From contig JANRIZ010000008.1 in assembly GCA_033764445.1 (NCBI GenBank), positions 13,634 through 77,633 on the forward strand: a stretch of 64,000 nt of DNA, read 5' to 3'. The notes below the pieces were generated by a model. The model saw only the letters and a list, made by a program, of their open reading frames with translations, did not search any database and was not told the origin of the DNA. The translations under genes were made by a program, and so were the position numbers. How positions within the stretch are numbered: the stretch's first letter is position 1; each line of letters begins with the position of its first letter. This document shows positions 1 to 64,000 of the stretch, piece by piece. This DNA is from Verrucomicrobiia bacterium. Its GTDB lineage: Bacteria > Verrucomicrobiota > Verrucomicrobiia > JAWXBN01.

Positions 1-450
1 CAGTTGGGCGTCCATGATCATTCGTCCAGACCGACCGTTTCCGTCATTGAAGGGGTGAATGTGTTCAAAGCGTGCGTGGGTAAAGGCCACAACGGCCATT
101 TGTTCTTGCTGGGTCCGGGCCTCCCTAAGCATGAGGTGGGTTTGTTCCCGGAGGAGTTCGAGTTCTGGGAGTATCCGTGCGGAGTCCGCACCTAGTTTTC
201 CGCCAAACATGACCATGGATTGGGGTTTGCGAATTTGCCCGGCGTCCGGGCTAACCTGATGAAACATGATTTTATGGACATTGAGCCAGTCTGTCGGCTC
301 CGGGGTTGACACTGGATAAAACCCAAAAAAACCATACGCAGCATCTGTCGATTTTTTGACCTTGTTTTCATAATCTTGAAGGTCTTTGACAGAAGGGAGA
401 ACACCATTGCGGACAATGTTGTTCCATGAGTGTTGTTGATCGTTTGTCAT
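1..450 (-). CDS. Fic/Doc family protein (partial, C-terminus beyond window edge)
   Basis: Hand translation of minus strand from ATG at 450..448 runs open to position 1 and ends ...IHPFNDGNGRSGRMIMDAQL, matching the canonical Fic motif HPFx[DE]GNGR. Not in the ORF track because there is no stop inside the window. Confidence 0.8.
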   Translation of the reverse strand, partial: MTNDQQHSWNNIVRNGVLPSVKDLQDYENKVKKSTDAAYGFFGFYPVSTPEPTDWLNVHKIMFHQVSPDAGQIRKPQSMVMFGGKLGADSARILPELELLREQTHLMLREARTQQEQMAVVAFTHARFEHIHPFNDGNGRSGRMIMDAQL

Positions 451-483
451 TGAATTTATGGGGTTTAATGCTATAGTATCAAC

Positions 484-762
484 ATGGATTACCAAAAGCT
501 AGAAGCCCGGGCCATAGAACGGGGTTTGACCGAGTATCAAATTGCCAAACTCATACATACCACCAATAGCAACGCGATTGAGGGATATGATTCTCTGTCG
601 ATTGACCAGAACATTGACATCCTTTTGGAAGCAGAAAAAGAATTTGAGACAGGAGACACCTTCAAGCTTCTCGGTCTTCCGGTCCCTCCAGACCTCAAGG
701 AACGAATGGCCCATCTGAGGTCGGGCCTGCCCGCCTCCGTTGAGGTCCGCCCTGCTGCGTAA
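484..762 (+). CDS. hypothetical small protein, divergent from fic
   Basis: 92-aa ORF with no recognisable motif; sits divergently upstream of the Fic gene. Confidence 0.3.
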   Translation: MDYQKLEARAIERGLTEYQIAKLIHTTNSNAIEGYDSLSIDQNIDILLEAEKEFETGDTFKLLGLPVPPDLKERMAHLRSGLPASVEVRPAA

Positions 763-846
763 GGATCGCACAATAGAAAATTTCAATCCTCTGGCCAGAG
801 CCGGGGGATTTTTTTTGTGAATGCCTAGGCACGATTCCATAAAATT

Positions 847-1566
847 TCAGTATTTGGGCCAGAACCTGACGTTGAGGCCTTCCTGGGATGGAACGCCGTT
901 TTGGATTCTCTGGGTATTTTTGAAAACCAGATAGTAGCCGTCCCCATTCTCCGGTCGCCGGACTTCCAAGCGGACGCCCATGGTGGCCAGTTTTTGGAGA
1001 GTGGCCCGGTTTTCGACATTGAGAGTTTCAAGGGATGTGATTCGATCCTGGAACCGGGCATTGAGTTTGCCCTGGGCAAGAGCAATGACGGTCAAAGTCA
1101 CCGCCAAAGCGAGGGAACCGCAGACCATGAAAGCAGTCGCCCACGCACCCGGACTAGAATTTTGTTTCCCGGTAGTCTTATCGTTGGCCCCCGGCGCTGT
1201 CGGTCGCTGGGCCAGACTTTCGTTTAGTTCTTTGACAGTCCCTCGGATGGATTCCACAGATTCCCGGAACTGCCCCGAGTCCTGATTGAGGGCGGTCATC
1301 GTGTTGTTGAGGACTTTGATATTGAAAGCCAACGCCCGGATCACGTCCCGGATTTCGTCAATCTCCTCTTCGGGTTCCTCGTCAGGTTTATCAAGCTCTT
1401 CTGGATAGTCGGGTTCTACAGCTTTTTCTTCCTCGGGTTCCTCCAGGGCTGGAGCTGGTGGCTCAGCTTGAAAAGGAATGGTGGCTCCATGAGATTTAAG
1501 GACGTTGGCAAGTTTTGCCCTCCGTTCCTCATCGGACAAAGGGGAATCAATCGGAGTATCGTTCAT
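847..1566 (-). CDS. hypothetical protein with acidic N-terminal region, one TM segment and coiled coil
   Basis: 239-aa ORF co-oriented with the relaxase block; Glu/Pro-rich acidic stretch then a hydrophobic helix. Confidence 0.45.
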   Translation of the reverse strand: MNDTPIDSPLSDEERRAKLANVLKSHGATIPFQAEPPAPALEEPEEEKAVEPDYPEELDKPDEEPEEEIDEIRDVIRALAFNIKVLNNTMTALNQDSGQFRESVESIRGTVKELNESLAQRPTAPGANDKTTGKQNSSPGAWATAFMVCGSLALAVTLTVIALAQGKLNARFQDRITSLETLNVENRATLQKLATMGVRLEVRRPENGDGYYLVFKNTQRIQNGVPSQEGLNVRFWPKY

Positions 1567-1823
1567 TCGACCTCCGGGGCAACGTCTGGTTTGAGTAGGA
1601 CCAATTCGATATAATGGAAGACATTCATTTTTGGATCCGGAATCTCTTGGGAAAAGTGGTCCCAGAAAACCATGGTGGTCGGCATCGGATTGTTTTCAGA
1701 GGCGGGGACATGCAGACATCCTTTAATGGCTTCCTTCCGGACAATGAACCGCTCAGCGGAGAATTTGATATATTTTGAGTCAACGATTCGTTTCTGTTCT
1801 TCGGGACGTGTGCTTTGGATCAT
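1563..1823 (-). CDS. hypothetical protein
   Basis: 86-aa ORF; 4-nt ATGA overlap with the downstream gene and with the relaxase stop suggests translational coupling. Confidence 0.4.
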   Translation of the reverse strand: MIQSTRPEEQKRIVDSKYIKFSAERFIVRKEAIKGCLHVPASENNPMPTTMVFWDHFSQEIPDPKMNVFHYIELVLLKPDVAPEVE

Positions 1824-3061
1824 GGATTGATTCCTTTCTTAATCCCTTGTTTTGGGCCGGATGAAAACTTTGGGCCTATGGCCCCCGGCACAATGGGATT
1901 TTTGATTTTTTGAGATGGTGACTGATAAACTTTTGTCTTGAGCTTCTGGCTGGGGACGAGGGTTTCGGTTGGCTCGTCTCCTCCCGCAAAGAAAACCCGG
2001 CCAGTGGGTCGGAGCTGCTTCTTGCGTTTTTGGAGCCCGGCCACATAGAACTGACGCATTTCAACTCGTTTGGCCTGGAGAGCGCGGACCTTTGTCCATT
2101 TGATTTCCTTGAAGACCTCCTCCGTGAGACGAATCCAGACGTTCGATCTTATTCCCAGTAGCCGTTTGGCCATCCCGTCTGCGCGGGATTTTCTCATGGC
2201 CATCTTTTCCTCGGCAATCTGCTTGTCGAGTTTTGCTATCTGTTCCCGTTGGAACTTCAACATTTCCCATGAATGATCAAAAGCTTTGACCTTGGGGACG
2301 TCCATTTTTGGAGTAATCATAAACTCCTCACTCCGCAAATGTTCGCGGGCAAATTTGGCCACCGCCTCCGGATCGGCTGCCCGTTTGAGCCATTGATTGA
2401 TCTGAACATCCGCTGATTTTTTTACAAAACCGAGTTTGTCCTTTTGGCCGTTCCAGTTGTGTCTGTACCTAGCAAGTTGATTACTGAACCCCACACGTTC
2501 CCCGTCGCGGGTACGCGGATGAACGAAAACGTGAGCATGGAGGTTGTCCGTGTCGTGATGGAGTCCAAAGCAATAACCGAGTGGGTCCCCTGGGTGGAAG
2601 TTATCAGAATAATTGCGCATTGTTTTAACAACAATGGATTTCAAAACTTCGTCCGGGTTAAGCCCGGCAGCGGTCATCTTGTCCCGGAATTCATTGGAAA
2701 GAGAAAAGATCAACCTATGATGAGTTGTTTGAAGTTTTGGGTATCGGGCATCGTGGCTACGCCATTCTCTCAAGATTCGCTCTTTGAGTTGTTCCGGGGT
2801 CATGTCCTGCTGATGGGTAAATGTCCCATCGGGATTCAATCCGACCTTGGCGTAAAAGAACCCTTCCGCGATCACCAAACCAAGTTTGTCCTTGTCCAAA
2901 TATTCATAGGCTTGCCACGGTTTGGGCGTATAGGTTTTACCTTCCTTCATCGCGTGAATGGTATCCGCCTCAAACTTCAAATCAGAAAGTTCATCGAGGT
3001 AGTCGGGCGAAAACTCGTCCGTCCACGTCTTGGATTTTTTGATAAGAATGGGTTGCTTCAT
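1820..3061 (-). CDS. relaxase/mobilisation nuclease, MobA/VirD2-like (MOBP/Q type)
   Basis: 413 aa; contains GLHHDTDNLHAHVFVHP, the relaxase His-triad motif III (HxDxxHxH). Confidence 0.75.
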   Translation of the reverse strand: MKQPILIKKSKTWTDEFSPDYLDELSDLKFEADTIHAMKEGKTYTPKPWQAYEYLDKDKLGLVIAEGFFYAKVGLNPDGTFTHQQDMTPEQLKERILREWRSHDARYPKLQTTHHRLIFSLSNEFRDKMTAAGLNPDEVLKSIVVKTMRNYSDNFHPGDPLGYCFGLHHDTDNLHAHVFVHPRTRDGERVGFSNQLARYRHNWNGQKDKLGFVKKSADVQINQWLKRAADPEAVAKFAREHLRSEEFMITPKMDVPKVKAFDHSWEMLKFQREQIAKLDKQIAEEKMAMRKSRADGMAKRLLGIRSNVWIRLTEEVFKEIKWTKVRALQAKRVEMRQFYVAGLQKRKKQLRPTGRVFFAGGDEPTETLVPSQKLKTKVYQSPSQKIKNPIVPGAIGPKFSSGPKQGIKKGINP

Positions 3062-3291
3062 AGTTTATTCAAAAGTTCTTCGGTGTTGGACCGGACTACT
3101 TTGATTTCATCAGAAATCTTCCCCGCCTTCCCAAGAGTTGAGTCATCGAGACCGTCACAAGTCAAAACAGCCCGGAGGGCGGCTTGGTTAAGTTTACAGT
3201 TCCATCGGCCAGCAAGATTTTTTTGCGCCCGTTTGAAAGCCTTTATGGCATCAGGGGGCAAAATGATGGTGACCATTGAGCGTTTTGGCAT
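3058..3291 (-). CDS. MobC-like ribbon-helix-helix mobilisation accessory protein
   Basis: 77 aa, ATGA overlap with relaxase start; N-terminal beta-strand plus helix pattern (MVTIILPPDAIKAFKRAQ...NQAALRAVL) as in RHH relaxosome proteins. Confidence 0.45.
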   Translation of the reverse strand: MPKRSMVTIILPPDAIKAFKRAQKNLAGRWNCKLNQAALRAVLTCDGLDDSTLGKAGKISDEIKVVRSNTEELLNKL

Positions 3292-3363
3292 AGGTTATGA
3301 CCTTTCTTTCACGTAACAGAGTGGAGTGTTTTTGAGAGAATGACTTCCAGTCAGAATCGAAAA

Positions 3364-3394
3364 GTAAAAAAGTTCGACTTTTTTACATATCCTG
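3364..3394 (+). other. candidate oriT: 9-bp inverted repeat (gtaaaaaag/cttttttac, 5-bp spacer) followed by nic-like TATCCTG
   Basis: Seen in sequence 66-95 bp upstream of the mobC start. MOBP relaxases nick at YATCCTG|Y just 3' of an inverted repeat. Confidence 0.4.
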
Positions 3395-3701
3395 TTTCCC
3401 CGAGAAAATTCGACTTCCGTCGTTTTTTCGAGGGATTCGGACCGGCTAATTGCCGGGAGAAAAGGCGTTTTGACCGGGACAATTTCCCGGTGAAGGCAGG
3501 GGGCGTGACTGCCCCCAGACCCGGACTCTTCACGGCAAAGCCGGGATGTGTCCAGGGGCGGGTTGTTGCCTTTCCCCGCAAAAAATCGCCTTCCGGCGTG
3601 TTTTGGAGGGGTAGGGACCCGCAGTATCGGCGGGGACCAAGGCTGTTCATCCCGGATAAAGGCCGGGGAAAAAGCTGGGGCCAATTTTCCGTGGCAAGAG
3701 G

Positions 3702-4664
3702 TCATAGACTGAACCCTTTTGACCCCTGAGTTGAAAGGGCGACTGGTTTTTGGAATGAGGGTTTGACCGGCACGGCTACCGGGCCAGACTCAATGTCTGG
3801 GGTGAATTGCTCGTTGTTCTCCCATGAAATTCCTTGAATGAGATCGGTCGCCTTCTGTGCTTGTCCGGCAGCTTGTACCACCATAAGCGGATCATTTTCC
3901 AAAGCTACGATCCAATCTTGTATATAGCCCGCCGGGTGCTCGAAGGTGATTTTATCCATGATCCCCGCCTGATTGGACAGGAAGGAAGCCCCAATTTCAG
4001 CTATCAACTCCTCTTTGGCGTATTCTGGAGTGGAGCGTTTTGCCCCTAAAGTGGGTCGGGCTAACCGGGAGGAATGACCCGTTGCATGGGTCATTTCATG
4101 AAACAAAGTGTGATAAAATAACTCCTGCGAGCGAAACTGCGCCCGGGGAGGCATTAGAATTATATCATTTTTAAGATCGAATGCCGCCAATTTTGCCCCT
4201 TCTTGAATCGGACAAATTTTGGCTTGTTCGACGATTTCCTGGGCCTTGGCAAGGTCGCGGGCTGGGCTGGCGGGTGCGATAGACGGATGTTCAATCCCCT
4301 CGGTTTGCATCAGATTGAATGCATTATAGTAGCGTAGCATTGGAACTTGTTTGACTTTGCCGTCCTTTTCCAAGACAGGTTTTCCTGTCTCGTCGAGCTT
4401 GGGAAGGAACTTCCAAAAGACAATCAAAGTTGACTTGGACCCTTTTTTAATGGTTCCACCCAAGTCTTGGGCTTGCTTGAAAGTGAGCCAATAGGGCGAG
4501 CCATATCCTTTCATCATGGTCAATAGAACGTTGATCCCGCGGTACGGTTTCCGGGTGACAAGGTTTTGGGGAACACCATTTACCCATGGCATTTTCCACG
4601 GAATTTGCCCTTGCTTGAGTAATTCCAGCATCTTATCGGTGATGATTTGATAAACTTCATTCAC
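3702..4664 (-). CDS. ardC: ArdC-like antirestriction protein (N-terminal ssDNA-binding DUF1738 domain plus C-terminal HExxH zincin)
   Basis: N-terminus YQIITDKMLELLKQGQIPWKMPW...YRGINVLLL matches the ArdC_N consensus; HEMTHATGH metalloprotease motif. Confidence 0.8.
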   Translation of the reverse strand: MNEVYQIITDKMLELLKQGQIPWKMPWVNGVPQNLVTRKPYRGINVLLTMMKGYGSPYWLTFKQAQDLGGTIKKGSKSTLIVFWKFLPKLDETGKPVLEKDGKVKQVPMLRYYNAFNLMQTEGIEHPSIAPASPARDLAKAQEIVEQAKICPIQEGAKLAAFDLKNDIILMPPRAQFRSQELFYHTLFHEMTHATGHSSRLARPTLGAKRSTPEYAKEELIAEIGASFLSNQAGIMDKITFEHPAGYIQDWIVALENDPLMVVQAAGQAQKATDLIQGISWENNEQFTPDIESGPVAVPVKPSFQKPVALSTQGSKGFSL

Positions 4665-4876
4665 AGCTTGACCTCCTCATAAGCGGCTTGCAGGAGCCGG
4701 GCGGCTTCGCCCTGGGGAATGCCTCCGGCGAGCATCAGAGCCGGACAAAGATTATCTTCCCCGGCAATGTGCCGGAATAGGGGAGTGTCCTGGGGGGGAA
4801 TACCCTTGTCCAAGTATTCAAAGAAATAGATTTCTTTGATGTGTTCAAAGAGTTGATCAGATGTCAGGGATGTCAT
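4661..4876 (-). CDS. hypothetical small protein
   Basis: 71-aa ORF, 4-nt overlap with the ardC start. Confidence 0.35.
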   Translation of the reverse strand: MTSLTSDQLFEHIKEIYFFEYLDKGIPPQDTPLFRHIAGEDNLCPALMLAGGIPQGEAARLLQAAYEEVKL

Positions 4877-5052
4877 AGAGCTCCTGGATTAGGCTGATTT
4901 TGATTGGGTGGAAGGGCTGGGATTGGAGGTTAAAACCCTGACCTGGTGAATGTCCCGCAGCCGGGATAAAACCCGGTTAGCAGTCACCAGATCGAGAGAT
5001 GAAAAGAATTTCTCGAATCTTCTGGCACGGAGAGGAACCTGTTGGTGGGGTT

Positions 5053-5862
5053 TCATGGTGAGAACCCCTTCCGCGGTTGGCTGGGTTCCCGCCGTTGAAA
5101 GACAGGTTCGCGGAGTTTTTCGACCAAGCTGCCGATTTCAGTTTGGCTCGCCTGGCTGACGCGCTGCTGGGAATAAAGAAGGGGGCTTTGCGGGTCCTTC
5201 AAGAGGTGGTCGGGTGGGGTATTGACAAGTTGGGTTTGATCTGGCAGGGTATTCCCAGAGTCAACCTGATATGTCTGACCAACCCCCTGGGCAATTATAG
5301 CCTGGGAAGATGCAGACCAGCGTTGGCTCTTTTTTGTGTCTTGATACCGGCAAAGGCCCTGTTGCCACCAATTCAGAAAGTGGGTTTCACTTTCGCGGGG
5401 GTGAATACTTTTGATCTCGTTGACTTGCTGAACGCCGTGAGATTGATTGGGGTGAAGGGCGGCCACACAGGTTTTGCCGTTGTGTTGCAGGTCGGTCATG
5501 ACCACCAAGCCCTCGGTGGTGGACTGGAAGATCATGACCGGACGGTGCAGGGCAGCGGGGACCTGTTTGATCATTTCGTAGGGCAGGTGGTGTTTGTCGT
5601 GGATGATTTTGTCGAGGGTCCGGGGCAAAAGAACCACCCCAACGGCGGGCACTCCAGCCAGCCGAAGCGCCTCCGAAGCTGCTCCGAGCCGGATCGGAGC
5701 CCGGCGCGGCCATTTCCCTGCTTGGTGTCCGGCCAGTGCATCGTCAAATTCCCTCTTTGACCTGGCAAACCGCCCAAAAAAATCCACCGCCATTTTCAGC
5801 CGTCCGAACTGGTCGGGTGGCAGGAATGGGAACTGTTCAGGGTGGATTGAAGGGTGCTTCAT
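5053..5862 (-). CDS. hypothetical protein
   Basis: 269-aa ORF co-oriented in the plasmid-like block; no motif recognised. Confidence 0.4.
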   Translation of the reverse strand: MKHPSIHPEQFPFLPPDQFGRLKMAVDFFGRFARSKREFDDALAGHQAGKWPRRAPIRLGAASEALRLAGVPAVGVVLLPRTLDKIIHDKHHLPYEMIKQVPAALHRPVMIFQSTTEGLVVMTDLQHNGKTCVAALHPNQSHGVQQVNEIKSIHPRESETHFLNWWQQGLCRYQDTKKSQRWSASSQAIIAQGVGQTYQVDSGNTLPDQTQLVNTPPDHLLKDPQSPLLYSQQRVSQASQTEIGSLVEKLREPVFQRREPSQPRKGFSP

Positions 5863-5863
5863 C

Positions 5864-6829
5864 TCAAAGTTTTATCCCTTTGATTGGGCTTTTTTTTTGA
5901 CGGGGCACAAAACGAGGGCGAGTCACGGCGCACAACTCCTCATTCCAGTCCTTGGCGTACGGGATCGCCGGACGTTCAATGAGCGGATTGTTCATTGCCT
6001 GGAGACGTCGGATTTCCTCCCGTCCAGCAGTGTCGTTGTCAAAAGCCGGTGTGATTTTGATTTGTTTTTGCTGGCAGAATTGCAAGAGGGCATCCGGAGT
6101 GTGACACCCGGCCAGACTGACCACGGCCACCGTCGGAAGAGGATTGTCCTTGTCGATTGTCCTGGCATGCCAGGACAAAGCATCTATTGGACTTTCAACA
6201 AGGACAACTGAATCAGCCTTGTGGAGGGGGCAGTGGAAAGTAAACCAAGCCTCGGTCTTGTTCCCCAGACAGGGCCGGAAACCGGATTGGTGTACGGTAT
6301 CCCGGAGGGTGGCACCCTGTACGGTCCCGTTTGCATCCGTATGCAAGAACACCAGACTAGGGTTAGGTCTATGGTCATTGGCATAGATTTTTCCGGAAGC
6401 AAAGGCTTCATCGACCAGTGGGGCGGGGAGGCATCGGGTTTCTACGAGGTAGTGCCGGGCTAGTGGCCAAAGGGTATCGTCCCTTTTGCCATAGGTTTTC
6501 ATCAGTTCCGCAAATGGTTTTCTCTCGGGAGCCGGTCGCTGCTCGGGTAGGGGGGAAACATTGGTAACCCCCCGGAAATCGGCCAATGATAGCACTGCCT
6601 CCTTGTAGGGGCATTGTTCCATGTACATTACCAAGTCAATGGCTCCGCCTCCGCCAATACCGGATTTATGGTCGTACCATTTAGAGCCAGTCACATTAAT
6701 GGCGTGCGCATCGGAGGTGTATTTGGTGGAGATGCCTTCCTTGGATTCGTGGTACCCCTTCGATTTGAGGATGTAGCCAAGGTCGATATTTCTGACTTCA
6801 TCAGCCAAAGTTTTGAGGTTGGATTTCAT
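5864..6829 (-). CDS. Toprim domain protein, plasmid primase-like (TraC/DUF3991-type)
   Basis: N-terminal Zn-ribbon-like region (CxxC...), then VVLVESPIDALSW and CHTPDALL resembling a Toprim acidic core. Confidence 0.55.
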   Translation of the reverse strand: MKSNLKTLADEVRNIDLGYILKSKGYHESKEGISTKYTSDAHAINVTGSKWYDHKSGIGGGGAIDLVMYMEQCPYKEAVLSLADFRGVTNVSPLPEQRPAPERKPFAELMKTYGKRDDTLWPLARHYLVETRCLPAPLVDEAFASGKIYANDHRPNPSLVFLHTDANGTVQGATLRDTVHQSGFRPCLGNKTEAWFTFHCPLHKADSVVLVESPIDALSWHARTIDKDNPLPTVAVVSLAGCHTPDALLQFCQQKQIKITPAFDNDTAGREEIRRLQAMNNPLIERPAIPYAKDWNEELCAVTRPRFVPRQKKSPIKGIKL

Positions 6830-7209
6830 TTTTCCTCCTTGCCGGTGATTTTTTCGAGTTCTACCTGCTTGATCCGGACCGTTTCCTCTCGGACAAATTT
6901 AAAAACAAAAACGGAGGTAAGTAATATGATGCAAACGCTGATTGAATATGCTGGAAAAATAAAAGGCCTCATCGAGGCGTTATGGTTCTCAACTGAATTT
7001 AGGGACTGGTTGCTGGTGTGGCTGACCTGGCGTTCATGCCAAAGCAGCGACAAATCTGGGAGGGTAGGAGGAAGGCTCCAGAGGATTCCCAACAGAATCG
7101 TAAGTTTGACAAAGCGCATGAAATATTTCAGGACAGGATCACTTTTGAAGAGTGTCAAAAATCTGTTCTCCGGATTTATCTCCGGGGACTGGTCTAAATG
7201 GTTGTTCAT
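6826..7209 (-). CDS. hypothetical membrane protein (N-terminus weakly resembles the TrbJ N-terminus)
   Basis: 127 aa with two hydrophobic segments; part of duplicated module 1. Confidence 0.35.
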   Translation of the reverse strand: MNNHLDQSPEINPENRFLTLFKSDPVLKYFMRFVKLTILLGILWSLPPTLPDLSLLWHERQVSHTSNQSLNSVENHNASMRPFIFPAYSISVCIILLTSVFVFKFVREETVRIKQVELEKITGKEEK

Positions 7210-7610
7210 GATTGCACCTCGTCTTTAGAAGCGGAGGCTTCATTTTGAACTTCCTGAGAAGATTTTTTACGGGTATCAACGGTCCATAACCAAACTGCGG
7301 TGGTAAAAATGATGATTTCGAGCGTGATAACGTGGATGCACAATACAATGGATTTGATCGCTGACTGGATTTGGGGTCCGGACACACCGTTTATGGTCAA
7401 GGTTGTGTCCGTGCTTGTGCTATTGGAATGGTTTGGGTTGAAGAAACGGAGCGTGTCGTTCATGGAATGCATGATCAGCCACATCATAAGAATTCCAGCG
7501 ATGGCAGGAAAACTGATACGTCGGAGCATCGCGAAGACCGCCCACTTTTTCTCCGGGGACTGGTTTGACATGATTTTCCGGTTGATGATTGGTTCGTATT
7601 TATTCGGCAT
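7206..7610 (-). CDS. small membrane protein, duplicated family (paralog of 15962..16351)
   Basis: C-terminal 45 aa (IVLCIHVITLEIIIFTTAVWLW...QEVQNEASASKDEVQS) is similar to the 15962..16351 product; ATGA overlap with the downstream ORF. Confidence 0.35.
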   Translation of the reverse strand: MPNKYEPIINRKIMSNQSPEKKWAVFAMLRRISFPAIAGILMMWLIMHSMNDTLRFFNPNHSNSTSTDTTLTINGVSGPQIQSAIKSIVLCIHVITLEIIIFTTAVWLWTVDTRKKSSQEVQNEASASKDEVQS

Positions 7611-7785
7611 ATTTTTAAAAGTGTTTGAGGCGTTTTATATGGACGGTCCAATCAATGGATATGGGATCGCTGCACTTTTCGTTGGGTACGGATCGGTTCT
7701 GGTGATGATATTCCTGTGGTGGAGGTTTGAGCGGGTTTCCTGGTTGACCAGGCAAAGCTCACCGCAGTTGGAATTTCCGCTGTGA
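7300..7785 (+). CDS. polytopic membrane protein, duplicated family (paralog of 16074..16526); antisense-overlapping 7206..7610
   Basis: 161 aa, ~4 TM helices. Conserved start (MMISSV/MMIWMV), internal KTAH motif and C-terminal Q[LM][ED]FPL shared with 16074..16526. Confidence 0.4.
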   Translation: MVKMMISSVITWMHNTMDLIADWIWGPDTPFMVKVVSVLVLLEWFGLKKRSVSFMECMISHIIRIPAMAGKLIRRSIAKTAHFFSGDWFDMIFRLMIGSYLFGIFLKVFEAFYMDGPINGYGIAALFVGYGSVLVMIFLWWRFERVSWLTRQSSPQLEFPL

Positions 7786-7839
7786 GTCCTCTCCAATTCC
7801 CGGCTTGTTTTCAACGAGTCATTGAGGTAGTTTGACTCC

Positions 7840-8064
7840 ATGAGTGTGACAGACATCAACAAGGCTCTGGATGGTTTGGCGGCCGCCGAAAGAATGGAAG
7901 TTGCCGCGCATCTGAACGCACTGCTTTTCAACTGGATGGATGATGATTGGGACCAGCAAATGATTGCCAATGATGCCCCTCTTCGGGCCATGCGTGAAAA
8001 GTCAGAAGCAGCTTTCAAGTCCGGACGGGCTACGCCCCTCGAAGAGGGTTTGGACAAGCCATGA
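7840..8064 (+). CDS. putative antitoxin partner of the RelE/ParE toxin
   Basis: 74-aa ORF whose stop overlaps the toxin ATG (ATGA); no antitoxin fold recognised. Confidence 0.4.
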   Translation: MSVTDINKALDGLAAAERMEVAAHLNALLFNWMDDDWDQQMIANDAPLRAMREKSEAAFKSGRATPLEEGLDKP

Positions 8065-8321
8065 CGTCTTTGGGGACGCCTGATTTTTGGGACTGTTACC
8101 ATAGCCTTCCTCTTCCGGTCCGCACTTTGGCCCGGAAGAATTTCCGGTTGTGGATTCAAAACCCGTCCCATCCCTCGCTTCGCTTCAAACCCCTGCGCCC
8201 TGGAGAATTCTGGTCCACACGGGTGGGGGACCATTACCGTGCGCTCGGTTATTTTCGAGACAACAACACCTTTGTGTGGACATGGATCGGAACCCATGAA
8301 CAATACAACAGGCTGCATTGA
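8061..8321 (+). CDS. RelE/ParE-family type II toxin
   Basis: 86 aa; ...RVGDHYRALGYFRDNNTFVWTWIGTHEQY matches the RelE/ParE C-terminal consensus (RvGdYRiiY...v.IlrigHRkdvY). Confidence 0.6.
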   Translation: MTSLGTPDFWDCYHSLPLPVRTLARKNFRLWIQNPSHPSLRFKPLRPGEFWSTRVGDHYRALGYFRDNNTFVWTWIGTHEQYNRLH

Positions 8322-8393
8322 AACGATCATTTGAATTGTGGAGTTCATGATTTGGACCCTACCCCGGCATTAGCCGGGGTGGGGGATATGAGG

Positions 8394-9059
8394 CTACGAC
8401 AGTTTGAGCCCATGTTTTTTGATGATTTTGGGTGCTTTTTCCTTCCACATGACCCGCTCCGCAAACTTCGGATCGGTCAGGTGTTCGACACTCTGGAGCA
8501 GTTCGGTAAGGTACTTGGCGTTTTCGGGCCGGTTGTAGAACCGGCGCATGGCAATGAGTTGCGGGTCATACCCGTGTTTTTTCATCTCTCCCAGGGCAAG
8601 GGCATTTTCCAGCCGTTCGCGGGTCATGGTCTTGGCCCGCTCGTTGAGAGAGGGATTATCCTCCCGGAAGTTGGCCACGTCCTGGGCAATGTTGGCATTG
8701 AGGTCCGGCTGATATTTTTCCTTCCGCATGACATTGAGAATGTAACGGTTCTCAAGTTCGTCGCGGTCCGCCGACTTCAACTGCTTGTCGAGTTCCGGGT
8801 GCCGCTTTCTGAACCCGGCAATATCCGCCTCAATGCCTTCATTGACCTTGAAGGCGAATGCCTGGGCCTTTTTTTCCACGGAGGTTTTGGGCCTGTCCTG
8901 AAGCATTTTTTTGTCTGTTTCCAGAAACTCTTTCATGGCTTCTTTCTGTTTCTTGCCTTTGAGTTTCTCAATCTCCTCAAAGAATCGGTCTCTGGCGCCC
9001 GCAAACCATTTGGCTGCGGTCATCTTTTCAGGTGGTTGCTGTTGTTCTTCAGTTGTCAT
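8394..9059 (-). CDS. hypothetical charged/coiled-coil protein
   Basis: ORF 8394..9242 trimmed to the Met at 9059 (MTTEEQQQ) so it does not overlap the upstream 9166..9432 ORF. Confidence 0.4.
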   Translation of the reverse strand: MTTEEQQQPPEKMTAAKWFAGARDRFFEEIEKLKGKKQKEAMKEFLETDKKMLQDRPKTSVEKKAQAFAFKVNEGIEADIAGFRKRHPELDKQLKSADRDELENRYILNVMRKEKYQPDLNANIAQDVANFREDNPSLNERAKTMTRERLENALALGEMKKHGYDPQLIAMRRFYNRPENAKYLTELLQSVEHLTDPKFAERVMWKEKAPKIIKKHGLKLS

Positions 9060-9165
9060 TTTTATGGTCCCTTTCAGGGTTTCCGTTGGGATGTTGTTTT
9101 GCGAGCCCATCCCAACCACGGCATGGTGTCCGATTTGCAGGCTCGTTGCCCGGAATGGGCAAAGT

Positions 9166-9432
9166 TTAGGATTTGGGTTCGGCTCCCTTTTTGCGGCGAC
9201 TCTTGAGCGCCTCGCGCTGCTCCATGAGCAGCTTGTCCACATGCAGGAGTGTGTTATTGATCAAGTCCTCGTAGTCCTCTGTGCTGAGAACCTGGGCAAT
9301 TAGTGTGCGCGGTTCAAAAGTCATGATCCGCTGGACATGATTCAGTTCGGCCACGGCGTCCTCGAATTTTTTGTACACGTCAGGGGCCAGTTGGATTTCG
9401 ATGCGCTTGGGTTTTTCAGGGTTTTCGCTCAT
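9166..9432 (-). CDS. hypothetical small protein
   Basis: 88-aa ORF co-oriented in the block. Confidence 0.35.
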   Translation of the reverse strand: MSENPEKPKRIEIQLAPDVYKKFEDAVAELNHVQRIMTFEPRTLIAQVLSTEDYEDLINNTLLHVDKLLMEQREALKSRRKKGAEPKS

Positions 9433-9470
9433 AGAATGTTAGAGTATTATGTTAATATGATATTATGATA

Positions 9471-9788
9471 TTACGGTTGGGTTTGTTTCCGGCTGGCCAC
9501 AATGTCCTCCACCCGGTCGGCGAGGATTGAGGTATGGAAAATGCCCGTGGATTCGTCCTTGTGGATGTCCAGCCGTCCGGTGACAGTGAACTTGCTGCCC
9601 AGGGCAATCTCTTTGAAGGCGGGAATCACGGCCTCCCCGAATTTGACGGCCAGTGCAAAGCTGGCCTGGCTGTTTTCAATGTTATGAATGGCCCAGACAT
9701 CACCGAAGACCGGTTCATTCTTGTCATCGGTTTTCAGGACACGGGGAGCCTTGCCCGCCCGGACTTCCAGTGTGATTGAATTTCTCAT
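9471..9788 (-). CDS. SSB-like OB-fold single-stranded DNA-binding protein (short, no acidic tail)
   Basis: Pattern ITLEV...FALAVKFGEAVIPAFKEIALGSKFTVTGRLDIHKDE...ILADRVE resembles the SSB OB-fold consensus. Confidence 0.45.
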   Translation of the reverse strand: MRNSITLEVRAGKAPRVLKTDDKNEPVFGDVWAIHNIENSQASFALAVKFGEAVIPAFKEIALGSKFTVTGRLDIHKDESTGIFHTSILADRVEDIVASRKQTQP

Positions 9789-10567
9789 TGTATGTTTTCC
9801 TTGGTTTTGTTTTTGGAACTAAAAAAGCTGCCGAACCATTCCTTCCATGTCCTTTCCGCCTTGGGCTGGGGCGGATTTTTAAGTTCTGCTATCTGGCGTC
9901 TGAGGGTTTCCAATTCCCCCTTGATCTGCTGTTTTTCCTCGGCCTCCACCTTCGCCTGTTTGAGCAGTTCGTTGGTGATCTCCATTTTCTGGGCCATGGC
10001 CTCCAACTGCTCCCCCTGGGCGGCGGCATAGGCCTTTTGGCGTTCCAGTTGCTGCTCAAACTCGGCAGTCATGGGATTTTCGGCCACGGTCGAATCCGGG
10101 GCCTTTTCCTGCGGACCTTGAGCGGTCATCTGGGGCGTGTTCGGTCGGAGATTCCAAGTGGGAGATTTTTCGACTACCTGAATGTCATGGGCATCATGAC
10201 GGACGTTCGGGTTCTGGGGATCGACATAAGGACCGGCTGAATATTCCCCCACCGTTTCATTGTTGCGGACAGCAGTCCTATCCGACCCCTGCAGCTCCGT
10301 GCCGGTCGTATGGACTACCCGCATCGGCACGGCGGCGGTCTGGATCATATTGTTTCCCGCACACCCGGAGAGAAGGATCGCTACTGGGAGGAAAAACGCG
10401 GGGTGTAATTGTGCTATTCCTCGCCCCGACCGACCAGCTCGGCTCCGGCCCGCCGGCACGGCAAGGCAAAGTGAATTTTGTTTTGTGTTTTCAATGTAAT
10501 TATGAGGATTTTTCATATTGTGAATACGGTTTAATTTTTGAAGGTCTCTGGATGAAATAATGCTCAT
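9785..10567 (-). CDS. lipoprotein with C-terminal coiled coil (T4SS-associated, TrbH-like position)
   Basis: Lipobox-like LLSGC after a hydrophobic segment; the C-terminal 90 aa are heptad-rich; located directly downstream of trbI. Confidence 0.45.
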   Translation of the reverse strand: MSIISSRDLQKLNRIHNMKNPHNYIENTKQNSLCLAVPAGRSRAGRSGRGIAQLHPAFFLPVAILLSGCAGNNMIQTAAVPMRVVHTTGTELQGSDRTAVRNNETVGEYSAGPYVDPQNPNVRHDAHDIQVVEKSPTWNLRPNTPQMTAQGPQEKAPDSTVAENPMTAEFEQQLERQKAYAAAQGEQLEAMAQKMEITNELLKQAKVEAEEKQQIKGELETLRRQIAELKNPPQPKAERTWKEWFGSFFSSKNKTKENIQ

Positions 10568-10818
10568 TGTGCGTCGGTCTGTTGCCCGTTGAGTTTTTGA
10601 TCTCGTTCGTTTAGAAAGTATTCAATGATGAAACCGTTTGAGATTTGTATCGTCATTACACTGGTCGCCAATGCGGTGGTAATGATTTCCCGTGAAATAA
10701 GGCACTGGGTGTTTTCCAAAAAAAGCACAACGGCCACAGCACCTATTGTCAGTGCCCAAGTAAAAAGTCGAAGACCAAGGAAAAACCAGAACTGGTCTGT
10801 TGCTGCTTCAGTTTTCAT
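10564..10818 (-). CDS. small membrane protein
   Basis: 84 aa with two hydrophobic helices; coupled to the downstream lipoprotein ORF. Confidence 0.35.
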   Translation of the reverse strand: MKTEAATDQFWFFLGLRLFTWALTIGAVAVVLFLENTQCLISREIITTALATSVMTIQISNGFIIEYFLNERDQKLNGQQTDAQ

Positions 10819-10938
10819 GATTGTTGTCTCTTTTAGTTGTATTTTTCATGTCATGGTTGCCGAGGGACCTTTGACCAATTTTAATGCAGTCCTTCTCCTG
10901 CTCGGATTTTTTTCTCTGTTGAAATGGACAGATTAAAT

Positions 10939-11955
10939 TCATTGCTGGCCTCCCTGAAGCTTGCTGCGGAGTGAGGCCCCCACCGCCGCCTGGCTGGCAT
11001 CGAGGGGCTGGGTGATATAAACGTAGAAGGGCTTGCCCCCGGCCACGCGGACAAAGACGGCTTCGGATTGGATACGGGCGGCGATTTTCTGGGCTTCCTG
11101 CTGCATGGATGCGGCCACGGCTGAGGCCAGGGCGTCTTTGAGTCCGCCGCTTGAGCTGACAGTGGTCGCCCCTCCACCGCTGAAAATGGTTTGCTGGGAG
11201 CGGAATCCCTGGGCGGCGGCTGAGAGGAAGGTTGAAAAGAAAAGCTGCGCGTCGGCGGACCCATCGTAACCTTTGACATCCCCCCTCATCCCGGCGGAGG
11301 CATCGGTGATTTGCCAGCCATTGCCATCCGGATCAGGGGCGGCATCGAGGAGGATGCCAGTAAAGGGCAATTCCACTTCTTTCCCGTCCTCCTCCCTTTT
11401 AAAGACCAGAATCCAGTTGTTTTGACCGCCAATCCGGTCCCGTACCCGGTCGTTTTGACCAAAGCCATGGATCAAGGCCCCGGCAGGAATGACCAGTTCC
11501 TGGGAATCGGACCAGACATCCCGTAGGACAATGCCGATGATTGGGGTGGTCAATTTGGAGGAATCGACAGTATTGATCAAAATGCATTCAATGGGCGTTC
11601 CATAGGACACGCTCCGGCTGCTGATGGTGGGCTTTGAGCTGATAAAAAGAAAAATAGGAGGTTCCGGGGTTCTGGAAGTCCCCACTTCAACCTCCTCCCT
11701 ACGAGGAGGGGGAGGGGCCTGGGGTTGGGCTTCCAACACGGGTATTCCCGTATCCAAAGTCTGAACCGTGGTGGCAATTTCCTGGCCTTTGTCTGTTTTA
11801 TCCTCCTGCTTGGCCAGTGTGGGACCTTTTTTGAGTTTGAAATAAGCACCATAGAAAACGGCAACGATTGTAATCAGGACGATCAGCCAGATGATCCGTC
11901 CATCCTTGGTTTTCCATGAATCAACAAATGTTTTTTGTAGCCAACCCGTACTCAT
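10939..11955 (-). CDS. trbI: TrbI/VirB10-like T4SS protein
   Basis: N-terminal TM helix, Pro-rich linker (QPQAPPPPRREE) and ~200-aa C-terminal domain; position after the trbG-like gene. Confidence 0.6.
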   Translation of the reverse strand: MSTGWLQKTFVDSWKTKDGRIIWLIVLITIVAVFYGAYFKLKKGPTLAKQEDKTDKGQEIATTVQTLDTGIPVLEAQPQAPPPPRREEVEVGTSRTPEPPIFLFISSKPTISSRSVSYGTPIECILINTVDSSKLTTPIIGIVLRDVWSDSQELVIPAGALIHGFGQNDRVRDRIGGQNNWILVFKREEDGKEVELPFTGILLDAAPDPDGNGWQITDASAGMRGDVKGYDGSADAQLFFSTFLSAAAQGFRSQQTIFSGGGATTVSSSGGLKDALASAVAASMQQEAQKIAARIQSEAVFVRVAGGKPFYVYITQPLDASQAAVGASLRSKLQGGQQ

Positions 11956-12944
11956 TTTGCCTCCTCCTTGTTCGCGTCCGCTGGCATTTTTGGCAGCGGC
12001 TCCTCCTCGGTTTTTTCTTCCTCAATCCGGCTTTGGATTTCGGGCTGCACCCGGACCACAAGAATGTTCCATGCATTTTGCCCTGGCAGCAGGTTGTTGC
12101 GCCCGCCGTCAGGTGTCCCGGTGATGGCAAAAAAGACTTTGCTCAAGCCTGGCACAATGTCCCGGTCCGTCAGGGATTCACCTTTGGAGAGTTTTTCCAG
12201 CCCGGAGGCTGACGGACTTCCGGGGGGGATGGTCCCCGATGCCTGGCTTAAGGACTGGTTGTAAATCCGATCCCCGACCCGGACCGCAAAATCATTGCGT
12301 TTGTAGGAAATGGGCTCCAGCGTGTCATTTTGGAGGGTGATGTTGAAAACCAGCGTGTCCTCCTTGTCGAACCGAAACACCTCCTCAATGAGAACCTTGA
12401 AGCCATTGTAAAACATGATCCGCGCCGGTCGGGCGTAGCCCACCCCGGCAACGGCCTCGGGCTGATGCCGGGAAAGGACCGAATAGGCCTTTGCCGTATT
12501 GAGCAGATTGGCCACGACGGCGGGGGAAACGCCGCCGCCGGATGCACCGGGTGCGGGCAGGCTGTAAAAGTACACGGCAAAATCCGGGGCTTTGTCCACT
12601 GCCTCCAGTTCAACGATATAGGCTTTGTTGTTGAAAAAGATGGTCAGGACATCCGAAGCCTTGGGGTGTTTGGCCCGGACTGTCAGGAAAGTCCCGCCGT
12701 CCTTGTACCCCACCACAAAATCCCTCGCGGCACCCGCATCCAAGGCACTCCGTTTCCCGGCCGCCACTCCTTCCAAGGCTCCCGGGAACATCAGTGTGGT
12801 AGTTCCCTTGTCTCCTGGGACTTTGACCTTGTACACCATCCTCTCGTCGAGGCCGTATTGTTTGATGGCCCGCCCGGAGGCTTGCCCCCAGAGGGCTGCT
12901 GGGAAAAGAATGACGATGAAAACCATGAATGACAGTTGCTTCAT
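11952..12944 (-). CDS. trbG: TrbG/VirB9-like T4SS protein
   Basis: Signal peptide and 330 aa secreted protein; overlapping stop/starts within the operon order L-F-G-I. Confidence 0.5.
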   Translation of the reverse strand: MKQLSFMVFIVILFPAALWGQASGRAIKQYGLDERMVYKVKVPGDKGTTTLMFPGALEGVAAGKRSALDAGAARDFVVGYKDGGTFLTVRAKHPKASDVLTIFFNNKAYIVELEAVDKAPDFAVYFYSLPAPGASGGGVSPAVVANLLNTAKAYSVLSRHQPEAVAGVGYARPARIMFYNGFKVLIEEVFRFDKEDTLVFNITLQNDTLEPISYKRNDFAVRVGDRIYNQSLSQASGTIPPGSPSASGLEKLSKGESLTDRDIVPGLSKVFFAITGTPDGGRNNLLPGQNAWNILVVRVQPEIQSRIEEEKTEEEPLPKMPADANKEEAK

Positions 12945-13621
12945 TTGACCCTCCCGAATTGAGCCACCACCAGCGGAAAAAACCCGTTGTTGGCCACGTC
13001 ATCGTTTTTCATGAATATGATGTCGTATTCCTCAATGGGCCGTTCATCCAGAGGCAGGCCCTGGATGGTGCCGGTGCGGAAAAACTGGGCCTTGACGCGG
13101 ACGGAATAGAATTCCTGGCCGTCCTGGGCCACCTTCTTGGGGACGGAGATTTGGAGGACATTGACAAATTGCGAGAAGTTGCGGATGTCCTTGCTCCGGA
13201 CCTCACCAAGGAATTTTTCGCTTTCGCTCCGAGCCTCGTCGCGAGTGGTCTTCACAAAGAGCCGTCGCAACAGTTCCGGGTTGCTCAACCCGGATGGGTT
13301 CATTTCAAACCGCGCCCGCATGACCTGGCGGCACATGTAATCAAAGTGATACTTCTCCTTGAGGAAGTCATCGAGCGGGGTGTAGATGACCGTTCCGTCC
13401 TTGCTGAAAAAGAAAGCCTTCTCCTTTGTTCGCATGGTCCAGACAGTGAATTGCACAAAAATAAAACCCGCAAAACAGGCGGCCAAAAACATGACAAACC
13501 AGAACCGGGCCGCCCATGAGGCGTTGACAATGGCCATGATGGCCGGATGTCCTGGGGAAGGCTCCGGTGCCGGTTTGACGATGGGCGTTTCGTCAATCAA
13601 TGATGAATCAGCTTTATTCAT
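12941..13621 (-). CDS. trbF: TrbF/VirB8-like T4SS protein
   Basis: 226 aa, single N-terminal TM helix then globular domain; operon position. Confidence 0.5.
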   Translation of the reverse strand: MNKADSSLIDETPIVKPAPEPSPGHPAIMAIVNASWAARFWFVMFLAACFAGFIFVQFTVWTMRTKEKAFFFSKDGTVIYTPLDDFLKEKYHFDYMCRQVMRARFEMNPSGLSNPELLRRLFVKTTRDEARSESEKFLGEVRSKDIRNFSQFVNVLQISVPKKVAQDGQEFYSVRVKAQFFRTGTIQGLPLDERPIEEYDIIFMKNDDVANNGFFPLVVAQFGRVK

Positions 13622-13643
13622 AAGTTATTAAGTTATAATGATA

Positions 13644-14927
13644 TTAAGATTTCTTGTAGTAGCGGTCCATGTCGTCGAGTTGCATTTTGATGCGTTTGCG
13701 GGCCTCGGCTCCGTCATCCATCGGAGCGGAGGGCGTGGGGCTGCCACCGCCAGAGTTCTCAATCGAAGCAACTGAGGGGGAGCCAGAAGTGGCCGGGGAG
13801 GGCGTGCCTGTACCACCTGCAGACGCTGTGGGGCTGCCTGAGGAAGATTTTGCTCCGGATGCTTGGCCTCCACCACCACCTCCCTGTGTTTGGGCGGATG
13901 ATCCGCCGCCACTCTGAGGGGAGTCGATGGGTGGGGGAGGGGGGCCACTGGAGGGGGCTTTGTTGGTGAGAGCCTGTGCGCCTTGTGCCGCCCCACCAAG
14001 TCCCTGGACCGCTCCTGCGGCTCCACCCACGGCGGCAGCCCCGCCCAGACTCTTGGCTGCCATAGCCAATCCAATGGCCGCCCCGAGTCCCTGGACACCG
14101 GCTTGTAATGCAGTGGTGGCCGGACCAGCTCCGCGCATGATTGCGGCCACCACAAAAGGCACGGAAAGGTACATGGCATTAACAATGATCGCCCCCAGAA
14201 GGAGTCCGGCGGCAATCAATGCCCATCCAACGGTGGCAACCTGGATGACCGTGTTGGCGGTCCCTAAATTTACCGCCCCTGTCAATCCGCAAGCCTGTAA
14301 TATATCTGCCGTCAACTTGTAAATGATCACATCTACCACGGCCACGCCCAAGGCCCACAGGGCCACCCCGACAGAGGTGAGAATGAAGTTAATCCCGATT
14401 TGCTTCGTCCACGGCAATGCCAAAAATCCAAGGCCCAGAGGGGAGACCACAATCAGCCCGGCCATGGCGAAGTCCTGGAGCCATCCAATAGCTTTGACTC
14501 CAAAAGAACCAATCGCCTGAAAACAGGCTGAAAAGCAATAGCAAAGGTAATCTGCAATATTGAATGCACTCGGTTTTTCGCTGAATTCTGCTCTGAACAA
14601 ACTATGAAAACTTGCCGAATTTTTTTGCGCCACTTCCTCGCGCAGTTCCCAGAAGGCGTCTCGTGTGGCGATCATCGCCTCCCGGTAGCCGGTGATAAGG
14701 ATGACAATGACCAGCCCCACGATCAACGGTTTGAGCATCTTTTCGGGGGTGCGCTCGGCCTGTAGCGCGCCGTAAGCCATGCCCGCCATGGCCATGAGGT
14801 AAGGGATACCCAAGAGTGCCACGCGGAGATTCTCCACCGCCTGGTCCTCGAAAGCGCGTGAACCCCCGGTTCCGCTTGAAACCTGGGCCAAAAAGGGTAT
14901 CATTATACTCATGAAAATTGTCATCAT
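13644..14927 (-). CDS. trbL: TrbL/VirB6-like polytopic T4SS protein
   Basis: 427 aa with multiple TM helices and a Gly/Ser/Pro-rich C-terminal tail, typical of TrbL. Confidence 0.6.
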   Translation of the reverse strand: MMTIFMSIMIPFLAQVSSGTGGSRAFEDQAVENLRVALLGIPYLMAMAGMAYGALQAERTPEKMLKPLIVGLVIVILITGYREAMIATRDAFWELREEVAQKNSASFHSLFRAEFSEKPSAFNIADYLCYCFSACFQAIGSFGVKAIGWLQDFAMAGLIVVSPLGLGFLALPWTKQIGINFILTSVGVALWALGVAVVDVIIYKLTADILQACGLTGAVNLGTANTVIQVATVGWALIAAGLLLGAIIVNAMYLSVPFVVAAIMRGAGPATTALQAGVQGLGAAIGLAMAAKSLGGAAAVGGAAGAVQGLGGAAQGAQALTNKAPSSGPPPPPIDSPQSGGGSSAQTQGGGGGGQASGAKSSSGSPTASAGGTGTPSPATSGSPSVASIENSGGGSPTPSAPMDDGAEARKRIKMQLDDMDRYYKKS

Positions 14928-15126
14928 TTCTCTCCTTGCTGTGGTAGCCGCTTCCCTTCTGACGATCTCGGGACTGATGATCCGTGACCGTCAGGAAAAG
15001 GATCAGGCCCGGCGGGAATACGAAGCTTTTCTCCGGCAGGAGGCCGAAAAAAAGAAAATCCAAGACGAGTATGCCGCCCGTGCCGCCCGAGAACGGGCAG
15101 AGTCTTTTCGCCGCGCTGGCTATTAG
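14911..15126 (+). CDS. small membrane-anchored protein with TrbJ-like C-terminal tail (convergent with trbJ)
   Basis: 71 aa; N-terminal TM helix, then ...ARAARERAESFRRAGY*, while TrbJ ends ...KAKAQRAESFKKNGY*; the two stops are 3 nt apart. Confidence 0.35.
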   Translation: MKIVIISLLAVVAASLLTISGLMIRDRQEKDQARREYEAFLRQEAEKKKIQDEYAARAARERAESFRRAGY

Positions 15127-15128
15127 TT

Positions 15129-15965
15129 TCAGTACCCATTTTTTTTAAATGACTCCGCTCTTTGTGCTTTTGCCTTTTTATCCGCCCGTTTCTCCACTTC
15201 GATCCTGGCTTCCTCCTCGGCTTTGCGCTGTTTTTCGGCATCGTTGTCATTGGCCTCTTTTCGGGCCTGACGCTGATTGTTGGCGGCGGTTTCCTCGGCA
15301 TTGAGCGCGGCGAGTTGGGCCGTCAGTGCCCCGATGCGGACGGACACCGCCCGCTGTTCGGCTTCGGTCTTGGTCTGGACGTTATTGAGCTTTTCGAGTT
15401 CGGACATGATGGTTTTGCGTTTGTCTCGGACCTCTTCGAGAACTTTTTCATGATTGCCCTTCTCGTCCTCGTAGGCGGCGAATTTTTTGTAGAGGTCCAT
15501 ATTGCGGGTGAAAGATGACCCATCCGGTAGAGTGTTCGGGATAGACGCATATAGACCTTGCCCGGTTCCCTGGAGACTCTTGGCCGTGTCCATCGTTTCA
15601 CCGAGGGCATTGGCCAGTTTAAAGGTGGAGGAAAATGCAGAATTGGTGCCGAGATTGCCCATACTCCCCAACATCGAAAGAGCCTGGGACGGATCACCGG
15701 CGATAGTTAAGGCCTTCTGAGCGATTTCAACGTGTTCCTGAATCTTGGCGAATTCCTTATTGAAATTCTCCACGTCCTTGGCCCACTGACCGAGAATGTC
15801 AGTGTGTTGTACGGCTCTCTGTGTCTGTGCCCCGGCGTCATTGACGGCCATTTGTCCCCAGAGGGCTACCGGGGAAAAAAGACAGAGGGTGAGGGTATAC
15901 CAAGAAAGCCGCCGCAAACGGCTTTCCTGACGGTGGAGGGTGTTCTGCTTTGGGGTATGGATCAT
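15129..15965 (-). CDS. trbJ: TrbJ/VirB5-like T4SS protein
   Basis: Signal peptide, 278 aa, coiled-coil rich; operon position before trbL. Confidence 0.5.
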   Translation of the reverse strand: MIHTPKQNTLHRQESRLRRLSWYTLTLCLFSPVALWGQMAVNDAGAQTQRAVQHTDILGQWAKDVENFNKEFAKIQEHVEIAQKALTIAGDPSQALSMLGSMGNLGTNSAFSSTFKLANALGETMDTAKSLQGTGQGLYASIPNTLPDGSSFTRNMDLYKKFAAYEDEKGNHEKVLEEVRDKRKTIMSELEKLNNVQTKTEAEQRAVSVRIGALTAQLAALNAEETAANNQRQARKEANDNDAEKQRKAEEEARIEVEKRADKKAKAQRAESFKKNGY

Positions 15966-16351
15966 AGTTGTTCCTCTTTTTTGGAAGCGGCAGCTTCATT
16001 ATGAACTTCCTGAAAGTGGTTCTTTTGGGTATCCCGTTCTATCGGGTGATTTAACCAATAAACGGAGGTCAAGATGATGATTTGGATGGTAATAATGTGG
16101 ACGCAAAATGACATTGCTCTCATGAAGTCAATCTTTTCATTGCTCGTAATGGTGAGCGGATTTGTTGCGTCTGTTTTGTACATTTGCGATTTTTTGGGGA
16201 GGAGAGAAAAGGTTGTTGAAATCATTGAAAGAGTGACCGCTGAAATCAGCAAAACAGCGCATAATTTCGGCAGGCTCATTTCCGATTTTTTCACAGGGGA
16301 TAGTCTTGATCTGCTGGTCAGGTCAGTGGTCTGTGGATCGTTGTTTTGCAT
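15962..16351 (-). CDS. small membrane protein, duplicated family (paralog of 7206..7610)
   Basis: C-terminal FCVHIITIQIIILTSVYW...QEVHNEAAASKKEEQL matches the 7206..7610 product; ATGA overlap with trbJ. Confidence 0.35.
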   Translation of the reverse strand: MQNNDPQTTDLTSRSRLSPVKKSEMSLPKLCAVLLISAVTLSMISTTFSLLPKKSQMYKTDATNPLTITSNEKIDFMRAMSFCVHIITIQIIILTSVYWLNHPIERDTQKNHFQEVHNEAAASKKEEQL

Positions 16352-16526
16352 GATGATGTTGGTTTTTGAGGTGCGTTACCTGGTCATTCCCTGGAATGGA
16401 GTACTGGTAGGGTATGTACTGACTGCGGCAGGGTTTGTCCTCGCCCTGGTGGTGTGCTGGCTGAAATTCGAGCAGGAGGCCCTCCGGCCTTGTCTCGCCC
16501 CAGGGCAAATGGATTTTCCGCTCTGA
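16074..16526 (+). CDS. polytopic membrane protein, duplicated family (paralog of 7300..7785); antisense-overlapping 15962..16351
   Basis: 150 aa; shares the start, KTAH motif and C-terminal QMDFPL with 7300..7785. Confidence 0.4.
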   Translation: MMIWMVIMWTQNDIALMKSIFSLLVMVSGFVASVLYICDFLGRREKVVEIIERVTAEISKTAHNFGRLISDFFTGDSLDLLVRSVVCGSLFCMMMLVFEVRYLVIPWNGVLVGYVLTAAGFVLALVVCWLKFEQEALRPCLAPGQMDFPL

Positions 16527-16762
16527 TTCCAGTTTCATTCCCAGTAGCCCATTGTTTCCTTGTACAGGCGTGAGCCTGTCTAAATTCCTTCCTAAGCGAC
16601 GAGACCGACCGGAGGGAGGGCGAGTGACTAGTCAGGCCCGGAGCGAAGCGGAGGGCCATCCAGTGCTTACTGAGGGCGAGAGCCCGAAGGTCGATTGACA
16701 GGATGGGGGTCTGGGGGAAGGGGCCGGGAAAAATTTTTCGCGAAAATCCGTTTCCCCATCTA

Positions 16763-16780
16763 TGGATAAGATGGATAAGA
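16763..16780 (-). promoter_or_regulatory. two tandem DnaA-box-like sites (cTTATCCATcTTATCCAT on the minus strand)
   Basis: TTATCCAT x2 matches the DnaA box consensus TTATNCACA in 7 of 9 positions; adjacent to an AT-rich stretch and the iterons. Confidence 0.5.
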
Positions 16781-16851
16781 AAAGGGATAGTAAAAAATAT
16801 TGACAATGAATTTTGTTGGATTGAAAGCATCTTATGAAGAATTAAAGCCTT

Positions 16852-17085
16852 CATATCGCATTGAATTCCCCCCAAAAACAGGGGTATAACGCATCGAAAT
16901 CCCCCTAGTGATATATTTTTATTGCCATATCGCACTGTATTCCCCCTATCAAAACGGCATAACGCATCGAAATCCCCCCAAACAGTGGGTATAACGCATT
17001 GAATTCCCCCTATCAAAACGGCATAACGCATCGAAATCCCCCCAGTTTCCCATCTGGAAAAGTCATATCGCATCGAATTCCCCCT
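16852..17085. repeat. iteron array: seven ~22-bp direct repeats (YATAWCGCAYYGWAWTCCCCCY) at 32/42-bp spacing; candidate plasmid oriV
   Basis: Copies start at approximately 16852, 16885, 16926, 16957, 16990, 17022 and 17064; the array abuts the rep stop codon at 17087. Confidence 0.75.
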
Positions 17086-17086
17086 A

Positions 17087-18124
17087 TTAAGCAGCATGAC
17101 TTTTACCCTCCTTTTGGGAGGCTTTGACCTCCAGCATGTAGGTGTTGCCTTTGGCAATTTCGTCAGCAAAAGCTCGGGACACATAGAGCGTCCAGACCGC
17201 CCCAGACAGTTTGGGCCGTTTCCCCGTTTCGATGTAACGCAAGTCCTCTTTGTATGCCTGGATCGGGTGCAGATAGCCGCTGTCCTGGAGTTCCTTGAGA
17301 GCTTTTTGGACCGTGACAAGATAATTCCTAAATTGCTTTAGAGGCGCAACCGGTGCTTCTCGAATGATGGTTTCGAGGGAAATATGAAAGCCGGTTTGCT
17401 TGAAATGGTCGTGGCCAGTTGCCTGTCTGTAATTGTGGTTGATGCGTGTAGCCAGCCAGCGAGCCAGAGGCATCTTGAGGCTGCAGAGTTTTGTATGATT
17501 GATAGGGAAGTAGGCTTGATTCTTGATGGCCTCGCCAATCAGGCTGTGGAAGGACACCCTCACGGTACTGCTCTTTCCGGAATCATCCCCATTTTGATAA
17601 TTATAGGCGAGGTTGATGTAGGTCTGGTGGTGACCAATCCGGTTGTATTTGCCTTCTGCCAGCAATTCCAGCGAGGCAAGGGAAAGGATGTAAAGAGCCT
17701 CCTTGATTTCGGCGATTTTGTAGCCGTGTCCGACGGCGACAAGTTCCTTACGAATTCGGTAGAGAGTGGTATTGACGCAGACAAAGTAGCTTTGTGTTTC
17801 GGCCCCGACATTTAATGATGACTGTTCAACCGCGAGTTTTCGCAAGACTCGCTCAACGAGTTCTTCACGCGCCCCTGGTAAACGATAGACACCCTTGGCA
17901 ATCTCGGCACACCGGACCACAGCCCGGAGGGATCGGTTTTTAAACTTGAATTCAGTGACCTGCATTTCATGCGGTTTTCCTTCAAAAAAACGGGTTGCCG
18001 CATCGTAAATATCCACCGTCCTGGATTCATCGTTTTTTCCAAACCACCCTTGAAAAAAGTCAGTCTGCCGGGCCTCTGAGGCCGGAACCATGACTTCCTT
18101 CTGTGGTTTTTCTTTGTCGTTCAT
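17087..18124 (-). CDS. plasmid replication initiator (Rep) protein
   Basis: 345-aa ORF whose 3' end abuts the iteron array; winged-helix-like basic protein. Called from context plus general RepA-like features. Confidence 0.55.
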   Translation of the reverse strand: MNDKEKPQKEVMVPASEARQTDFFQGWFGKNDESRTVDIYDAATRFFEGKPHEMQVTEFKFKNRSLRAVVRCAEIAKGVYRLPGAREELVERVLRKLAVEQSSLNVGAETQSYFVCVNTTLYRIRKELVAVGHGYKIAEIKEALYILSLASLELLAEGKYNRIGHHQTYINLAYNYQNGDDSGKSSTVRVSFHSLIGEAIKNQAYFPINHTKLCSLKMPLARWLATRINHNYRQATGHDHFKQTGFHISLETIIREAPVAPLKQFRNYLVTVQKALKELQDSGYLHPIQAYKEDLRYIETGKRPKLSGAVWTLYVSRAFADEIAKGNTYMLEVKASQKEGKSHAA

Positions 18125-18128
18125 TGTA

Positions 18129-18539
18129 TTATCCCTGAAAATTCGTTGGCTCTACGTGATTCAAAGTTGTGTCGTCGCTTGCGATTTGCTGACAGACCTC
18201 TTCCGGGAGATTTGGATTCAACAGGTGAAGCTCATAGCGCGAGTTCCGATAAAAGAGCCGGATGACGGGAATCCGGAGGTAATAGATGGAAATCCAAGGA
18301 AAAGAGTCATCCGTAGTATCGCGGTTAAACACGACAGCCCCATTATTTTTGAGATCGGCAAAATCGGGATCAAGGTTGTAGTGAGTTTCGAGAAAGAATG
18401 CCAAAGCCAGCGTGAGATAATGTTTGCGCCGGTGCCCAATTTCAAAAGTCCCTGCCGGGAAATAAGCCTCATCATAGATGAGGTAATTTCCACAACATCT
18501 AATCTTTTCAGGATGAGGCATTTTCTCGTGTTCGTTCAT
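18129..18539 (-). CDS. hypothetical protein
   Basis: 136 aa; its stop lies 5 nt upstream of the rep start, co-oriented. Confidence 0.4.
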   Translation of the reverse strand: MNEHEKMPHPEKIRCCGNYLIYDEAYFPAGTFEIGHRRKHYLTLALAFFLETHYNLDPDFADLKNNGAVVFNRDTTDDSFPWISIYYLRIPVIRLFYRNSRYELHLLNPNLPEEVCQQIASDDTTLNHVEPTNFQG

Positions 18540-18570
18540 AACTTTATAAGTTAATATGATATGAAGTTTA

Positions 18571-18849
18571 TTATTTTTGGGTTTCGACGACCGGGACTGA
18601 TTGGTCTTGAATGAGCAACCGGCAAAGCCGATACAATTCGATGATGGAAAAAATATTGATCATTGCGGCAATTATGCTGATAGCAGTCGGCAAATTTTTG
18701 GAGTCCACAGGGAATTTTGTGGAGAAAATCAGGGCCAAGGAAAGAGTCCCAAAAAGTGACATCCCAAATGTCAAAAGCCGGTACAACCGCCGCAGGTGCC
18801 TTTCCTGCTGTGTGAGTGCCATTTGTTTGTTCATTTCGCTTTCCTGCAT
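18571..18849 (-). CDS. small membrane protein
   Basis: 92 aa with two TM helices. Confidence 0.35.
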   Translation of the reverse strand: MQESEMNKQMALTQQERHLRRLYRLLTFGMSLFGTLSLALIFSTKFPVDSKNLPTAISIIAAMINIFSIIELYRLCRLLIQDQSVPVVETQK

Positions 18850-18954
18850 TTGTTACCTGCTTTCTCGTTCTGGAGTGCCTTTGACCGGCTTTGACGGTGT
18901 GGTGGTCATTGTGGGGCTGGTGTATTTGATGTTATTTTTGAATCGTTAAATCTG

Positions 18955-19398
18955 TCACTTGCCCTGGGTTTCAACGACCGGGACGGCCACAGTGGAATTG
19001 GTCAGATATATGGTGCCCTGGGGCGTCTGGACAGTCGTAGGCGTGGGAACTTCGTAGTAGTTGTATCGAAGCTGGCCCTTGGTAGTGGTGGACGGCTCTT
19101 TCGCTCTCAACTGTGCCCAATAGAGACGCTTGGCAGCATCAGAGCCGCCCCGGTCATAACCGCGGTTGTATTCATTGCGTTTGGCGTTGCTGACAGAGGC
19201 TTGGATGCCTTCGGAAATCAGGACCCCACCGGCTGCGCCTCCGATGGTGGCAATCGGATCGCCTCCGGAAGCCATGTAACCGACCCCCGCCCCGGCTGCT
19301 CCGGCTCCCGCATCGTAGAGGCCGCGGTTGCTGGCACATCCGGTCAGAAAAATGGCTACCGGGAAAACAAAAATCAAAAGAGTGGAATGAATTTTCAT
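18955..19398 (-). CDS. glycine-zipper lipoprotein (17-kDa surface antigen/Pcp-like; VirB7/TrbH-like candidate)
   Basis: Lipobox FLTGC; GAGAAGAGVGYMASGG...GGAAGGVLISEG glycine-zipper motif. Confidence 0.5.
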   Translation of the reverse strand: MKIHSTLLIFVFPVAIFLTGCASNRGLYDAGAGAAGAGVGYMASGGDPIATIGGAAGGVLISEGIQASVSNAKRNEYNRGYDRGGSDAAKRLYWAQLRAKEPSTTTKGQLRYNYYEVPTPTTVQTPQGTIYLTNSTVAVPVVETQGK

Positions 19399-19727
19399 GG
19401 GGTGATTCGTGTGATTGGTTTGATGGTTTGAAGTGGGATATTTTCGGGCCGGGTGTTCTGGGGTGTGAGTTGGGCATTGAGTTCCTGGATAAACCCCTGT
19501 CGGAGTTTGTCAGCGGAGTGGGGGAAGGTGTCGGCCACGGCCAGAACGTCCTCATGGATTTTGAGGATGTTCCGGCGTGTGGTCATTCGGAATGATCCCG
19601 CCTGACGGACATCAAACCCCTCCTGGGCAGAGAACTCATTGGTGGCCTTGAGTACGTCCGCCCCCAGAGTCAGAAGGTCGTCTTTCATCTGGCGGTAATG
19701 TTCGAGGTAGTAGAGGGGCTTTTTCAT
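19395..19727 (-). CDS. hypothetical protein
   Basis: ORF 19395..19955 trimmed to the Met at 19727 (MKKPLYY), directly after the upstream stop. Confidence 0.4.
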   Translation of the reverse strand: MKKPLYYLEHYRQMKDDLLTLGADVLKATNEFSAQEGFDVRQAGSFRMTTRRNILKIHEDVLAVADTFPHSADKLRQGFIQELNAQLTPQNTRPENIPLQTIKPITRITP

Positions 19728-19728
19728 G

Positions 19729-20595
19729 TTATCTGTCGTAGTAACCGGGCCTCGCCTCGGCATCGGGGACAGTGGCCCCGTTGCCTCCGCCAAAGGGAGA
19801 GCGGCCGTTGTTGAGGAAGGTGTTGCCCGTGTTAAAAATCCCCATCCCCATTCCGCCGAAGGAAATGACATCGTTCCAGAGATTCCCGCCCAAGAGGCCA
19901 CTGGTCCTATTTGAGAACTTGGTGTTCTGGGCGTTGAGCTGGGCTTGCAGGTCATTGACCTGGGACTGGGTGGCCAGACCCGTGGGAATGTTGGCCAGTT
20001 GGTTGGAGAGGGTGGTGTATTGACCTTGGAGAGTCGCCAACTGGTTACTGAGGGAGGTAATGTTTGCGGTATTGGTCGTCACTTGTCCCTGTGTGGCCGC
20101 CAGAGAATTGCTGAGAGAATTAATCTGCCCTTGGAGATTGGTTACAAAGGCATTGAGTTGGGCAAGAATCCGCAAATCCGTTTCCCCGTCCTCGTTTTCA
20201 AGAATGATCAGCGTCGAGGCGGTTTTGGTGGTCAGTCCGGCCCCTGCGGATCGGACCAATGAAGTGGTCAATGATCCGGGCGGAAGATTTGTAAATTTCT
20301 GAACCGCCGCCCCACCACTGACCCAATCACCCCCATTATCTTTGTTTGCTTCCCGGTAGGTGATGATATTGACGCCGTTGGTTTGGAGGGTAAAGGCCTC
20401 GGCTGAGGATGAATCTCCGACGGTATTGACAACCGTGTAATAAGAAACCGACCCCGTCCTGGTGAGGGTAAAGTCAAATGACTGGAAAGTGGCTCCAACA
20501 GCGATATTTTGGGCTGTATTGGTATAGACTATCTTCTGAGCCTGGAGAACAGACGTGAGACAAAGCAGGGTGAGGAGAGTGAGAATTTTTTTCAT
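19729..20595 (-). CDS. secreted repeat-containing protein (possible pilus-tip/adhesin-like T4SS accessory)
   Basis: Signal peptide MKKILTLLTLLCLTSVLQA; internal repeats LSNQLATLQGQYTTLSNQLANIPTG / LQGQINSLSNSLAATQGQVTT. Confidence 0.45.
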   Translation of the reverse strand: MKKILTLLTLLCLTSVLQAQKIVYTNTAQNIAVGATFQSFDFTLTRTGSVSYYTVVNTVGDSSSAEAFTLQTNGVNIITYREANKDNGGDWVSGGAAVQKFTNLPPGSLTTSLVRSAGAGLTTKTASTLIILENEDGETDLRILAQLNAFVTNLQGQINSLSNSLAATQGQVTTNTANITSLSNQLATLQGQYTTLSNQLANIPTGLATQSQVNDLQAQLNAQNTKFSNRTSGLLGGNLWNDVISFGGMGMGIFNTGNTFLNNGRSPFGGGNGATVPDAEARPGYYDR

Positions 20596-20634
20596 AATAT
20601 GATAATATGATATTGGGTTTTGGGGTGGGGGAGA

Positions 20635-23304
20635 TTAGGCGGCTTCGCGGCCCATCAAGTCCTCGGGCCGGATGTTGGTCTTTTCCTGTTTGGTCCAGTA
20701 ATCCTTGACGATTTTGCGGGTGGCCTCGGAAACCACATTGATCATGGTGCCGCAGATGGGCCGTTGGGCGTCGAGGTGGTAGTAGGTGAATTTTGAATAG
20801 GCGTAGTCGATGTGCTCGGGAAGATCGTATTCCATGATCTCGTTTTTGGTCGCCTCCGGCAGGCCAAAGACCTGGCTGATGTCCTCAAGGTCATCCCGGT
20901 CGTTCTGTTTCTGGAGCAGGAGCATTTTGGCGTTACCGAAGACAATGGGCCGGATACGGCTTTGTTTGAACTGGGCGTACTGCTGGACGATTGAGCAGAC
21001 CCAAGCGCGGAATTTGCGCATTTGCGCGTAGGTTTCCTTGACAAATTCCTCTCCCCCTGGGATGTCGAGCAAGCGGGCCACTTCCTCAAAAATCACCGCC
21101 TTCCGGAGACTCCTGGGAAGGGAAATGATGTGTTGCCTGACAAACATGGCTATGAGGAAACCGGCCAAGTCCTTCAGCTCGGAATTGGCGCGGAGATCAC
21201 CCAGTTCAAAGTGGGTGAGGGCCTGAGTGAGTTTGATATTTGTCACCCCGTCGAAAAGTTTTCCGTTTGATCCACGGTCCGCCGTCCACGTTTCCAAGAC
21301 CGTGGCAATGTCCCGGACAAACCGGGCATCGTGGTTTGACATCGGAGTCATTTTCATGGCTTCGACAAGGGTTGAGTGCCTGGGCATTTCTTCAGGCGTC
21401 AAAAAGGCATAGGCCAGATTCCTCACCAGAATCTGGGTGGTGGGAGTTTTGTAGAATCTTGCGACATCCTCGCCACTGTATGATTCAATGACTTTGTGAA
21501 GTTCCAGACTCGCCTCGTTTTCGCGGGCATAAGCAAAAGCCTCGACAAAGGTGGTCGTGGCATCATCCTTCTTGAGAATGCGCTGGATACGACTGATGGC
21601 CATGGTCATCCGGGCAAAGTAATCCGCCTTGTCGGGCCGGTACTTGACCCAGTTCTGGAAGGTTCGGGTGTAAAGCCGTGTAATATAGGAGGTGATGAGG
21701 GATTTCTTGAGATACTGCTTATCCTCGTCGGATACATGGCCAGCCATGCGTGCCGCAATGGCCGAGGCCGTTTCAATGTGGCTGAAATTGAGTGGCAACC
21801 CGTGCGTGTCCAGATAATTGATGGTCAATTCCCCATCGGCCTGGAGAAAGATGGTCTGACCCATGCAGGCTTTGACCAGAGGGCCGTAGGAATTTCCCTC
21901 CTCGATGATGGCCGTGTAGTGGAGAAACGGAAGAATCTGACTGAGAAGGTCAAACATGAGCATGGATTTCCCCGCCCCTGACATGCCCAGCAGAACGGCA
22001 TGTTGAGGCTGACCATTGATGTCGGTCCTGATTCCGGCTAATGCGTTGTGGTTTGAGTCGTAGAATGCCTCCGCCTGGTCAAGATGCCCTGAAAAGGACG
22101 AACTCAAGGGCATGATCCGGGCCAACACCTTGTCCTCACTGTATTTTTTATGATCGGTGTATGTCCCGTAAATCCAGCCTGGCCAGCTTTGGAAAAAGAG
22201 CTTCCGGCTCGTGGCAAAAGTCAGCGGCCTGTGATACCTGGCTCCTGGAATACGTTCAATGATGTCTTCGAGGCGGGCCGTGTTCCTGGCCAATTCATCG
22301 GGGGAGGCTGCCCAGAGCCTGAAAATGTAATCAATCTCATGGGGAGTGGTCACCCCCAGGGAAATATTTTCGAGCCGTTGTTTGCGCATGTTGAATTCGG
22401 TAAGCAAATCCTCGTCCTGTTTGGAAGCGTAGGAAGTCTTGAGGTCATTCATGATGGCCTGTTCCTTGCGCTTGGCCTTGCGGATGTCCATCGGATAGAC
22501 GTTGACAGTGATGTTGTAGTCCAGAAGGTCCGTGTGCGTGTATTGCAGGGCGGAAGTCTCCTCGGTGACATCCGGCAGGCGGGATAGAACGAGAATGTTC
22601 TGGTAGAACCCATCCCACGCAAACCCAAAGGCGGGCCGGTGCCTCAACCCCCCCTGCATCTCGCTGTTGAGACAATTCCGGCAGATGGATTCCCCTGGCT
22701 GAAACTGGTTGCTGATGTCGAGATTAAAGCGTGTATGAAGCGAGGGCCGGAGGAAATAGCTCAAATGCTTGAAATGATCAATATCATCCATGGGAAGAAG
22801 ACTGGAACCCGTGGGGCGGAAACGGTTCATCAGGGAGCTTTGGAGCAACTCAAATTCGGAGTGAAGCTCGTCAATAATGTCCTCCCAGAACTTGCGGATG
22901 TCATTTTTGGAAAGACCCGCCGGTGGGCTGTTTTTGATTGGCCGTGAAAAGTAAACCCTCATCACTTCGCGCCGGTGCTTCCGGTTCCGGACATTGTTCC
23001 AGGCTCGGGCGGCCCTTTCCTCCCGGTTTTTTTTGGGCCATCCGTCGGGCATGGCCTTGGTCTGGACATTGTAGGCCAGAATCTCCTTCCGATAATCGCT
23101 ATCCGGCATGAATTGCCCTTGGATGCGCCATTTGACAGACAGGGAATTGAGTTGGTTGCACACCGCCCGCTCGAATTTGGCCAAACCGGCATCACCGGCA
23201 TTGGACCGGTCCGGGCCTTCAAAAAGAAAGCCACGGGAAACCCACTGGGGCGGGTCGCCCCATACGAGCATATCTTTGATAAAATAGCCGTCCGGGCAGT
23301 TCAT
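20635..23304 (-). CDS. trbE: VirB4/TrbE/CagE-family T4SS ATPase
   Basis: 889 aa; Walker A motif GMSGAGKS; size and architecture of VirB4. Confidence 0.85.
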   Translation of the reverse strand: MNCPDGYFIKDMLVWGDPPQWVSRGFLFEGPDRSNAGDAGLAKFERAVCNQLNSLSVKWRIQGQFMPDSDYRKEILAYNVQTKAMPDGWPKKNREERAARAWNNVRNRKHRREVMRVYFSRPIKNSPPAGLSKNDIRKFWEDIIDELHSEFELLQSSLMNRFRPTGSSLLPMDDIDHFKHLSYFLRPSLHTRFNLDISNQFQPGESICRNCLNSEMQGGLRHRPAFGFAWDGFYQNILVLSRLPDVTEETSALQYTHTDLLDYNITVNVYPMDIRKAKRKEQAIMNDLKTSYASKQDEDLLTEFNMRKQRLENISLGVTTPHEIDYIFRLWAASPDELARNTARLEDIIERIPGARYHRPLTFATSRKLFFQSWPGWIYGTYTDHKKYSEDKVLARIMPLSSSFSGHLDQAEAFYDSNHNALAGIRTDINGQPQHAVLLGMSGAGKSMLMFDLLSQILPFLHYTAIIEEGNSYGPLVKACMGQTIFLQADGELTINYLDTHGLPLNFSHIETASAIAARMAGHVSDEDKQYLKKSLITSYITRLYTRTFQNWVKYRPDKADYFARMTMAISRIQRILKKDDATTTFVEAFAYARENEASLELHKVIESYSGEDVARFYKTPTTQILVRNLAYAFLTPEEMPRHSTLVEAMKMTPMSNHDARFVRDIATVLETWTADRGSNGKLFDGVTNIKLTQALTHFELGDLRANSELKDLAGFLIAMFVRQHIISLPRSLRKAVIFEEVARLLDIPGGEEFVKETYAQMRKFRAWVCSIVQQYAQFKQSRIRPIVFGNAKMLLLQKQNDRDDLEDISQVFGLPEATKNEIMEYDLPEHIDYAYSKFTYYHLDAQRPICGTMINVVSEATRKIVKDYWTKQEKTNIRPEDLMGREAA

Positions 23305-23672
23305 GATATTGCTTCCCAGGAGTCTGAGTTTTCATCAGGAAAGGCGAGGGGATGGCGGATGGATTTTGCAAGGTCTGGCTTCCACGATTTTTCAAGGTTG
23401 AAAACATCATGGAAATAATCCTTGTCGTAGGCCGGAGGTTTACCCTGCCTGAAACCGAATATCCAAACGCTCGCCAGAATCACAGGTACGGCCGCCAGCC
23501 CAAACTTGATCGCATAGTGCAAGTTCCAAGTCTTGAGCTGATAGAGGCACCCCATGGCAAGCATGACTCCCCCGATGAATATGAAGGCGTTTTCATTGCC
23601 TTCAAAGATCAGGAACTTGCCCTTGCTTTCGTCGGCTCCGAGTGTGCGATAGACGGTAGGCATATGGGTCAA
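23301..23672 (-). CDS. VirB3/TrbD-like small membrane protein
   Basis: ~120 aa with a hydrophobic hairpin, immediately upstream of and overlapping virB4 (TTG/ATG start at 23672/23663). Confidence 0.45.
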   Translation of the reverse strand: MTHMPTVYRTLGADESKGKFLIFEGNENAFIFIGGVMLAMGCLYQLKTWNLHYAIKFGLAAVPVILASVWIFGFRQGKPPAYDKDYFHDVFNLEKSWKPDLAKSIRHPLAFPDENSDSWEAIS

Positions 23673-23818
23673 TTTCCCAGGATGAGCCAGTCAAAGAGGT
23701 AGATGCCAATGGCTGCGGCGGCCAAGGCCACGCCCGTCCAGTTGCGTTTGCCTTCCTCTGTCTTGAAGTAGAAGAAGTAGCCGGAGGCCATGAGAAGGAT
23801 GATGGTGAGGATTTTCAT
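23669..23818 (-). CDS. unannotated 49-aa two-TM ORF (MKILTIILLMASGYFFYFKTEEGKRNWTGVALAAAAIGIYLFDWLILGN)
   Basis: Hand translation; ATG at 23818, TGA overlapping the downstream start; not in the ORF track (<60 aa). Confidence 0.3.
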   Translation of the reverse strand: MKILTIILLMASGYFFYFKTEEGKRNWTGVALAAAAIGIYLFDWLILGN

Positions 23819-23848
23819 ATGATATTATGATGATGTTTTGTTTGAGGA

Positions 23849-24148
23849 TTATTCGATTTTGACTTTTGAGCCTGATAGCCCGCCGATATCGTAGTAGGCT
23901 TCCATGATGGCCGGTGCGGCCGCCACCATGAGCCCGATCAAAAGCCCAAACTTGGCTTTTTCGCGGTCGGAACTCATGTAGAACCCGGACCCGGCGACGG
24001 CAATGGCTCCGAGAAGGAAAAGAATTTTGAAGACAATGTTTCCGCCCTTGGAAAGCAACTGATCAAGATTAGCGGCGGCAAAAATGAAGGCTGGGGAGAA
24101 TAGGATTTGATTTCCTATGATACTAAGGTGGATGATAAACATCTGCAT
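23849..24148 (-). CDS. VirB2/TrbC pilin-like protein
   Basis: 99 aa with two hydrophobic helices separated by a short charged loop; first gene of the T4SS operon. Confidence 0.45.
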   Translation of the reverse strand: MQMFIIHLSIIGNQILFSPAFIFAAANLDQLLSKGGNIVFKILFLLGAIAVAGSGFYMSSDREKAKFGLLIGLMVAAAPAIMEAYYDIGGLSGSKVKIE

Positions 24149-24384
24149 GATGGTTGGTTCCTTCGTTCACATTCAAAAAAACATTGACGCCTGACCTTGA
24201 ATCAAGGGTTGTCAGTGTTTTTAAGAAATGTGCGTTTTGTTTGGTTTTTTGGGTTCTATTCATCGCTTTTCCATTATGAACTGGCATAATTAACTATGCA
24301 CAATTTATGTATTGTAAAGTAAATGAAAAAATGTGGCTATGATGAAAGCGAAAGCACCTGAGGAGCTTGGACAATCAGCCTGCA

Positions 24385-24687
24385 TCAGGCCGCAAGTTTG
24401 CGTTTGCGGACTGGCAGCGAGAGCTTCTGAGTCTTCGACAGCCACCTAACCGAAAGGTCCTCGTCGATTTCGGGCCAGTGGACACCGAAAGCGGAGAGTT
24501 CGATGATGCTCCTTTGTCGGACGGATGCCCTTTTCAGGCGTTCGGTTACATCGATGGGAAACTCAATCTTTGATTGATTGTTGAGGTAGAGCGTGAATGA
24601 TTTCTTCCCAGGGATACAGGCAATGGGTTCGGGTTCAAAACCCGAATGTTCTTTGCCATTTTTCGATGATTTGACTTTGGTGTTCAT
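24385..24687 (-). CDS. DUF2442-domain protein
   Basis: C-terminal ...IELSAFGVHWPEIDEDLSVRWLSK matches the DUF2442 signature (GihWpdlDEDisv). Confidence 0.5.
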   Translation of the reverse strand: MNTKVKSSKNGKEHSGFEPEPIACIPGKKSFTLYLNNQSKIEFPIDVTERLKRASVRQRSIIELSAFGVHWPEIDEDLSVRWLSKTQKLSLPVRKRKLAA

Positions 24688-25135
24688 GGATCAGCTCCTC
24701 TGCTTTTGTGATGTCTTTAGGTGACATGTTCCTTGAGGCTTCGAGCCTCACTGGCTGTAACCAAAATTTAGCTTCACTGCCGTCTTACCTGACGTGTACG
24801 TGAATGGGTTCGTTTCCCTCGTTTGAATACAAAAAGAAGATGAACCCGTTTTTTCTGAAAATCTCCGGCATAAAATGAACCTCATTTTATTTTTAAAAAG
24901 ATCAAGTTGAATTTTCGATCTCCACCCGCTTTTCAGCTCCACAGGCATTTACCGTGCGCGACGAGTGAGCTTTCACAAGGTCCTTCCCATGCGGTGTTGA
25001 TGATGTTTCCATCATTGTCTTCCATGGATAGCGGTGCGTAATATTTTCCAAAACTGACCGAAGGGACAACACGCATCCATCATGCGGAACGACTGGCCGC
25101 CGTCACCGAAGGGAAAGGAAGGAAACGGAATAAAA

Positions 25136-26863
25136 TCAAAGGTTGCATTCAAAAACATCAAAACCCCCGTCCTCGGAGCGGTAAACGACCTGCAAACTCC
25201 CCTCCTCGACCATCCCTCTCAAGGATCGGCGCATGGCCGGGGACAAGGTGGGATCCATTTGAATGAAGAGCCGTGCCCCGGGGGGTTGTTGACTGGCAAG
25301 TTTTTGAAGGCGTTGGCGCAGGTCGCGGAGGCACGCCGGGGAATATCCCTCCCGGTGAAGCTTTAACACGCGCCCCAAAAAGCAGCGCGATTCCATCAGC
25401 GCTTCGACCCAGGCCCCTTGAACCCCGAATTCACGGGCCTTGCCCAGAGTAATCAGTCCGCCCAACAGAATGTCCCCCCGGACCCCCTTGAGATTTTTTT
25501 TCAACCAGTCCTGCTGACCCATGAAGGAACGGACGACCCTGGCCTCCTTCGACTGGTCATGGCTTTCGGGCAGGGGGTCGGCGGTCTGCTCCCCTGCCCG
25601 TTCAAGAACCAACAGACCGTTCAACACGAGGGATCCCGACAAAATGCCCGCCAGGAGCATGTGGGCGATCCGTTTTCCACCGAGACATCGAGACACGAGT
25701 CCCATCAAAATCAGGGGAAGCAGGGGAACCCAGAATCGTCCCGCAAATGGCCAGGTCCAAACCAGAAGCAGGAGAAAATTTGAGAGGATCATCACGATCA
25801 ATGCCCGCCCATGGCGCAATTTGAGGAAACCCTGGGTGGAGAGGATCAGTACGGTCACGGCAACGATCACCAGCAATCCGGATTGGGTCCCGCTCAGAAC
25901 GGGTTTTTCGGTGATGAAATTCCCCATGAACTGAACCGGGATGAGCAGGTTTCCAAAACTTTCCAACCCGGTCAAAAAATTATGTGCAATCACCTGGAAA
26001 AGGGTTCCCACACACCTCCCGATCCCCTCCTCTTTCAGGAGGCTGACATAAAATCCCGTGTGATACCCATACCCCTGATAATAATCCATCAGCCCGGTCT
26101 CCGACGGATTTCCCCGGGCGGGGTGCCACCGGCTCCACAGACCGATCAGAAATTGCAGAATCACTGCCAGAACCATCCCGACTCCCAGTCCGGACGCAAT
26201 CAACCGGTTGTTTTTCCACCAGTACCAAAAAGTCAGAACCAGGACCAGGATCAGACCGACCGAGCGGGTCAGGCACAGGGCCGACGCCAGAAGCAAAACC
26301 CATATCCAGTTCCACCGGGCCGGTTCCTTTTTTGAATCCCCCTCCCCTAGAATGCGGTCGATCAGGGCGAGCATCAGGAGGGTCATCAGTCCCTCGCTCA
26401 AAAGGCACAGGGTGGAGCTGAGAACCAGAAAATTCCCCGCATACAGGAGCCAAACGAGGAGCCGACCCAGGGGGCTCAATCCCCAGGCGGGACCGAGTCT
26501 GTTGACGATCAGAAAGACGATGCCGGCAAAAATCAGGCTCTGAAACAGAAACAAAATCCAGACGCCCGTCGCCGTGCCCGCAGTCCCGGTCACCCCGAGG
26601 GGGACGGCCATGAGGCATGGAAACAGGGGGGGATATTTTGTCACCACGGGTTCATGGATCAGACTGGGGACGGACATTCCCCCACCCTGTGCAAGGCTTT
26701 CCGCCAGCTCCAGATAGATGATGTCATCCTCCCAGACTCCCAGATGGGAGGGATCACACAAACTGCATGCCAGCATGAGGGAGAGGATCGGGGCCCCCCA
26801 CCTCAAGGTCGGCTCAAACAGGGCCCGGAGATTTCTATTTTTCAGTGAAAACATGGGTTCCAT
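25136..26863 (-). CDS. glycosyltransferase family 39 (ArnT/PMT-like) polytopic membrane protein
   Basis: N-terminal DDIIYLELAESLAQGG motif (DE-x-x-Y-x-E-x-A) and >10 TM helices; ~190-aa soluble C-terminal domain. Confidence 0.65.
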   Translation of the reverse strand: MEPMFSLKNRNLRALFEPTLRWGAPILSLMLACSLCDPSHLGVWEDDIIYLELAESLAQGGGMSVPSLIHEPVVTKYPPLFPCLMAVPLGVTGTAGTATGVWILFLFQSLIFAGIVFLIVNRLGPAWGLSPLGRLLVWLLYAGNFLVLSSTLCLLSEGLMTLLMLALIDRILGEGDSKKEPARWNWIWVLLLASALCLTRSVGLILVLVLTFWYWWKNNRLIASGLGVGMVLAVILQFLIGLWSRWHPARGNPSETGLMDYYQGYGYHTGFYVSLLKEEGIGRCVGTLFQVIAHNFLTGLESFGNLLIPVQFMGNFITEKPVLSGTQSGLLVIVAVTVLILSTQGFLKLRHGRALIVMILSNFLLLLVWTWPFAGRFWVPLLPLILMGLVSRCLGGKRIAHMLLAGILSGSLVLNGLLVLERAGEQTADPLPESHDQSKEARVVRSFMGQQDWLKKNLKGVRGDILLGGLITLGKAREFGVQGAWVEALMESRCFLGRVLKLHREGYSPACLRDLRQRLQKLASQQPPGARLFIQMDPTLSPAMRRSLRGMVEEGSLQVVYRSEDGGFDVFECNL

Positions 26864-29042
26864 CCCAACCGGAATCCGGCGGGTTCAGAATGAATTGCCG
26901 ACATCTCCCGGCCAGCCGTTGCGAGGGGGGATCCCCGGTCAATGTCTGGCAACGGGTCAGGCACCCTTGAAAATCCCCCGCCAGATAAAGTTCAAAGGCC
27001 TCCTCGTAGGACTGACAGATATCCCGGGTGGAGGGCGTGAGGGTGCCGGTTTCACCCAAAAGCTCAAAGATCCTGACCGGTCGGGTTTTTCCTTTGACCG
27101 TCACACAATCCAAAAGCCTGAATTCAAACCTCTGCCCGACCCTTTCCACGACGGATTCACTGACGATCATCTCGGTTCCATAAACCTTGTTGATGCTTTC
27201 GAGACGGGCGGCCAGATTGACGCCGTCCCCCAGGGCGGTGTAATTCAACCGGTCCGGCGATCCAAAATGTCCCACCAGGACCGTGCCACAGTGAAGCCCA
27301 AACCGGGTCTGAAATGCGGGGGCACCGGTCCGGGCCCACTCCGGGCTCCCGAAAAGCTCCCTGCACACCCTCCGGCATTCCAGCATGGCCTGACAGGCCC
27401 GGGCCGGATGGTCGGCCAGCGGAGAAGGAACGTTCCACAGGGCCATGACGGCATCGCCAATGTATTTGTCGATGACGCCTCCGCACTGTTTTTGGATCAC
27501 CCGTTCCATCACCTCCAGATAAAGGCCCAGGGCTTCGGCGAGTTTTTGCGGTGAGAGGGTTTCCGAGTAACTTGTAAAATCCCGGATATCCGTAAAAAGG
27601 ATGGAAACCTCGTTGGGGTCCCCGCCCGGGACGGGATCCTGCTGTCGCAGATACAGCTCTTTGACCAGGGCCAGCGGCGCGTACTTTCCCAGGGACCTCA
27701 TGGCCGCCTTGGCGCGTTCGAGGCTTTCAAGAACCTCACGGACATCATGAAAAGGGGACTGGATGGGCGAGGGTTCAAAATGGAAACTGTTCATCCTTCC
27801 GGCCTCATGACAAAGACTCGACCCCGTTTTTCCCAGATGGTGCAGGATCATCAGGCCGATGAAAAAAATCGAGACAATCAGCACACCCAGAAGCAGGAGC
27901 AGGTTGTTGCGGATGCGTTGCAATTCGCCAAAGTAATAGCTTTCAGGCACCAGGATGCCCAGGACCCAATCCTGGTTTTTTTCGAGGTACCGGTAGGTGA
28001 CCATGTATTTCCTGCCGTTTTCCGAGTATCCCTCAAAAACAACCGGGTTGGATTCGGAAACCTCCCGGAGGACGCGCAGCTGGAGAGCCCGACGGACCGG
28101 ACCGGTCAGTCGATCGGGGTTGACACGAAGATCATCCCCCATCTCCTCAAGCCGGTCCTGATGTGTCATCCGCGAAATCATCCGTCCCTGCGTATCGCAG
28201 AGGAAAATCTCGTGGGAAGTCCGGTCCTTTTCCTCGTGGTTGATGAGGGCCTCGATGCGGTCGGTCAGCAGTCCGGCCCGAAAGACCCCCACAAACCGGC
28301 CCTCCCTGTCCGCGATGGCCTTTTGGGTGGTGACAATCACCCGCCGCCTTTGCGGGGGCAGATGTTCGTCCATTTCCATCCAATGCCAGTCACTCCACAA
28401 TATTTTTCCCGAAAAATCCCGGTGGGAGGGTGTCAGGAAGGTCATGTGGAGAGTGGGGTCCCGGGGGGCGGGGTAACGGATTGTCTGGGTGGCCCCCGAC
28501 AGGAATCCCCCGTGGCCCGTTTCATCGCGGATGCGTGAGACAAATCCCCCTTTTTCGAGGGTCAGAATCCGGGTGACAAAAAGGCGGTCATTCCCCCCGG
28601 GTTCAAGGCCCGGGGCCTGTGCGGGTGCGGGGAGTCGGTAGACGGCCACCTGAGATTTTCCCTCCTCGGCCAGGCGGATGGCCCCCTCGGGGGTTTCACC
28701 GATTTTTTTTCCTTCCGTGAGGGTCAGTTCCGTCAGGGCATCATCGGCCAGGAGGAGTGCAAAGAGGGAATGCTCGACGGATGGCACGTTTCCCGGACGG
28801 ACCACCCCCTGCTGGATCTGTTCCTCAAAGGCGTGGATGACCCGTTCGGCACTCGAAAGGTAGGCCCGCACGTTTTCGGCGATTTCACCGCTGTCCTCGG
28901 CCTGAAGCCTCCGGGAACTCTCCAGGACGGATTTCCGGGACTCCTCAAAAACCGCGGCAAACAGGATGCCCAGCAGGATCAGCAATCCGATAAACGAGCC
29001 GAGGACGGCCCGGGCCAGCGTCAGATGTTTCGACAGGATCAT
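26835..29042 (-). CDS. class III adenylate/guanylate cyclase with N-terminal extracytoplasmic sensor domain and two TM helices
   Basis: C-terminal ILFTDIRDFT...GLHCGTVLVGHFGSPDRLNYTALGDGVNLAARLES cyclase motifs; TM-flanked periplasmic region. Confidence 0.75.
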   Translation of the reverse strand: MILSKHLTLARAVLGSFIGLLILLGILFAAVFEESRKSVLESSRRLQAEDSGEIAENVRAYLSSAERVIHAFEEQIQQGVVRPGNVPSVEHSLFALLLADDALTELTLTEGKKIGETPEGAIRLAEEGKSQVAVYRLPAPAQAPGLEPGGNDRLFVTRILTLEKGGFVSRIRDETGHGGFLSGATQTIRYPAPRDPTLHMTFLTPSHRDFSGKILWSDWHWMEMDEHLPPQRRRVIVTTQKAIADREGRFVGVFRAGLLTDRIEALINHEEKDRTSHEIFLCDTQGRMISRMTHQDRLEEMGDDLRVNPDRLTGPVRRALQLRVLREVSESNPVVFEGYSENGRKYMVTYRYLEKNQDWVLGILVPESYYFGELQRIRNNLLLLLGVLIVSIFFIGLMILHHLGKTGSSLCHEAGRMNSFHFEPSPIQSPFHDVREVLESLERAKAAMRSLGKYAPLALVKELYLRQQDPVPGGDPNEVSILFTDIRDFTSYSETLSPQKLAEALGLYLEVMERVIQKQCGGVIDKYIGDAVMALWNVPSPLADHPARACQAMLECRRVCRELFGSPEWARTGAPAFQTRFGLHCGTVLVGHFGSPDRLNYTALGDGVNLAARLESINKVYGTEMIVSESVVERVGQRFEFRLLDCVTVKGKTRPVRIFELLGETGTLTPSTRDICQSYEEAFELYLAGDFQGCLTRCQTLTGDPPSQRLAGRCRQFILNPPDSGWDGTHVFTEK

Positions 29043-29045
29043 CGG

Positions 29046-29834
29046 TCAGAGGGTCGGCACGGCCGCCAGCAATTTGCGGGTGTATTCATGTCGGGGGGAC
29101 TGGTAAATCTCCTCGGCGGTCGCCTGTTCGACGATTTTCCCGTGATGCATGACCATCACCTCGTGGCTGATGTGTTCCACGACGGCCAGATCGTGCGAAA
29201 TGAAAAGGTAGGTGAGGTTCAGCTGTTCCTGGAGGTCCTGGAGCAGATTGATGATGGAGGCCTGCACGGAGACGTCCAACGCGCTCACACACTCATCACA
29301 GACAATGAACTTCGGATCGACGGCCAGGGCCCGGGCAATGCCGATGCGCTGACGCTGACCGCCGCTGAATTCGTGGGGGTACCGGGAGACATGGTCGCGT
29401 TTGAGCCCCACCTTTTCCATGAGGTCGGCCACCCGGTCCTCGCGGTCGGCCCGGGTGAGTCGGGGAAAATGGATTTCGTAGGCCTCGCCGATGATCTGGA
29501 GGACGGTCATGCGCGGATTGAGTGACCCATACGGGTCCTGAAAGATCATCTGCATGTGGCGGCGCCGGGCTCGAAGGTCCGATTCGGGGAGGGAAAGGAA
29601 ATCGGTCCCTTCCATGGTGACCTTTCCGGAGGTCACGGGGGTAAGCCTCAGAATGGCCCGGCCCAGAGTGGTCTTGCCACTGCCGCTCTCTCCCACAAGC
29701 CCCATGGTTTTCCCGGTGGGAATGGTGAAAGTGACATCATCCACGGCCCTGACCTCCGCCACCTTTTTGCGGAGGACACCCCCGTAGATGGGAAAATACA
29801 CCCGGAGGTTCTGCACGTGGATCAGGGCTGTCAT
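29046..29834 (-). CDS. oppF: oligopeptide/dipeptide ABC transporter ATPase (OppF-like)
   Basis: Walker [18 protein letters not shown] signature. Confidence 0.8.
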
Positions 29835-29835
29835 A

Positions 29836-30675
29836 TCAGGCGATGGCCTCGTGGTCGATGGTCTGCAGACGGCGCTGACGGGCCCCCATTTTTGGAATGC
29901 AGGCGATCAGGGCCTTTGTGTAGGGATGCTGCGGGTGACGGATCACCTCTGCCGCCGGACCGAACTCGACGATTTTGCCGCGGTACATCACCGCCACCTT
30001 CTCGGCGATGCCGCTGATGATGGAAAAATTGTGGGTGATGAGGAGGATTCCCATCCCCATCCGTGATTTCAGGTCCCGGAGCAGTGCGAGTATCTGGGCC
30101 TGGATGGTGACATCCAGCGCGGTGGTGGGTTCATCCGCCACGAGAATGTCCGGCTGGCAGGCGAGGGCCATGGCGATCATCACCCGTTGCTGCATCCCCC
30201 CGGAGAGCTGGTGTGGATAGTCGTCCAGCCGCAGGGCCGGGTCCTTGATCCCCACCAGATCCAGAAGACGGATGATTTCCGTCCTGTGATCCCGGATTTC
30301 CGGACGGTGCAGACGCAGGACTTCGGCGATCTGCGACCTGATTTTGAAAACCGGATTCAGTGACGAGGCGGGTTCCTGGAAAATGTAGGAGATGCGGGCC
30401 CCGCGGATGGCCCGCAATTCCGCCGGTGCCATGCTCAGCGTGTCGCGTCCCCGGAAAAGGATTTGTCCTCCCTGATACCGTGCCGGCGGTTCCGGAAGCA
30501 ACCGGGTCAAGGCCATGGCGGTCACACTCTTTCCGCTGCCACTTTCACCGACGACGGCCAGGGTCTCCCCGCGTTTCATCGTGAAGGAAATGTCGTCCAC
30601 GGCCCGGACCTCCACCCCGCGGTCCCAAAAGGAGACCCGCAGATTGCGCACGTCGAGTATGGTTTCTTCGCTCAT
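29836..30675 (-). CDS. oppD: oligopeptide/dipeptide ABC transporter ATPase (OppD-like)
   Basis: Walker [17 protein letters not shown] signature. Confidence 0.8.
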
Positions 30676-31796
30676 CGGTTGTCCTTCATTTTCGGATCCA
30701 GGGCGTCACGCAACCCGTCACCCAGGAAGTTGAACGCCAGGACGACGGCAAAGATGGCAAAACCCGGTGATAAAATCCACCAAAAGGACACCAGCACGCG
30801 GTGACTCTGCGCCTGGGCCAGCATCAGTCCCCAACTGGTGTCCGGGTCCTGGATGCCCAGGCCCAGAAAACTGAGGGCGGCCTCCCCAAGGATGTATCCG
30901 GGAATGCTCATGGTGGCGGCCACAATGCAATAGCCGAAGGTGCTGGGCAAAATGTGCCGGAGGATGGTCCTGAAGTGCCCCTGCCCCAGACCCCGGGCGG
31001 CCAGCACGTAGGGCTTTTCCCGCTCGGCAAGGACCATCCCGCGAATGACCCGGCACAGTCCGGCCCATCCGATGAAGCTGAAGATGACCGTGATCATCAG
31101 AAAAACCTGTGTGGACGACAGGCTTGTCGGGAAGGAGGAACGAAGCGACAGGATCAGATAGAGTCCGGGAATGGACATGATGATCTCGGAAACGCGCATG
31201 ATGCCCGTATCCACCCACCCCGAATGGTATCCGGCGATCCCCCCGACAAGCAGGGCCATGGGAAACACGATCAGTATCCCCACAAGACCGATGGTCAATG
31301 AAACCTGCGACCCGATGACCAGTCTTGAAAACACGTCCCGGCCAAACTGGTCCGACCCGAGCAGAAAAATGCGTCCGGGGGCTTCCACCCCAAAGAGGTG
31401 CCGGTTGCACGGGATCAACCCCAGGAGTCTGTACGGATCCCCCCGGGGAAAGAGTTTCAGCGGATACACCGTTCCGGGGACCGTTTCATACTTTGTATTC
31501 GCCCGGTCTGTCAGGGTGGTACCCTTCACCGATGGCCAGAGCGAAAACCCTCCCCGGGCATCCGCAAAATGAAGCGGTGTGGGCGGGTGGAAGGATTGCT
31601 CCAGATTGTTGACCGTGGCCCCATAGGGTGCGATGAAGGGGGCCAGCGGGGCACAGACGTACAAAAAGACCAAAAAGCCCAGGCACACGACAGCCACCCG
31701 GTTGGAGACAAATCGTCCCCAGGCCAGACGTCCCGGAGAGACCTCACGGGTTTGGACGGAGGATTCATTTTTCATAACGGATTCTCGGGTCCACAA
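30672..31796 (-). CDS. oppC: ABC transporter permease (OppC-like)
   Basis: Polytopic membrane protein with the binding-protein-dependent transport (EAA-loop) region; operon context. Confidence 0.7.
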   Translation of the reverse strand: MWTRESVMKNESSVQTREVSPGRLAWGRFVSNRVAVVCLGFLVFLYVCAPLAPFIAPYGATVNNLEQSFHPPTPLHFADARGGFSLWPSVKGTTLTDRANTKYETVPGTVYPLKLFPRGDPYRLLGLIPCNRHLFGVEAPGRIFLLGSDQFGRDVFSRLVIGSQVSLTIGLVGILIVFPMALLVGGIAGYHSGWVDTGIMRVSEIIMSIPGLYLILSLRSSFPTSLSSTQVFLMITVIFSFIGWAGLCRVIRGMVLAEREKPYVLAARGLGQGHFRTILRHILPSTFGYCIVAATMSIPGYILGEAALSFLGLGIQDPDTSWGLMLAQAQSHRVLVSFWWILSPGFAIFAVVLAFNFLGDGLRDALDPKMKDNR

Positions 31797-32733
31797 AGGC
31801 GAGCATCAGATCGGCAAACAGATTGCCCAGGATCAGGAGAACCGAGGCCATGACCACGGAGGCCATGACCAGATAGACGTCCTTGGCGAAAAAAGCCTCC
31901 ACGGTCAACCGGCCCAGTCCGGGCAGGCCCATCACGTTTTCAACCAGAAAGGCCCCGCTGAGCAGACCCGCCAGGGAATAGCCGAAGAGGGTCACCAGCG
32001 GATTGATCGCATTGCGAAGGACGTGTTTGAAGTAGATCCGTCTTTCATCCAGGCCCTTGGCCCGGGCGGTGGTGACGTATTCGGCCCTCATGACCTCGAG
32101 GAAATTGCCGCGCATCAGCCGCATCAACGAGGCGATGCCGCCGATTCCCAGCACCAACGTGGGCAGGACCAGGTGATGCGCCAGATCGGCCACCTTGCCC
32201 AGGGGACTCAGAAAATCATAGTCCACACTGTAGAGCCCCCCCACCGGGAACCAGCCGCTGACCAGGGCAAACCACAGGGCCAGAAGCGCCAGAAAAAACT
32301 CGGGGATGGAAATGGCGGCAAAGGCGAAAAATCCCGACAGCCTGTCGAAGAATGAACCGCGTTTGATGGCGGCGATCACACCCAGCGGGATGGCGATGGT
32401 CCACGCAAACACCATGGCCGCCAGGGCGACAATGAAGGTGTTGAAGAGGCGGGCGGAGATCAGGTCCCATACGGGAATTTTATACTGGAAGGAATATCCG
32501 AAGTTCAGGCAGACCGCATTTTTGAGCCACAAAAAATAGCGCCAGTACCAGGGTTGATCGAGACCGAACTGGCGTTTCATCTCCTCGATCCGTTCGGCGG
32601 AGATCTGCGGATTGAGCCTGAGTGTGTCCAGGTAGTCCCCCGGGGCCAGTGACATCAGCAGGAACGACAGGAACGTGATTCCCAGAAGCAGCGGCACCAT
32701 TTGCAGGAGCCTTCGGAGAATGTACGTTTTCAT
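31765..32733 (-). CDS. oppB: ABC transporter permease (OppB-like)
   Basis: 322 aa, six TM helices, typical OppB/DppB N-terminus MKTYILRRLLQMVPLLLGITFLSF. Confidence 0.75.
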   Translation of the reverse strand: MKTYILRRLLQMVPLLLGITFLSFLLMSLAPGDYLDTLRLNPQISAERIEEMKRQFGLDQPWYWRYFLWLKNAVCLNFGYSFQYKIPVWDLISARLFNTFIVALAAMVFAWTIAIPLGVIAAIKRGSFFDRLSGFFAFAAISIPEFFLALLALWFALVSGWFPVGGLYSVDYDFLSPLGKVADLAHHLVLPTLVLGIGGIASLMRLMRGNFLEVMRAEYVTTARAKGLDERRIYFKHVLRNAINPLVTLFGYSLAGLLSGAFLVENVMGLPGLGRLTVEAFFAKDVYLVMASVVMASVLLILGNLFADLMLAFVDPRIRYEK

Positions 32734-32793
32734 CGCGGTCCATTAACCGTCAATCCGTCCCTTCCGCCAAGCAAGAAAGTCCCCCCCTCCCCG

Positions 32794-34545
32794 CTATTGA
32801 AGGTACAGTTCATCAAAATTCCAGAGCACACTGCCCTGTTTGGGGATGTCGAGATTTTTGATTTTGTGGCTCACCGCCACAAAGGACTGCGGAGTGACCA
32901 GGTAAATGTAGGGGACCTGCTCGCTCATGATCATCTGGACCTCGTCGAAATATTTCCGCCGTTCGGACTCATTGAGGGTCTTGAGCTGTTTCTGCATCAG
33001 TTCATCAATCCGGGCCTCCCACGGGGTCGCGGGTTTGGGCTGACGCGGATACCACTGGTGCATGCGTCCGCTGCTCATGAAGACACTCATGCCCGCCGCC
33101 GGGTCGGGCGCCCCACCCCCCAGGCCGAGCATGATGGCGTCGTAATCGTAGGTGTCGGTGATCTTATTGACCAGGGCGTTAAAATCCACCATCCGCAGGG
33201 TCACCTCCATCCCGAGTTTCTTGAAATCCTCCACCAGGATATTGGCCACCTGCTCGCGCTGATTGTTGCCCTGGTTGGTGTTGAAGGTCCAGGTCACCGG
33301 ATGGCCTTTGGCATCGGTCAGTTTTCCGGCGGAATCCCATTTGAAACCGGCCTCACGCAGCAATTGCCTTGATTTTTCCAGGTCGTAGGGATATTGGCGG
33401 ACCTGGGGATTGAACCACTTGTCGGACTCGGTTTCCGGACCCCACAATGGCGAGGCCAATCCCAGCATGATGGAATTGATGATCCCCTCCTTGTTGATCG
33501 AGTGGGCAATGGCCTGGCGGAATTTCTGATTTTTGAACCATTCCAATTTGACCGGGTCCACATAGGGTTTGCCCGTTTTGGGGCTTTTCCCGGGATTCAT
33601 ATTAAACCACATGAAGTTTGAGGCGGTTGAGGGGCCGCGATCATAAAGCGAAAACTTTCCTTTGGTCTCGTCCTTGCGGAGGGTGGCCACGTCCTCCGGA
33701 CGCACCCCGAGGTCGTAGGATTCGCCGGCCAGAAACCGCAGAAGCAGGGCGTTCTGGTCGGGGACCACGTTCAAAACCACCTCGTCGATGTATGGCAGAC
33801 GTTGTCTTTTGGAATCCGCACGCCAGTAGTAGGGATTGCGGGACAGAACCGTCCGCTGGCCGGGGATGAAACTTTTGATCACATAGGGTCCGTTGCCGAC
33901 AATGTCCCTGGGATCGGTATTGATGCCCCAGGCGGACTCAAAGGTGCCCTCCGCAACGGCTTTCTGCAATTTGTGCCGGGGCAGGATTTCCGTGCCGATA
34001 AAAATCAAAAAAGGCGCGTATATTTCCGGGGTGGTGATGCGGACGGTCAGCGCATCGACCTTCTCCACCTTGAAATACTTCCCGTCGACACTCAGAAAAT
34101 CACGGTTGCGGTTGACGATTTTTGGGTTGTAGATGATGTCGTTGAATGTGAAGACGACGTCGTCGGCTGTCAGCGGGGTCCCGTCACTCCACTGCAAGCC
34201 TCTTCGCAGGTGGAAGGTCCAGGTTTTGTTGTCGGGCGAGACCTCCCAGGACTTGGCAAGCCCCGGCTCCGGGGACTGGGTCTTGCTGTTGTAGCGGGTC
34301 AGTCCGCCAAAGACATATCCCAATACCTCGGTCGAGGAACTTTCCTCGGCCATGACCGGGTTGAAGGTTTTCGGGTCGCCAATGGTGCTGGAAAGATACC
34401 GTCCGCCATATTTCCCCGGGGGGCATTGGGCAATCTCCACATCCTCGGGGAGCGGATGTTTGTCCACAAAGGCCTCCTGTTCGCGCCGTCCGCAGGAGGT
34501 CAGAAAAAGTGTCAAAAGGAGAAGGGGGATGAAAAATCGGATCAT
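32794..34545 (-). CDS. oppA: ABC transporter substrate-binding lipoprotein, family 5 (OppA/DppA-like)
   Basis: ORF trimmed to the Met at 34545 (MIRFFIPLLLLTLFLTSCG lipoprotein signal); SBP_bac_5-like body. Confidence 0.75.
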   Translation of the reverse strand: MIRFFIPLLLLTLFLTSCGRREQEAFVDKHPLPEDVEIAQCPPGKYGGRYLSSTIGDPKTFNPVMAEESSSTEVLGYVFGGLTRYNSKTQSPEPGLAKSWEVSPDNKTWTFHLRRGLQWSDGTPLTADDVVFTFNDIIYNPKIVNRNRDFLSVDGKYFKVEKVDALTVRITTPEIYAPFLIFIGTEILPRHKLQKAVAEGTFESAWGINTDPRDIVGNGPYVIKSFIPGQRTVLSRNPYYWRADSKRQRLPYIDEVVLNVVPDQNALLLRFLAGESYDLGVRPEDVATLRKDETKGKFSLYDRGPSTASNFMWFNMNPGKSPKTGKPYVDPVKLEWFKNQKFRQAIAHSINKEGIINSIMLGLASPLWGPETESDKWFNPQVRQYPYDLEKSRQLLREAGFKWDSAGKLTDAKGHPVTWTFNTNQGNNQREQVANILVEDFKKLGMEVTLRMVDFNALVNKITDTYDYDAIMLGLGGGAPDPAAGMSVFMSSGRMHQWYPRQPKPATPWEARIDELMQKQLKTLNESERRKYFDEVQMIMSEQVPYIYLVTPQSFVAVSHKIKNLDIPKQGSVLWNFDELYLQ

Positions 34546-34619
34546 GCCGCCATTAACAGGCTTCCCCCGCCCCGCGCCAAGCAAGAAAGCGGGGGAAAAT
34601 GGGCCTGCCGGAAACGGGC

Positions 34620-36008
34620 CTACCGTTTGACTCCCTTGTCGAGCATCGGGATTTTGTCCTTCATCATCTGTTCCACAAAATGTGTCGAATAACGGCCGCG
34701 CCGGAAATTGGGGTCCCCCATGATGATCTGCTGGAGGGGAATGATGGTTTTGACGTCCTTGATGATCATCTCCCCCAGGGCCCGTTGCATCATGTCCAGA
34801 GTCGTCTTGCGGTCGGGTCCATGGGCGATGATTTTGCCGATCATCGAATCGTAATAAGGGGGAATCATGTAGCCGCCATAGGCATGTGAATCCACCCGGA
34901 TCCCCTTGCCGCCGGGGGCGTAGTACAGGCCGATGCGTCCGGGACTGGGCATGAAGTTGTTGAAGGGGTCCTCGGCATTGATCCGGCACTCGATGGCGTG
35001 ACCGCGGGGAATGATGTCGGATTGCGAATAGGGCAGGGATTCGCCCATGGCAATGCGGATCTGTTCCTTGATCAGATCGATCCCATACACTTCCTCGGTG
35101 ACCGGATGCTCAACCTGGATGCGGGTGTTCATTTCCATGAAATAAAAATTGTAGTCGTCGTCCACAAGAAATTCCAGGGTGCCCGCACTCTCGTACTTGA
35201 CCGCCTCGGCCAGCTTCACCGCCGCCTTGCCCATTTTGTCCCGGAGCTTGAGTCCCTCGCGGGTCTCCATCATCGGCGAAGGGCTTTCCTCGATGATCTT
35301 CTGGTTCCGCCGTTGCATGGAGCAATCCCGCTCTCCCAGATGCAGAACCTTGCCTTTTTTATCGGCCAGAATCTGAATCTCAATGTGATGCGGGTTTTCA
35401 ATGAGTTTTTCAATGTAGACCGACCCGTTTCCAAAGGCTTTTTCCGCTTCCTGACGGGCCGTGTGGAAGGACTTGACCAGACTCACGTCGTTGTGTGCCG
35501 GACGCATCCCCCGGCCCCCTCCCCCGGCCACGGCTTTGATCATGACGGGGTAACCGATGGTTTTGGCGATTTTCAACGCTTCCTGCTCGGTTTCAACAAT
35601 GCCATCACTCCCGGGGGTGGTCGGAACCCCCGCTTTCTTGGCCGTTTCCCGGGCGACGGCTTTGTCGCCCATCGACCGGATCGACGATGCCTTGGGTCCG
35701 ATAAACTTGATGTTGCAGCTTTCGCAGACCTCCGCAAAATGGGCATTTTCACTCAGAAAACCATACCCGGGATGGATCGCATCCACATCGGAAATTTCTG
35801 CCGCACTGATGATCCGGTCGATTTTGAGGTAACTTTCGTTGCTCGGGGGTTTACCGATACAGATGGCCTCGTCCGCCATTTGCACATGCAGGGAATCAAC
35901 ATCAGCCTCGGAATAAACGGCAACAGACCGTATCCCCATTTCTTTACAGGCCCGAATGATGCGCAGGGCGATTTCCCCACGATTGGCGATCAGAATTTTT
36001 TCAAACAT
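34620..36008 (-). CDS. accC: acetyl-CoA carboxylase biotin carboxylase subunit
   Basis: [26 protein letters not shown]... is a canonical AccC N-terminus; ATP-grasp motifs throughout. Confidence 0.95.
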
Positions 36009-36029
36009 GGATGATGATGGCCGGAAAAA

Positions 36030-36527
36030 TTAAACTTTAACCTTGAAGAGCGGCTTCCCAAACTCAATGGACTTGCCGTTTTCAACCAATACTTCGGTGA
36101 TTGTCCCGCGAATTTCCGCCTTGATTTCATTCATGACTTTCATCGCTTCGATGATACAAACAACCGTATCCTCGGTCACCTGCTGGCCTACCTCCACGTA
36201 GTTGCCGGAATCGGGCGAGGGAGCGCGGTAGAATGTTCCAACCATGGGGGAGACAATGTCTTTTGTATTGGACGCGGACTCGGTTGGAGCCGGGGCCGAT
36301 GCCGGAAGGATCGCAGGGACGAGACTGACCGGGGCCACATGGGGCACCGGGGGCTGGATGGCGGGATGGGCCGCCGCCGCAACCGAGTGTATGATGGCAC
36401 TCCCCTCTTTCTTTAGGTGAATCTTGAATCCATCCTTTTCCAAAGTAAATTCAGCCAGGGAGTTTTTCGACATCAGGTCGATGATCTGCTTGATCTCTTT
36501 AAGGTCCACGGTTTTTGACTCCTCCAA
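36030..36527 (-). CDS. accB: acetyl-CoA carboxylase biotin carboxyl carrier protein
   Basis: C-terminal biotinylation motif EAMKVMNEI; Ala/Pro-rich linker. Confidence 0.9.
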   Translation of the reverse strand: MEESKTVDLKEIKQIIDLMSKNSLAEFTLEKDGFKIHLKKEGSAIIHSVAAAAHPAIQPPVPHVAPVSLVPAILPASAPAPTESASNTKDIVSPMVGTFYRAPSPDSGNYVEVGQQVTEDTVVCIIEAMKVMNEIKAEIRGTITEVLVENGKSIEFGKPLFKVKV

Positions 36528-36808
36528 ATTTGTTAAATTCCAATAGATTGATGATTTTGATTCAAATGGTCAATAGTAGAATGCATTTTTAGCTTTAACG
36601 ATATTCAAATGATAAAAATTTGCGATTATTAAAAGCCTGCAATCAAATAATCTGGCTTTTGAAACCAGAGTTTTTAACCCAAAATAATCACTCGTTCCCA
36701 GAATTTTAAAAAACATACCCCCCCATTTTTTAAAATGGCAGGGTCATAAAATTAAAATCGCCCAATACTGATTCTTGTAAATCCACTCCGTTCTGTTATC
36801 CCTCACCC

Positions 36809-37189
36809 ATGACCAAAACCATCATTGCCACTGACCTCGCCCCCAAAGCGGTGGGGCCCTATTCACAAGCCGTTCGTACCGGAGACCTTCTTTTTATGGC
36901 CGGTCAAATTCCTTTGGACCCCCAAACGGGGGAAGTGGTGGGAACTGATATCAAAACCCAGACCACACGGGTTCTCGAAAACATCAGGGGGGTTCTTTCT
37001 TCCCAGGGGCTCACCACCCAGAATGTCGTCAAATGTACGGTTTTTCTGACCGATTTGGGTCACTTCGCGGCCATGAATGAAGTGTATGCCTCCTATTTCA
37101 ACTCGAATCCCCCCGCCCGGACCACGATCCAGATCAGCAAATTGCCCAAGGCTGCCCTGATTGAAATCGAGGCTATCGCCCATTATTGA
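36809..37189 (+). CDS. ridA: RidA/YjgF-family reactive intermediate deaminase
   Basis: APKAVGPYSQAV...GQIPLDP signature. Confidence 0.85.
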   Translation: MTKTIIATDLAPKAVGPYSQAVRTGDLLFMAGQIPLDPQTGEVVGTDIKTQTTRVLENIRGVLSSQGLTTQNVVKCTVFLTDLGHFAAMNEVYASYFNSNPPARTTIQISKLPKAALIEIEAIAHY

Positions 37190-37229
37190 CCCGGTTGTTC
37201 CGGTCATTTGATCCCCCGTCTTCCCTTCC

Positions 37230-38348
37230 ATGAATCTCGGCCTCCATTTTGTCGTCGGATTGCCCAAGGCGGACCTTGATTTTGAAACCCGCCGATGGCT
37301 GCGGGCGATCCGTCCCTCGGGTGTGATCCTTTTTGCCCGCAACATTCCCTCTCCGGAGCAGGCGGCGGATCTGACCCGGGAATTGCGTGCACTGCTGGGT
37401 GAGGACCTGCTCCTGTGTATCGACCACGAGGGAGGCCGGGTCAACCGGCTCAGGGACCATCTGGGTGTCATCCCCAGCGCCCAGCAGCTCGGGATTCTGG
37501 GGTCCGCACCGTTGGCCCGACGCCACGGGGTTCTTGCGGGTCGATTGCTCCGGCTCCTGGGTCTGAATTGGAACCTCGCCCCGGTTCTGGACCTGGCGCT
37601 CAAACGTGAGGTGGATAACGCGATTTCCGACCGCACCTTTTCCGCCGACCCCGCCGAGGTCACCCGCCTTTCCGCCGCATTTTGCGCGGGGTTGCTCTCC
37701 CAGGGGGTCATTCCCTGCGGCAAACATTTTCCCGGTTATGGCGCGGCCAACAAGGACCCGCACAAATCCCTGCCGGTCATTGACCGGACCCTCAAACAGC
37801 TCCGGGAGGAGGACCTGGTTCCCTACAAAAACCTGCTCCAGGCACGGCCCTCCCCGCTGCCCAGTCTCATGACCGCGCACGGACACTTTCCGGCGGTGCA
37901 TCCGGACCCCCGGCCCGCCTCTGTTTCGGGTCCGATCATGAACGGGTGGCTCCGGCGCCGGTTGCGCTACAAAGGCATTGTCATCACCGATGACCTGGAA
38001 ATGGGTGGGATCACCCAGGTGATGTCCGTCGGGGAGGCCTGTGTGCAGACGCTCCGGGCCGGGATCGATTTCAACCTCATCTGCCATACCCCCGATCTGA
38101 TGCTGCACTCGCTCGAGGCGGTGGAGAAGGCCCTCCGGGACGGCACATTGAAAACCAGGCTCCTGGAGCCGTCGGCCCGGCGCATCGCGCGGTTCAAAAA
38201 ACGGGTTCCCAAACCGCTTCCCTATTCCCCCGCACAATTTGCCCGACTGCGGGAACAGACCGCCCGCTTCACGGGGTCCGTCCTTGAAAAACTCCCCGCC
38301 GCCCGGCGAAAACTCGACTCTGGTCTGGCCGCTGTGGGCGAAAAATAG
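37230..38348 (+). CDS. nagZ: beta-N-acetylhexosaminidase (GH3, NagZ-like)
   Basis: GH3 motifs ...CIDHEGGRV..., KHFPGYG. Confidence 0.75.
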   Translation: MNLGLHFVVGLPKADLDFETRRWLRAIRPSGVILFARNIPSPEQAADLTRELRALLGEDLLLCIDHEGGRVNRLRDHLGVIPSAQQLGILGSAPLARRHGVLAGRLLRLLGLNWNLAPVLDLALKREVDNAISDRTFSADPAEVTRLSAAFCAGLLSQGVIPCGKHFPGYGAANKDPHKSLPVIDRTLKQLREEDLVPYKNLLQARPSPLPSLMTAHGHFPAVHPDPRPASVSGPIMNGWLRRRLRYKGIVITDDLEMGGITQVMSVGEACVQTLRAGIDFNLICHTPDLMLHSLEAVEKALRDGTLKTRLLEPSARRIARFKKRVPKPLPYSPAQFARLREQTARFTGSVLEKLPAARRKLDSGLAAVGEK

Positions 38349-38414
38349 GGGGACGTTGAGAACCGGGCACTGCCCGTTTGACCGGACGGGGGGCTGTTCA
38401 AACAACCCAATGCG

Positions 38415-38915
38415 TCACGACGCGTTGGGCCGGGGTTCCATGAAAAGTTTCAGGTCCCGGATCAGGGGTTGGAAGGCGGCCTCGACAAAGACCTGGTCCA
38501 GCAGACGGGACTTCATCCGGCGCAAAAAATCCACCCGTCCGCGTGACCAATGGCTCGAAACCTGCACCTGTGTCCCCAAAACGGTTTCCCCGACATTCAA
38601 CTGGATGGTCAGTCCGCGCAAAGCCCCGGGCGACAGCGGGGTCATTTCAATGGTGCGTTTCTGTTCGGATCGTTTCATGACCGCGATGAAATAATGCGGA
38701 TGCACCAGGACAGAATCCGTCACCAGGGCCAGTCGGAAATCCTGGATCTGCTGCCAGGGATTTGATTCCAGGCAGTCAAACGCCCGCCAGCGGTGGGAAA
38801 AATTCGGCCATCCGGACGGACGGGAGATCAGGCCCCAGACATCCTCAAGGGGACACTGGATGATCAGTTGATATATCGGTTTCATCTCCATCAACACAGG
38901 CCGAGAATGACGCAA
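38415..38915 (-). CDS. SRPBCC (polyketide cyclase/dehydrase-like) family protein
   Basis: N-terminal pattern IYQLIIQCPLEDVWGLISRPSGWPNF resembles Polyketide_cyc2. Confidence 0.4.
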   Translation of the reverse strand: MRHSRPVLMEMKPIYQLIIQCPLEDVWGLISRPSGWPNFSHRWRAFDCLESNPWQQIQDFRLALVTDSVLVHPHYFIAVMKRSEQKRTIEMTPLSPGALRGLTIQLNVGETVLGTQVQVSSHWSRGRVDFLRRMKSRLLDQVFVEAAFQPLIRDLKLFMEPRPNAS

Positions 38916-38949
38916 ATCGGCACAGGTTTGAAATAAAAAACGGATTTTT

Positions 38950-39603
38950 TCAGGCCTTGAGCATCAACACCGCAAACAGCCGCCCGGTCCGACCCTGCTC
39001 CATGCGGTACGAATAATACCGGTCCGGATGACACGCCGTGCAGATCCCTGAGTCGGCCACCTGCCCGATCCCCCGCTGCCGGCATTGATCCTGAATCATC
39101 GGGGCAATGTCGGTTTCATAGTGGCAGGCGTGGATGCACGGCCCGATAAACACCCGGTAATCGGACGGACCCGAGCCAAACCGCCCCATCATCCGGTCGA
39201 GTGTCTTTCCCACAATATCCGCCTCCGTCCCCTTCCTGCCGGAATGGATCAACGCGATGGCGGGGGTCCTGGCGTCATACACATAAACCGGAGCGCAGTC
39301 GGCGACATGAATTCCCAACGCCACACCGGGCCGGTCCGTAAAGAGTCCGTCCACCACGGGCACGGGGGAAAGGGTGTTGCCATCCACATACACACTCCCG
39401 TCCCCATGGGTCTGCTCACATCGGATCACCCGGTCAAAGTCCACTCCCTGCTGTCCGGAAATCCGACGATGGAACTCCTCCAACCGTGGCACGACAACGG
39501 CTTTTTCACCCTTCACATCGACCTTGGGTACTCTGACCGTGAAAAAATGTGCCACCGGCCAGCCAAGCACCGGCGCAAATTGCTCAAAGGGTTCGGGGGC
39601 CAT
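38950..39603 (-). CDS. pgeF: YfiH/PgeF-family purine nucleoside phosphorylase (laccase-domain protein)
   Basis: Family His/Cys residues, C-terminal ...CTACHPDRYYSYRMEQGRTGR. Confidence 0.75.
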   Translation of the reverse strand: MAPEPFEQFAPVLGWPVAHFFTVRVPKVDVKGEKAVVVPRLEEFHRRISGQQGVDFDRVIRCEQTHGDGSVYVDGNTLSPVPVVDGLFTDRPGVALGIHVADCAPVYVYDARTPAIALIHSGRKGTEADIVGKTLDRMMGRFGSGPSDYRVFIGPCIHACHYETDIAPMIQDQCRQRGIGQVADSGICTACHPDRYYSYRMEQGRTGRLFAVLMLKA

Positions 39604-39810
39604 GGGCTCGACTCAAGAGTATCTGCGGGGAGGTTTCAACCCGTATTATTCGGGGCGTCAGTTCTCCGGCAGAGGGCATTATCTGGTCACCCCACGGCAA
39701 ACTCCTGAAGAGGTTATTTTACACTACAAATAGCGTGAAAAACATCAAAAACCACAACTAATGGTGGTTTTTAACTTGCCCCCCACGGAACTTTTCCTAA
39801 TCTCATCGGG

Positions 39811-42800
39811 ATGTATTTGAAGACTCTCACGGCGGTTGGTTTCAAAAGTTTTGCGGACAAGGTTGAACTTCATTTCCCGCCGGGGGTCACGGCCATTGTC
39901 GGACCCAACGGCTGTGGAAAAAGCAACGTCTCGGATTCCATCCGTTGGGTTTTGGGCGAACAATCCGCCAAATCCCTGCGCGCCGGGGCGATGGCGGACG
40001 TGATTTTCAGCGGGACGGACAGCCGCAAACCGCTGAACATGTCCGAGGTGTCACTGACCTTTGCGGACTGCGAGTCCGTTTTGGGGGTTGAGTACAATGA
40101 GGTGACCATCACCCGCCGTCTTTTCCGGGACGGGCAGAGTGAGTACGAGATGAACAAAACCCCCTGCCGTCTCAAGGATATCCACCAGCTTTTCATGGAT
40201 ACCGGGATCGGACGCTCGGCGTATTCGATGATGGAGCAGGGCAAGATTGACAAGATTCTCTCGGCCAAACCCGAGGACCGGCGCGAGGTTTTCGAGGAGG
40301 CGGCGGGGATCACAAAGTACAAATCGCAGAAACGGGAGGCACTGCGCAAACTCGAATATACGGAGGCCAATCTCCTGCGTTTGACCGATATCATCAAGGA
40401 GGTCAAACGCCAGATCGGCTCCCTCCAGCGTCAGGCCGGAAAGGCGCGACGCTACAAGGAACTTTTGGAGCAGATGCGCTCCTCGGAAACACGGCTCTCG
40501 CGCCACAAATACGATGTGCTTTCCAGTGAGGTCAACCGGCTCCAATCCCAGGCGGATAATCTCCGCTTCGAGTTCGAGCAACTTTCCTTCACGCTCGAAA
40601 CCCAGGAAATCCAGATTTCCCAGCACCGGTCGGAGCTGGAACTGCTGGAAACCAAGGTTGCCGATGCGCGCCAGGACCACACCGGCATCCGCACCCGGGT
40701 GGAACGGGGTCAGAATCTCATCCGGGTCAACCATGAACGCATTGCGGAGGGCGAAAGCCTCATTTCCCAGTATCGCGCGGAGGTTTCGGCGGCGGAGGAA
40801 AAGATCAAAATCCAGCAGGAACAACTCGGTTCCATCCGCTCGATGATTGAGGAAAACATGAGCGGGATGAATCTTGCCCAGGAAACGCTTTTGCAGAAAC
40901 AATCCGCGCTCGCCCACATCACCGGGGAACTGCACACCAAGGACGGCCAGATCGATGCCGCCCAGCGTGAGGCGCAGACTGTTGAAAGAAAAATCAGCCA
41001 GCTTCGCATGCAGATTGAGCAGATTGAGGGAACAATCCAGACCCAGGGAATCCGTCGGGAAAAACTTTCGGATGATCAGGCCCAGCTCACCGGACAGGAA
41101 TCCGCCCTGAAAGCCCGGCTGACGTCCCTGGAGGTCTCCACCACACAGGCCCGTGAAAAAACCGCCGCACTCACCTCCTCCATCACGCGGGAGGAAACCG
41201 CCCTCCACGAGGCGGAGGCCCATTGGCGCTCCAGTCTGGAATCCATTTCCCTTCAGCAAAATGAGCTGGCGGCGGCCCGTTCCAAGCTCGAAGTCCTGTC
41301 GCAAATGGCGGCGGAAGGGGGCAGTGCCGGCACGGGAGCCCAGGCCATTCTCTCCGGAGAGCTGGCTCCGGAACTCTCCGCGAAGGTGATGGGCACACTT
41401 TCCAGTCTCATTGAGGTCAAATCCGAATACGTCACGGCCATTGAGGCCGCCCTGGGCAGCGCTTTGGAGGCGGTCGTCGTGGATACCCCGGAAACGGCCC
41501 TGTCCCTGCTCCAGGTACTTTCCACCAGGGAAAAAGGCACGGCCACGCTCATCCCCGTCGACATGATCCGCAACATGCGGCAGGAATTCCCGGGGAATCT
41601 TCCCCCGGAGGCGATCGGATGGGCCTACCAGCAGGTGACCGCCCCGGAATCCGTGGGCACCTATGTGTACAAATTGCTCCAGGGATATGTGCTGACCCGG
41701 ACTCTGGAGGAGGCTGTCGCCCTCCACAAAATGTTCCCCTGCCTCTCCGCAGTGACTCTCGCCGGGGAAACGGTGGTTTCCCCCGGGCTGATGAAGGGCG
41801 GACGCGACAGGGCGGGGACGAGTTCCCTCCTCAATCGCAAGGCCCACCTGGCTGAAATCCAAGTCTCGATCCAGGCATTGACCGCTGAATTGGAGAGACG
41901 CCAGGAAGCCGGTCAATCGGCGGAGGCTGCCAAAAAGGCCCTTGAGGAAAGGCTCAGGGAATTGCGCGCCCTTCTGCGCACCGAGGAAAATGAGCTGGCC
42001 ACAAAAACCTCGGAGCTCCGCCAGGCCCAGCGCGAAATTTCCGATTTCAAAGCGCGCAGCGAACAGATGGTCCGCGAGGTGGATGCCGCGGCGGCACAGG
42101 TGACCGAATCCGCGGCGCGTCAGAACCAGTTGCAGGAACAGCTTCAATCCCTGCTGGAGGAGGAGGCCCGCGGACGTGAGACGTTGGCCACGTTGCAGGC
42201 GGAGTTCGACGCGATCACTCCCCGGGAACAGGCCGCACAGGCGGAGTTCCTCGATGCCAAGGTGGCGGCGGCCACGGAAAAACAGAAGATCGAGGCCATG
42301 CAGTCCCAGTGTGACCCCATTGCCGCCCGTCTGCGGGAGCTGGCGGAAATGATCAGTCAGCGCGAGACGGATATTCTCCGGTACAATGAAAAAATCGATT
42401 CCCTGCGGTCCGAAATCGCCCGGACAGAGGAGTCGCTGGCCGGGTCCGATGAAGCACTGGCCCGGGCCCAGTCCAAAATTGACGAGCTGACCGCCTACCG
42501 CAAGGACATCCATGCCAAGGTCGAGGAAGCCGACCGCGAGGTCCGCAGTCGGCGGGTCCACCAGCAGGAACTCAACAACCAGCGCAGTTCGGTGGATGTG
42601 CAGCTGGCCCAACGCCGCATTTTCATCGACAACCTCCGCGAACACATCCAGAAACGGTATCAGGTCAATCTCGAGGAGATTGTCCTGGAGGTGCAGGTCG
42701 AGGGGGAATCCATCGAACCCAACTGGGAGGAACTGGAAAAACAGGTCCGGGAAATGCAGGAACGTCTTGATGAGATGGGCCCGATCAACATCGAGGCCAT

Positions 42801-43479
42801 CACGGAGTATGATGACCTGGAAACACGCCACACCTTCCTCAACAACGAGTACGAGGACCTGGTCAAGGCCAAGGAAAACATCCTGGAGGCCATCAACCAG
42901 ATCAACAAGACCACCCATGTGCTTTTTGCCGAAACATTCGAGCAGATCCGGGTCAACTTCCAGCAGGTGTACGTGGAACTCTTCGGCGGTGGCAAGGCCA
43001 ATTTGATTCTTCAGGATGAAAATGATCCGCTCGAATGCGGCATCGAAATTGTTGCCAAACCTCCGGGGAAACAACTCCAAAGCATCCAGCTTCTTTCCGG
43101 CGGAGAAAAAACCATGACGGCGGTGGCCCTCCTTTTCGCCATGTACATGGTCAAACCCAGTCCCTTCTGCGTGCTGGACGAAATGGACGCGCCCCTGGAC
43201 GAATCCAACATCAATCGGTTTCTGAAAATCCTGACCCGTTTCAAGGATCAGTCTCAGTTTGTACTGATTACTCACAATAAGCGCACGATTGGCTTTTCCG
43301 ATGTGTTGTACGGGGTGACGATGCAGGAAAGTGGCGTTTCCAAGGTCGTCTCTGTGAAATTCAACCACAATGATCCTCTTACCGGGGGCCATGCAAAAAC
43401 TCTCGAAGGCGAGGTGCCGAGCATCTCCGAAAGCATGGGCAAACCGCTGGATGTTCCGGAACCGGCCACACAGATGTGA
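39811..43479 (+). CDS. smc: chromosome segregation protein SMC
   Basis: 1222 aa; N-terminal Walker A GPNGCGKSN, long coiled coils, hinge, C-terminal LSGGEKT signature and Walker B. Confidence 0.95.
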   Translation: MYLKTLTAVGFKSFADKVELHFPPGVTAIVGPNGCGKSNVSDSIRWVLGEQSAKSLRAGAMADVIFSGTDSRKPLNMSEVSLTFADCESVLGVEYNEVTITRRLFRDGQSEYEMNKTPCRLKDIHQLFMDTGIGRSAYSMMEQGKIDKILSAKPEDRREVFEEAAGITKYKSQKREALRKLEYTEANLLRLTDIIKEVKRQIGSLQRQAGKARRYKELLEQMRSSETRLSRHKYDVLSSEVNRLQSQADNLRFEFEQLSFTLETQEIQISQHRSELELLETKVADARQDHTGIRTRVERGQNLIRVNHERIAEGESLISQYRAEVSAAEEKIKIQQEQLGSIRSMIEENMSGMNLAQETLLQKQSALAHITGELHTKDGQIDAAQREAQTVERKISQLRMQIEQIEGTIQTQGIRREKLSDDQAQLTGQESALKARLTSLEVSTTQAREKTAALTSSITREETALHEAEAHWRSSLESISLQQNELAAARSKLEVLSQMAAEGGSAGTGAQAILSGELAPELSAKVMGTLSSLIEVKSEYVTAIEAALGSALEAVVVDTPETALSLLQVLSTREKGTATLIPVDMIRNMRQEFPGNLPPEAIGWAYQQVTAPESVGTYVYKLLQGYVLTRTLEEAVALHKMFPCLSAVTLAGETVVSPGLMKGGRDRAGTSSLLNRKAHLAEIQVSIQALTAELERRQEAGQSAEAAKKALEERLRELRALLRTEENELATKTSELRQAQREISDFKARSEQMVREVDAAAAQVTESAARQNQLQEQLQSLLEEEARGRETLATLQAEFDAITPREQAAQAEFLDAKVAAATEKQKIEAMQSQCDPIAARLRELAEMISQRETDILRYNEKIDSLRSEIARTEESLAGSDEALARAQSKIDELTAYRKDIHAKVEEADREVRSRRVHQQELNNQRSSVDVQLAQRRIFIDNLREHIQKRYQVNLEEIVLEVQVEGESIEPNWEELEKQVREMQERLDEMGPINIEAITEYDDLETRHTFLNNEYEDLVKAKENILEAINQINKTTHVLFAETFEQIRVNFQQVYVELFGGGKANLILQDENDPLECGIEIVAKPPGKQLQSIQLLSGGEKTMTAVALLFAMYMVKPSPFCVLDEMDAPLDESNINRFLKILTRFKDQSQFVLITHNKRTIGFSDVLYGVTMQESGVSKVVSVKFNHNDPLTGGHAKTLEGEVPSISESMGKPLDVPEPATQM

Positions 43480-43731
43480 CGGATTTGTCTTCCAACCTTT
43501 AATGACGATTGGTTTTTCACTTCGGCCTGGAGGGAAGGGTGAATAATTTGGATCGGGCCGTTTTTACCATTGAACGGCAAAAATACTCATTTGGCGGAAA
43601 GATCATTATTTCAAAATGGCAATTATTATATTTTTAATAATTTATATAATTCATAAAACATTAAACAGCATATACTTAATATGATTTGATTTTTAACTGA
43701 CAACATATATAGTATTTAAAAGTATTCAGCT

Positions 43732-43920
43732 ATGTCGAAACCTGATCCCCAATTATCCCCTCAGGAAAATTCCTCCTCAAACTCAGGAGATGAAAAAAAT
43801 GTCTTGCTGGACGATTCCGTAGAAAAAAATCAGTCGGAGAAAACGCCCGAATTTACGGTCTCATTGTCTGATTCCGGTACATACAAAATCTCGGCAATTT
43901 CCTCCCAGTTCGGAAAATAA
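43732..43920 (+). CDS. small protein, paralog family A (C-terminal motif TYKISAISSQFGK)
   Basis: 62-aa ORF in a ~28% GC islet; C-terminus P[ED]F...G[TS][YF]K[IL]SA[IT]S..[FY]GK shared with 44212..44427. Confidence 0.4.
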   Translation: MSKPDPQLSPQENSSSNSGDEKNVLLDDSVEKNQSEKTPEFTVSLSDSGTYKISAISSQFGK

Positions 43921-44211
43921 ATTTTAAAATATCTGCTTTTCCCTTTTTTGTCTTATTCAGTTGGATTTTTTTAATTTCCAATATTTTTTCATAAAATTAT
44001 TGTTTTTTCAATTCTGACTGTATTTCAGTCTCCGGACAGTCGTTTTGTCGATTTTTACGTACCGTTCATAATTTTATATTTATCTATATTGTGTCAAATA
44101 TTATATTTTTTATAATTTTATCTATCTGTAAAGTGTTGAATAAAAGTAACTTAAAAATATTTGATTAAAAATAAAAATGCTTTACTCTTACCTCAACAAC
44201 GAGGAGAAAAT

Positions 44212-44427
44212 ATGATCAAAAAGATTCTTAATTTTGACTTCAAATTAAATCGTCCTGAAAAAACAAATTCAATACCCACCTCCAAATGCGATACCAAAGT
44301 CATTATTCTCCCCATCGCAGGGAAGAGGCAACCCGAACCGCTTCCTGACTTCATTTTTGCCCCCACCAAGACAGGCAGCTTCAAACTTTCAGCCACCTCC
44401 AAGTATTTCGGGAAAAAAAAGATATGA
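44212..44427 (+). CDS. small protein, paralog family A (C-terminal motif SFKLSATSKYFGKK)
   Basis: Start moved to ATG 44212, preceded by gaggag; its stop overlaps the ATG of the downstream receiver-like gene (ATGA). Confidence 0.4.
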   Translation: MIKKILNFDFKLNRPEKTNSIPTSKCDTKVIILPIAGKRQPEPLPDFIFAPTKTGSFKLSATSKYFGKKKI

Positions 44428-44903
44428 ATGGCATCCTCCTCTACGAATCGAACCCCGCCCTTTCATCCTACTTCTCCCGCCTGTTCAACGATTTTGCCAA
44501 GGAGGACACTTTCATCCTGACGACGGAGTCCCTTTCCGAAACCACCCGGATTCTGGAGGACATCCATATCCAGCTTTTTGTATTTCATGAGGATGTTCCC
44601 AGCCTGGGCAGCGTGGAGCTGCTCCATCTCATCCGCAACCGGTTTCCGCTGACCCGGACCATGGTATTGACAGAAAGTGTCAATCCGGACCAGAAGGCGC
44701 TCTATCTCGAAAATGGGGCCATCGCAGTCACCACATTTCCGGATTCCCCGGAATCCGCCTCGCGTCTGCGGGAATCCATCCGGTCCATCATCAATTCCCG
44801 TCGCATGCCGGCCCTGCCGCGGTACCTGAACCGGTTGAGCGAGTCGATGGGCCTGGGTCTGGAGCAGCGGTCCCCCATGGATCAGGATATGGAACTGGCC
44901 TGA
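44424..44903 (+). CDS. degenerate receiver (REC)-like single-domain protein (phospho-acceptor Asp position occupied by His; Lys missing)
   Basis: ILLYES...IQLFVFHEDVPSLGSVELLHLIRNRFPLTRTMVLTES follows the CheY-like beta1/beta3/beta4 pattern but lacks the DD pair and the conserved D and K. Confidence 0.4.
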   Translation: MNGILLYESNPALSSYFSRLFNDFAKEDTFILTTESLSETTRILEDIHIQLFVFHEDVPSLGSVELLHLIRNRFPLTRTMVLTESVNPDQKALYLENGAIAVTTFPDSPESASRLRESIRSIINSRRMPALPRYLNRLSESMGLGLEQRSPMDQDMELA

Positions 44904-44993
44904 TCTGTCGGGTGGTCCGAAAGATGGGGTTCCCAGGCACCCCGTCTTTTTAGATTGCGCGATTGATCAATTCCCGCCAGAAAAGGGCATCCT

Positions 44994-45575
44994 ATGAAAT
45001 ACAAGACGTTCCTTCTGTTTGGCGCCCCCGGCAGTGGCAAGGGCACTCAGGGAATGATTCTGGGCCGGGTTCCCGGATATTTTCACTGTGCCTGCGGGGA
45101 TGTGTTCCGCTCGGTGGACCTGACCAGTCCCATCGGGAAAGCCTTTCTGGAATATTCCTCGCGCGGTCAGCTTGTGCCCGACGACGTGACCATCGACCTT
45201 TGGAAAAACTCCCTCGACGGGGCGGTCCACACCAAAAGGTTCAAACCGGAGACAGACTACCTGGTTCTCGATGGCATTCCCCGCAATGTCGAACAGTCCA
45301 AAATTCTGGAGGCTCACCTGGATGTCATCCGCGTGTTCCATCTGACCTGTGCGGACCGCTCCAAGGTCATCGAACGTCTCAAACGCCGTGCCATCAAGGA
45401 TAACCGCCAGGATGACGCCAATGACGAGGTCATCCGCAAACGTCTCGAAGTCTACGATCACGAATCCAAACCGGTACTGGAGTTTTATGGGACCTCCAAG
45501 CTCATCCATATCAATGCCGAACAACGCCCGGATCAGGTGCTTCGGGACATTCTGGATGTGACGGCGGTGCTCTGA
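44994..45575 (+). CDS. adk: adenylate kinase
   Basis: P-loop GAPGSGKGTQ; LID region. Confidence 0.9.
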   Translation: MKYKTFLLFGAPGSGKGTQGMILGRVPGYFHCACGDVFRSVDLTSPIGKAFLEYSSRGQLVPDDVTIDLWKNSLDGAVHTKRFKPETDYLVLDGIPRNVEQSKILEAHLDVIRVFHLTCADRSKVIERLKRRAIKDNRQDDANDEVIRKRLEVYDHESKPVLEFYGTSKLIHINAEQRPDQVLRDILDVTAVL

Positions 45576-45645
45576 TTTGCATTGATCTGCCCCTCCCATC
45601 GGCCCGACCAGGGCCACGCCCCCAATCCCTCTCCCCCCACTCTGA

Positions 45646-46593
45646 ATGCTTCGAATCGTCTTTATCGGCTCCGCTTCCCTGGCCTCCCCCTCACTGGATA
45701 TGCTCTGTTCCCGGCCTGAATTCACGGTCGTGGGGGTGGTGACACAGCCCGACCGTCCGGCCGGACGCAGGATGGAACTGACCCCCTGTCCTCTCAAGGA
45801 AACGGCCCTCCAGCATCACCTGCCGGTTTTTCAGCCGGCCAAAATCAGATCCCCGGATGCCATCGCACAAATTGCCTATCTGAAACCGGATGCCATTGTC
45901 GTGGCCGCCTATGGACAGATTCTCCCCAAGTCAATCCTGGACCTGCCGCCTCTGGGGACTTTCAACGTCCATGCCTCCCTCCTGCCTGCCTACCGGGGGG
46001 CCGCACCGATCCAGTGGGCGTTACTGGACGGGAAAAGTGTTTCCGGGGTCACCATCATGAAGGTCGATGAGGGTCTCGATACGGGGGATATCCTCCTCCA
46101 GGAAAAAGTCCATATCCGGCGTTCCGAAAATGCCCAGACCCTCCACGACCGACTCGCGGCCTCCGGTGCAAAACTTCTCGTGGAGGCCCTGCTGAAGGCG
46201 CAGGCCGGAAAGCTTGTTCCTGTCGCCCAGCCGGCGGATTCAACGACCGACTACGCCCGGAAACTGACCCGTGAGGATACGCATCTGGATTGGACACGTC
46301 CCCCGCTCGAGCTATGGTTCAAAATCCGCGCCTTTGCACCCCGGCCCGGAGCCTATGCGATGATGGTCAGCGGCATGGATCGGAAAAGTCTCAAGGTTTT
46401 TGAGGTGATCATCTCCCGCCGTGCCACGGGCAAGCCGGGGGAAATCCTGCGTCTGGACAAACACGGCATTCTGGTGGCGGCCTCGAAGGGTGGATTGCTC
46501 CTGCGTGAAGTGCAGATCGAGGGTAAAAAGCGGATGCCGGCGGCGGAACTGATCAATGGCAACCTCCTCAAGGTCGGCGATATTCTGCAGTAG
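45646..46593 (+). CDS. fmt: methionyl-tRNA formyltransferase
   Basis: RIVFIGS...NVHASLLPAYRGAAPIQWALLDG formyl-transferase core plus C-terminal domain. Confidence 0.9.
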   Translation: MLRIVFIGSASLASPSLDMLCSRPEFTVVGVVTQPDRPAGRRMELTPCPLKETALQHHLPVFQPAKIRSPDAIAQIAYLKPDAIVVAAYGQILPKSILDLPPLGTFNVHASLLPAYRGAAPIQWALLDGKSVSGVTIMKVDEGLDTGDILLQEKVHIRRSENAQTLHDRLAASGAKLLVEALLKAQAGKLVPVAQPADSTTDYARKLTREDTHLDWTRPPLELWFKIRAFAPRPGAYAMMVSGMDRKSLKVFEVIISRRATGKPGEILRLDKHGILVAASKGGLLLREVQIEGKKRMPAAELINGNLLKVGDILQ

Positions 46594-46678
46594 GGTCGGT
46601 GGCGGTTTTCCCGGGCGACCCTCCCCGCCGTTTATTCTTTGAAAATCCCCCGGATTCAGCCTTCAATTCCCCATCCGA

Positions 46679-47434
46679 ATGAAATTTCTCTGGAATGACA
46701 TATGGCCCCTGCTGGATCAGTCCTGGCGTATCCTCAAAAAGATCAGTCGTCCCACGGTTGTGTGGATCAATCTGGGGATCCTCCTCCTCTTTCTCCTTCT
46801 CCTGCTGCTTTTCCCCTACGACATCCCCCTGCAAAATGCGGTGGAACTCCCGGCACATTCCTCTCTCCACGCCCTGGCCCGGCAACTGAGTTTCTGGGGC
46901 GATTACCCCACGGGTACGCTCATCCTCTGCGGCCTGATCTATGGGGCTGGATGTCTTTGGAAAAAACAGCAGTGGAAATCCGCCGCACTGGCGGCGCTGC
47001 TGGCGGCTTCGGTGTTTGGACTGACCGCGAACATTTTCCGATGCACGCTTGGGCGCCCCCGGCCCCACGCGCAGGAGCATGCGGGGATCAGGGACTGGTT
47101 CTATGGTCCCCTGGCGATCACGGAATTCCACCGCTTTAAGAACCCTTCCGGCTGGGGTTACCTCCACGAGTTTGCCAACACCATGAACAGCTACCAGAGT
47201 TTTCCCAGCGGACACGCGGCCACGGCATTTGCCACGGCCACGGCACTGGCCATCACCCTGCCGCCCGTGGGCCTCCCGGTGCTGATCGCCGCCGGGGGGG
47301 TCGCCTGGTCCCGCATGGCCCTCAGCCGCCATTATCCCACCGATATTCTGGCAGGAGCCCTCATCGGCATCCTCGGCGGGCTGCTTTTTGGGACGGCGGC
47401 ACGACGACTGCGCTCCGCTTCCTCCCCCGCCTGA
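46679..47434 (+). CDS. PAP2-family membrane phosphatase
   Basis: PAP2 motifs ...RPRP..., SFPSGHA, and C-terminal His; six TM helices. Confidence 0.7.
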   Translation: MKFLWNDIWPLLDQSWRILKKISRPTVVWINLGILLLFLLLLLLFPYDIPLQNAVELPAHSSLHALARQLSFWGDYPTGTLILCGLIYGAGCLWKKQQWKSAALAALLAASVFGLTANIFRCTLGRPRPHAQEHAGIRDWFYGPLAITEFHRFKNPSGWGYLHEFANTMNSYQSFPSGHAATAFATATALAITLPPVGLPVLIAAGGVAWSRMALSRHYPTDILAGALIGILGGLLFGTAARRLRSASSPA

Positions 47435-47441
47435 CCAACCC

Positions 47442-48329
47442 ATGAAATCCAAACCCTGCATCGGCATCACCCTCGGCGACGTGGCGGGCATTGGCCCGGA
47501 GGTCATTGCCAAGGCGCTGCAGAGTGGAAAACTCGACGGACGTTTTGAGTACCGGGTCTTATTCGGAAATCTCGCCCCGGCGATTGCCCCCGGACGGGTT
47601 TCCCGCCGCGCGGCGCATTTTGCGCTGGAATGTCTGGAACGGGGGGTGGCACTGGCGCTCCAAGGCTCCCTGGCCGCCCTGGTCACCGGACCGGTCAACA
47701 AATCGGGCCTGAAAATGACCGGATTCAGTTTCCCGGGTCAGACGGAATTCCTGGCGCATCTGACACGGACCAAAAAATTCGCCATGATGCTGGTGGGGGG
47801 GAAACTCCGTGTGAGCCTGGTCACCACCCATGTGCCGCTCCGGGAGGTACCCTCGAGGCTGACCCAGGCCGGAATTGCCGACACGATCCTCCTGACCTCC
47901 CATTATTGCAGGCAGGCGGGGATTCAAAAACCGCGCATCGCGGTGGCGGGTCTCAACCCCCATGCGGGTGAAATCGGCACGGAGGAAAAATCCCTCATCC
48001 TCCCGGCTCTCCAAAAGGCCCGCCGTCGGCTCCGGTCCCTGCCGTCGGTTTTGAGTGGTCCCCACAGCCCGGATACGGTCTTTTACCAGGCACTGCAGGG
48101 CGCTTATGACGCGGTCGTCTGCATGTACCACGATCAGGGTCTGATCCCGCTCAAAATGCTCTCCTTCGACACGGGGGTCAATGTCACCCTCGGCCTGCCC
48201 ATCATCCGAACCTCTCCGGACCACGGCACGGCGTACGACATTGCGGGCAAAAACCGTGCGAATCCCGAAAGTATGATCGCCGCCCTGAATCTGGCCGCAC
48301 AATTGGCGGGGTCAAAACCTCACAACTGA
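47442..48329 (+). CDS. pdxA: 4-hydroxythreonine-4-phosphate dehydrogenase
   Basis: Trimmed to MKSKPCIGITLGDVAGIGPEV; PdxA signature. Confidence 0.85.
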   Translation: MKSKPCIGITLGDVAGIGPEVIAKALQSGKLDGRFEYRVLFGNLAPAIAPGRVSRRAAHFALECLERGVALALQGSLAALVTGPVNKSGLKMTGFSFPGQTEFLAHLTRTKKFAMMLVGGKLRVSLVTTHVPLREVPSRLTQAGIADTILLTSHYCRQAGIQKPRIAVAGLNPHAGEIGTEEKSLILPALQKARRRLRSLPSVLSGPHSPDTVFYQALQGAYDAVVCMYHDQGLIPLKMLSFDTGVNVTLGLPIIRTSPDHGTAYDIAGKNRANPESMIAALNLAAQLAGSKPHN

Positions 48330-49606
48330 TGCTGTGTGGAGGGATGGCCCGCGCTGCCGTTGACGGGAGCGAATGGTTCCTCAAGGGTCTTGCGGTTCTG
48401 TTCGATCTTCTGGAGAAAAATGCCGATCTGGCCCGCGGTCACCTGCACCTGATCGACAAACTGGGTGACGGCCTGACGGACCCTGGTTTCATCCTCGGTC
48501 ATCACACGTTCCATCGGGGCGTTTGATCCAGTCGGGGGCGTGGCGGCCGTGGCGGGTGCGGTCAGTGTCCCTTTTTGCAGGGGCGCCACCGGAACCTCCA
48601 GGAGGTCATCCAGCTTCATTTCCACCATCCGGGTCTGACGGGGCTTGACGGGCGCAGGGGCACTTTCCACGGTGACGGCAACGGTCATGGGCCGGGAAAT
48701 GGGAGGAGTCTGACGGGCCTCAGGGGAGGCCGATGGGACTGTGGCCACACGGATTTTTGCCACGGGGGTGTCCGTGGGGGACGCGACACGGTCGGTTTTT
48801 TGATCGGTTCCCGCCGGCAACCCGGAATTATTGATGAAGGGTTCCAACTCGGCACGGACCTCGGTCTGTTGGCCGCTCTCAGCTCTCCTCAAGAGGGCGG
48901 CAGTCTGGGCGGGTTTTGGTGAATCGACGGATATCCGGGACTGGGCCAGGACCATTGTCTTTTCCACCGGGACAGGGCGTTTGTCCGCCAGCGCCAACGT
49001 CGGTGAGCCGGGGGGACGCCGTTGGCTGATGAATGCAAAGGGACTGGTGACAAGGACGCTGCGGTTTTTCTGGAACACATTGCCGACCTGCAGACCGGAC
49101 TTTTTTCTCATCTCAAAATGCAGATGCGCCACATATTGCCCGTCGGCGTCCCCGATTTTGCCAATCATATCGCCGCGCCGGACAATCTGGCCGCGACGGA
49201 CGGTGATCCGGGAAAGGTGACTGTACATGGATTCGACTTCCCGGATTTTTCCGTTTTCCCGGAAGCGGTGGGTGATAAAAACCGTTTTCCCGTACCCCAT
49301 TCGGATGTCCCGCGCCTCGGTCACAATCCCATGGCCCACGGCAAAAACAGGGTCGCCAAAATCAGTATCCCCCATCCCGGTCCCATTCCAATCCTCCCCA
49401 TCATGGGATCCGGTGACGCCGCGGTGGATGTAATAACCTTTGCCGTCCTTTTTTCCGACTGGCAGATCAAATCCGTCCGCCAACGGAATGACCCGTTTTG
49501 AGGATGTTTCCGCTTGGAGTGTGATCCCCAAGAGGATTGAGAGGGAAAGGCTTATGGCGATAATGTGATTTTTTACCATAAAATACGTAAATACAATTAG
49601 AGGCAT
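48320..49606 (-). CDS. M23-family peptidase (LytM-like) with Pro/Thr-rich N-terminal region
   Basis: C-terminal GDPVFAVGHG...GYGKTVFITH...GDMIGKIGDADGQYVAHLHFE M23 motifs (HxxxD, HxH). Confidence 0.8.
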   Translation of the reverse strand: MPLIVFTYFMVKNHIIAISLSLSILLGITLQAETSSKRVIPLADGFDLPVGKKDGKGYYIHRGVTGSHDGEDWNGTGMGDTDFGDPVFAVGHGIVTEARDIRMGYGKTVFITHRFRENGKIREVESMYSHLSRITVRRGQIVRRGDMIGKIGDADGQYVAHLHFEMRKKSGLQVGNVFQKNRSVLVTSPFAFISQRRPPGSPTLALADKRPVPVEKTMVLAQSRISVDSPKPAQTAALLRRAESGQQTEVRAELEPFINNSGLPAGTDQKTDRVASPTDTPVAKIRVATVPSASPEARQTPPISRPMTVAVTVESAPAPVKPRQTRMVEMKLDDLLEVPVAPLQKGTLTAPATAATPPTGSNAPMERVMTEDETRVRQAVTQFVDQVQVTAGQIGIFLQKIEQNRKTLEEPFAPVNGSAGHPSTQHQL

Positions 49607-49711
49607 TTAAATGCGGAAGCAAGTATTATTTGAGTCCGTCTTTTTATGACGGAAACCAAAACCGTTTTCTTCAAGAAGAGTTAATGGGTCGGCAGACGAA
49701 TGATCAATTGA

Positions 49712-50620
49712 TCAGCGCAGCAATCCCGACCGACGGCGGCGCAGGCAAACACCCAGCATCAGGGTGGCACCTGCCAGCATCAGGGCGTAGGTCGATGGCT
49801 CCGGAATGGCCATCAAGGAGTAGTTGTCAAACTGCATGGTCTGGTTGGCGGTGGTCCCGTAATTCCACAACACCCCCAGATGAGTCAGGCTGCTGGAGGT
49901 GTAGTCGGTATTGATCGATCCACTGGCCAGCAGGGTGGTCACTCCGGCAATGGGATCGGCAAAGGCCGCCGTCCCGTCATCGCGCCCATACACAAGCCAC
50001 GAGCTGTCCAGAGGATTGTAGGTCACCCGGAAGCTGTAGTGATTGGTCAGGACGCCTCCGGTCTGCGGATCACTGAAGGGGGCGGTGGTGGCGGAGACGA
50101 CATTGGTCAGCTGGGAATTCAAATCAAGCCCGCTTGTAAATGTCACCAGCCGGAAGGGATCGGGCGTCCCGGAATTTCCGAAAACCAGGGCATAACCGTT
50201 GGCAGTCATGAAGTCCGACGATGTCGCCCCCAGCACCACGGCCATGCCATAGTTGCCAGAATTAAATCCGGAAGGCTCAGTCGTGCGGTCATACTTGACG
50301 TTGAATGTCCACTGCAGCGTGCTGGGATTGGCGTTGAGCTGCGTGTTGAATCCACTGGAAAATCCGCTCGCTGGGGTGGAGAAGAAAACCCGTCCGTTTG
50401 CGTTGGCCGCTCCGGATCCGTCGTTGGAGAGGGTGACCTTCGTGCCGTCGAGACTGACCGCACCGTCGCCTGCGGAGGCGTTGGTTGTGTACGTATAGGT
50501 ACCCCCATTGATCGTGGCCCGGTTAAAATCATCCGAATAAAAATTCGTCTGCGCCTGGGTCACCCCGGACACGGCTATGATCAAACCGAAGGCAAACAAT
50601 ACGTGGAGCCGATTTTTCAT
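49712..50620 (-). CDS. PEP-CTERM sorting-domain secreted protein
   Basis: Trimmed to the MKNRLHVLFAFGLIIAVSGVTQA signal peptide; C-terminus ...IPEPSTYALMLAGATLMLGVCLRRRRS (PEP motif, TM helix, Arg cluster). Confidence 0.8.
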   Translation of the reverse strand: MKNRLHVLFAFGLIIAVSGVTQAQTNFYSDDFNRATINGGTYTYTTNASAGDGAVSLDGTKVTLSNDGSGAANANGRVFFSTPASGFSSGFNTQLNANPSTLQWTFNVKYDRTTEPSGFNSGNYGMAVVLGATSSDFMTANGYALVFGNSGTPDPFRLVTFTSGLDLNSQLTNVVSATTAPFSDPQTGGVLTNHYSFRVTYNPLDSSWLVYGRDDGTAAFADPIAGVTTLLASGSINTDYTSSSLTHLGVLWNYGTTANQTMQFDNYSLMAIPEPSTYALMLAGATLMLGVCLRRRRSGLLR

Positions 50621-50709
50621 ATAAAACATCAAGGGCACTGTAATTATTAATTGTAACAAAATGATTTCCATTGCGTGACAATTACGCTTCATCAATTTCA
50701 CCCCTGATC

Positions 50710-50861
50710 GCCGCATTTTGGCCGCCCCGATCAATCCGGGGTAAACTTCAAGGCTCAAAACACGCAAAAGGCGGATTCTTTCTGAACGGCCCGAGGAGCG
50801 CACGCGCCCTTGCGTGCATCAGGAGGCGCCCCCGCCTCCGCGCTGGGAGGCCCAACGGGCC
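50710..50861 (+). repeat. ~155-bp repeated extragenic element, copy A
   Basis: ~90% identical to 58517..58669; contains the ccccgatcaatccgggg and gcacgc...gcgtgc hairpins and a terminal cccaacgggccg. Confidence 0.8.
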
Positions 50862-50994
50862 GATGTATGTGAAGCCTGGGGCAACGCCACAGGAAAATGG
50901 GATTTTATGAAAAAGCCGTGTAAGGGCGTTGCAATCAATGCAATTTCATCTCAATACAACTTGTCCTGGGGATCATAATGTGTTCAATGAGGGC

Positions 50995-51465
50995 ATGAAA
51001 TTGATCCCTCTGCTCATGGTGTTTTCTCTGTGCAATCTTCTGCCCCTTCACGCGGGGGATCACTCGGTCTCCAAGGGGTTTGTCCTGGTCCCTGTGGCGC
51101 CAAACGCAGCGGAGGGGGTCCGGGTCAAATTCAACCACAAACATTACCGTGTCTCGCCCACCCCGATCATCACTGGCGCCGATATCCGTCAGGCGACTCT
51201 GGACCTGGACGAAACCGGCAAGGGCATCGTCCGGTCCATTGATCTGGGACTGACCCCCGAGGGGGCCGGCAAAATGGCCGACTGGATTTCAAACGCCAAA
51301 AGCAGAGAAGTGGCGGCAATCATCGAGGGGAAAGTCATCAGCATCTTCACGGTCACAGGTCCCGACAGCAGCGGCGGACTGGCCATTACGGGCAACCTCT
51401 CACGCCACGACGCCCACAAATACGTCAAAAAAATCAACCGCCACGCGGCGGGGGAAAAAAAATAG
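50995..51465 (+). CDS. secreted protein with SecD/SecF P1-head-like periplasmic domain
   Basis: Signal peptide MKLIPLLMVFSLCNLLPLHA; ...EVAAIIEGKVISIFTVTGPDSSGGLAITGNLS resembles the SecD P1 consensus (lAivlDgkvisaPvI..G..ItGnf). Confidence 0.35.
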   Translation: MKLIPLLMVFSLCNLLPLHAGDHSVSKGFVLVPVAPNAAEGVRVKFNHKHYRVSPTPIITGADIRQATLDLDETGKGIVRSIDLGLTPEGAGKMADWISNAKSREVAAIIEGKVISIFTVTGPDSSGGLAITGNLSRHDAHKYVKKINRHAAGEKK

Positions 51466-51576
51466 CACGGCCCGTTCCATTCCCTCGCCTCATCCCAGAT
51501 CAGCACCCCTCCTGAACGGTCTCCCACCACGGCATCAGGATAACAGACTTGCCAGCCATTCAAGAATGCCTTTCCT

Positions 51577-53454
51577 TTACTGGCCCTCGAAAAGCTCTTC
51601 CCAACGGCTGACGTCGTAGTAAAGGACCTTATCCTTGTCCTCATTCATGCTTTCATCGTAATGAATGACAAAGTTACCGACCGATCTGATTGTGCTCCCC
51701 GTAACAGCCCCATAAATATCGGCAGTGCCATGAATGGTCACTTCGGCACTGGGTGCATAAATTCCCGCATAAAGAGCCGAAGTTCCACCAATTCCAACAT
51801 TGGTCACGGTGGGTAGTCCATAAATTGACAGCCATCCGGGCCTGCCCGAGGAATTGACGATTCCATTGCCCCCGAGGTCAATTTCGGGTCCATATACATA
51901 AATCTCGACTTTCGGCGGACCGTTTGTGATCGAAACCGTGTTTGTGGTGGTGGTCACATTTGTAACCGTGGAAACCGTGGGAGTGACGTTGGTTGTGTAG
52001 GAGGCCGCCAGCATGTTCGTCATATATTGATTGGTGGTGGTGGTAAAAACAGTGGTGACATTCGGCCCCGATTGCACATTGACGGTATGGCTGTCATAAA
52101 TTGTATAATCCCCTCCGTACGGGAAGCTCGCCTGAACGGTAGCGGTATTGTAGGGGGCGGTGCCGGTACTGGTTCCACTTTTTGTTTTTGAAGCAGAGGC
52201 GTTTTTTCTCCATGTCACCACATAGGCGTAGGTATAGTTAGTGACATTATTGGTTCCAAATGTCAGGTCATTGTAGAGCAAGGTCTGGTAGATATTCGTG
52301 GCAACAATGTTCGTCGAGTAATTGGTCGATGTTGTAACACTCCCCCCTGCAGTAACAATATTTGTCGTGTAGATCACCGGATTGATATTGATATAATCGC
52401 CACCCGCCATATTGATACTGTTGGATACATAGACACGCACGGTATTATTGCTGAAACCAGTGATGGTGAGTTTGTCGATTTCGCTGGTGGTCCGGAAGTC
52501 TGACACCGTACCGGAGGCATTGGAACTTCCAATGCTTCCCCCATTGGCAAACGTGCCGGGAGTGGCGCTGAAATTGGCCGGCAGGGCGGCATCCGGTATG
52601 TCCCGCTGCAAACCGTCGCTGATGCTGTTGGTCGTTCCATTGGGGTCGCTGAGCATGTTGAAATTGGCGCCTGTTTTGACCGTACCGCCATCGCCCGTCT
52701 GCATGGAGCCGTAAATATCCAGGTGCCCGGCATCAATGATGAAAATATTGGTCCCGTTCGATCCCACATTCCCATTGAAGGTCCGGTTGGAAACGGCATT
52801 GTAGGGACCATCTCCGGAATTGTAGGAATCAATGACTGAAGAATTTCCACCAATCTCGATTCCTCCCTTTGCAAACAAGGCCCAATGATCATTGGGGCGG
52901 ATAGGTGCAAGAATCATTCGGATACGACGGACCGACTCCTGATTTCCCCCGGTGCCCGTCACACTTGGAATCTCCATATTTCCGTAGGCAACAACAGTAA
53001 AGTTATTTGTAAATATTGCATTATTCGTGGATGTGGCGGCATCATAAATGGAAGTCCCCTCTTTTGCGGCGGGAACGGTACTGACGACGACCGAATAAGA
53101 GGAACTCTGTTCATTTCCGGAAATGGGTGAGAGTGTCGTCTCGGCAAGCGTCCAGACGGAGGACACTCCGGTCCATGTGTACGTCCATCCGTCGGCGGTC
53201 GGAAACCAGTTACTGGTCGAACCGCCGGGATTCATGTTCATGGTGTTTTTATTGATTTCGTTAAAGGCAACCTCCCCTCCGGCCTCGGCGGAGAACATGG
53301 CTTGGGACCATGAAACAGACCGTTTGCTCAACCGGTACTCATTCCCGGCCATGGACAAAATGCTGACACACAGGATTGACATGGCGGCAATCATTCCAAT
53401 GACCAGCAGGAGTGAGGAGCCCGTTTGCGTGGCTTGTGGCGATGGATTTTTCAT
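51577..53454 (-). CDS. PilX-like large minor pilin (PilX_N domain) of a type IV pilus/pseudopilus
   Basis: N-terminus GSSLLLVIGMIAAMSILCVSILSMAGNEYRLSKR...AMFSAEAGGEVAFNEI matches PilX_N; the remainder is Thr/Asn/Gly-rich. Confidence 0.6.
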   Translation of the reverse strand: MKNPSPQATQTGSSLLLVIGMIAAMSILCVSILSMAGNEYRLSKRSVSWSQAMFSAEAGGEVAFNEINKNTMNMNPGGSTSNWFPTADGWTYTWTGVSSVWTLAETTLSPISGNEQSSSYSVVVSTVPAAKEGTSIYDAATSTNNAIFTNNFTVVAYGNMEIPSVTGTGGNQESVRRIRMILAPIRPNDHWALFAKGGIEIGGNSSVIDSYNSGDGPYNAVSNRTFNGNVGSNGTNIFIIDAGHLDIYGSMQTGDGGTVKTGANFNMLSDPNGTTNSISDGLQRDIPDAALPANFSATPGTFANGGSIGSSNASGTVSDFRTTSEIDKLTITGFSNNTVRVYVSNSINMAGGDYININPVIYTTNIVTAGGSVTTSTNYSTNIVATNIYQTLLYNDLTFGTNNVTNYTYAYVVTWRKNASASKTKSGTSTGTAPYNTATVQASFPYGGDYTIYDSHTVNVQSGPNVTTVFTTTTNQYMTNMLAASYTTNVTPTVSTVTNVTTTTNTVSITNGPPKVEIYVYGPEIDLGGNGIVNSSGRPGWLSIYGLPTVTNVGIGGTSALYAGIYAPSAEVTIHGTADIYGAVTGSTIRSVGNFVIHYDESMNEDKDKVLYYDVSRWEELFEGQ

Positions 53455-53469
53455 GGATTCACCTCTCTT

Positions 53470-54096
53470 TTATTTGTTACGAAGTTGCACCCGCACTTGG
53501 ATACGATCGGTCGTGATGTTGGCCAAAATCTGGTTTTCAAGCTCCATGTAACAACGCACCTCGGCTGCAAGGGGAAAATCGCTGGCAATACAGGGTTGTC
53601 CTGGTTTTTTGTAGAGGGAAAAGAATTCGTCCTTGGTCCGCACCGAATGATTGGAAAGGGTCAGCTGGATCGTTGAAACAGGATTTGATGCCAGATTCAC
53701 AACACCGGCGGAGGTTCCCCACCATTCCTTTCGCACCAGCATATTATTGGTACGGTCAATATAAAAAACCGGGGTCAGCGCATACTGGACGACACGATTT
53801 CGGGAAACGGAGGGAGTGGTCTGGTTGGTCCCCTGAATAAAAAGGCAAAGATTTGTGGCAGAAAAAGGGACCCCCCCGGGTCCGTTGGTCACCACCGTGG
53901 CAAAACGGGCATCCCGGTTGATCAATGCCAGGCTCCGGCGCACATCGGCATGCATGTTGCGGTAGCCCTTTTCCATGATGTACTTTTTGTACAAATCCAC
54001 CCCTCCGGTCATCGCCATGGCCATGACAACGGCAATGACAGTCATGGAAATCATGACCTCAAGAAGGGTCATGGCTTGATTGTATTTTGGGTGCAT
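53470..54096 (-). CDS. prepilin-type minor pilin (PilW-like)
   Basis: N-terminal methylation/cleavage motif AMTLLEVMISMTVIAV. Confidence 0.6.
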   Translation of the reverse strand: MHPKYNQAMTLLEVMISMTVIAVVMAMAMTGGVDLYKKYIMEKGYRNMHADVRRSLALINRDARFATVVTNGPGGVPFSATNLCLFIQGTNQTTPSVSRNRVVQYALTPVFYIDRTNNMLVRKEWWGTSAGVVNLASNPVSTIQLTLSNHSVRTKDEFFSLYKKPGQPCIASDFPLAAEVRCYMELENQILANITTDRIQVRVQLRNK

Positions 54097-54107
54097 CGTT
54101 ATTCTCC

Positions 54108-54683
54108 TTAAATGTCGGTGGCGGTCATTCCGCCCTTTGTCAGGATGGTGGTCATGCTGTTGGTCAGCCAGGTATTCCCCACCTTCCAGGACGTCGTGAC
54201 GGTGGCTTTGATCATGGAGTGACTCGTATCTCCAGAGACAACCGCACTGCCATCAGGCCAAAACACCATATGGATATTGCGTCGGGGCGGCTGGTCCTTG
54301 TCACCGGTCAGAAAGATGTGCTCAGGATCCGAGGGATCCAATTCCACATAGTTCACAATCAATCCGTTGGTCAGGGACATGGATTCAATCATGTTTGTTG
54401 AAATTCTCAGGGCACTGGTGGTGGCTATGTTTGACCATGCCAACAGTTCGTCCCAGTTCCGCGTCCGAAGATACTCAATATTCGCGAGGGTCACGTCCTC
54501 GGCACGGGACATCTGACGCAAACCATCCAACTGCCGGATGGCCTGATAATGGGCCATGTACAGGGCACCAAAGGCGATCATGAAAATCATCGAAGACACC
54601 AACACCTCCACCAATGTAAATCCCCCCCGGGAGTCAGAACAAACGGCTTTTTCAGTCGTGGAGGCGGTATTAAGTGTACTCAT
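54108..54683 (-). CDS. prepilin-type minor pilin (PilV-like)
   Basis: N-terminal GGFTLVEVLVSSMIFMIAFGAL. Confidence 0.6.
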   Translation of the reverse strand: MSTLNTASTTEKAVCSDSRGGFTLVEVLVSSMIFMIAFGALYMAHYQAIRQLDGLRQMSRAEDVTLANIEYLRTRNWDELLAWSNIATTSALRISTNMIESMSLTNGLIVNYVELDPSDPEHIFLTGDKDQPPRRNIHMVFWPDGSAVVSGDTSHSMIKATVTTSWKVGNTWLTNSMTTILTKGGMTATDI

Positions 54684-54812
54684 AGTGTTGAAACCTTAAA
54701 CCTTCTTTTTGTTTTGCGCCATGGTACCAATTGACTATTGTAAACAATTATAAACACCATGATAATTCGCCAAGTCCCTGAATAAAACCAGCCTCTGAAT
54801 ATTCCCCTCCCC

Positions 54813-54913
54813 ATCCATCTTATCCCCTCCCATCGATCATGCAAAACCCACCCGGAACATTGCTGGATCAGTTGAATCATCCATCTTATCCCCTCCCATC
54901 GATCATGCAAAAC
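54813..54913 (+). repeat. perfect 35-bp direct repeat (atccatcttatcccctcccatcgatcatgcaaaac) x2, period 66 bp, each copy containing an in-frame ATG
   Basis: Copies at 54813..54847 and 54879..54913, seen directly in the sequence. Confidence 0.85.
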
Positions 54914-55543
54914 ATACGTACCGTTGTCATTGAGGACATTACACTTCTGCGGGAACTGATCATCAACTCCCTGAAGTCCGATCCCCAGTTTGAAATCGTC
55001 GGCCAGGCGGCAGACGGGCATCAGGCCTTGGAACTGATCCGCAGCCGCCTGCCCGACATGCTCATTCTCGATCTCATGCTGCCCGGCCTGGCGGGGGTGG
55101 AGGTTCTCAAACGCTTTTTCAAACTCAATCCCAAAGGCCGGGTGCTGGTTGTCACCGGCTACGAAAACCCCGCCTTGGTCCGGGAGGTTCTGGAAGCGGG
55201 GGCCCAGGGTTTCATCGAAAAAAGCGCCTCACTCGAGGACATGGTGTTGGCGATCAAAAAAGTGGCCCATGGCGAAAGTTACCTGGGCAATTCCGTGGCC
55301 CAGATGCTGCGGGACGCGGCCTTCTCCAAAAACAACGACCCGGTCCCGCTCACCAGCCGGGAACGCGAGGCGCTCCAAATGATTGCCGAGGGCAAAAGCA
55401 CCAAGGAAATCGCCGACATCATGAAAATCAGCGTCAATACCGCCCGCAACCACCGCGCCAACCTCATGGCCAAGCTCAATATCCACGACATTTCCTCCCT
55501 GACCCGTTACGCCATCAAGATGGGCATCGCCACCGCCCGCTGA
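54839..55543 (+). CDS. NarL/FixJ-family response regulator (REC plus LuxR-type HTH)
   Basis: REC motifs VVIEDI...LILDLMLPG...VVTGY; C-terminal LTSREREALQMIAEGKSTKEIA. The true start may be the second ATG at 54905. Confidence 0.85.
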   Translation: MQNPPGTLLDQLNHPSYPLPSIMQNIRTVVIEDITLLRELIINSLKSDPQFEIVGQAADGHQALELIRSRLPDMLILDLMLPGLAGVEVLKRFFKLNPKGRVLVVTGYENPALVREVLEAGAQGFIEKSASLEDMVLAIKKVAHGESYLGNSVAQMLRDAAFSKNNDPVPLTSREREALQMIAEGKSTKEIADIMKISVNTARNHRANLMAKLNIHDISSLTRYAIKMGIATAR

Positions 55544-55766
55544 GGCGAGCCCGTTCGCAGGGACGCATGAACAAGGTCAGTCTTCCAAAGTAGCAGGAGC
55601 ATCTTGCTCCCATGAGCGTTGAGTGTTCAGGGTTGAGCGGAGTGGGTTCTCTGTTCCCGGTTCCCGGATGTCGGCCTGAGGACGAAGCGGGCGAAGGTCT
55701 GTCATGAGACATGAGTCATCTGGAATGAGACATTATTCCCATTGTGAATTTTTGTGCATGGGAGTC

Positions 55767-55790
55767 TACCCCGGATTGATCGGGGCGGCC
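55767..55790 (-). repeat. short inverted-orientation fragment of the repeated extragenic element (copy C)
   Basis: taccccggattgatcggggcggcc is the reverse complement of the element core in copies A and B. Confidence 0.6.
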
Positions 55791-55878
55791 ATCATCTGCG
55801 GGTTTCCCCACCGGTAATGTCTCTGATTCTCCGTGCATTTCTCCCCTTCTGAGATAAAATGCATCCGCTTCACCATAG

Positions 55879-58476
55879 ATGAATATCAAACAGAAATCGG
55901 TCCTGATCATGCTCTCCATCTGGGGGCTGTTGGGGATTCTGCTGCTGGTTTTTGTCTTCGGCTATCTGCTGCCGGCCTTTGAAAAACTTGAGCTGGATAA
56001 TGCCAGCAAAACCACCCTCCGCCTGCGTGCCTCGGTTCTGGAGGCGCAGGAAAAATTCGCCCTGGAAATGGTCGAATGGGCCGGACGCAACAACCTCCCC
56101 GATCCTCCCGGCAGGCAAAGGGGGCCCGAATCCTTGTCCCCCCCGGTCACCCCCCTCTTCGCGGTGGCCTCTCTCGGCCAGGACGGGAAAATCCTGTCGC
56201 TGCTGCCGGTTCCCGGATCAAATGCCAAGGCCGGGACCGAGCTCGATTCCTATCTCAAAAAAAATGCCGCAGGACTTGCAAAACGGCAGGGTTCCAATCC
56301 TTTGAACGGTCTTTTGAAAATCCAGAACAAACCTCTGCTGGCCACTTTTCTGCCTCTGCAAACGGGAACCGATCCGAAATCCCCCGCAAAATTTCTCCTC
56401 GCCCTCAGGGAGGTGGACGCCAGCACCCTGCAACAATGGGAGGACCGTGTCCAGTCTCCGATCCGTCTCATGCACGCGGGTCTTTTCAGCGCTCTGCCCC
56501 CGGGCCGGGGCGGGCGGAACAATCCCTCCTCCCCCGAAATGAATATCCTGGTCAAGGATGGTTCCTTCATTGAGGGGATGATCAGCATTCCGGACCCCTT
56601 TGGTGACCCTGTGTTTACGGGGTCGGTCACGATGGCACGGGATTTCCGGATGAAAATGATCGAAATCATTGTCTTCTTCCTGATCAACCTCGGGCTGACC
56701 GGGGCGGGGCTGTGGATTCTGGGCCATCTGCTTCTGAATTATTTTGTGATCGAACGCGTTCAAAGGCTCCGTGCGGCGGTCTCCTCCATCAATGCCCCGG
56801 CCATCCAATCCCACGCCCCGCTCCCGGAATTGCCTGGGGACGAAATCGGTCAGTTGGGCGCCCAAATCAACCGGCTGCTGGGCGACCTCCAAAAGGCGGA
56901 TGAGGAAATCCGTCTCAACCGCGAACAATTGCTCGAACTGGCGGCCCTGGTCGAGGAATCCTCCATCGCCATTCTCATCTGTGGCGCCGACCGCCATATC
57001 CAATACGCCAACCGCGAGGCGGAAATCCTCTTTTCGCAGACGGGCAGCAGTCCCCTGCGTTGTACGCTCGATTCCCTCCACCTCAATCCGGATCAGGGTC
57101 AGCCCCCGCTCGAAGCGGTCTGGCAGGAGGCCATCGACGAGGGTTTCTGGTCGGGGCACCTGATCGTTCAGAATCGGGAGGCCCATCTGTGCAATCTCAA
57201 GACAAGTATCTGCGCCATTTCCGGAACATCCGGGGGACGGGACCGCTACGCGCTCTTCTGTCTGGATGTCACCAATGAAATCCGTCTGCAAAACCAGCTC
57301 CGCCAGTCGCAAAAAATGGAGGCGGTGGGCAAACTCGCGGGGGGCATCGCCCACGACTACAACAATCTTCTGTTCATCATCCGTGGACATGCCCAAATGG
57401 CCCTCGAGGCCTCCACCCCGGGCAGTCCTTCGGCCTCCTATCTGCTGAATATTCTGGAGGCCTCCGACAAGGCGGGGGCGATCACCCAGCAGCTCCTGTC
57501 CTTCAGCCGCAAAACCCCGGCCTCCCGCCATGTCCTGGATATCGCCGCCGCCGCCGCCAATCTCTCCAATATGGTCTCCCGCATCGCAGGGCCCGGCGTC
57601 AGAATCCAGTTTCTTCCGCCACCCTCCGTCCTGGCGGTCCGGGCGGACCGGGTCCAGATCGACCAGTTGCTCATGAATCTCCTGCTCAATGCCCGCGATG
57701 CGATCGGTGACCATGAGGGTCTCATCCGGGTCGGGGTCTCCTCCCGCTCGATTGATGAAATGCCGCCCGATCCGGAAAAACCCTACTCCTCCCCCCGCTA
57801 CGTCCTCCTCTCGGTCAACGACGACGGCTGTGGCATGGATCAGAACCAGATCGAACATCTTTTCGAGCCCTTCTACACAACAAAGGCCAAGGGCAAGGGG
57901 ACGGGGCTGGGCCTGGCCACGGTCTATGGCATTGTGACCAATCACGAGGGTCTGATCCGGGTCAGCAGCAAACCGGGTCAGGGCTCGACCTTTGAGGTTT
58001 TTCTCCCCCAATCCGATGATCCGGTCGAACCGGTCGAACCGCCCCCCCCGGTCCTCAGGGACAAGATCCCCGGCACCCTGCTGCTCTTTGAGGATGAAAC
58101 CATGAGCCGGATCCTGCTGCAGGGCTTTTTTGAACAGTCCGGCTTGAAGGTCTTCGCCGCAGGCAGCGGGGAGGAGGGGATCGATCTCTTCAACGGACAT
58201 CGTGAGGAAATCGATCTGGTCCTCATGGACGTGATTCTTCCGGGGAAAAACGGTTTTGAAACGGCGGAGATACTCCTGCAATCCCGTCCGACGCTGCCGC
58301 TGATTTTTATGAGTGGTCATACGGGGGAGAACTTTCCCCCGGCCTTCCGCCGTTTTACGCTGGTCAAGAAGCCCTTCGACCTGAACTTCCTGCTGGAAAA
58401 AATCCGGGGTCTCCTGACCGAACTCCGCGCCCAGACCCAGACCATCGAGCAAGGCCCAACGGGCTGCCACAGGTGA
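55879..58476 (+). CDS. hybrid sensor histidine kinase (two TM helices, periplasmic domain, HAMP, PAS, HisKA, HATPase and C-terminal REC)
   Basis: H-box GGIAHDYNNLL; G-boxes ...GTGLGLATV...; C-terminal REC DLVLMDVILPGKNG. Confidence 0.85.
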   Translation: MNIKQKSVLIMLSIWGLLGILLLVFVFGYLLPAFEKLELDNASKTTLRLRASVLEAQEKFALEMVEWAGRNNLPDPPGRQRGPESLSPPVTPLFAVASLGQDGKILSLLPVPGSNAKAGTELDSYLKKNAAGLAKRQGSNPLNGLLKIQNKPLLATFLPLQTGTDPKSPAKFLLALREVDASTLQQWEDRVQSPIRLMHAGLFSALPPGRGGRNNPSSPEMNILVKDGSFIEGMISIPDPFGDPVFTGSVTMARDFRMKMIEIIVFFLINLGLTGAGLWILGHLLLNYFVIERVQRLRAAVSSINAPAIQSHAPLPELPGDEIGQLGAQINRLLGDLQKADEEIRLNREQLLELAALVEESSIAILICGADRHIQYANREAEILFSQTGSSPLRCTLDSLHLNPDQGQPPLEAVWQEAIDEGFWSGHLIVQNREAHLCNLKTSICAISGTSGGRDRYALFCLDVTNEIRLQNQLRQSQKMEAVGKLAGGIAHDYNNLLFIIRGHAQMALEASTPGSPSASYLLNILEASDKAGAITQQLLSFSRKTPASRHVLDIAAAAANLSNMVSRIAGPGVRIQFLPPPSVLAVRADRVQIDQLLMNLLLNARDAIGDHEGLIRVGVSSRSIDEMPPDPEKPYSSPRYVLLSVNDDGCGMDQNQIEHLFEPFYTTKAKGKGTGLGLATVYGIVTNHEGLIRVSSKPGQGSTFEVFLPQSDDPVEPVEPPPPVLRDKIPGTLLLFEDETMSRILLQGFFEQSGLKVFAAGSGEEGIDLFNGHREEIDLVLMDVILPGKNGFETAEILLQSRPTLPLIFMSGHTGENFPPAFRRFTLVKKPFDLNFLLEKIRGLLTELRAQTQTIEQGPTGCHR

Positions 58477-58516
58477 ATCCGGTGGCAGCACCCCCCTCAC
58501 GAAACCCAACGGGCCG

Positions 58517-58669
58517 CCGCATTCTGGCCGCCCCGATCAATCCAGGGTAAACTTCAAGGCGCAAAACACACAAAAGGGGGATTTTTTCAGAACTGACCGG
58601 GGAGCGCACGCGCCCCCGCGTGCATCAGGAGGCGCCCCCGCCTCCGCTCTGGGCGGCCCAACGGGCCGC
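58517..58669 (+). repeat. ~155-bp repeated extragenic element, copy B
   Basis: ~90% identical to 50710..50861, same orientation; an extra cccaacgggc motif lies at 58456 and 58505. Confidence 0.8.
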
Positions 58670-58769
58670 GGGGCTTCCCGAAATGCCTCCTGCCCCGGGC
58701 TTCTCTTAAGGGGACCTTTCTGTCCCTGTGCGGATCGTCCCCATGCACCAACACGTTGTTTGAAATGCC

Positions 58770-59387
58770 CTAATTCATCTGTTTCAAGGCCAGACGGACG
58801 AGGTCCTCGACCCCGGCCTTCGCATTTTTCGGATCGGATATCAGGGTGCGCACACATTGGTGGGATTCCAAGGGTTTGTACCCAAGCGCCCCCAAAGCCA
58901 GAACGGCGTCATTGAGGCGCGCCTCGCCCAAATCCACGGCAGCGGTTCCGGAGGACACGGGAGAAGAAGCCCCCGTGGGGAGATCACCCAACTTGTCCCG
59001 GAGCTCAACCACGATCCGTTCGGCGGTCTTCTTGCCCACCCCGGGTATGGCCGAAAGCAGCTTCACATCTCCTGCAGAAACAGCCTGTGCGAATGTCCCC
59101 GCATTCATCCCGCTCAAAACAGCCATGGCGGTCTTGGGTCCAATGCCGGAGACCTTTTCAATGAGCATCCGGAACAGCGACCGCTCCTGTAATGTCGCAA
59201 ATCCAAAAAGCAGATGGGCATCCTCCCGGATGACCAGCTCCGTATGCAAAAAAACCTCGGTCTCGGGCGCGGGCAATTTGCCGAAGGAAGACAATGGAAT
59301 GGCGACCTGATAGCCCACACCCCCCACATCCACCACCGCATGGGTCGGATGGGCCTCCACCAGTTTGCCGCGAAGAAAGGTAATCAC
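58770..59387 (-). CDS. ruvA: Holliday junction DNA helicase RuvA
   Basis: Trimmed to the GTG at 59387 (VITFLRGKLVEAHPTHAVVDVGGVGYQV..., canonical RuvA N-terminus); ~206 aa. Confidence 0.85.
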   Translation of the reverse strand: MITFLRGKLVEAHPTHAVVDVGGVGYQVAIPLSSFGKLPAPETEVFLHTELVIREDAHLLFGFATLQERSLFRMLIEKVSGIGPKTAMAVLSGMNAGTFAQAVSAGDVKLLSAIPGVGKKTAERIVVELRDKLGDLPTGASSPVSSGTAAVDLGEARLNDAVLALGALGYKPLESHQCVRTLISDPKNAKAGVEDLVRLALKQMN

Positions 59388-59606
59388 GGAGGGAAGTGAA
59401 CAGTCAACAGTCAACAGTGAACAGCCTAAAATGCATTTGCCGGTCCGTTGGGCGTTGAGCGTGGGGAAACCGGTTGCCGGTTCTCGGTGTCTCAAAAATG
59501 AATCCGTGTGATCCGTGATATCCGCGGTTGAAAAATCCGCCCTGCTCTGCGACATCTGCGGAAATTTAAACTGTTCACTGTCGACTGTTCACTGTTCACT
59601 TCTTCC

Positions 59607-60104
59607 ATGGTCATCCTTGGCATCGACCCCTCTCTGCGCAGCACGGGTTTCGGCATCATTACCGGACAGGGCCAAAAGTGGTCCTGCCCGGCCTATGGCG
59701 TCATCAAAAATCCCGCCGCCCTCCGGCTCTCGGCCTGCCTGGCACGGATATCCGAAGCGATTGAAAGGGTGATTATCGAATTCAAACCGAATGTATTGGC
59801 GACCGAGGGGATTTTTTTTCTTCAAAACCAAAAAATCGCCATCACTCTCGGCCATGCCCGGGGAGCTGCCATTGCCGTCGCCGCCCGAACAGGGATGCCC
59901 ATATTTGAATATGCCCCGCGCCGGATCAAACAATCGGTGGTCGGTTTTGGCGGCGCGGGAAAAAACCAGGTGGCGGCCATGATCCGCCCTGTGCTGGGCC
60001 TGAAGGAACTCCCGCCACCCGACGCCGCCGACGCCCTGGCCATCGCCCTGACCCATGCCAATCAAATCCTGGGGATCCAAACCGGGAAATCCGCGGAAAT
60101 TTAG
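59607..60104 (+). CDS. ruvC: crossover junction endodeoxyribonuclease RuvC
   Basis: MVILGIDPSLRSTGFGII... with the RuvC catalytic Asp/Glu pattern; 165 aa. Confidence 0.9.
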   Translation: MVILGIDPSLRSTGFGIITGQGQKWSCPAYGVIKNPAALRLSACLARISEAIERVIIEFKPNVLATEGIFFLQNQKIAITLGHARGAAIAVAARTGMPIFEYAPRRIKQSVVGFGGAGKNQVAAMIRPVLGLKELPPPDAADALAIALTHANQILGIQTGKSAEI

Positions 60105-60141
60105 ACTGTTCACCGCCGACTCTTCCGGGTTCACTTCCCCC

Positions 60142-60603
60142 ATGCTTACCGCCAACGAGGAAATCATCCCCGATGCCAAGGGTCTTCGTTTTGCCATCAT
60201 CGCCAGTCTCTACAACCGACCCTACACGGATGGGCTCCTGTTCGCCGCGGAGGAGGTCTTTGTCAAAGCCCACGCACGCCACGTCAAAATCGTCCGTGTC
60301 CCGGGCAGTTTTGAAATCCCGGTGGCGGCGGCAAAATGCGCCCGGAGCGGAAAATTCGACGCCGTGATCAATCTGGGGGTCATCTTTGTGGGACAGACCC
60401 TGCACGCCGACCATATCGGTCTGGGCATTACCCTGGGTCTGACCCATCTTGCGGTGGAAACGGGCATCCCGCAGATTCACGAGGTGCTGATCGTCAAAAC
60501 CCCGGCCGAGGCCCGGAAACGCTGTCTGAATCCCAAATACAACAAGGGCACGGAGGCGGCCCTGGCGGCGGTGCAGATCGCCGGGACCCTGAAAAAAATC
60601 TAG
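60142..60603 (+). CDS. ribH: 6,7-dimethyl-8-ribityllumazine synthase
   Basis: Trimmed to MLTANEE...; ...RFAIIASLYNRPYTDGLL...VPGSFEIP... lumazine synthase signature. Confidence 0.85.
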   Translation: MLTANEEIIPDAKGLRFAIIASLYNRPYTDGLLFAAEEVFVKAHARHVKIVRVPGSFEIPVAAAKCARSGKFDAVINLGVIFVGQTLHADHIGLGITLGLTHLAVETGIPQIHEVLIVKTPAEARKRCLNPKYNKGTEAALAAVQIAGTLKKI

Positions 60604-60989
60604 GTTTGATTTCCGTGGGGCCGCGTGAGGGGCAGTTCCTTCTCCTTCCACTCCCGAAATCCACCGAGCAGGCTCAGGACATGGGCATATCCCATCTTTT
60701 GGAGGCTCTCACAGACCAGCGCCGAACGGTATCCCCCCCCGCAGTAACACACAATCAGCGTCTGCGGATCGGGAACCTTTCCCTCAATGTCCCGCTCCAT
60801 GACCCCCTTGCCGATATGGAGGGCCCCAGGCAGATGGCTGGCTTCCCATTCCCGGTCCTCCCGCACATCTATCAGCACATGCTCCCGGCCCACTTCCCGC
60901 ATCTGAAGGTAATCCTCAATGCTGATTTCCCGAATGTGTTTTCGGGCCTCCTCCACCATCTTTAGAAATCCGGGATGATGCTTCATCAC
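60600..60989 (-). CDS. single-domain rhodanese-like sulfurtransferase
   Basis: Active-site loop CYCGGGYRS. Confidence 0.75.
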   Translation of the reverse strand: MMKHHPGFLKMVEEARKHIREISIEDYLQMREVGREHVLIDVREDREWEASHLPGALHIGKGVMERDIEGKVPDPQTLIVCYCGGGYRSALVCESLQKMGYAHVLSLLGGFREWKEKELPLTRPHGNQT

Positions 60990-61083
60990 ACCCCCGATCC
61001 TACCACGGCAAACGCCGGTTCGTCACGACCGAAGACGCCCCGGCCACGCCACGCCGTCAGGGATCGGCTCCGGTTGAACCCGC

Positions 61084-61785
61084 TCATTTTTTCAGGTCGA
61101 CCCCCTTCTCGACGGCCTTCCTTTTCAAATCCGCCACGCGGGCGGTATCCTTGGAAAAAAGAATCAGTCCGTCAATGACCAGCAGGGTGGTGTCCCGTCG
61201 GGCAAGCACCTGTTCATCCTTCAGGTCCTTGAGAACCGCCGCAAAAACGGTGGCAGACTCGGCATCCTTCGGATGGTCCAATGCATAGGCCATGAGGCTG
61301 TTGGCAATGTCAATGTCCCGGTCCTTGTGGGCCAGCAATTCGGGCATCAACTTCCTGAAGCCGGCCTTGTCCCCGGTGGAAAACAGAACCACCCCCTTCA
61401 TCTTCAGCGAATCCAAATCACCCAGCTTCCAGCCAAGGGTATAGGCCTGCACGGCCCCTTCCACTTTCCCCAGGCTCATCTGCACGGCCCCATACCCCCG
61501 CATGGCCCGGGCATTGTCGGGTTTGACGGCGAGATATTTTTGAAAAAGCCTTTCAGACTCCTCCAGTCTGCCTGACATCGCATATGCAACGGCCACCGGC
61601 CACAACTCCGCATCCGGGACCCGACCCGGCGTTTTTTCGTACGTTTCAATCTGTTGCCCGACCAGGGTCTTGTCCTTGTTCAGCTGATCCACGATCTTCG
61701 CCTGCTGGGCCTCATCCAAGGCCCGCAGGGACAACCCGGGCAAAAGCAGCAGCAGTAGTAAGATCAGGCTTTTTTTCATGGTCAC
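61084..61785 (-). CDS. secreted TPR-like repeat protein
   Basis: Signal peptide MTMKKSLILLLLLLLPGLSLRA; helical repeats with A/G/Y periodicity. Confidence 0.5.
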   Translation of the reverse strand: MTMKKSLILLLLLLLPGLSLRALDEAQQAKIVDQLNKDKTLVGQQIETYEKTPGRVPDAELWPVAVAYAMSGRLEESERLFQKYLAVKPDNARAMRGYGAVQMSLGKVEGAVQAYTLGWKLGDLDSLKMKGVVLFSTGDKAGFRKLMPELLAHKDRDIDIANSLMAYALDHPKDAESATVFAAVLKDLKDEQVLARRDTTLLVIDGLILFSKDTARVADLKRKAVEKGVDLKK

Positions 61786-62549
61786 TCCCTCAATTCAATG
61801 GAAACGGGACAATGGTCGGAACCCTTCACCCCGGGATGAATCTCGCACGCCACGGTCCGCGGGGCGAGATCGGCACTGACGTTTGTATAGTCGATCCGCC
61901 ACCCGATGTTCCGCGCCCGGGCCCCGGCACGGAAGGTCCACCAGGTGTACTGGTGCGGTTTGTCCCCGTGCAGATGGCGGAACGCATCCACATACCCTCC
62001 CTCAAGAAACCCCGTGTACCAGGCCCGTTCCTCAGGCAGATACCCGGCGTTCCGTTCATTTTCCCTGGGCCGCGCCAGATCGATTTCCCGGTGCGCAATG
62101 TTGTAATCCCCGCACAACATGATCTGGTTTCCCTTTTTTCTCAGGGCCGCACAGTACCGGTACAGGGCCTCGCAAAATCCGATCTTATAATCGAGCCTGG
62201 CCCCGCCCTCCTGGGAATTGGGAAAATAGGCCCCGATCAGCGCCAGTTTCCCGTAAAAGAGGGTGATCGACCGCCCCTCGGCATCATACTCCGCGACTCC
62301 CATGCCTTTCTGAATCTCATCGGGCTCCTTTTTGAAATAGGCGGCCACCGAACTGTACCCCTTCTTCTGGGCCGAAAACCATTCGCTCCCATACCCGGGC
62401 GGATGGGAAAGAGCCGGATCAAGCTGGTCGGGCTGGATTTTGGTCTCCTGCAGAAACACCACGTCCGCCCGGGACTCCCCCAGCCAGTCCAAAAATCCCT
62501 TCTCCCGGGCGGCCCGGATTCCGTTCACGTTCCATGTGTATATTTTCAT
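61782..62549 (-). CDS. xth: exodeoxyribonuclease III
   Basis: Trimmed to MKIYTWNVNGIRAA...; EEP-family motifs ...DVVFLQETK..., ...GSDHCPV. Confidence 0.85.
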   Translation of the reverse strand: MKIYTWNVNGIRAAREKGFLDWLGESRADVVFLQETKIQPDQLDPALSHPPGYGSEWFSAQKKGYSSVAAYFKKEPDEIQKGMGVAEYDAEGRSITLFYGKLALIGAYFPNSQEGGARLDYKIGFCEALYRYCAALRKKGNQIMLCGDYNIAHREIDLARPRENERNAGYLPEERAWYTGFLEGGYVDAFRHLHGDKPHQYTWWTFRAGARARNIGWRIDYTNVSADLAPRTVACEIHPGVKGSDHCPVSIELRE

Positions 62550-62625
62550 CGTTTTTTTGCCTCGCGGAATCCCCCGATGGAATCGGCGACCCGCCACGAC
62601 TCCGCCACCAACGGACGGGGGAAAA

Positions 62626-63591
62626 TCACAACATCCTCCGGCCCTCGCCCGCATTGACGGTTTCGGAAATGATCACCCTCGGGCGGAACTTCGAATCGTC
62701 AAAGATGCGGCTGAGGTACTCACCGATGATTCCCAGAAAAATAAATGTCAGACTGTGCAAAAACAGCGTCAGGACCACCTGCGTGGTAAAACCGCGCACA
62801 TCCACCCCAAAAAAGAAGGCGGCAATGAGGTAATAAAATCCCAGCCCGGCGGTCAGGACGAAAAACAGCACGCCCAGCAAGCCGATCAGCCGGAGCGGAA
62901 ACTTTGAAAACGCGGTCACGGCATCGATGGCCAGCACGATGTAATGAAACAGACGGAATTTGCTCTTTCCGGCCAGACGCGGATTCCTGTCATAGGGAAG
63001 TCCGATCTGGCGGAACCCGACAAACGACACCAGCCCGCGAAGATACAGGTTCCGTTCGGGCAGTTCCCGGAGCACCTCCACCACCTTGCGGTCCAGCAAC
63101 CGGAAATCCCCGGCGTCATTGGGAATGGGCCGCTCCACCATGGAATTGAGGAAACGGTAAAAAATGTAGATGGGCAGCTTCAACAGGGGGGAGGTATGCC
63201 GTTTCCGGCGCACCCCGTACACCACCTCGTAGCCCGCCTCCCACTGCTTCACAAACTCCGGGATGACCTCCGGGGGATCCTCCAGGTCGGCATCCACTTC
63301 CACCACGGCATCCCCACCGGCCAGACACAAGCCCGCAAAGACCGAATTCTGGTATCCGAAATTGCGCGAAAAACGGAAGGCCCGGAGATGGGGCCGAGCC
63401 TCGGCCATCTGTTTGACGGTTTCCCACGTCTGGTCCGTCGAGGCATTGTCGGTCACAACCAGCTCCAGCGTGTAGCCGGGCAGCTTCTCCCGAAAAACCC
63501 GTTCAATGGTTTCCACGGCCATCCGAATGTTTTCCGATTCGTTGTAGACGGGAATGCAGACGGATATATGTCTTGAAGTCACAGCGGGCAT
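62626..63591 (-). CDS. GT2 polyprenyl-phosphate glycosyltransferase (DPM1/ArnC-like) with C-terminal TM helices
   Basis: Trimmed to MPAVTSRHISVCIPVYNE; DxD-type motif DADLED; two C-terminal TM helices. Confidence 0.75.
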   Translation of the reverse strand: MPAVTSRHISVCIPVYNESENIRMAVETIERVFREKLPGYTLELVVTDNASTDQTWETVKQMAEARPHLRAFRFSRNFGYQNSVFAGLCLAGGDAVVEVDADLEDPPEVIPEFVKQWEAGYEVVYGVRRKRHTSPLLKLPIYIFYRFLNSMVERPIPNDAGDFRLLDRKVVEVLRELPERNLYLRGLVSFVGFRQIGLPYDRNPRLAGKSKFRLFHYIVLAIDAVTAFSKFPLRLIGLLGVLFFVLTAGLGFYYLIAAFFFGVDVRGFTTQVVLTLFLHSLTFIFLGIIGEYLSRIFDDSKFRPRVIISETVNAGEGRRML

Positions 63592-63663
63592 TGTCTTTAA
63601 ATGCACAAAGATTTCAACCACATAAAAAAGTGACCGGTCCTTTTTTCCAAACTCTCCTCCCAC

Positions 63664-64000
63664 GATGATCAAAAATCCCCGCCTCCTTTTTGCCGTTGTT
63701 TTGATCCTGGCGGCCCTCTGGTTCTACCTCCCCACGCTCCGGCCCGGCCACCTGATTCTCGGCGATGACACAATCTCCGGCTATTATTTCGTGGCCAAAA
63801 ACTTCCGGGATTCCGGCGCCCGCTGGACTCCGGAAATTCTCGCGGGATTCGATGCCCTGACCTTTTTCCCCACCCACTACCCGGCCTCGGTCCTTTTCAA
63901 AATCGCCCCGCCCGAAACGGCCCTGGCCCTGACGATTGTCCTCCACTTTTTTCTCGCCGCCATCGGCATGTATCTGCTTGTCCGCAGACTGGGGCTTTCC
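63664..64000 (+). CDS. integral membrane protein, partial (continues beyond window); possibly a GT-C/YfhO-like partner of the GT2
   Basis: Hand translation from ATG 63664: MIKNPRLLFAVVLILAALWFYLPTLRPGHLILGDDTISGYYF...; open to the window end with several hydrophobic helices. Confidence 0.45.

What the first reader, a model, noticed from the sequence alone, without database searches (positions are those of the whole stretch)
1..24360. Conjugative plasmid-like element (T4SS, relaxase, oriT, Rep/iterons, TA, Fic, ArdC) integrated next to core chromosomal genes
The first ~24 kb hold a near-complete conjugative backbone: Fic toxin, MOBP/Q relaxase with MobC and a candidate oriT, ArdC, Toprim primase, ParE/RelE TA, SSB-like protein, VirB2/3/4 then TrbJ-L-F-G-I in Ti order, and a rep gene with iterons. 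It is almost entirely on one strand at ~50% GC. From ~25 kb onward the sequence switches to ~60% GC core genes (opp, accBC, smc, adk, fmt, ruvAC, ribH). An iteron-type replicon sitting inside a chromosome suggests an integrated conjugative plasmid or a plasmid-chromosome cointegrate. VirB11 and VirD4 are not in the window, so the element probably extends past the left edge. Conjugative systems are sparsely described in PEP-CTERM/PilX-type (PVC-like) hosts.
Basis: partly seen in the sequence, partly recalled or inferred. Interest (0 to 1): 0.8.

Follow-up and report, generated by a model that had tools for sequence, protein, structure and literature searches.

The report
Integrated conjugative element with plasmid replicon
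A 34-kb self-transmissible DNA element sits in the chromosome of an uncultured Verrucomicrobiae bacterium, bounded by 28-base repeats; it carries an integrase, a complete plasmid-type replication origin, and a DNA-transfer machine of a lineage that is common in this phylum but that standard profiles do not recognise.

Summary
Window 1-24,314 is the right-hand 24 kb of a ~33.9-kb integrative conjugative element (ICE) in a Verrucomicrobiae MAG. Identical public contigs extend it 9.6 kb past the left edge. That stretch holds the rest of a Fic gene, a second Fic gene, the VirD4-type coupling protein, an AAA+ ATPase, ParA, a tyrosine recombinase and a ScpB-like gene. It ends in a 28-nt direct repeat, 27/28 identical to window 24,287-24,314 (attL/attR).

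Separate assemblies of two other runs cross the chromosome-element junction, so it is not a chimera. Contigs from three further runs stop exactly where a k=31 graph would branch if excised-circle and empty-site junctions co-occur.

The T4SS (VirB2/3/4/5/6/9/10-like, Trb order, no VirB11) belongs to a lineage with 390 relatives, nearly all in Verrucomicrobiota MAGs. It fails every curated VirB4 subfamily model. This is a known kind of element in a poorly described variant; interest is moderate.

The parts
1..450 (-). 5' part (150 codons) of a 257-aa Fic-domain gene that runs off the left edge. The element continues 9.6 kb further left: second Fic gene, VirD4-type T4CP, AAA+ ATPase, ParA, tyrosine recombinase, ScpB-like gene, attL repeat.
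   Evidence: Motif HPFNDGNGRSGR. Pfam Fic on the full gene in L008. Extension.
847..1823 (-). Two ORFs of unknown role (239 aa with a TM segment and coiled coil; 86 aa) downstream of the relaxase gene
   Evidence: No family hits. Called as genes in the Logan contigs.
1820..3061 (-). Relaxase, MOBP-like (413 aa)
   Evidence: Motif HHDTDNLHAHVFVH. Sub-threshold Pfam MobL/Relaxase and NCBIfam MobP1/MobP2/TraI_MobP hits.
3058..3291 (-).
   Evidence: Position only: it overlaps the relaxase start. No family hit.
3359..3395 (+). Candidate oriT. Inverted repeat GTAAAAAAGT-TCG-ACTTTTTTAC, then ATATCCTG|T. The nic-like core ATCCTG is at 3389-3394, 8 nt after the repeat.
   Evidence: The comparison with the IncP nic region is from memory. 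Not tested for conservation.
3702..4664 (-). ArdC-type anti-restriction / zincin metallopeptidase protein
   Evidence: Pfam ArdcN 115 bits and MPTase-PolyVal 110 bits
5053..5862 (-). MuF_C-domain protein
   Evidence: Pfam MuF_C 88 bits
5864..6829 (-). Toprim_2 + DUF3991 primase-like protein
   Evidence: Pfam. Weak NCBIfam dnaG-domain hit.
7840..8321 (+). Toxin-antitoxin pair: 74-aa antitoxin candidate (7840-8064) and ParE-like toxin (8061-8321)
   Evidence: PF24732 ParE_like, 35.1 bits, cutoff 24.4. The antitoxin is assigned by position only.
8394..9788 (-). Three small ORFs of unknown role (221, 88, 105 aa).
   Evidence: No significant family or PDB hit
9785..10567 (-). Lipoprotein (lipobox LLSGC), a conserved member of this T4SS family
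   Evidence: Homologs in 52/80 loci by tblastn and 26/26 by phmmer, always after TrbI
10939..11955 (-). VirB10/TrbI
   Evidence: Pfam TrbI 58 bits, cutoff 35
11952..12944 (-). VirB9/TrbG-like protein
   Evidence: Family members hit Pfam CagX (7 members, best 1e-6, below cutoff). Conserved synteny.
12941..13621 (-). Protein in the VirB8/TrbF position: N-terminal TM helix, then an alpha+beta domain
   Evidence: Conserved in 25/26 loci. No sequence link to VirB8. Low-confidence model with weak NTF2-like matches. Inconclusive.
13644..14927 (-). VirB6/TrbL-like polytopic membrane protein with a Gly/Ser/Pro-rich tail
   Evidence: Relatives hit Pfam TrbL (4 members, best 5.5e-6, below cutoff)
15129..15965 (-). 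VirB5/TrbJ-like secreted coiled-coil protein
   Evidence: Relatives hit Pfam T4SS (VirB5) and DUF4141, below cutoff
15962..16351 (-). 129-aa membrane protein, paralog of the 134-aa ORF at 7206-7610
   Evidence: 75-76% DNA identity over two stretches of 72 and 58 nt (D6/D7)
16761..17084 (-). oriV. Seven 21-nt iterons GGGGGAWTTCRATGCGWTATR at 17064, 17022, 16990, 16958, 16926, 16885 and 16852. Then an AT-rich stretch and two TTATCCAT boxes (16761-16778).
   Evidence: No other copy in the window. The same layout follows Rep homologs in L094, L096 and L097.
17087..18124 (-). Replication initiator (345 aa), tandem winged-helix, distant IncA/C-RepA relative
18129..18849 (-). 136-aa and 92-aa ORFs that came in with the rep module
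   Evidence: Absent from all 80 related T4SS loci. Other Rep homologs also have a small upstream ORF, but without sequence similarity.
18955..19398 (-). Lipoprotein (lipobox LTGC), a conserved T4SS family member (VirB7-like by position)
   Evidence: 64/80 loci by tblastn and 26/26 by phmmer, directly after VirB4
19395..20595 (-). 110-aa and 288-aa (secreted, coiled-coil) ORFs shared only with the closest relative, L014
20635..23304 (-). VirB4-superfamily ATPase (889 aa)
   Evidence: Pfam P-loop_TraG 42 bits. Below the cutoff of every NCBIfam VirB4 subfamily. 100% identical to NCBI SFY92_00755.
23304..23818 (-). VirB3-position membrane protein (120 aa) and a 49-aa membrane peptide
   Evidence: The 120-aa protein is conserved in 78/80 loci directly upstream of VirB4. 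No Pfam VirB3 hit.
23849..24148 (-). VirB2/TrbC-like pilin
   Evidence: Relatives hit Pfam TrbC (7 members, best 1.3e-7, below cutoff)
24287..24314 (.). Right attachment-site repeat (28 nt; exact core 24287-24309). Its partner lies 33,886 bp to the left, outside the window.
   Evidence: 27/28 match to L008 12874-12901, E 3e-7. Contig ends coincide with it.

Best explanation
This is an integrative conjugative element of about 33.9 kb in the chromosome of an uncultured Verrucomicrobiae bacterium. It also carries a complete iteron-type plasmid replicon.

Shown:
- The element is physically joined to chromosomal genes.
- It is bounded by 28-nt direct repeats.
- It encodes one tyrosine recombinase, an MOBP-like relaxase, a VirD4-type coupling protein, and a VirB4-based mating-pair apparatus in Trb gene order.
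- It encodes a winged-helix Rep followed by seven iterons and DnaA-box-like sites.
- It also carries ParA, a ParE toxin pair, two Fic proteins and ArdC.

Inferred mechanism:
1. The recombinase crosses over within the 23-nt identical core to excise a circle.
2. The relaxase nicks the + strand at the ATCCTG site next to the inverted repeat at about 3390.
3. The coupling protein passes the relaxase-bound strand to the T4SS.
4. ArdC, the primase-like protein and the neighbouring small genes lie just 3' of the nick, so they would enter the recipient first as a leading region.
5. In the recipient, or after excision in the donor, Rep bound to the iterons could maintain the circle as a low-copy theta plasmid, with ParA and ParE stabilising it, until the recombinase reinserts it at the 28-nt site.

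The rep module is a secondary insertion into a T4SS cluster of a type that is widespread in Verrucomicrobiota genomes.
For: - Identity and extension: Logan contigs are 99.9-100% identical to the window and supply the missing left 9.6 kb.
- att repeats: 27/28 nt in direct orientation, 33,886 bp apart.
- Junction: contigs from two other runs, L011 and L007, cross the chromosome-element junction. L007 carries 3 SNPs against the window.
- Contig ends: L005, L006, L008, L009, L012 and L013 end at the positions expected for k=31 branch points. The pattern fits an empty-site junction in DRR729085 and a circle junction in DRR729081 and DRR729084.
- T4SS: ten syntenic genes conserved across 26 loci examined in detail. 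Family links to TrbC, VirB5, TrbL, CagX and TrbI.
- Chromosomal flank: opp, accBC and SMC.
- Composition differs modestly from the chromosome.
Against: - No read-level data were available. The circle and empty-site junctions are inferred from where contigs stop, not seen as sequence.
- Only 7 nt of the left chromosomal flank were recovered, so the left neighbourhood is unknown.
- The relaxase, T4CP and VirB4 all score below the curated family cutoffs. The VirB8-position protein has no demonstrable homology.
- The oriT is a single-locus pattern match and ATCCTG alone is expected by chance.
- The recombinase is Xer-like and lies 2 kb from the element end, so it could be a multimer-resolution enzyme.
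- Nothing shows that Rep, the T4SS or the recombinase are active.
Confidence: 0.8

Rival explanations
1. The element is primarily an autonomously replicating conjugative plasmid. The chromosomal copy is an occasional cointegrate, made when its Xer-like multimer-resolution recombinase acts on a chromosomal pseudo-site.
For: The oriV is complete, with Rep, ParA and a ParE toxin pair. The recombinase has XerC/D-type domain architecture and is not adjacent to the att site. Contig-end patterns suggest a circle junction without an empty-site junction in two runs, as expected if circles outnumber empty sites. Rep homologs sit on plasmid-like contigs.
Against: The integrated junction appears in every run with a contig reaching it: the att repeat with the first 7 element bases in L012 and L013, and the full junction in L011, L007 and the MAG contig. 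Relatives of the T4SS are overwhelmingly on contigs of 0.1-3.6 Mb, so integration is the norm for the lineage. The difference from the main explanation is one of degree.
Confidence: 0.12
2. The join is an assembly or binning chimera: a plasmid contig wrongly attached to a chromosomal contig at a short shared sequence.
For: GC and tetranucleotide composition step at the boundary. One sample's contigs break exactly there. The source is a metagenome-assembled genome.
Against: Separate k=31 assemblies of two other runs run straight through the junction (L011, L007). The exact repeat is only 23 nt, shorter than the 30-nt overlap a k=31 graph needs, so it cannot cause a false join. The other end of the element carries the matching repeat followed by different sequence.
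Confidence: 0.03
3. The element is a fixed, no longer mobile genomic island: the remnant of an ICE or plasmid whose transfer and replication genes are decaying.
For: No experimental evidence of activity. Several core proteins are very divergent from characterised families.
Against: All backbone ORFs are intact and tightly packed with overlapping stops and starts. The seven iterons are well conserved. The att repeats differ at 1 of 28 positions. The contig-end pattern points to excision products. The divergence is shared by the whole lineage of 390 relatives rather than being decay.
Confidence: 0.05

Closest known systems
Tn4371-family ICEs of Beta/Gammaproteobacteria (from my own knowledge; not compared by sequence here)
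   Same: An ICE with a tyrosine integrase near one end, plasmid-type rep/par genes, a TraG/VirD4 coupling protein, and a mating-pair module in trb gene order (…E-J-L-F-G-I).
   Different: The host is a Verrucomicrobiae bacterium. VirB4 fails the TrbE and VirB4_CagE models. There is no TrbB/VirB11, and a ClpB-NBD2-like AAA+ ATPase is conserved in the lineage instead. The Rep is IncA/C-like and its iterons are inserted inside the T4SS cluster.
IncA/C (IncC) plasmid replicon, e.g. pRMH760 RepA with 13 downstream iterons
   Same: 27% identity over 68% of Rep. Same architecture: a small upstream ORF, rep, then an iteron array starting at the 3' end of rep.
   Different: The iteron sequence is unrelated (ATATGTGGGAACGYTGCACG against GGGGGAWTTCRATGCGWTATR). 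There are 7 iterons rather than 13. The replicon sits in an integrated element in a different phylum. The window protein has no Pfam or NCBIfam hit.
R6K Pi and Vibrio RctB (domains 2-3) iteron-binding initiators
   Different: 9-14% sequence identity. No sequence-level match to any PDB chain.
IncP (RP4) MOBP relaxase TraI and its oriT
   Same: His-triad motif HxDxDNxHxH. Candidate nick core ATCCTG 8 nt from an inverted repeat (the RP4 spacing is from memory). A small upstream accessory gene.
   Different: Scores 15-17 bits against cutoffs of 200-250 for the MobP1 and TraI_MobP models. No PDB relaxase match. The nick site is unproven.
Plasmid of Opitutaceae bacterium TAV5 (CP007054) and plasmid of Termitidicoccus mucosus
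   Same: The only PLSDB records with a near full-length VirB4 match (26-27% identity, 88-93% coverage). Both are from cultured Verrucomicrobiota.
   Different: Much more distant than the MAG relatives (41-57%). The whole cluster is annotated 'hypothetical', and MOB-suite assigns no mating-pair type.
ICEs that also persist as plasmids, such as pKLC102/PAPI-1 of Pseudomonas (from my own knowledge)
   Same: Dual lifestyle: integrated at an att site and present as an extrachromosomal circle with an origin of its own.
   Different: Different T4SS class (MPF_G), different integration target (a tRNA gene) and different replication functions. Not compared here.

Membership tests
Integrative conjugative element (ICE) | Inserted in a chromosome and bounded by direct att repeats | tested here: met
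   28-nt repeats, 27/28 identical, 33,886 bp apart. Chromosomal genes on the right. Only 7 nt of the left flank were seen.
Integrative conjugative element (ICE) | Encodes a site-specific recombinase | tested here: met
   304-aa protein with Phage_integrase and Phage_int_SAM_1 domains, on the same 97-kb NCBI contig.
Integrative conjugative element (ICE) | Relaxase, coupling protein and a VirB4-based mating-pair apparatus | tested here: met
   T4CP with T4SS-DNA_transf, TrwB_AAD_bind and TraG-D_C domains. VirB4 P-loop domain. TrbI. Relaxase by motif and weak hits only.
Integrative conjugative element (ICE) | Excises to a circle and transfers | tested here: inconclusive
   Contig ends fall at the k=31 branch points expected for attP (DRR729081, DRR729084) and attB (DRR729085). 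The junction sequences themselves were not seen. Transfer cannot be tested here.
MPF_T / Trb-VirB type T4SS | VirB4 belongs to the TrbE or VirB4_CagE family | tested here: not met
   TrbE 15 bits against cutoff 810. VirB4_CagE 53 bits against cutoff 643. 27% identity to a classical TrbE in the ATPase motifs only.
MPF_T / Trb-VirB type T4SS | VirB11/TrbB traffic ATPase present | tested here: not met
   No tblastn hit with a TrbB query in the element or in 80 related loci.
MPF_T / Trb-VirB type T4SS | VirB2, 5, 6, 9 and 10 homologs in trb order | tested here: met
   TrbI is above cutoff. TrbC, VirB5, TrbL and CagX are matched only by relatives and below cutoff. The order is conserved.
Other curated VirB4 classes (F-type TraC, CD1110/Firmicutes, Bacteroidetes TraG, ICE-type PFL_4706, mycoplasma) | VirB4 reaches the family's curated score | tested here: not met
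   Best scores are 87 (cutoff 325), 83 (567), 29 (262), 12 (521) and 34 (590) bits. CONJScan profiles were not available.
Iteron-type theta replicon (Rep_3 / Pi / RepA class) | Initiator with tandem winged-helix fold | tested here: met
Iteron-type theta replicon (Rep_3 / Pi / RepA class) | Array of directly repeated 17-22 bp sites next to rep, in helical phase | tested here: met
   Seven 21-nt iterons spaced 32, 32, 32, 33, 41 and 42 nt. The arrangement is conserved next to distant homologs.
Iteron-type theta replicon (Rep_3 / Pi / RepA class) | Sequence membership in Pfam Rep3_N or related models | tested here: not met
   The window protein has no Pfam or NCBIfam hit. Of 52 relatives, 3 hit Rep3_N and 6 hit RPA.
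Iteron-type theta replicon (Rep_3 / Pi / RepA class) | Supports autonomous replication | not testable with these tools
   Needs a mini-replicon experiment.
MOBP relaxases | Reaches the MobP1, MobP2 or TraI_MobP model cutoff | tested here: not met
   14.5-16.6 bits against cutoffs of 200-250.
MOBP relaxases | His-triad motif HxDxxxxHxH | tested here: met
   HHDTDNLHAHVFVH in the translation.
ParE/RelE toxin-antitoxin | Toxin reaches the family cutoff and has a small upstream partner | tested here: met
   ParE_like 35.1 bits, cutoff 24.4. A 74-aa ORF overlaps its start by 4 nt.
Fic/DOC | Fic domain with the HxFx(D/E)GNGRxxR motif | tested here: met
ArdC | ArdC N-terminal domain plus metallopeptidase domain | tested here: met
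   115 and 110 bits.

The most novel reading that the evidence does not exclude
The T4SS here represents a distinct, phylum-wide mating-pair-formation class of Verrucomicrobiota (and some Planctomycetota) that current typing schemes miss. Its VirB4 lies outside all curated subfamilies. A single-module ClpB-NBD2-like AAA+ ATPase is a conserved syntenic partner and there is no VirB11. This particular member has captured an IncA/C-like iteron replicon, making it a truly bimodal element that can persist either integrated or as a plasmid.
Probability: 0.35. Interest if true: 0.65.

Novelty: new variant of a known kind. Interest (0 to 1): 0.5.

Why it matters
- Gene flow in Verrucomicrobiota is almost undescribed. 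Two broad T4SS evolution and nomenclature papers do not mention the phylum, and my literature searches found no description of this system.
- This one element anchors a lineage of at least 390 related T4SS loci in species-representative genomes, often several per genome. Annotation calls them 'hypothetical', and MOB-suite assigns no mating-pair type on a cultured strain's plasmid.
- It offers a compact, apparently active model, with defined att sites, a candidate oriT, and a small oriV that could be tried as a basis for vectors for a phylum that lacks genetic tools.
- It is a clear natural example of an ICE and an iteron plasmid merged into one element.

Tried and rejected
- Scanning GTDB species genomes with the T4CP alone found nothing, so the MAG is not in that collection.
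- No tRNA or Rfam family lies at or near the insertion site, so this is not a tRNA-targeting ICE.
- No significant repeat between the first 8.2 kb of the extension and the right junction. The att repeat appeared only once the contig end was fetched.
- Looking up the pilin gene to find a contig crossing the circle junction gave none.
- TRF missed the iterons next to Rep homologs. A seed-based repeat search found them.
- Rep has no PDB match by sequence or profile.
- VirB8 identity of the 226-aa protein could not be established. The profile search against PDB, hhalign against a Pfam-annotated VirB8, and a single-sequence model (pLDDT 53) were all negative or weak.
- The 'SSB-like' label for the 105-aa protein and a ScpA identity for the 246-aa protein found no support.
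- The small ORFs upstream of Rep homologs share position but not sequence.
- I considered that the recombinase and ScpB-like genes might be the host's own xerC/scpAB, marking the chromosome. I rejected this because their GC is 40-47%, the att repeat lies beyond them, and the closest integrase homolog sits in the same module next to ParA and a TrwC relaxase on another contig.

Full report
**What is in the window**

Bases 1 to about 24,300 carry some forty tightly packed ORFs, almost all on the - strand. GC is 0.48-0.56 there. From about 25 kb on, most of the sequence is 0.57-0.61 GC.

Profile searches confirm these genes:
- ArdC (3702-4664), a MuF_C protein (5053-5862) and a Toprim_2/DUF3991 primase-like protein (5864-6829).
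- TrbI/VirB10 (10939-11955).
- A VirB4-superfamily ATPase (20635-23304).
- A ParE-like toxin on the + strand (8061-8321), with a small upstream partner.

The first 450 bases encode the N-terminal 150 residues of a Fic protein with the canonical HPFNDGNGRSGR motif.

The relaxase (1820-3061) gets only sub-threshold MobL, Relaxase and MobP hits. It does carry the His triad HHDTDNLHAHVFVH.

The right-hand part of the window holds ordinary chromosomal genes. opp, accB, accC and SMC were confirmed by Pfam, and an adenylate-kinase P-loop motif was seen by eye. There is no tRNA gene or Rfam match anywhere in the window.

**Source and extension**

The VirB4 protein is 100% identical to SFY92_00755 of an NCBI 'Verrucomicrobiae bacterium' MAG, on a 97,036-bp contig.

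Logan assemblies of six runs (DRR729080-85) contain contigs 99.9-100% identical to the window. One of them extends 9.6 kb beyond the left edge. In order it holds:
- the rest of the Fic gene and a second Fic gene;
- a VirD4-type coupling protein (513 aa);
- a 296-aa single-module AAA+ ATPase resembling the second nucleotide-binding domain of ClpA/ClpB;
- ParA and several small ORFs;
- a 304-aa XerC/D-type tyrosine recombinase;
- a 246-aa ORF, a ScpB-like protein and a 74-aa ORF.

This whole stretch is 40-55% GC.

**Boundaries**

The last bases of that contig carry a 28-nt sequence, CAAT[T/A]CATAAATTGTGCATAGTTAATTA. It matches window 24,314-24,287 at 27 of 28 positions, in direct orientation, 33,886 bp away.

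The element therefore spans from 9.6 kb left of the window to window 24,314. The finding's end coordinate of 24,360 is about 50 bases too far. The DUF2442 gene at 24,385-24,687 lies outside the element.

**Is the integration real?**

Contigs from DRR729080 (L011) and DRR729083 (L007) run from the chromosomal genes through the repeat into the T4SS genes.

The exact part of the repeat is 23 nt. The overlap between adjacent Logan contigs is 30 nt, which fits k=31; that Logan uses k=31 is also my recollection. A 23-nt repeat cannot create a false join or a branch in such a graph. The chimera explanation is therefore excluded for practical purposes.

**Hints of excision**

This step is an inference. 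Six contigs end exactly at the repeat, at two kinds of position.
- In DRR729085, the chromosomal contig stops at the last base of the exact repeat, and the element's left-end contig stops 7 nt beyond it.
- In DRR729084 and DRR729081, the chromosomal contigs stop 7 nt inside the element. In DRR729084 the left-end contig stops at the last base of the repeat.

These are the positions where a k=31 graph must branch if a third junction is present. That junction would be the empty site (attB) in DRR729085 and the circle junction (attP) in the other two runs.

I did not see those junction sequences themselves. Read mapping would settle this.

**The replicon**

The 345-aa ORF at 17,087-18,124 has no Pfam, NCBIfam or PDB sequence match. 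Several results still identify it as a replication initiator.
- A profile search finds about 1,500 representative clusters. Of 52 sampled members, some hit RPA, Rep3_N, RepC or TrfA, and six carry a fused DnaA N-terminal domain.
- tblastn against PLSDB hits 1,267 plasmids. Among them are IncC plasmids, where the match is RepA (27% identity). That gene is likewise preceded by a small ORF and followed by 13 iterons.

Starting 3 nt after the stop codon, the window has seven 21-nt iterons, GGGGGAWTTCRATGCGWTATR. Their spacing is 32-33 or 41-42 nt. An AT-rich stretch and two TTATCCAT boxes follow. The iteron occurs nowhere else in the window.

Homologs that share only 34-38% identity (L094, L096, L097) sit in plasmid-like contexts: next to a classical Trb T4SS and ParE, or next to ParA and Tn3-family transposons. 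Each is followed by GGGGGAAAT-type iterons, and L094 also has the TTATCC boxes.

This conservation of protein plus cognate repeats is the strongest argument that the origin is functional. Function itself is untested.

**The transfer machine**

VirB4 scores below the curated cutoff of every NCBIfam VirB4 subfamily, including TraC-F, CD1110, VirB4_CagE, TrbE, Bacteroidetes TraG and PFL_4706. Among solved structures it matches only the Thermoanaerobacter VirB4 C-terminal domain, at 1.9e-5. It shares only the ATPase motifs with a classical TrbE.

A scan of GTDB species genomes with a VirB4 alignment found 390 relatives. Nearly all are in Verrucomicrobiota MAGs, and many listed ones lie on contigs of 0.1-3.6 Mb, sometimes two or three per genome. 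Identity is 41-43%, except for one relative at 57%.

Across these loci the following order is conserved: pilin, VirB3-position protein, VirB4, lipoprotein, VirB5-like, VirB6-like, VirB8-position protein, VirB9-like, VirB10, lipoprotein.

Members of the respective families hit Pfam TrbC, T4SS(VirB5)/DUF4141, TrbL and CagX at E 1e-3 to 1e-9, below Pfam's cutoffs. The VirB8-position protein could not be linked to VirB8.

No VirB11/TrbB homolog exists in the element or in any of 80 related loci. A homolog of the AAA+ ATPase is present in 69 of the 80, always divergently oriented 0.7-2.1 kb upstream of VirB4.

None of the related loci contains the rep gene, the 136-aa or 92-aa ORFs, the relaxase, the primase-like gene or ParA. 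The closest relative (L014) has only small ORFs where the window has rep. The replicon is therefore an insertion into the T4SS cluster, and the DNA-processing module differs from that of the relatives, at least within 10 kb of VirB4.

**oriT and direction of transfer**

This part is inferred. The 410-bp gap upstream of the accessory-gene/relaxase pair contains GTAAAAAAGT-TCG-ACTTTTTTAC followed by ATATCCTG on the + strand. That resembles the IncP arrangement as I recall it, with the nick core ATCCTG 8 nt from an inverted repeat.

If the + strand is nicked there, the first DNA to enter a recipient would carry ArdC, the primase-like gene and the small ORFs. All are oriented so that the incoming strand is their template. 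This is the usual logic of a plasmid leading region. It rests on one locus and a short motif.

**Comparison with known systems**

In function the element is an ICE of the kind that keeps plasmid maintenance genes. The Tn4371 family and pKLC102-like elements are the nearest concepts I know of; neither was compared by sequence here.

It is not a demonstrable member of MPF_T, of any other curated VirB4 class, of the MOBP models or of Pfam Rep_3, although it works like each of them.

I found no paper describing T4SS or ICEs of Verrucomicrobiota. Two broad T4SS papers do not mention the phylum. On the plasmid of the cultured Opitutaceae strain TAV5, the related cluster is annotated entirely as 'hypothetical', and MOB-suite assigns no mating-pair type.

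**Verdict**

This is a 33.9-kb ICE with defined att repeats. It shows indirect signs of excision, carries an inserted IncA/C-like iteron replicon, and has a T4SS from a widespread but unclassified verrucomicrobial lineage.

It is a new variant of a known kind of element rather than something categorically new. Interest is moderate. It would be higher if the T4SS lineage, with its AAA+ partner, proves to be a separate mating-pair class.

Noticed in passing
window 9445-9473, 13626-13654, 18552-18581, 20590-20615, 23815-23832; L008 7123-7140 and 11944-11969: An AT-rich, partly palindromic motif lies within about 40 nt upstream of the ATG of seven operon-internal genes that lack a GGAGG-type ribosome-binding site. 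On the coding strand it reads AATATCATAWTATCATATTA, often with AACTTATRAAGTT. Chance expectation for the motif in the window is 0, and there are 0 copies in the 39.7 kb of chromosome. It could be a shared operator, internal promoters or a centromere-like site.
   Followed up: partly
L008 6221-7111 (about 2.9-3.8 kb left of the window) and 69 of the related loci L014-L093: A 296-aa single-module AAA+ ATPase resembling ClpA/ClpB NBD2 plus its small domain is syntenic with VirB4 in 69/80 related loci. There it is always divergent, 0.7-2.1 kb upstream. VirB11 is absent from all of them. It may be an unrecognised T4SS component.
   Followed up: partly
L008 10001-12547; L101 10001-12931: The tyrosine recombinase is followed by an uncharacterised gene and a ScpB-like (PF04079) gene. 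The same trio sits next to ParA and a TrwC relaxase on an unrelated contig that carries the closest integrase homolog (38% identity). A ScpB-like protein therefore seems to belong to a mobile-element recombination or maintenance module.
   Followed up: partly
window 7206-7610 and 15962-16351: Two small membrane-protein genes in the element are paralogs: 75-76% DNA identity over two stretches of 72 and 58 nt. One lies beside the rep insertion and the other in the leading region.
   Followed up: no
window 24385-24687: A DUF2442 gene sits directly outside the att site, in a low-GC (~0.48) stretch. A 575-aa ORF with no family hit lies between it and the cyclase/opp genes. This flank may itself be old mobile DNA.
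   Followed up: no
window 24311-24339 (- strand): A promoter-like pair, TAGCCA-17-TACAAT, ends at the chromosomal edge of the att repeat and points into the T4SS operon. The count of such sites in this region is not above chance.
   Followed up: no
window 43500-44900: A low-GC (0.44) stretch with few ORFs lies between SMC and the adenylate kinase gene in the chromosomal part.
   Followed up: no
L007 and L012 compared with window 24320-24380: Contigs from DRR729083 and DRR729081 carry SNPs in the chromosomal flank, yet share the chromosomal flank, the att repeat and the first element bases; L007 continues about 4.4 kb into the element. At least two strain variants therefore appear to have the element at this site.
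   Followed up: partly
L094 1-8000: A distant Rep homolog with related iterons lies next to a fully classical Trb/VirB T4SS (TrbB, TrbC, VirB3, TrbE, VirB8, CagX, TrbI). This Rep-iteron replicon family therefore pairs with different transfer systems.
   Followed up: partly

What the first reader, a model, noticed from the sequence alone, without database searches (positions are those of the whole stretch)
6826..7785. Duplicated module (6.8-7.8 kb and 15.96-16.5 kb) with convergent, overlapping ORFs conserved at the protein level on both strands
Two diverged copies of the same ~0.6 kb segment exist inside the element. In both copies, a minus-strand ORF (7206..7610 and 15962..16351, each ATGA-coupled to the downstream gene) overlaps a longer plus-strand ORF (7300..7785 and 16074..16526) over ~300 bp. 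The minus products share their C-terminal 45 aa (...VHIITIQIIILTSVYW...QEVHNEAAASKKEEQL). The plus products share their N-terminus (MMISSV.../MMIWMV...), an internal KTAH..F..D motif and a C-terminal Q[LM][ED]FPL stop-proximal motif. That similarity extends through the stretch where the minus-strand proteins have diverged. This fits either real antiparallel overlapping genes or one real gene whose mirror frame stays open. The plus-strand genes run opposite to the rest of the element. Their position next to trbJ or its remnant could fit an entry-exclusion or immunity function.
Basis: seen in the sequence. Interest (0 to 1): 0.6.

Follow-up and report, generated by a model that had tools for sequence, protein, structure and literature searches.

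The report
Duplicated head-to-head pair of small membrane genes
A conjugative element in a Verrucomicrobiae genome carries two old copies of a 0.63-kb cassette with two small orphan membrane-protein genes that start inside each other on opposite strands; most of the "conservation on both strands" is a predictable mirror effect, and only a weak, unproven signal of true double coding remains in the middle.

Summary
Window 7170-7805 and 15926-16545 are diverged copies of one cassette, and both keep a minus ORF (134/129 aa) and a plus ORF (161/150 aa) that overlap by 311/278 nt. The ORFs are head-to-head (5' ends overlap), not convergent. The two frames are wobble-on-wobble antisense. In this frame real genes of the same element routinely leave 31-134 stop-free codons and about a third of their similarity score, so open frames and similarity on both strands prove little. 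Block-wise comparison of A and B shows the minus frame is the constrained one on the left (7209-7365). There the plus frame has stops left of 7300. The plus frame is the constrained one on the right (7540-7785), including the first 23 codons of the minus ORF. The central 150 nt is the least conserved part. It shows only weak independent signal for both frames (P about 0.03-0.08). Both genes are therefore real in their 3' parts, and the extent of true double coding (0 to about 300 nt) is unresolved. No homologue exists in any database searched, so the proposed dN/dS test cannot be run. Function is unknown. A membrane accessory or exclusion role, or antisense control at two operon heads, is inference only.

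The parts
7170..7805 (.). Cassette copy A (extent of detectable similarity to copy B)
   Evidence: MAFFT, blastn and tblastx of A against B
7206..7610 (-). Minus ORF A, 134 aa. Predicted 2-TM hairpin with a charged C-tail. ATGA-coupled to ORF 6826-7209. The NCBI annotation calls only 7206-7463 (85 aa).
   Evidence: codon log-odds +0.20 per codon
7300..7785 (+). Plus ORF A, 161 aa from GTG 7300 or 158 aa from ATG 7309. Three hydrophobic segments. The NCBI annotation calls only 7471-7785 (104 aa).
7540..7785 (+). Stretch of copy A where the plus frame is the constrained one. It includes 7540-7610, which lies inside minus ORF A.
   Evidence: BLOSUM 1.26 against 0.37 per column; plus codon position 2 is 63% identical against 47% and 46% for the others; 7 of 8 non-fourfold wobble changes are synonymous in plus against 4 of 10 in minus; resampling P=0.002-0.012
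7209..7365 (-). Stretch of copy A where the minus frame is the constrained one (second TM helix and the QEVxNEAxASKxE tail). The plus frame has stops left of 7300.
7369..7518 (.). Central, least conserved part of the overlap. Neither frame dominates, and each shows a weak excess.
   Evidence: 0.84 (minus) against 0.68 (plus) per column; wobble identity 32%; mirror excess z=2.4; resampling P=0.025 and 0.077
15926..16545 (.). Cassette copy B
15962..16351 (-). Minus ORF B, 129 aa, 2-TM hairpin. ATGA-coupled to the 278-aa coiled-coil gene 15129-15965, which sits in the TrbJ position. A protein record with the full-length sequence exists (P0012).
16074..16526 (+). Plus ORF B, 150 aa. GGAGG lies 5 nt upstream of ATG 16074. 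One caller takes 16077-16526 (149 aa). Another protein record holds only 16350-16526 (58 aa, P0013).
6826..7209 (-). 127-aa ORF downstream of minus ORF A. Similar size, with a second hydrophobic helix (IILLTSVF) and a charged tail in the same positions. A possible third, very diverged paralogue of the minus protein; not established.
   Evidence: BLASTP E=0.27 with a 45%-identical 22-aa helix; hhalign E=0.0085; hydropathy
7840..8321 (+). 74-aa ORF plus an 86-aa ParE-like toxin ORF, on the same strand as plus ORF A and 55 nt downstream of it (context)
   Evidence: PF24732 E=1.3e-8

Best explanation
An old duplication inside a conjugative element produced two copies of a 0.63-kb cassette that holds two real, orphan, small membrane-protein genes arranged head-to-head. 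The minus gene encodes a hairpin of two membrane helices with a charged tail. It is translationally coupled (ATGA) to the genes downstream: the TrbJ-position/TrbL-like/TrbI-like block after copy B, and the ORF127/primase/ArdC/relaxase block after copy A. The plus gene encodes a protein with at least two membrane helices and ends ...FPL. The 3' parts of the two genes are exclusive. Their 5' parts run into each other. The long plus ORF reaching back to MMI, and much of the similarity seen on both strands, come from the wobble-on-wobble antisense frame, which stays open and keeps similarity by itself. True double coding is therefore probably partial: nil to about 140 nt, and about 70 nt if the minus gene starts at its conserved ATG. 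Shown: the duplication, the frame-specific constraint at each end, and the mirror effect. Inferred: the divergent transcripts overlap at their 5' ends, so each gene is antisense to the other's start region. This would let the plus gene interfere with expression of the minus gene and the operon behind it, and the reverse. The proteins would be membrane accessories of the transfer apparatus, possibly with an exclusion-type role.
For: The duplication is confined to the cassette. On the left the minus frame is favoured: the plus frame has stops left of 7300, codon log-odds at 7209-7299 are +0.26 for minus against -0.58 for plus, and BLOSUM at 7277-7365 is 2.1 against 1.45. On the right the plus frame is favoured: 1.26 against 0.37 per column, position-2 periodicity, and 7 of 8 synonymous wobble changes. 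Given the minus proteins the plus similarity is in excess (P=0.002-0.012), but given the plus proteins the minus similarity is not (P=0.77). Mirror controls: real element genes leave 31-134 stop-free codons in this antisense frame. The mirror score is about 0.85 times the real score minus 0.85. Plus-frame similarity of 47% over 36 aa continues where the plus frame is closed, 7171-7278. Elsewhere in the window, SMC, a histidine kinase, biotin carboxylase and a GH3 gene all have family-less antisense ORFs of 338-1113 aa. Across the overlap, codon statistics favour minus (+0.18/+0.14 per codon) over plus (-0.13/-0.09). The Shine-Dalgarno-like motif before MMI is made of the commonest Thr and Ser codons of the minus frame. 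Aligned internal starts exist in both copies: minus ATG 7463/16225 and plus ATG 7471/GTG 16233, 7 nt apart. Gene callers disagree between copies.
Against: In the central block the mirror frame is more similar than in 98% of control windows (z=2.4). Both frames show some independent excess there (P=0.025 and 0.077). The excess falls where each frame encodes its own hydrophobic helix (P about 0.065 each). The plus codon score in the overlap (-0.09 to -0.13) is above every true mirror frame (-0.27 to -1.1). In copy B there is no ATG between 16149 and 16350, so a short plus gene that still contains the conserved FFTGD stretch needs GTG 16233 or a TTG, none with a Shine-Dalgarno motif. The full-length plus products have three hydrophobic segments at conserved positions. 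No expression data exist, and there are only two sequences.
Confidence: 0.45

Rival explanations
1. Full antisense double coding. The plus protein starts at MMI (7309/16074) and the minus protein at 7610/16351. About 280-310 nt then encode parts of both proteins, with the constraint interleaved: each protein's membrane helices lie opposite the other's loops and tails.
For: All four ORF ends are at aligned positions in both copies, although wobble sites are saturated in the centre. Shine-Dalgarno-like motifs sit before both MMI starts (-6.4 and -10.2 kcal/mol). One gene caller takes the full plus ORF in copy B. There is a mirror excess in the central block (z=2.4). The plus-helix region shows plus excess and the minus-helix region shows minus excess (each P about 0.065, Fisher combined about 0.03). 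Openness of both frames has joint P 0.024-0.056. Both full-length products have conserved hydrophobic segments consistent with simple membrane proteins (2 and 3 segments).
Against: Codon statistics for plus are negative in the left two thirds of the overlap. The overlap centre is the least conserved part, whereas double constraint should slow change. The Shine-Dalgarno motif and ATGATG follow from preferred codons of the conserved minus residues. The P values are marginal and partly post hoc. Long double-coding regions are rare, and long antiparallel ORFs are usually not under selection (bioRxiv 10.1101/724807).
Confidence: 0.3
2. Only the minus gene is real. The conserved 175 nt upstream of it (7611-7785/16352-16526) is its promoter or leader, and the plus ORF is a shadow.
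For: The minus ORFs are on the operon strand and ATGA-coupled. Codon log-odds favour the minus frame in the overlap. In copy A, even the plus-only stretch has no positive plus score.
Against: In 7540-7785 the similarity is three-periodic in the plus frame, 7 of 8 informative wobble changes are synonymous in plus, the stop after FPL is at the same aligned position, and similarity decays after it. Copy B's plus-only stretch scores +0.22 per codon for plus. The tblastx score is 59.7 bits in the plus frame.
Confidence: 0.08
3. Only the plus gene is real, and the minus ORF is its shadow.
For: The plus ORF is longer. One caller prefers it in copy B. The first 23 minus codons show no constraint of their own.
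Against: The best-conserved DNA of the cassette (7207-7351) lies largely where the plus frame is closed by stops. There it encodes a conserved minus tail that ends in ATGA on the next gene in both copies. Minus codon scores are positive throughout.
Confidence: 0.05

Closest known systems
Shadow (mirror) antisense ORFs opposite real genes, e.g. the long antiparallel ORFs opposite dnaK once filed as a Pfam family (bioRxiv 10.1101/724807)
   Same: A long ORF is open on the opposite strand. Its translation is similar between homologues simply because the real gene is conserved. The same behaviour is measured here in control genes.
   Different: Here each strand also has a stretch where it alone is constrained, and 175 nt of the plus ORF lie outside the minus ORF. 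The plus ORF is therefore not only a shadow.
Experimentally supported antisense overlapping genes in bacteria (olg1/olg2 of Pseudomonas aeruginosa, PMC8850804; EHEC candidates, PMC9927249)
   Same: These are long antisense overlaps of two ORFs, proposed to be both translated and under selection.
   Different: Those are young ORFs embedded in long conserved 'mother' genes, and they are backed by ribosome profiling. Here two small orphan genes overlap head-to-head. The support comes only from two old paralogues, with no expression data.
Divergent transcription units with overlapping 5' ends on conjugative plasmids (prgQ/prgX of pCF10; from my own knowledge, not checked here)
   Same: Head-to-head units on a conjugative element whose transcripts would be antisense to each other's 5' regions. 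This is a natural basis for mutual interference.
   Different: In pCF10 the overlap acts through regulatory RNAs and a repressor. Here both partners are membrane-protein ORFs, and no transcript ends are known. This is a resemblance of layout only.
Entry-exclusion proteins of conjugative systems (TraS, Eex, TrbK; from my own knowledge)
   Same: Small, hydrophobic, poorly conserved proteins encoded among type IV secretion genes.
   Different: There is no sequence relation to any family. Related T4SS loci lack the cassette. No functional data exist.

Membership tests
Shadow/mirror ORF (artefact) | The antisense frame stays open through codon composition alone | tested here: met
   Real element genes have 31-134 stop-free codons in this frame. 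Given the proteins, the chance of an open mirror frame is 0.08-0.34 per copy.
Shadow/mirror ORF (artefact) | No constraint on the antisense frame beyond that imposed by the real gene | tested here: not met
   Over 7540-7785 the plus frame is constrained on its own. Over 7300-7518 the result is inconclusive.
Antisense overlapping protein-coding gene pair | Both ORFs intact in all homologues | tested here: met
   Both paralogues keep both ORFs with aligned ends. Only two sequences exist.
Antisense overlapping protein-coding gene pair | Purifying selection on both frames inside the overlap | tested here: inconclusive
   Central block: minus given plus P=0.025, plus given minus P=0.077. At 7540-7610 only plus is constrained. 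At 7300-7365 neither is significant once wobble identity is kept.
Antisense overlapping protein-coding gene pair | Transcription and translation of both ORFs | not testable with these tools
   No expression data. The promoter scan was uninformative.
Entry exclusion proteins (TraS/Eex/TrbK) | Sequence membership in a described exclusion family | tested here: not met
   No hit at or near any curated cut-off in Pfam or NCBIfam, and no meaningful hit in PHROGs or PADLOC.
Entry exclusion proteins (TraS/Eex/TrbK) | Blocks transfer into cells that carry the element | not testable with these tools
   Needs mating assays.
Type I toxin-antitoxin (Hok-like small membrane toxin with antisense RNA) | Match to a toxin family model | tested here: not met
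   NF007279 scores 13.3 bits against a cut-off of 73, E=0.056, over one hydrophobic stretch only. No Rfam match in 1-26000.
VirB2/TrbC-type pilin (small 2-TM protein of T4SS) | Match to pilin family models | tested here: not met
   No Pfam or NCBIfam hit for either minus protein.

The most novel reading that the evidence does not exclude
Both cassette copies encode two membrane proteins from the same ~300 nt on opposite strands, in the wobble-on-wobble frame. The arrangement would be interleaved, with each protein's membrane helices written opposite the other's loops, and it would have been kept through a duplication old enough to saturate silent sites. That would be a natural, paralogue-supported case of long antisense double coding in a bacterial mobile element.
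Probability: 0.3. Interest if true: 0.7.

Novelty: new member of a known kind. Interest (0 to 1): 0.35.

Why it matters
Long antisense ORF pairs are a standing problem for genome annotation: four annotation outcomes were seen here for one cassette type. This case gives a worked example of how far the mirror effect explains 'conservation on both strands' and where it stops. If the residual signal in the centre is real, the cassette would be a compact system for testing antisense double coding, because two diverged copies sit in one element. Each cassette also sits at the head of a block of transfer or processing genes, so it may mark a control point of the element.

Tried and rejected
Homologue searches were all empty. 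These were word-indexed searches with both copy-A ORFs and a full HMMER profile search of a fused minus+plus alignment against 1.84 billion representatives, which returned only four records from this same locus. Degenerate-pattern scans of genomes and metagenomes and tblastn on plasmids also found nothing.

An anchor search with the TrbI-like protein found 8 relatives at 33-46% identity. Four of their contigs (L001-L004) have no cassette. L005 and L006 are the same sequence as the window, with one SNP at 15200 outside the cassette. Polymorphism-based dN/dS is therefore not possible.

Synonymous codon bias (RSCU) has too little power. The wobble synonymous/non-synonymous count is informative only on the right side. 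AlphaFold models had mean pLDDT of 54 and 62, too low for fold searches, so none were run. The promoter/terminator scan gave nothing above shuffles. Rfam gave nothing.

Rejected ideas: the trbJ remnant next to copy A, a Hok-like toxin, and a PADLOC DpdF hit at E=0.0045 and 13.5 bits, treated as noise. The Shine-Dalgarno motif before MMI is discounted as evidence because ACC and TCC are the commonest Thr and Ser codons.
Full report
**Context**

The window comes from a Verrucomicrobiae metagenome-assembled genome (NCBI locus tags SFY92_00645/00650, 97-kb contig). Bases 1-24000 carry a conjugative element transcribed almost entirely on the minus strand.
- Relaxase at 1820-3061, ArdC at 3702-4664, a MuF_C-domain protein at 5053-5862 and a Toprim primase at 5864-6829.
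- TrbI/VirB10 at 10939-11955.
- A VirB6/TrbL-like protein at 13644-14927, assigned by weak similarity and position.
- A 278-aa coiled-coil protein at 15129-15965 in the TrbJ position.
- A VirB4-like ATPase at 20635-23304.

**Observation check**

The two cassettes are real. Similarity between 5-10 kb and 14-19.5 kb is confined to about 7170-7805 and about 15926-16545. The best nucleotide HSP is 70% identical over 155 nt (7207-7351), and a weaker one covers 7542-7802.

Both copies contain a minus ORF (7206-7610, 134 aa; 15962-16351, 129 aa) that overlaps the next gene by ATGA. Both also contain a longer plus ORF (7300-7785, 161 aa; 16074-16526, 150 aa). The minus products align at 35% identity (E=4e-12) and the plus products at 28% over 158 residues (E=9e-18).

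Three details of the finding are wrong.
- The plus start lies left of the minus start, so the ORFs are head-to-head with overlapping 5' ends, not convergent.
- The neighbour of copy A (ORF 6826-7209) is not a credible trbJ remnant.
- The KTAH strings are out of register in the alignments.

**Frame relation and the mirror effect**

Third codon positions of the two ORFs coincide, and position 1 of one lies opposite position 2 of the other. In this frame an antisense stop needs a Tyr, His or Gln codon after a pyrimidine-ending codon. The dinucleotides AT, GC, TA and CG map onto themselves, so Ile/Met and Ala mirror as Ile/Met and Ala.

I measured what this gives for genes that are certainly single-coded.
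- The 20 confident element genes have 31-134 consecutive stop-free codons in this antisense frame.
- I aligned 15 real gene pairs (window against distant relatives L001, L002, L004; 22-42% identity). The real frame scores 0.8-2.1 BLOSUM62 units per column and the mirror frame -0.4 to +1.2, roughly 0.85R - 0.85 where R is the real-frame score. This is the highest of all wrong frames in most of the pairs.
- Inside the cassette, plus-frame similarity of 47% over 36 residues continues through 7171-7278, where the plus frame is closed by stops.
- Elsewhere in the window, SMC, a histidine kinase, biotin carboxylase and a GH3 glycosidase each face a family-less antisense ORF of 338-1113 aa.
- Given the minus protein sequences and the element's codon usage, the plus frame stays open with probability 0.08 (A) and 0.31 (B). 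The converse gives 0.17 and 0.34.

Open frames and two-strand similarity are therefore weak evidence by themselves.

**Block-by-block comparison of A and B**

All indels are multiples of three (9, 3 and 21 nt). This gives four ungapped blocks.

| Block | Coordinates (copy A) | Minus frame (BLOSUM62 per column) | Plus frame (BLOSUM62 per column) | Reading |
|---|---|---|---|---|
| Left end | 7209-7276 | conserved tail QEVxNEAxASKxE | stops | minus only |
| Left | 7277-7365 | 2.1 | 1.45 | minus favoured |
| Centre | 7369-7518 | 0.84 | 0.68 | neither dominates |
| Right | 7540-7810 | 0.37 | 1.26 | plus favoured |

- **Left.** Codon log-odds (real against mirror, trained on element genes) for 7209-7299 are +0.26 per codon for minus and -0.58 for plus.
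- **Right.** Identity is 63% at plus position 2 against 47% at position 1 and 46% at wobble sites. Of the wobble changes that can alter the residue, 7 of 8 are synonymous in plus (expected 2.6) against 4 of 10 in minus.
- **Resampling test, right.** I fixed one frame's protein pair and resampled synonymous codons. In 7540-7610, the first 23 codons of the minus ORF, plus similarity exceeds expectation given the minus proteins (P=0.002; 0.012 when wobble identity is preserved). Minus similarity does not exceed expectation given the plus proteins (P=0.77).
- **Resampling controls.** The two single-frame blocks behave as expected, with P=0.41 and 0.58.
- **Centre.** This is the most diverged block, with 32% wobble identity. 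The mirror score is higher than in 98% of control windows of similar real score (z=2.4). Resampling gives P=0.025 (minus given plus) and 0.077 (plus given minus).
- **Centre, split by hydropathy.** The region of the first plus helix shows plus excess (P=0.064). The region of the first minus helix shows minus excess (P=0.069). This is suggestive but not conclusive.

**Codon statistics over the whole overlap**

The minus frame scores +0.18 (A) and +0.14 (B) per codon and the plus frame -0.13 and -0.09. Real genes score +0.15 to +0.53 and true mirrors -0.27 to -1.1. The minus frame therefore looks like a weakly scoring real (membrane) gene, and the plus frame falls between the two ranges. The model is noisy at this length. 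In copy A it gives no positive plus score even in the plus-only stretch, whereas copy B scores +0.22 per codon there.

**Start sites and annotation**
- The MMI starts have Shine-Dalgarno-like motifs (-6.4 and -10.2 kcal/mol; 16% of background ATGs reach -6). They are built from ACC and TCC, the commonest Thr and Ser codons of the conserved minus helix.
- The 5'-most minus ATGs have no such motif. The upstream region in copy A is A/T-rich. Several confident element genes also lack a Shine-Dalgarno motif and have A/T-rich upstream regions.
- Both copies also have aligned internal starts 7 nt apart, back to back: minus ATG 7463/16225 and plus ATG 7471/GTG 16233.
- Gene callers disagree. The NCBI annotation has 85 aa + 104 aa in copy A. 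Copy B has protein records of 129 aa and 58 aa. The caller used for the Logan assemblies takes only the minus ORF in A (121 aa) and only the plus ORF in B (149 aa).

**Protein features**

The minus products have two hydrophobic helices at conserved positions, basic residues before the first helix and after the second, and a charged tail. The plus products have three hydrophobic segments at conserved positions. AlphaFold models are all-helical but of low confidence (pLDDT 54 and 62). No Pfam, NCBIfam, PHROGs, PADLOC or Rfam hit is meaningful.

**Homologues**

None were found. Only records from this locus came back from a profile search of 1.84 billion representative proteins. Every other protein and DNA search was empty as well. 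The T4SS relatives found through TrbI (33-46% identity) go directly from a p147-like gene to the TrbJ-position gene. They lack 16.0-18.6 kb of this element, cassette B included. Two other assemblies carry the identical sequence.

**Interpretation**

Both strands carry a real gene, and each has a 3' part of its own.
- The plus gene must start left of 7540/16281.
- The minus gene must include its second helix and tail.
- If the minus first helix is translated, as the well-formed hairpin and the codon scores suggest, the coding regions overlap by at least 30-50 nt. They overlap by about 70-140 nt with the conserved minus ATG and an internal plus start.
- Full overlap (about 300 nt) needs the plus start at MMI. 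The specific evidence for that is marginal.

I put partial or no double coding at 0.45, full double coding at 0.30, minus only at 0.08 and plus only at 0.05. The rest is unassigned.

In any of the two-gene models the transcripts must overlap at their 5' ends. Each cassette sits at the head of a block of minus-strand genes. Mutual antisense or collision control is therefore a reasonable but untested mechanism. An exclusion or other membrane accessory role is possible but has no support beyond size, hydrophobicity and location.

**Comparison and novelty**

The behaviour is closest to shadow ORFs (bioRxiv 10.1101/724807) on the one hand and to candidate antisense overlapping genes (PMC8850804, PMC9927249) on the other. 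It is a new, orphan example of a known kind of arrangement. Its unusual feature is an internal replicate: two copies that have diverged to saturation. Interest is moderate to low unless translation of both frames in the centre is shown.

Noticed in passing
window 16852-17095 and 17087-18124 (-): Seven tandem ~32-nt direct repeats (CATAACGCATCGAAATCCCCCC..., spacing 32-42) abut the 3' end of a 345-aa ORF that has no Pfam, PDB, PHROGs or PADLOC match. The layout looks like iterons with a replication initiator. It lies 325 nt beyond the end of plus ORF B.
   Followed up: partly
window about 16000-18600 compared with L002:3164-4254 and L004:6035-7266: In the distant T4SS relatives the p147-like gene is followed directly by the TrbJ-position gene. 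Here ORFs 18129-18539 and 17087-18124, the repeats and cassette B lie in between. This block looks like an insertion or accessory module.
   Followed up: partly
window 7840-8064 and 8061-8321 (+): A 74-aa ORF and an 86-aa ParE-like toxin ORF (PF24732, E=1.3e-8) lie on the plus strand 55 nt after plus ORF A. They interrupt the minus-strand gene array and may be co-transcribed with plus ORF A.
   Followed up: no
window 7175-7193 and 7546-7564: A 19-nt direct repeat, TTT(A/T)TCTCCGGGGACTGGT, with an exact 15-mer shared. One copy is in the start of ORF 6826-7209 (encoding QSPE). The other is in the start region of minus ORF A (encoding QSPEKK, and FFSGDW on the plus strand). Copy B has only a diverged form of the second site.
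   Followed up: partly
window 6826-7209 (-) and 6614-7228 (+): The 127-aa ORF after minus ORF A is of similar size and shares the second hydrophobic helix (IILLTSVF) and charged tail with the minus proteins. Similarity is weak (hhalign E=0.0085). It too is covered by a 204-aa antisense ORF in the same wobble-on-wobble frame, which has no family hit.
   Followed up: partly
window 39811-43479, 55879-58476, 34620-36008, 37230-38348: Four host genes with strong Pfam support face antisense ORFs without any family. SMC faces one of 1113 aa, a hybrid histidine kinase 763 aa, biotin carboxylase 338 aa and a GH3 glycosidase 410 aa. The last is longer than the real gene.
   Followed up: yes
L005 and L006 (Logan assemblies DRR729085, DRR729080): Two independent public assemblies contain the same element sequence: 100% over 16030 nt, and 99.99% over 9734 nt with one SNP at window 15200 in the TrbJ-position gene. 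The element is otherwise unique in the collections searched.
   Followed up: yes
window 9242, 13621, 18539, 19398, 20595 (gene starts, minus strand): Five confident element genes lack a Shine-Dalgarno motif, and three of them (13621, 18539, 20595) have A/T-rich upstream regions such as TCATTATAACTTAATAACTT. Many translationally coupled genes have strong GGAGG-type motifs. This suggests two classes of initiation signal in this element.
   Followed up: no

What the first reader, a model, noticed from the sequence alone, without database searches (positions are those of the whole stretch)
16760..18124. Iteron-type oriV: seven 22-bp iterons at 32/42-bp phasing, two DnaA boxes and an AT-rich tract abutting the rep gene
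Seven copies of YATAWCGCAYYGWAWTCCCCCY lie at alternating ~32- and ~42-bp spacing (3-4 helical turns). A 60-bp AT-rich tract (gatagtaaaaaatattgacaatgaattttgttgg...) and TTATCCATcTTATCCAT (two DnaA-box-like sites) precede them. The stop codon of a 345-aa basic protein follows directly. This is the textbook architecture of a theta-replicating iteron plasmid origin, here inside chromosomal context.
Basis: seen in the sequence. Interest (0 to 1): 0.65.

Follow-up and report, generated by a model that had tools for sequence, protein, structure and literature searches.

The report
Iteron replication origin of conjugative element
This is a real plasmid-type replication origin (seven initiator-binding repeats, an easily melted AT-rich stretch and a conserved DnaA-box-like motif) next to its initiator gene; it sits inside a conjugative mobile element that lies beside chromosomal genes of a Verrucomicrobiae bacterium, so it is a new example of a well-known kind of system.

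Summary
Seven 22-bp direct repeats lie at 16852-17085, spaced 33/41/32/32/32/42 bp and all on one helical face. They abut the stop codon of a 345-aa basic ORF (17087-18124, minus strand). Beyond them lie a 62-nt 73%-AT tract and the DnaA-box-like TTATCCAT pair.

The ORF matches no Pfam, NCBIfam or PDB sequence model. Profile comparison nevertheless shows a full-length homologue of IncA/C (IncC) RepA (hhalign E 1e-75). Its AlphaFold model (pLDDT 90) matches only iteron initiators (RctB, RepE).

In 57 of 69 related metagenomic loci an iteron array starts at the rep stop codon. The closest clade shares a fixed layout: a constant GGGGGAAAT half-iteron, spacings 43-32-53-41-33, a 62-nt spacer, then TATCC-N7-TATCC-N4-TATCC.

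rep and oriV sit inside the type IV secretion operon of a conjugative element of at least 34 kb (GC 50%). Its right end (about 24.28-24.32 kb) joins chromosomal genes (GC 58%), and independent assemblies cross that junction. The left end was not reached.

Verdict: iteron oriV plus Rep, a new member of a known kind. Integration is likely but not proven, and activity is untested.

The parts
17087..18124 (-). rep: 345-aa basic initiator of the IncA/C-RepA superfamily with a tandem winged-helix fold
   Evidence: ORF and translation. pI 9.4. tblastn matches 1267 plasmid records annotated as replication proteins. BLASTP vs IncC RepA: 27% identity over 247 aa, E 1e-21. hhalign vs IncC RepA: probability 100%, E 1.4e-75, 319 columns. 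AF2 model pLDDT 90.1, pTM 0.90. The Foldseek hits with E<2e-3 are all RctB or RepE/Rep-iteron complexes.
16852..17085 (-). Iteron array: 7 direct repeats of about 22 bp at 16852-16873, 16885-16906, 16926-16947, 16958-16979, 16990-17011, 17022-17043 and 17064-17085. In rep orientation they read GGGGGA(A/T)TTC(G/A)ATGCG(T/A)TAT(G/A).
   Evidence: The constant half GGGGGAA(A/T)T is shared with iterons of homologous loci.
16790..16851 (.). 62-nt AT-rich spacer, the presumed DNA-unwinding element
   Evidence: About 73% AT. The spacer length is the same in the window and in L007, L008, L010 and L011, in a gap-free alignment.
16761..16791 (-). Conserved triple motif TATCC-N7-TATCC-N4-TATCC(A). It includes the two DnaA-box-like 9-mers TTATCCATC (16770-16778) and TTATCCATA (16761-16769).
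   Evidence: The regex occurs once in the 64-kb window, at this place. It occurs 35 times in the 80 related loci and 0 times in shuffles.
16560..16740 (.). GC-rich stretch (about 60% GC) distal to the origin core; a comparable GC-rich stretch follows the TATCC block in homologous loci
   Evidence: Function unknown.
18129..24148 (-). Tightly packed upstream gene string ending in rep. Products in order: 99 aa, 49 aa, 120 aa, VirB4/TraC-like (889 aa, 20635-23304), 288 aa, 110 aa, 147 aa, 92 aa, 136 aa, then rep. Intergenic gaps are 30, 5, -4, 39, 1, -4, 105, 31 and 4 nt.
   Evidence: Gene calls on L005 mapped to the window. VirB4 family hits.
1..16351 (-). Remainder of the conjugative element within the window. 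It includes a TrbI/VirB10-like gene (10939-11955), a Toprim/DUF3991 gene (5864-6829), a MuF_C gene (5053-5862), ArdC (3702-4631) and a relaxase-like gene (1820-3061). The element continues at least 9.6 kb to the left of the window.
24280..24316 (.). Right border of the element: a 37-nt segment bracketed by recurrent contig ends in independent assemblies. GC rises from about 50% to about 58% beyond 25 kb.

Best explanation
What it is: window 16761-18124 is the vegetative replication module (rep plus oriV) of a conjugative mobile element.

Proposed mechanism (inferred):
- Monomers of the 345-aa Rep, a tandem winged-helix protein distantly related to IncA/C RepA, bind the seven same-face iterons that begin at the gene's own stop codon.
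- One winged-helix domain reads the family-constant half GGGGGAA(A/T)T. The other reads the lineage-specific half, TTC(G/A)ATGCG(T/A)TAT.
- The Rep-iteron complex melts the adjacent 62-nt AT-rich spacer. It does so together with a factor bound at the fixed-distance TATCC triple. That factor is most likely host DnaA on a cluster of weak boxes; alternatively it is Rep itself contacting one DNA strand.
- The host helicase is then loaded and theta replication follows.
- Excess Rep or paired arrays would limit copy number by handcuffing, as in other iteron replicons.
- Because rep is the last gene of a tightly packed type IV secretion gene string, initiator supply is probably tied to expression of the transfer genes. 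The origin would then fire mainly when the element is active or excised, not while it sits quietly in the chromosome.

Shown here: the repeats, their phasing, the homology, the fold, and the conserved layout.

Inferred only: binding, melting, DnaA use, the coupling to transfer, and any activity at all.
For: - Repeats are real, unique in the window and in helical phase.
- Rep is a full-length homologue of IncC RepA and of 1267 plasmid-borne replication proteins.
- The AF2 model (pLDDT 90.1) matches only iteron initiators at E<2e-3. These include RepE54 bound to iteron DNA and the Rep-iteron-DUE ssDNA complex 8aan.
- Related rep genes carry iterons at the same place. This holds for 9 hand-checked loci, including IncC. 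It also holds for 57 of 69 analysable metagenome loci, which have at least 5 copies of an 11-mer, against at most 4 in coding controls.
- Iterons co-vary with Rep lineage in one half and stay constant in the other.
- Spacings 43-32-53-41-33, the 62-nt spacer and the TATCC triple are conserved among Reps only 34-39% identical to this one.
- Some family members carry a fused DnaA N-terminal domain, a replication-linked fusion.
- IncA/C replicons are reported to have 11-14 19-bp iterons and one DnaA box. The integrated island SGI1 has rep followed directly by an experimentally validated iteron oriV (PMC7433901).
- No other iteron copy exists in the window, so this array is the only candidate origin.
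Against: - No experiment exists: neither binding nor replication has been shown for any member of this clade.
- The protein reaches threshold for no curated family.
- Foldseek TM-scores are modest (0.32-0.48 on the query, up to 0.60 on the target).
- The DnaA-like boxes have 1-2 mismatches and a single box is not statistically enriched.
- Strong AT-richness of the spacer is not conserved in all homologous loci.
- An active theta origin inside a chromosome would be harmful, so it may be silent here.
- No promoter or regulator for rep was identified.
Confidence: 0.85

Rival explanations
1. Inactive relic: a conjugative plasmid integrated into the chromosome, and its rep/oriV is now a silent, decaying remnant with no present function.
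For: The element is joined to chromosomal genes on the right. An active iteron origin in a chromosome is expected to be selected against (inference). A DUF4160-like reading frame next to the border carries an in-frame stop (read from the sequence).
Against: The rep ORF is intact and keeps every invariant residue of the 77-sequence family alignment. All seven iterons fit the consensus with 0 mismatches. The conserved spacing, spacer and TATCC layout is intact. Transfer genes on both sides are intact ORFs. Element-side contigs from five sequencing runs are 100% identical to the window.
Confidence: 0.12
2. The repeat array is a copy-number or incompatibility control locus (like P1 incA), or a partition centromere, and the true origin lies elsewhere.
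For: Iterons downstream of rep act as a control locus in P1 (established knowledge). A ParA gene exists in the element.
Against: There is no second iteron cluster anywhere in the window. The AT-rich spacer and the DnaA-like motif sit directly next to this array at a conserved distance. ParA lies about 20 kb away, beyond the window's left edge. The array follows rep, not par, in every related locus. In IncA/C and SGI1 the iterons downstream of rep are the origin (PMC7433901).
Confidence: 0.05
3. The element is a free plasmid, and its apparent position beside chromosomal genes is an assembly artefact.
For: GC shifts from 50% to 58% at the border. In three runs contigs break at 24279|24280 or 24316|24317. 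No att direct repeat was found and no tRNA gene is present. The left border was never reached.
Against: Single k=31 contigs from two independent runs (L020, L024) cross the border without a break and are 99.93% identical to the window. The NCBI MAG contig also crosses it (and the window itself). A tyrosine recombinase gene lies in the element's left part. Strain SNPs just right of the border (24324, 24339, 24345) could explain some of the breaks.
Confidence: 0.15

Closest known systems
IncA/C (IncC) plasmid replicon: RepA plus downstream 19-bp iterons and a DnaA box (e.g. pNDM102337, pVCR94)
   Same: RepA is homologous over the full length (hhalign E 1.4e-75, 319 columns). Iterons lie downstream of rep in direct orientation at spacings of about 23, 31-33 and 42 bp. 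DnaA boxes lie in the origin. Both sit on a conjugative element.
   Different: Identity is only 27%. The iteron sequence is unrelated (ATATGTGGGAACGCTGCACG versus GGGGGAWTTCRATGCGWTAT). IncC has 11-14 iterons spread over about 800 bp that start about 120 nt after the stop codon. IncC has perfect DnaA boxes rather than the TATCC triple. The hosts are in different phyla.
SGI1 rep-oriV (Salmonella genomic island 1; PMC7433901)
   Same: It is an integrated mobile element with an iteron oriV immediately downstream of rep, plus a DnaA box and AT-rich regions. rep expression is tied to activation of transfer. The iteron consensus RKGGGGGHRATTATGCG looks superficially like GGGGGAWTTCRATGCG.
   Different: SGI1 Rep belongs to the RepA_C family (PF04796). 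The RepA_C-type Reps of pXAC64 show no detectable relationship to this family (hhalign E 0.4-0.6). SGI1 is mobilisable rather than self-transmissible, and it has four 17-bp iterons.
Structurally characterised iteron initiators: mini-F RepE (1rep, 7sgc, 8aan) and Vibrio cholerae RctB domains 2-3 (5tbf)
   Same: They share the tandem winged-helix fold and are the only significant structural matches. The expected mechanism is the same: monomers on iterons, melting of an adjacent AT-rich element, and ssDNA contact (PMC10602881, PMC4081077; listed).
   Different: Sequence identity is 8-13% and a profile search finds no PDB match. The protein is about 100 aa longer than RepE. In F the origin iterons lie upstream of repE and overlap its promoter region; here they lie only at the 3' end.
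Pfam Rep_3 (PF01051/PF21205), TrfA (PF07042) and RPA (PF10134) initiator families
   Same: A few family members give sub-threshold hits to exactly these initiator models.
   Different: No member, including the window protein, reaches a gathering threshold.
Chlamydia plasmid initiator Pgp2 (PMC11895440)
   Same: The host belongs to the same PVC superphylum (established knowledge). It was likewise identified as an iteron initiator from an AlphaFold model that matched pi, RepE and RctB while lacking sequence homology to known initiators.
   Different: No sequence comparison was made here. The Chlamydia plasmid is small (eight proteins) and non-conjugative.

Membership tests
Iteron-type theta replicon (Rep winged-helix initiator plus iteron oriV) | Initiator with tandem winged-helix (WH1-WH2) fold | tested here: met
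   AF2 pLDDT 90.1. All 41 Foldseek PDB hits with E<2e-3 are RctB or RepE/Rep-iteron complexes, and the next hit has E 0.09.
Iteron-type theta replicon (Rep winged-helix initiator plus iteron oriV) | Several directly repeated 17-22-bp sites next to rep, in helical phase | tested here: met
   7 copies against 0.11 expected. All spacings lie within 1.5 bp of multiples of 10.5 bp, P about 9e-4.
Iteron-type theta replicon (Rep winged-helix initiator plus iteron oriV) | AT-rich unwinding element adjacent to the iterons | tested here: met
   16790-16851 is about 73% AT. The spacer length is conserved.
Iteron-type theta replicon (Rep winged-helix initiator plus iteron oriV) | DnaA box(es) in the origin | tested here: inconclusive
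   Two tandem 9-mers have 1 and 2 mismatches to TTATCCACA, and a single box is not enriched. They form part of a conserved TATCC triple. Which factor binds it is unknown.
Iteron-type theta replicon (Rep winged-helix initiator plus iteron oriV) | Rep binds the iterons and the fragment replicates autonomously | not testable with these tools
   Requires EMSA or footprinting and a replication assay.
IncA/C RepA protein superfamily | Full-length sequence homology to IncA/C RepA | tested here: met
   BLASTP E 1e-21, 27% identity over 247 aa. hhalign probability 100%, E 1.4e-75, 319 columns.
IncA/C incompatibility group (replicon in the strict sense) | IncA/C-type 19-bp iterons (yaTRTGGGNNcgcTGCACG) | tested here: not met
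   The window's iterons are unrelated in sequence. The IncA/C consensus comes from PMC7433901.
Pfam Rep_3 (PF01051, PF21205) | HMM score above the gathering threshold | tested here: not met
   The window protein has no hit (and at E up to 10). Only 2-3 of 77 relatives hit, with E at best 1e-3.
Pfam TrfA (PF07042) | HMM score above the gathering threshold | tested here: not met
   No hit for the window protein. 3 of 77 relatives hit at E 0.014 or weaker.
RepA_C family (PF04796; SGI1 and pXAC64 Rep) | Sequence or profile similarity to RepA_C-type initiators | tested here: not met
   No Pfam hit. hhalign against both pXAC64 Reps gives E 0.38-0.62.
Integrative and conjugative element (ICE) | Complete conjugation set: type IV secretion system, coupling protein and relaxase | tested here: met
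   VirB4. TrbI and a weak relaxase hit. The coupling protein lies in the left flank.
Integrative and conjugative element (ICE) | Integrase belonging to the element | tested here: inconclusive
   A 304-aa tyrosine recombinase lies about 7 kb left of the window in low-GC DNA. It could equally be a plasmid multimer-resolution enzyme.
Integrative and conjugative element (ICE) | Chromosomal DNA on both sides with att repeats | tested here: inconclusive
   The right junction is crossed by independent contigs. The left end was not reached. No att repeat was found.

The most novel reading that the evidence does not exclude
A self-transmissible element of Verrucomicrobiae lives integrated in the chromosome yet keeps a complete theta-type iteron replicon. 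The replicon is wired into its type IV secretion operon, so replication is switched on together with transfer. This would make it a replicative ICE or plasmid hybrid. It would belong to a large family with no curated model (about 1,800 clusters at 50% identity), whose origins follow a strict, previously undescribed layout: a constant GGGGGAAAT half-iteron, spacings 43-32-53-41-33, a 62-nt spacer and a TATCC triple.
Probability: 0.3. Interest if true: 0.6.

Novelty: new member of a known kind. Interest (0 to 1): 0.4.

Why it matters
- It assigns a function to a protein family that current annotation leaves as 'hypothetical'. The family has about 1,800 clusters at 50% identity and no Pfam or NCBIfam model.
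- It ties that family to the medically important IncA/C RepA.
- It yields a simple DNA signature (iterons at the rep stop codon, fixed spacings, a TATCC triple) that could be used to find origins in metagenomes.
- It offers a candidate replicon for building genetic tools for Verrucomicrobia.
- If the element is truly integrated, it adds a non-proteobacterial case to the continuum between ICEs and plasmids, with replication apparently coupled to transfer genes.

Tried and rejected
- Sequence-model searches of Rep found nothing: Pfam, NCBIfam, PDB by phmmer and PDB by profile.
- A megablast of 14-24 kb against PLSDB found no near-identical plasmid.
- The upstream coupled small ORFs are not conserved between loci, so the idea of a conserved two-gene rep module was dropped.
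- The search for an att direct repeat between the right border and the 9.1-kb left flank gave only a 14-mer inside the T4SS operon, which I rejected.
- The genome-contig scan meant to retrieve the MAG contig or an empty site found only an unrelated proteobacterial hit, so the left border stayed unresolved.
- The resemblance of the SGI1 iterons suggested a Rep relationship, but profile comparison with the pXAC64 RepA_C-type Reps rejected it.
- There is no Rfam family in 1-26 kb and no tRNA gene in the window.
- The promoter and terminator scan around rep was uninformative.
- Literature searches found no description of the GGGGGAAAT iteron, and no paper on iteron plasmids of Verrucomicrobia appeared among the listed top hits.
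Full report
**1. Checking the observation**

The region reads as described. The repeat finder reports seven direct copies that start at 16852, 16885, 16926, 16958, 16990, 17022 and 17064. It matches nothing else in the 64 kb even with three mismatches allowed: 0.11 hits are expected, and none of 100 shuffles reaches 7.

The spacings are 33, 41, 32, 32, 32 and 42 bp. They are therefore not alternating, but each lies within 1.5 bp of a multiple of 10.5 bp, so every copy faces the same side of the helix (P about 9e-4). Odd and even copies alternate between two subtypes, the mark of a duplicated 64-bp two-iteron unit.

The last copy ends at 17085. The stop codon of the ORF 17087-18124 (minus strand, 345 aa, pI 9.4) occupies 17087-17089. 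On the other side lie a 73%-AT tract and two tandem 9-mers, TTATCCATC and TTATCCATA, on the minus strand at 16761-16778. These have 2 and 1 mismatches to the DnaA box TTATCCACA. As an isolated word, TTATCCAY is not enriched in the window (4 found, 2.7 expected).

**2. The protein**

The ORF hits no model in Pfam, NCBIfam or PDB sequences. An identical protein is recorded as a hypothetical protein of a Verrucomicrobiae MAG on a 97,036-bp contig.

tblastn against PLSDB nevertheless finds 1267 plasmid records at 25-30% identity, and most listed matches lie under genes annotated as replication proteins. They include:
- IncC plasmids of Enterobacterales.
- Plasmids of Acidithiobacillus, Methylomonas, Microbulbifer and Halomonas.
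- Pseudomonas megaplasmids.

Pairwise BLASTP with IncC RepA gives 27% identity over 247 residues, E 1e-21. A 77-sequence profile of the window protein's relatives aligns with IncC RepA over 319 columns at probability 100%, E 1.4e-75. The same profile finds nothing in PDB sequences. Its members give only scattered sub-threshold hits, among them the initiator models RPA, TrfA, Rep3_N and Rep3_C.

The AlphaFold model built on that alignment is confident (pLDDT 90.1, pTM 0.90). In Foldseek against the PDB, all 41 matches with E below 2e-3 are iteron initiators:
- RctB domains 2-3 (1e-7).
- RepE54 bound to iteron DNA.
- The Rep-iteron-DUE ssDNA complex 8aan.

The next match has E 0.09 and is unrelated. 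TM-scores are modest, up to 0.60 on the target. I put this down to different domain orientation and about 100 extra residues, which is inference.

An exhaustive HMM search counts 1799 clusters at 50% identity with E up to 1e-3, and 848 with E up to 1e-30. Nearly all the relatives listed by the word-indexed profile search are unnamed and carry no Pfam domain. Some 500-600-aa members carry a C-terminal DnaA N-terminal domain (PF11638), a fusion consistent with a role in replication initiation.

**3. Comparative evidence that the repeats belong to the protein**

In nine hand-checked loci the non-coding DNA directly downstream of the rep homologue holds a direct-repeat array. These are five metagenomic loci with Reps 34-38% identical to the window's, and four PLSDB plasmids including IncC. 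The first copy often overlaps the stop codon.

Read in rep orientation, the arrays are:

| Locus | Iteron |
|---|---|
| window | GGGGGA(A/T)TTC(G/A)ATGCG(T/A)TAT |
| L007 | CGGGGGAAATAGACGTTAAAG |
| L008 | CGGGGGAAATAGGGGCGAAAG |
| L010, L011 | GGGGGAAATnnnCGCGAAAG |
| Acidithiobacillus pACF1 (L002) | AGGGGAAATAGGTGACGGGTC |
| Methylomonas plasmid (L004) | GGGGGAATAGGTCGCGG |

One half is constant and the other varies with the lineage. This is what a two-domain reader would give if one domain were conserved and the other set specificity (inference).

A scan of JGI metagenomes returned 80 further loci. Of the 69 with enough downstream sequence, 57 carry at least five copies of an 11-mer (one mismatch allowed) within 600 nt of the stop codon. 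Equal-sized coding controls never exceed four copies.

In the clade closest to the window, the rep-distal spacings are 43-32-53-41-33 in almost every locus. The window has 42-32-32-32-41-33: the same ends, with the 53-bp step replaced by two 32-bp steps.

**4. A conserved non-iteron motif**

An essentially gap-free alignment of the window with L007, L008, L010 and L011 shows a fixed 62-nt spacer after the last iteron. The block cTATCCcTTTcTTTATCCcTTTTATCCAa follows it.

The regex TA[TA]CC-N5-9-TA[TA]CC-N3-5-TA[TA]CC occurs 35 times in the 80 loci, against 0 in shuffles. It occurs once in the whole window, at 16789 on the minus strand. A GC-rich stretch follows it in all loci.

The block stays constant while iteron specificity changes. 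I therefore infer that it is read by something conserved:
- Most likely host DnaA on a cluster of weak boxes.
- Alternatively a conserved Rep surface contacting one strand of the opened DNA, as described for TrfA and RepE (PMC4081077 and PMC10602881, listed).

This step is not shown. Strong AT-richness of the spacer is seen in the window and in L008 but not in all loci.

**5. Context**

The window has two parts.

Positions 1 to about 24.3 kb have GC about 50% and encode a conjugation apparatus, almost entirely on the minus strand:
- A relaxase-like protein.
- ArdC.
- A MuF_C-domain protein.
- A Toprim/DUF3991 protein.
- TrbI/VirB10.
- VirB4/TraC.

From about 25.1 kb onward GC is about 58% and the genes are chromosomal housekeeping genes: an opp transporter, accC, smc, fmt and others.

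rep is the last gene of a tightly packed string that starts at 24148 and includes VirB4, with gaps of -4 to 105 nt. Further secretion-system genes follow the origin on the same strand. The replicon is thus embedded within the transfer genes.

A 26.6-kb contig from an independent run extends at least 9.6 kb beyond the window's left edge, of which 9.15 kb could be read. It adds two Fic proteins, the coupling protein, an AAA ATPase, ParA, a 304-aa tyrosine recombinase and a ScpB-like protein, all still in low-GC DNA. The element is therefore at least 34 kb long, and its left end was not reached. The MAG is not among the GTDB representatives that could be scanned.

At the right end, single contigs from two runs cross from the chromosomal 575-aa gene and DUF2442 into the secretion operon (L020 and L024, 99.93% identical to the window). 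Contigs from three other runs stop at 24280, 24287 or 24316. These recurrent ends bracket a 37-nt segment that may be an attachment core. However, strain SNPs at 24324, 24339 and 24345 could also cause breaks, and no second copy of the segment was found.

I conclude that the adjacency to the chromosome is real. Integration is likely (about 70-85%) but not proven.

**6. Mechanism and rivals**

The best explanation is a functional rep-oriV module of the IncA/C-RepA superfamily that works as other iteron replicons do. Its initiator supply is probably coupled to expression of the transfer operon. The precedent is SGI1, an integrated island whose rep is followed directly by a validated iteron oriV and is expressed only when transfer is activated (PMC7433901).

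The rivals are:
- **A silent relic.** Against this, the ORF is intact, the iterons are perfect and the layout is preserved.
- **A control or partition locus, with the origin elsewhere.** Against this, no other iterons exist, and the spacer and TATCC block are attached to this array.
- **An assembly artefact for the chromosomal adjacency.** Against this, two contigs cross the junction.

**7. Comparison and novelty**

The module works like IncA/C, F, RK2 and SGI1 origins.
- It belongs to the IncA/C RepA protein superfamily by sequence.
- It does not belong to the IncA/C incompatibility group, because the iterons differ.
- It does not belong to Pfam Rep_3, TrfA or RepA_C (tested, not met).

I rate it a new member of a known kind. 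The parts that seem undescribed are the family-wide origin layout, the size of the family that lacks any curated model, the Verrucomicrobiae host and the embedding in the secretion operon. Two literature searches found no prior description, but the library is incomplete.

Interest is moderate (0.4).

Noticed in passing
window 16734-16757 (minus strand): Just beyond the TATCC block lies GGGGAAACGGATTTTCGCGAAAA. It resembles the iterons of sister lineages (GGGGGAAATnnnCGCGAAAG in L010 and L011) more than the window's own iterons, though the gap between its two halves is 4 nt longer. It may be a vestigial ancestral iteron or a chance match.
   Followed up: partly
P0097, P0080, P0101, P0113, P0116, P0124: A subset of this Rep family is 500-600 aa long and carries a C-terminal DnaA N-terminal domain (PF11638). 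This suggests direct recruitment of helicase or partner proteins by the plasmid initiator in those lineages.
   Followed up: partly
window 24280-24316: Contigs of five independent sequencing runs either end at 24279|24280 or 24316|24317 or run straight through. SNPs at 24324, 24339, 24345 and 24547 separate haplotypes on the chromosome side, while element-side contigs are 100% identical to the window. This is a possible attachment core or a structural polymorphism at the element border.
   Followed up: partly
window 24385-24870 (minus strand): A DUF2442 gene (24385-24687) is preceded by what reads as a DUF4160-like frame (MPEIFRKNGFIFFLYSNEGNEPIHVHVR*...) with an in-frame stop. This would be a degraded toxin-antitoxin-like pair right at the element/chromosome border. 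The DUF4160 assignment is by eye and was not tested.
   Followed up: no
L014 11117-20720 (about 0.4 to 9.2 kb left of window position 1): The element's left part encodes two Fic-domain proteins, a coupling protein, a ClpB-like AAA ATPase, ParA, a 304-aa XerC/D-like tyrosine recombinase and a ScpB-like protein (E 1e-11), all in low-GC DNA. A ScpB-like gene on a mobile element is unusual.
   Followed up: partly
window 16968-17015: Independent k=31 assemblies break inside the iteron array: one contig ends at 17015 and the neighbouring one at about 16968. The cause is that two-iteron units share exact repeats longer than 31 bp. Short metagenomic contigs of this family will therefore often lose their origin.
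   Followed up: yes
window 5053-5862 and 5864-6829 (minus strand): A phage MuF C-terminal domain protein sits next to a Toprim/DUF3991 primase-like protein and ArdC within the transfer region. These are probably proteins exported to the recipient during conjugation.
   Followed up: no
window 16074-16526 (+) and 15962-16351 (-): Two overlapping antisense ORFs (150 aa and 129 aa) lie just beyond the origin's GC-rich flank. The minus-strand ORF is start/stop-coupled to the next secretion-system gene and is probably the real one. Neither has a family match.
   Followed up: no
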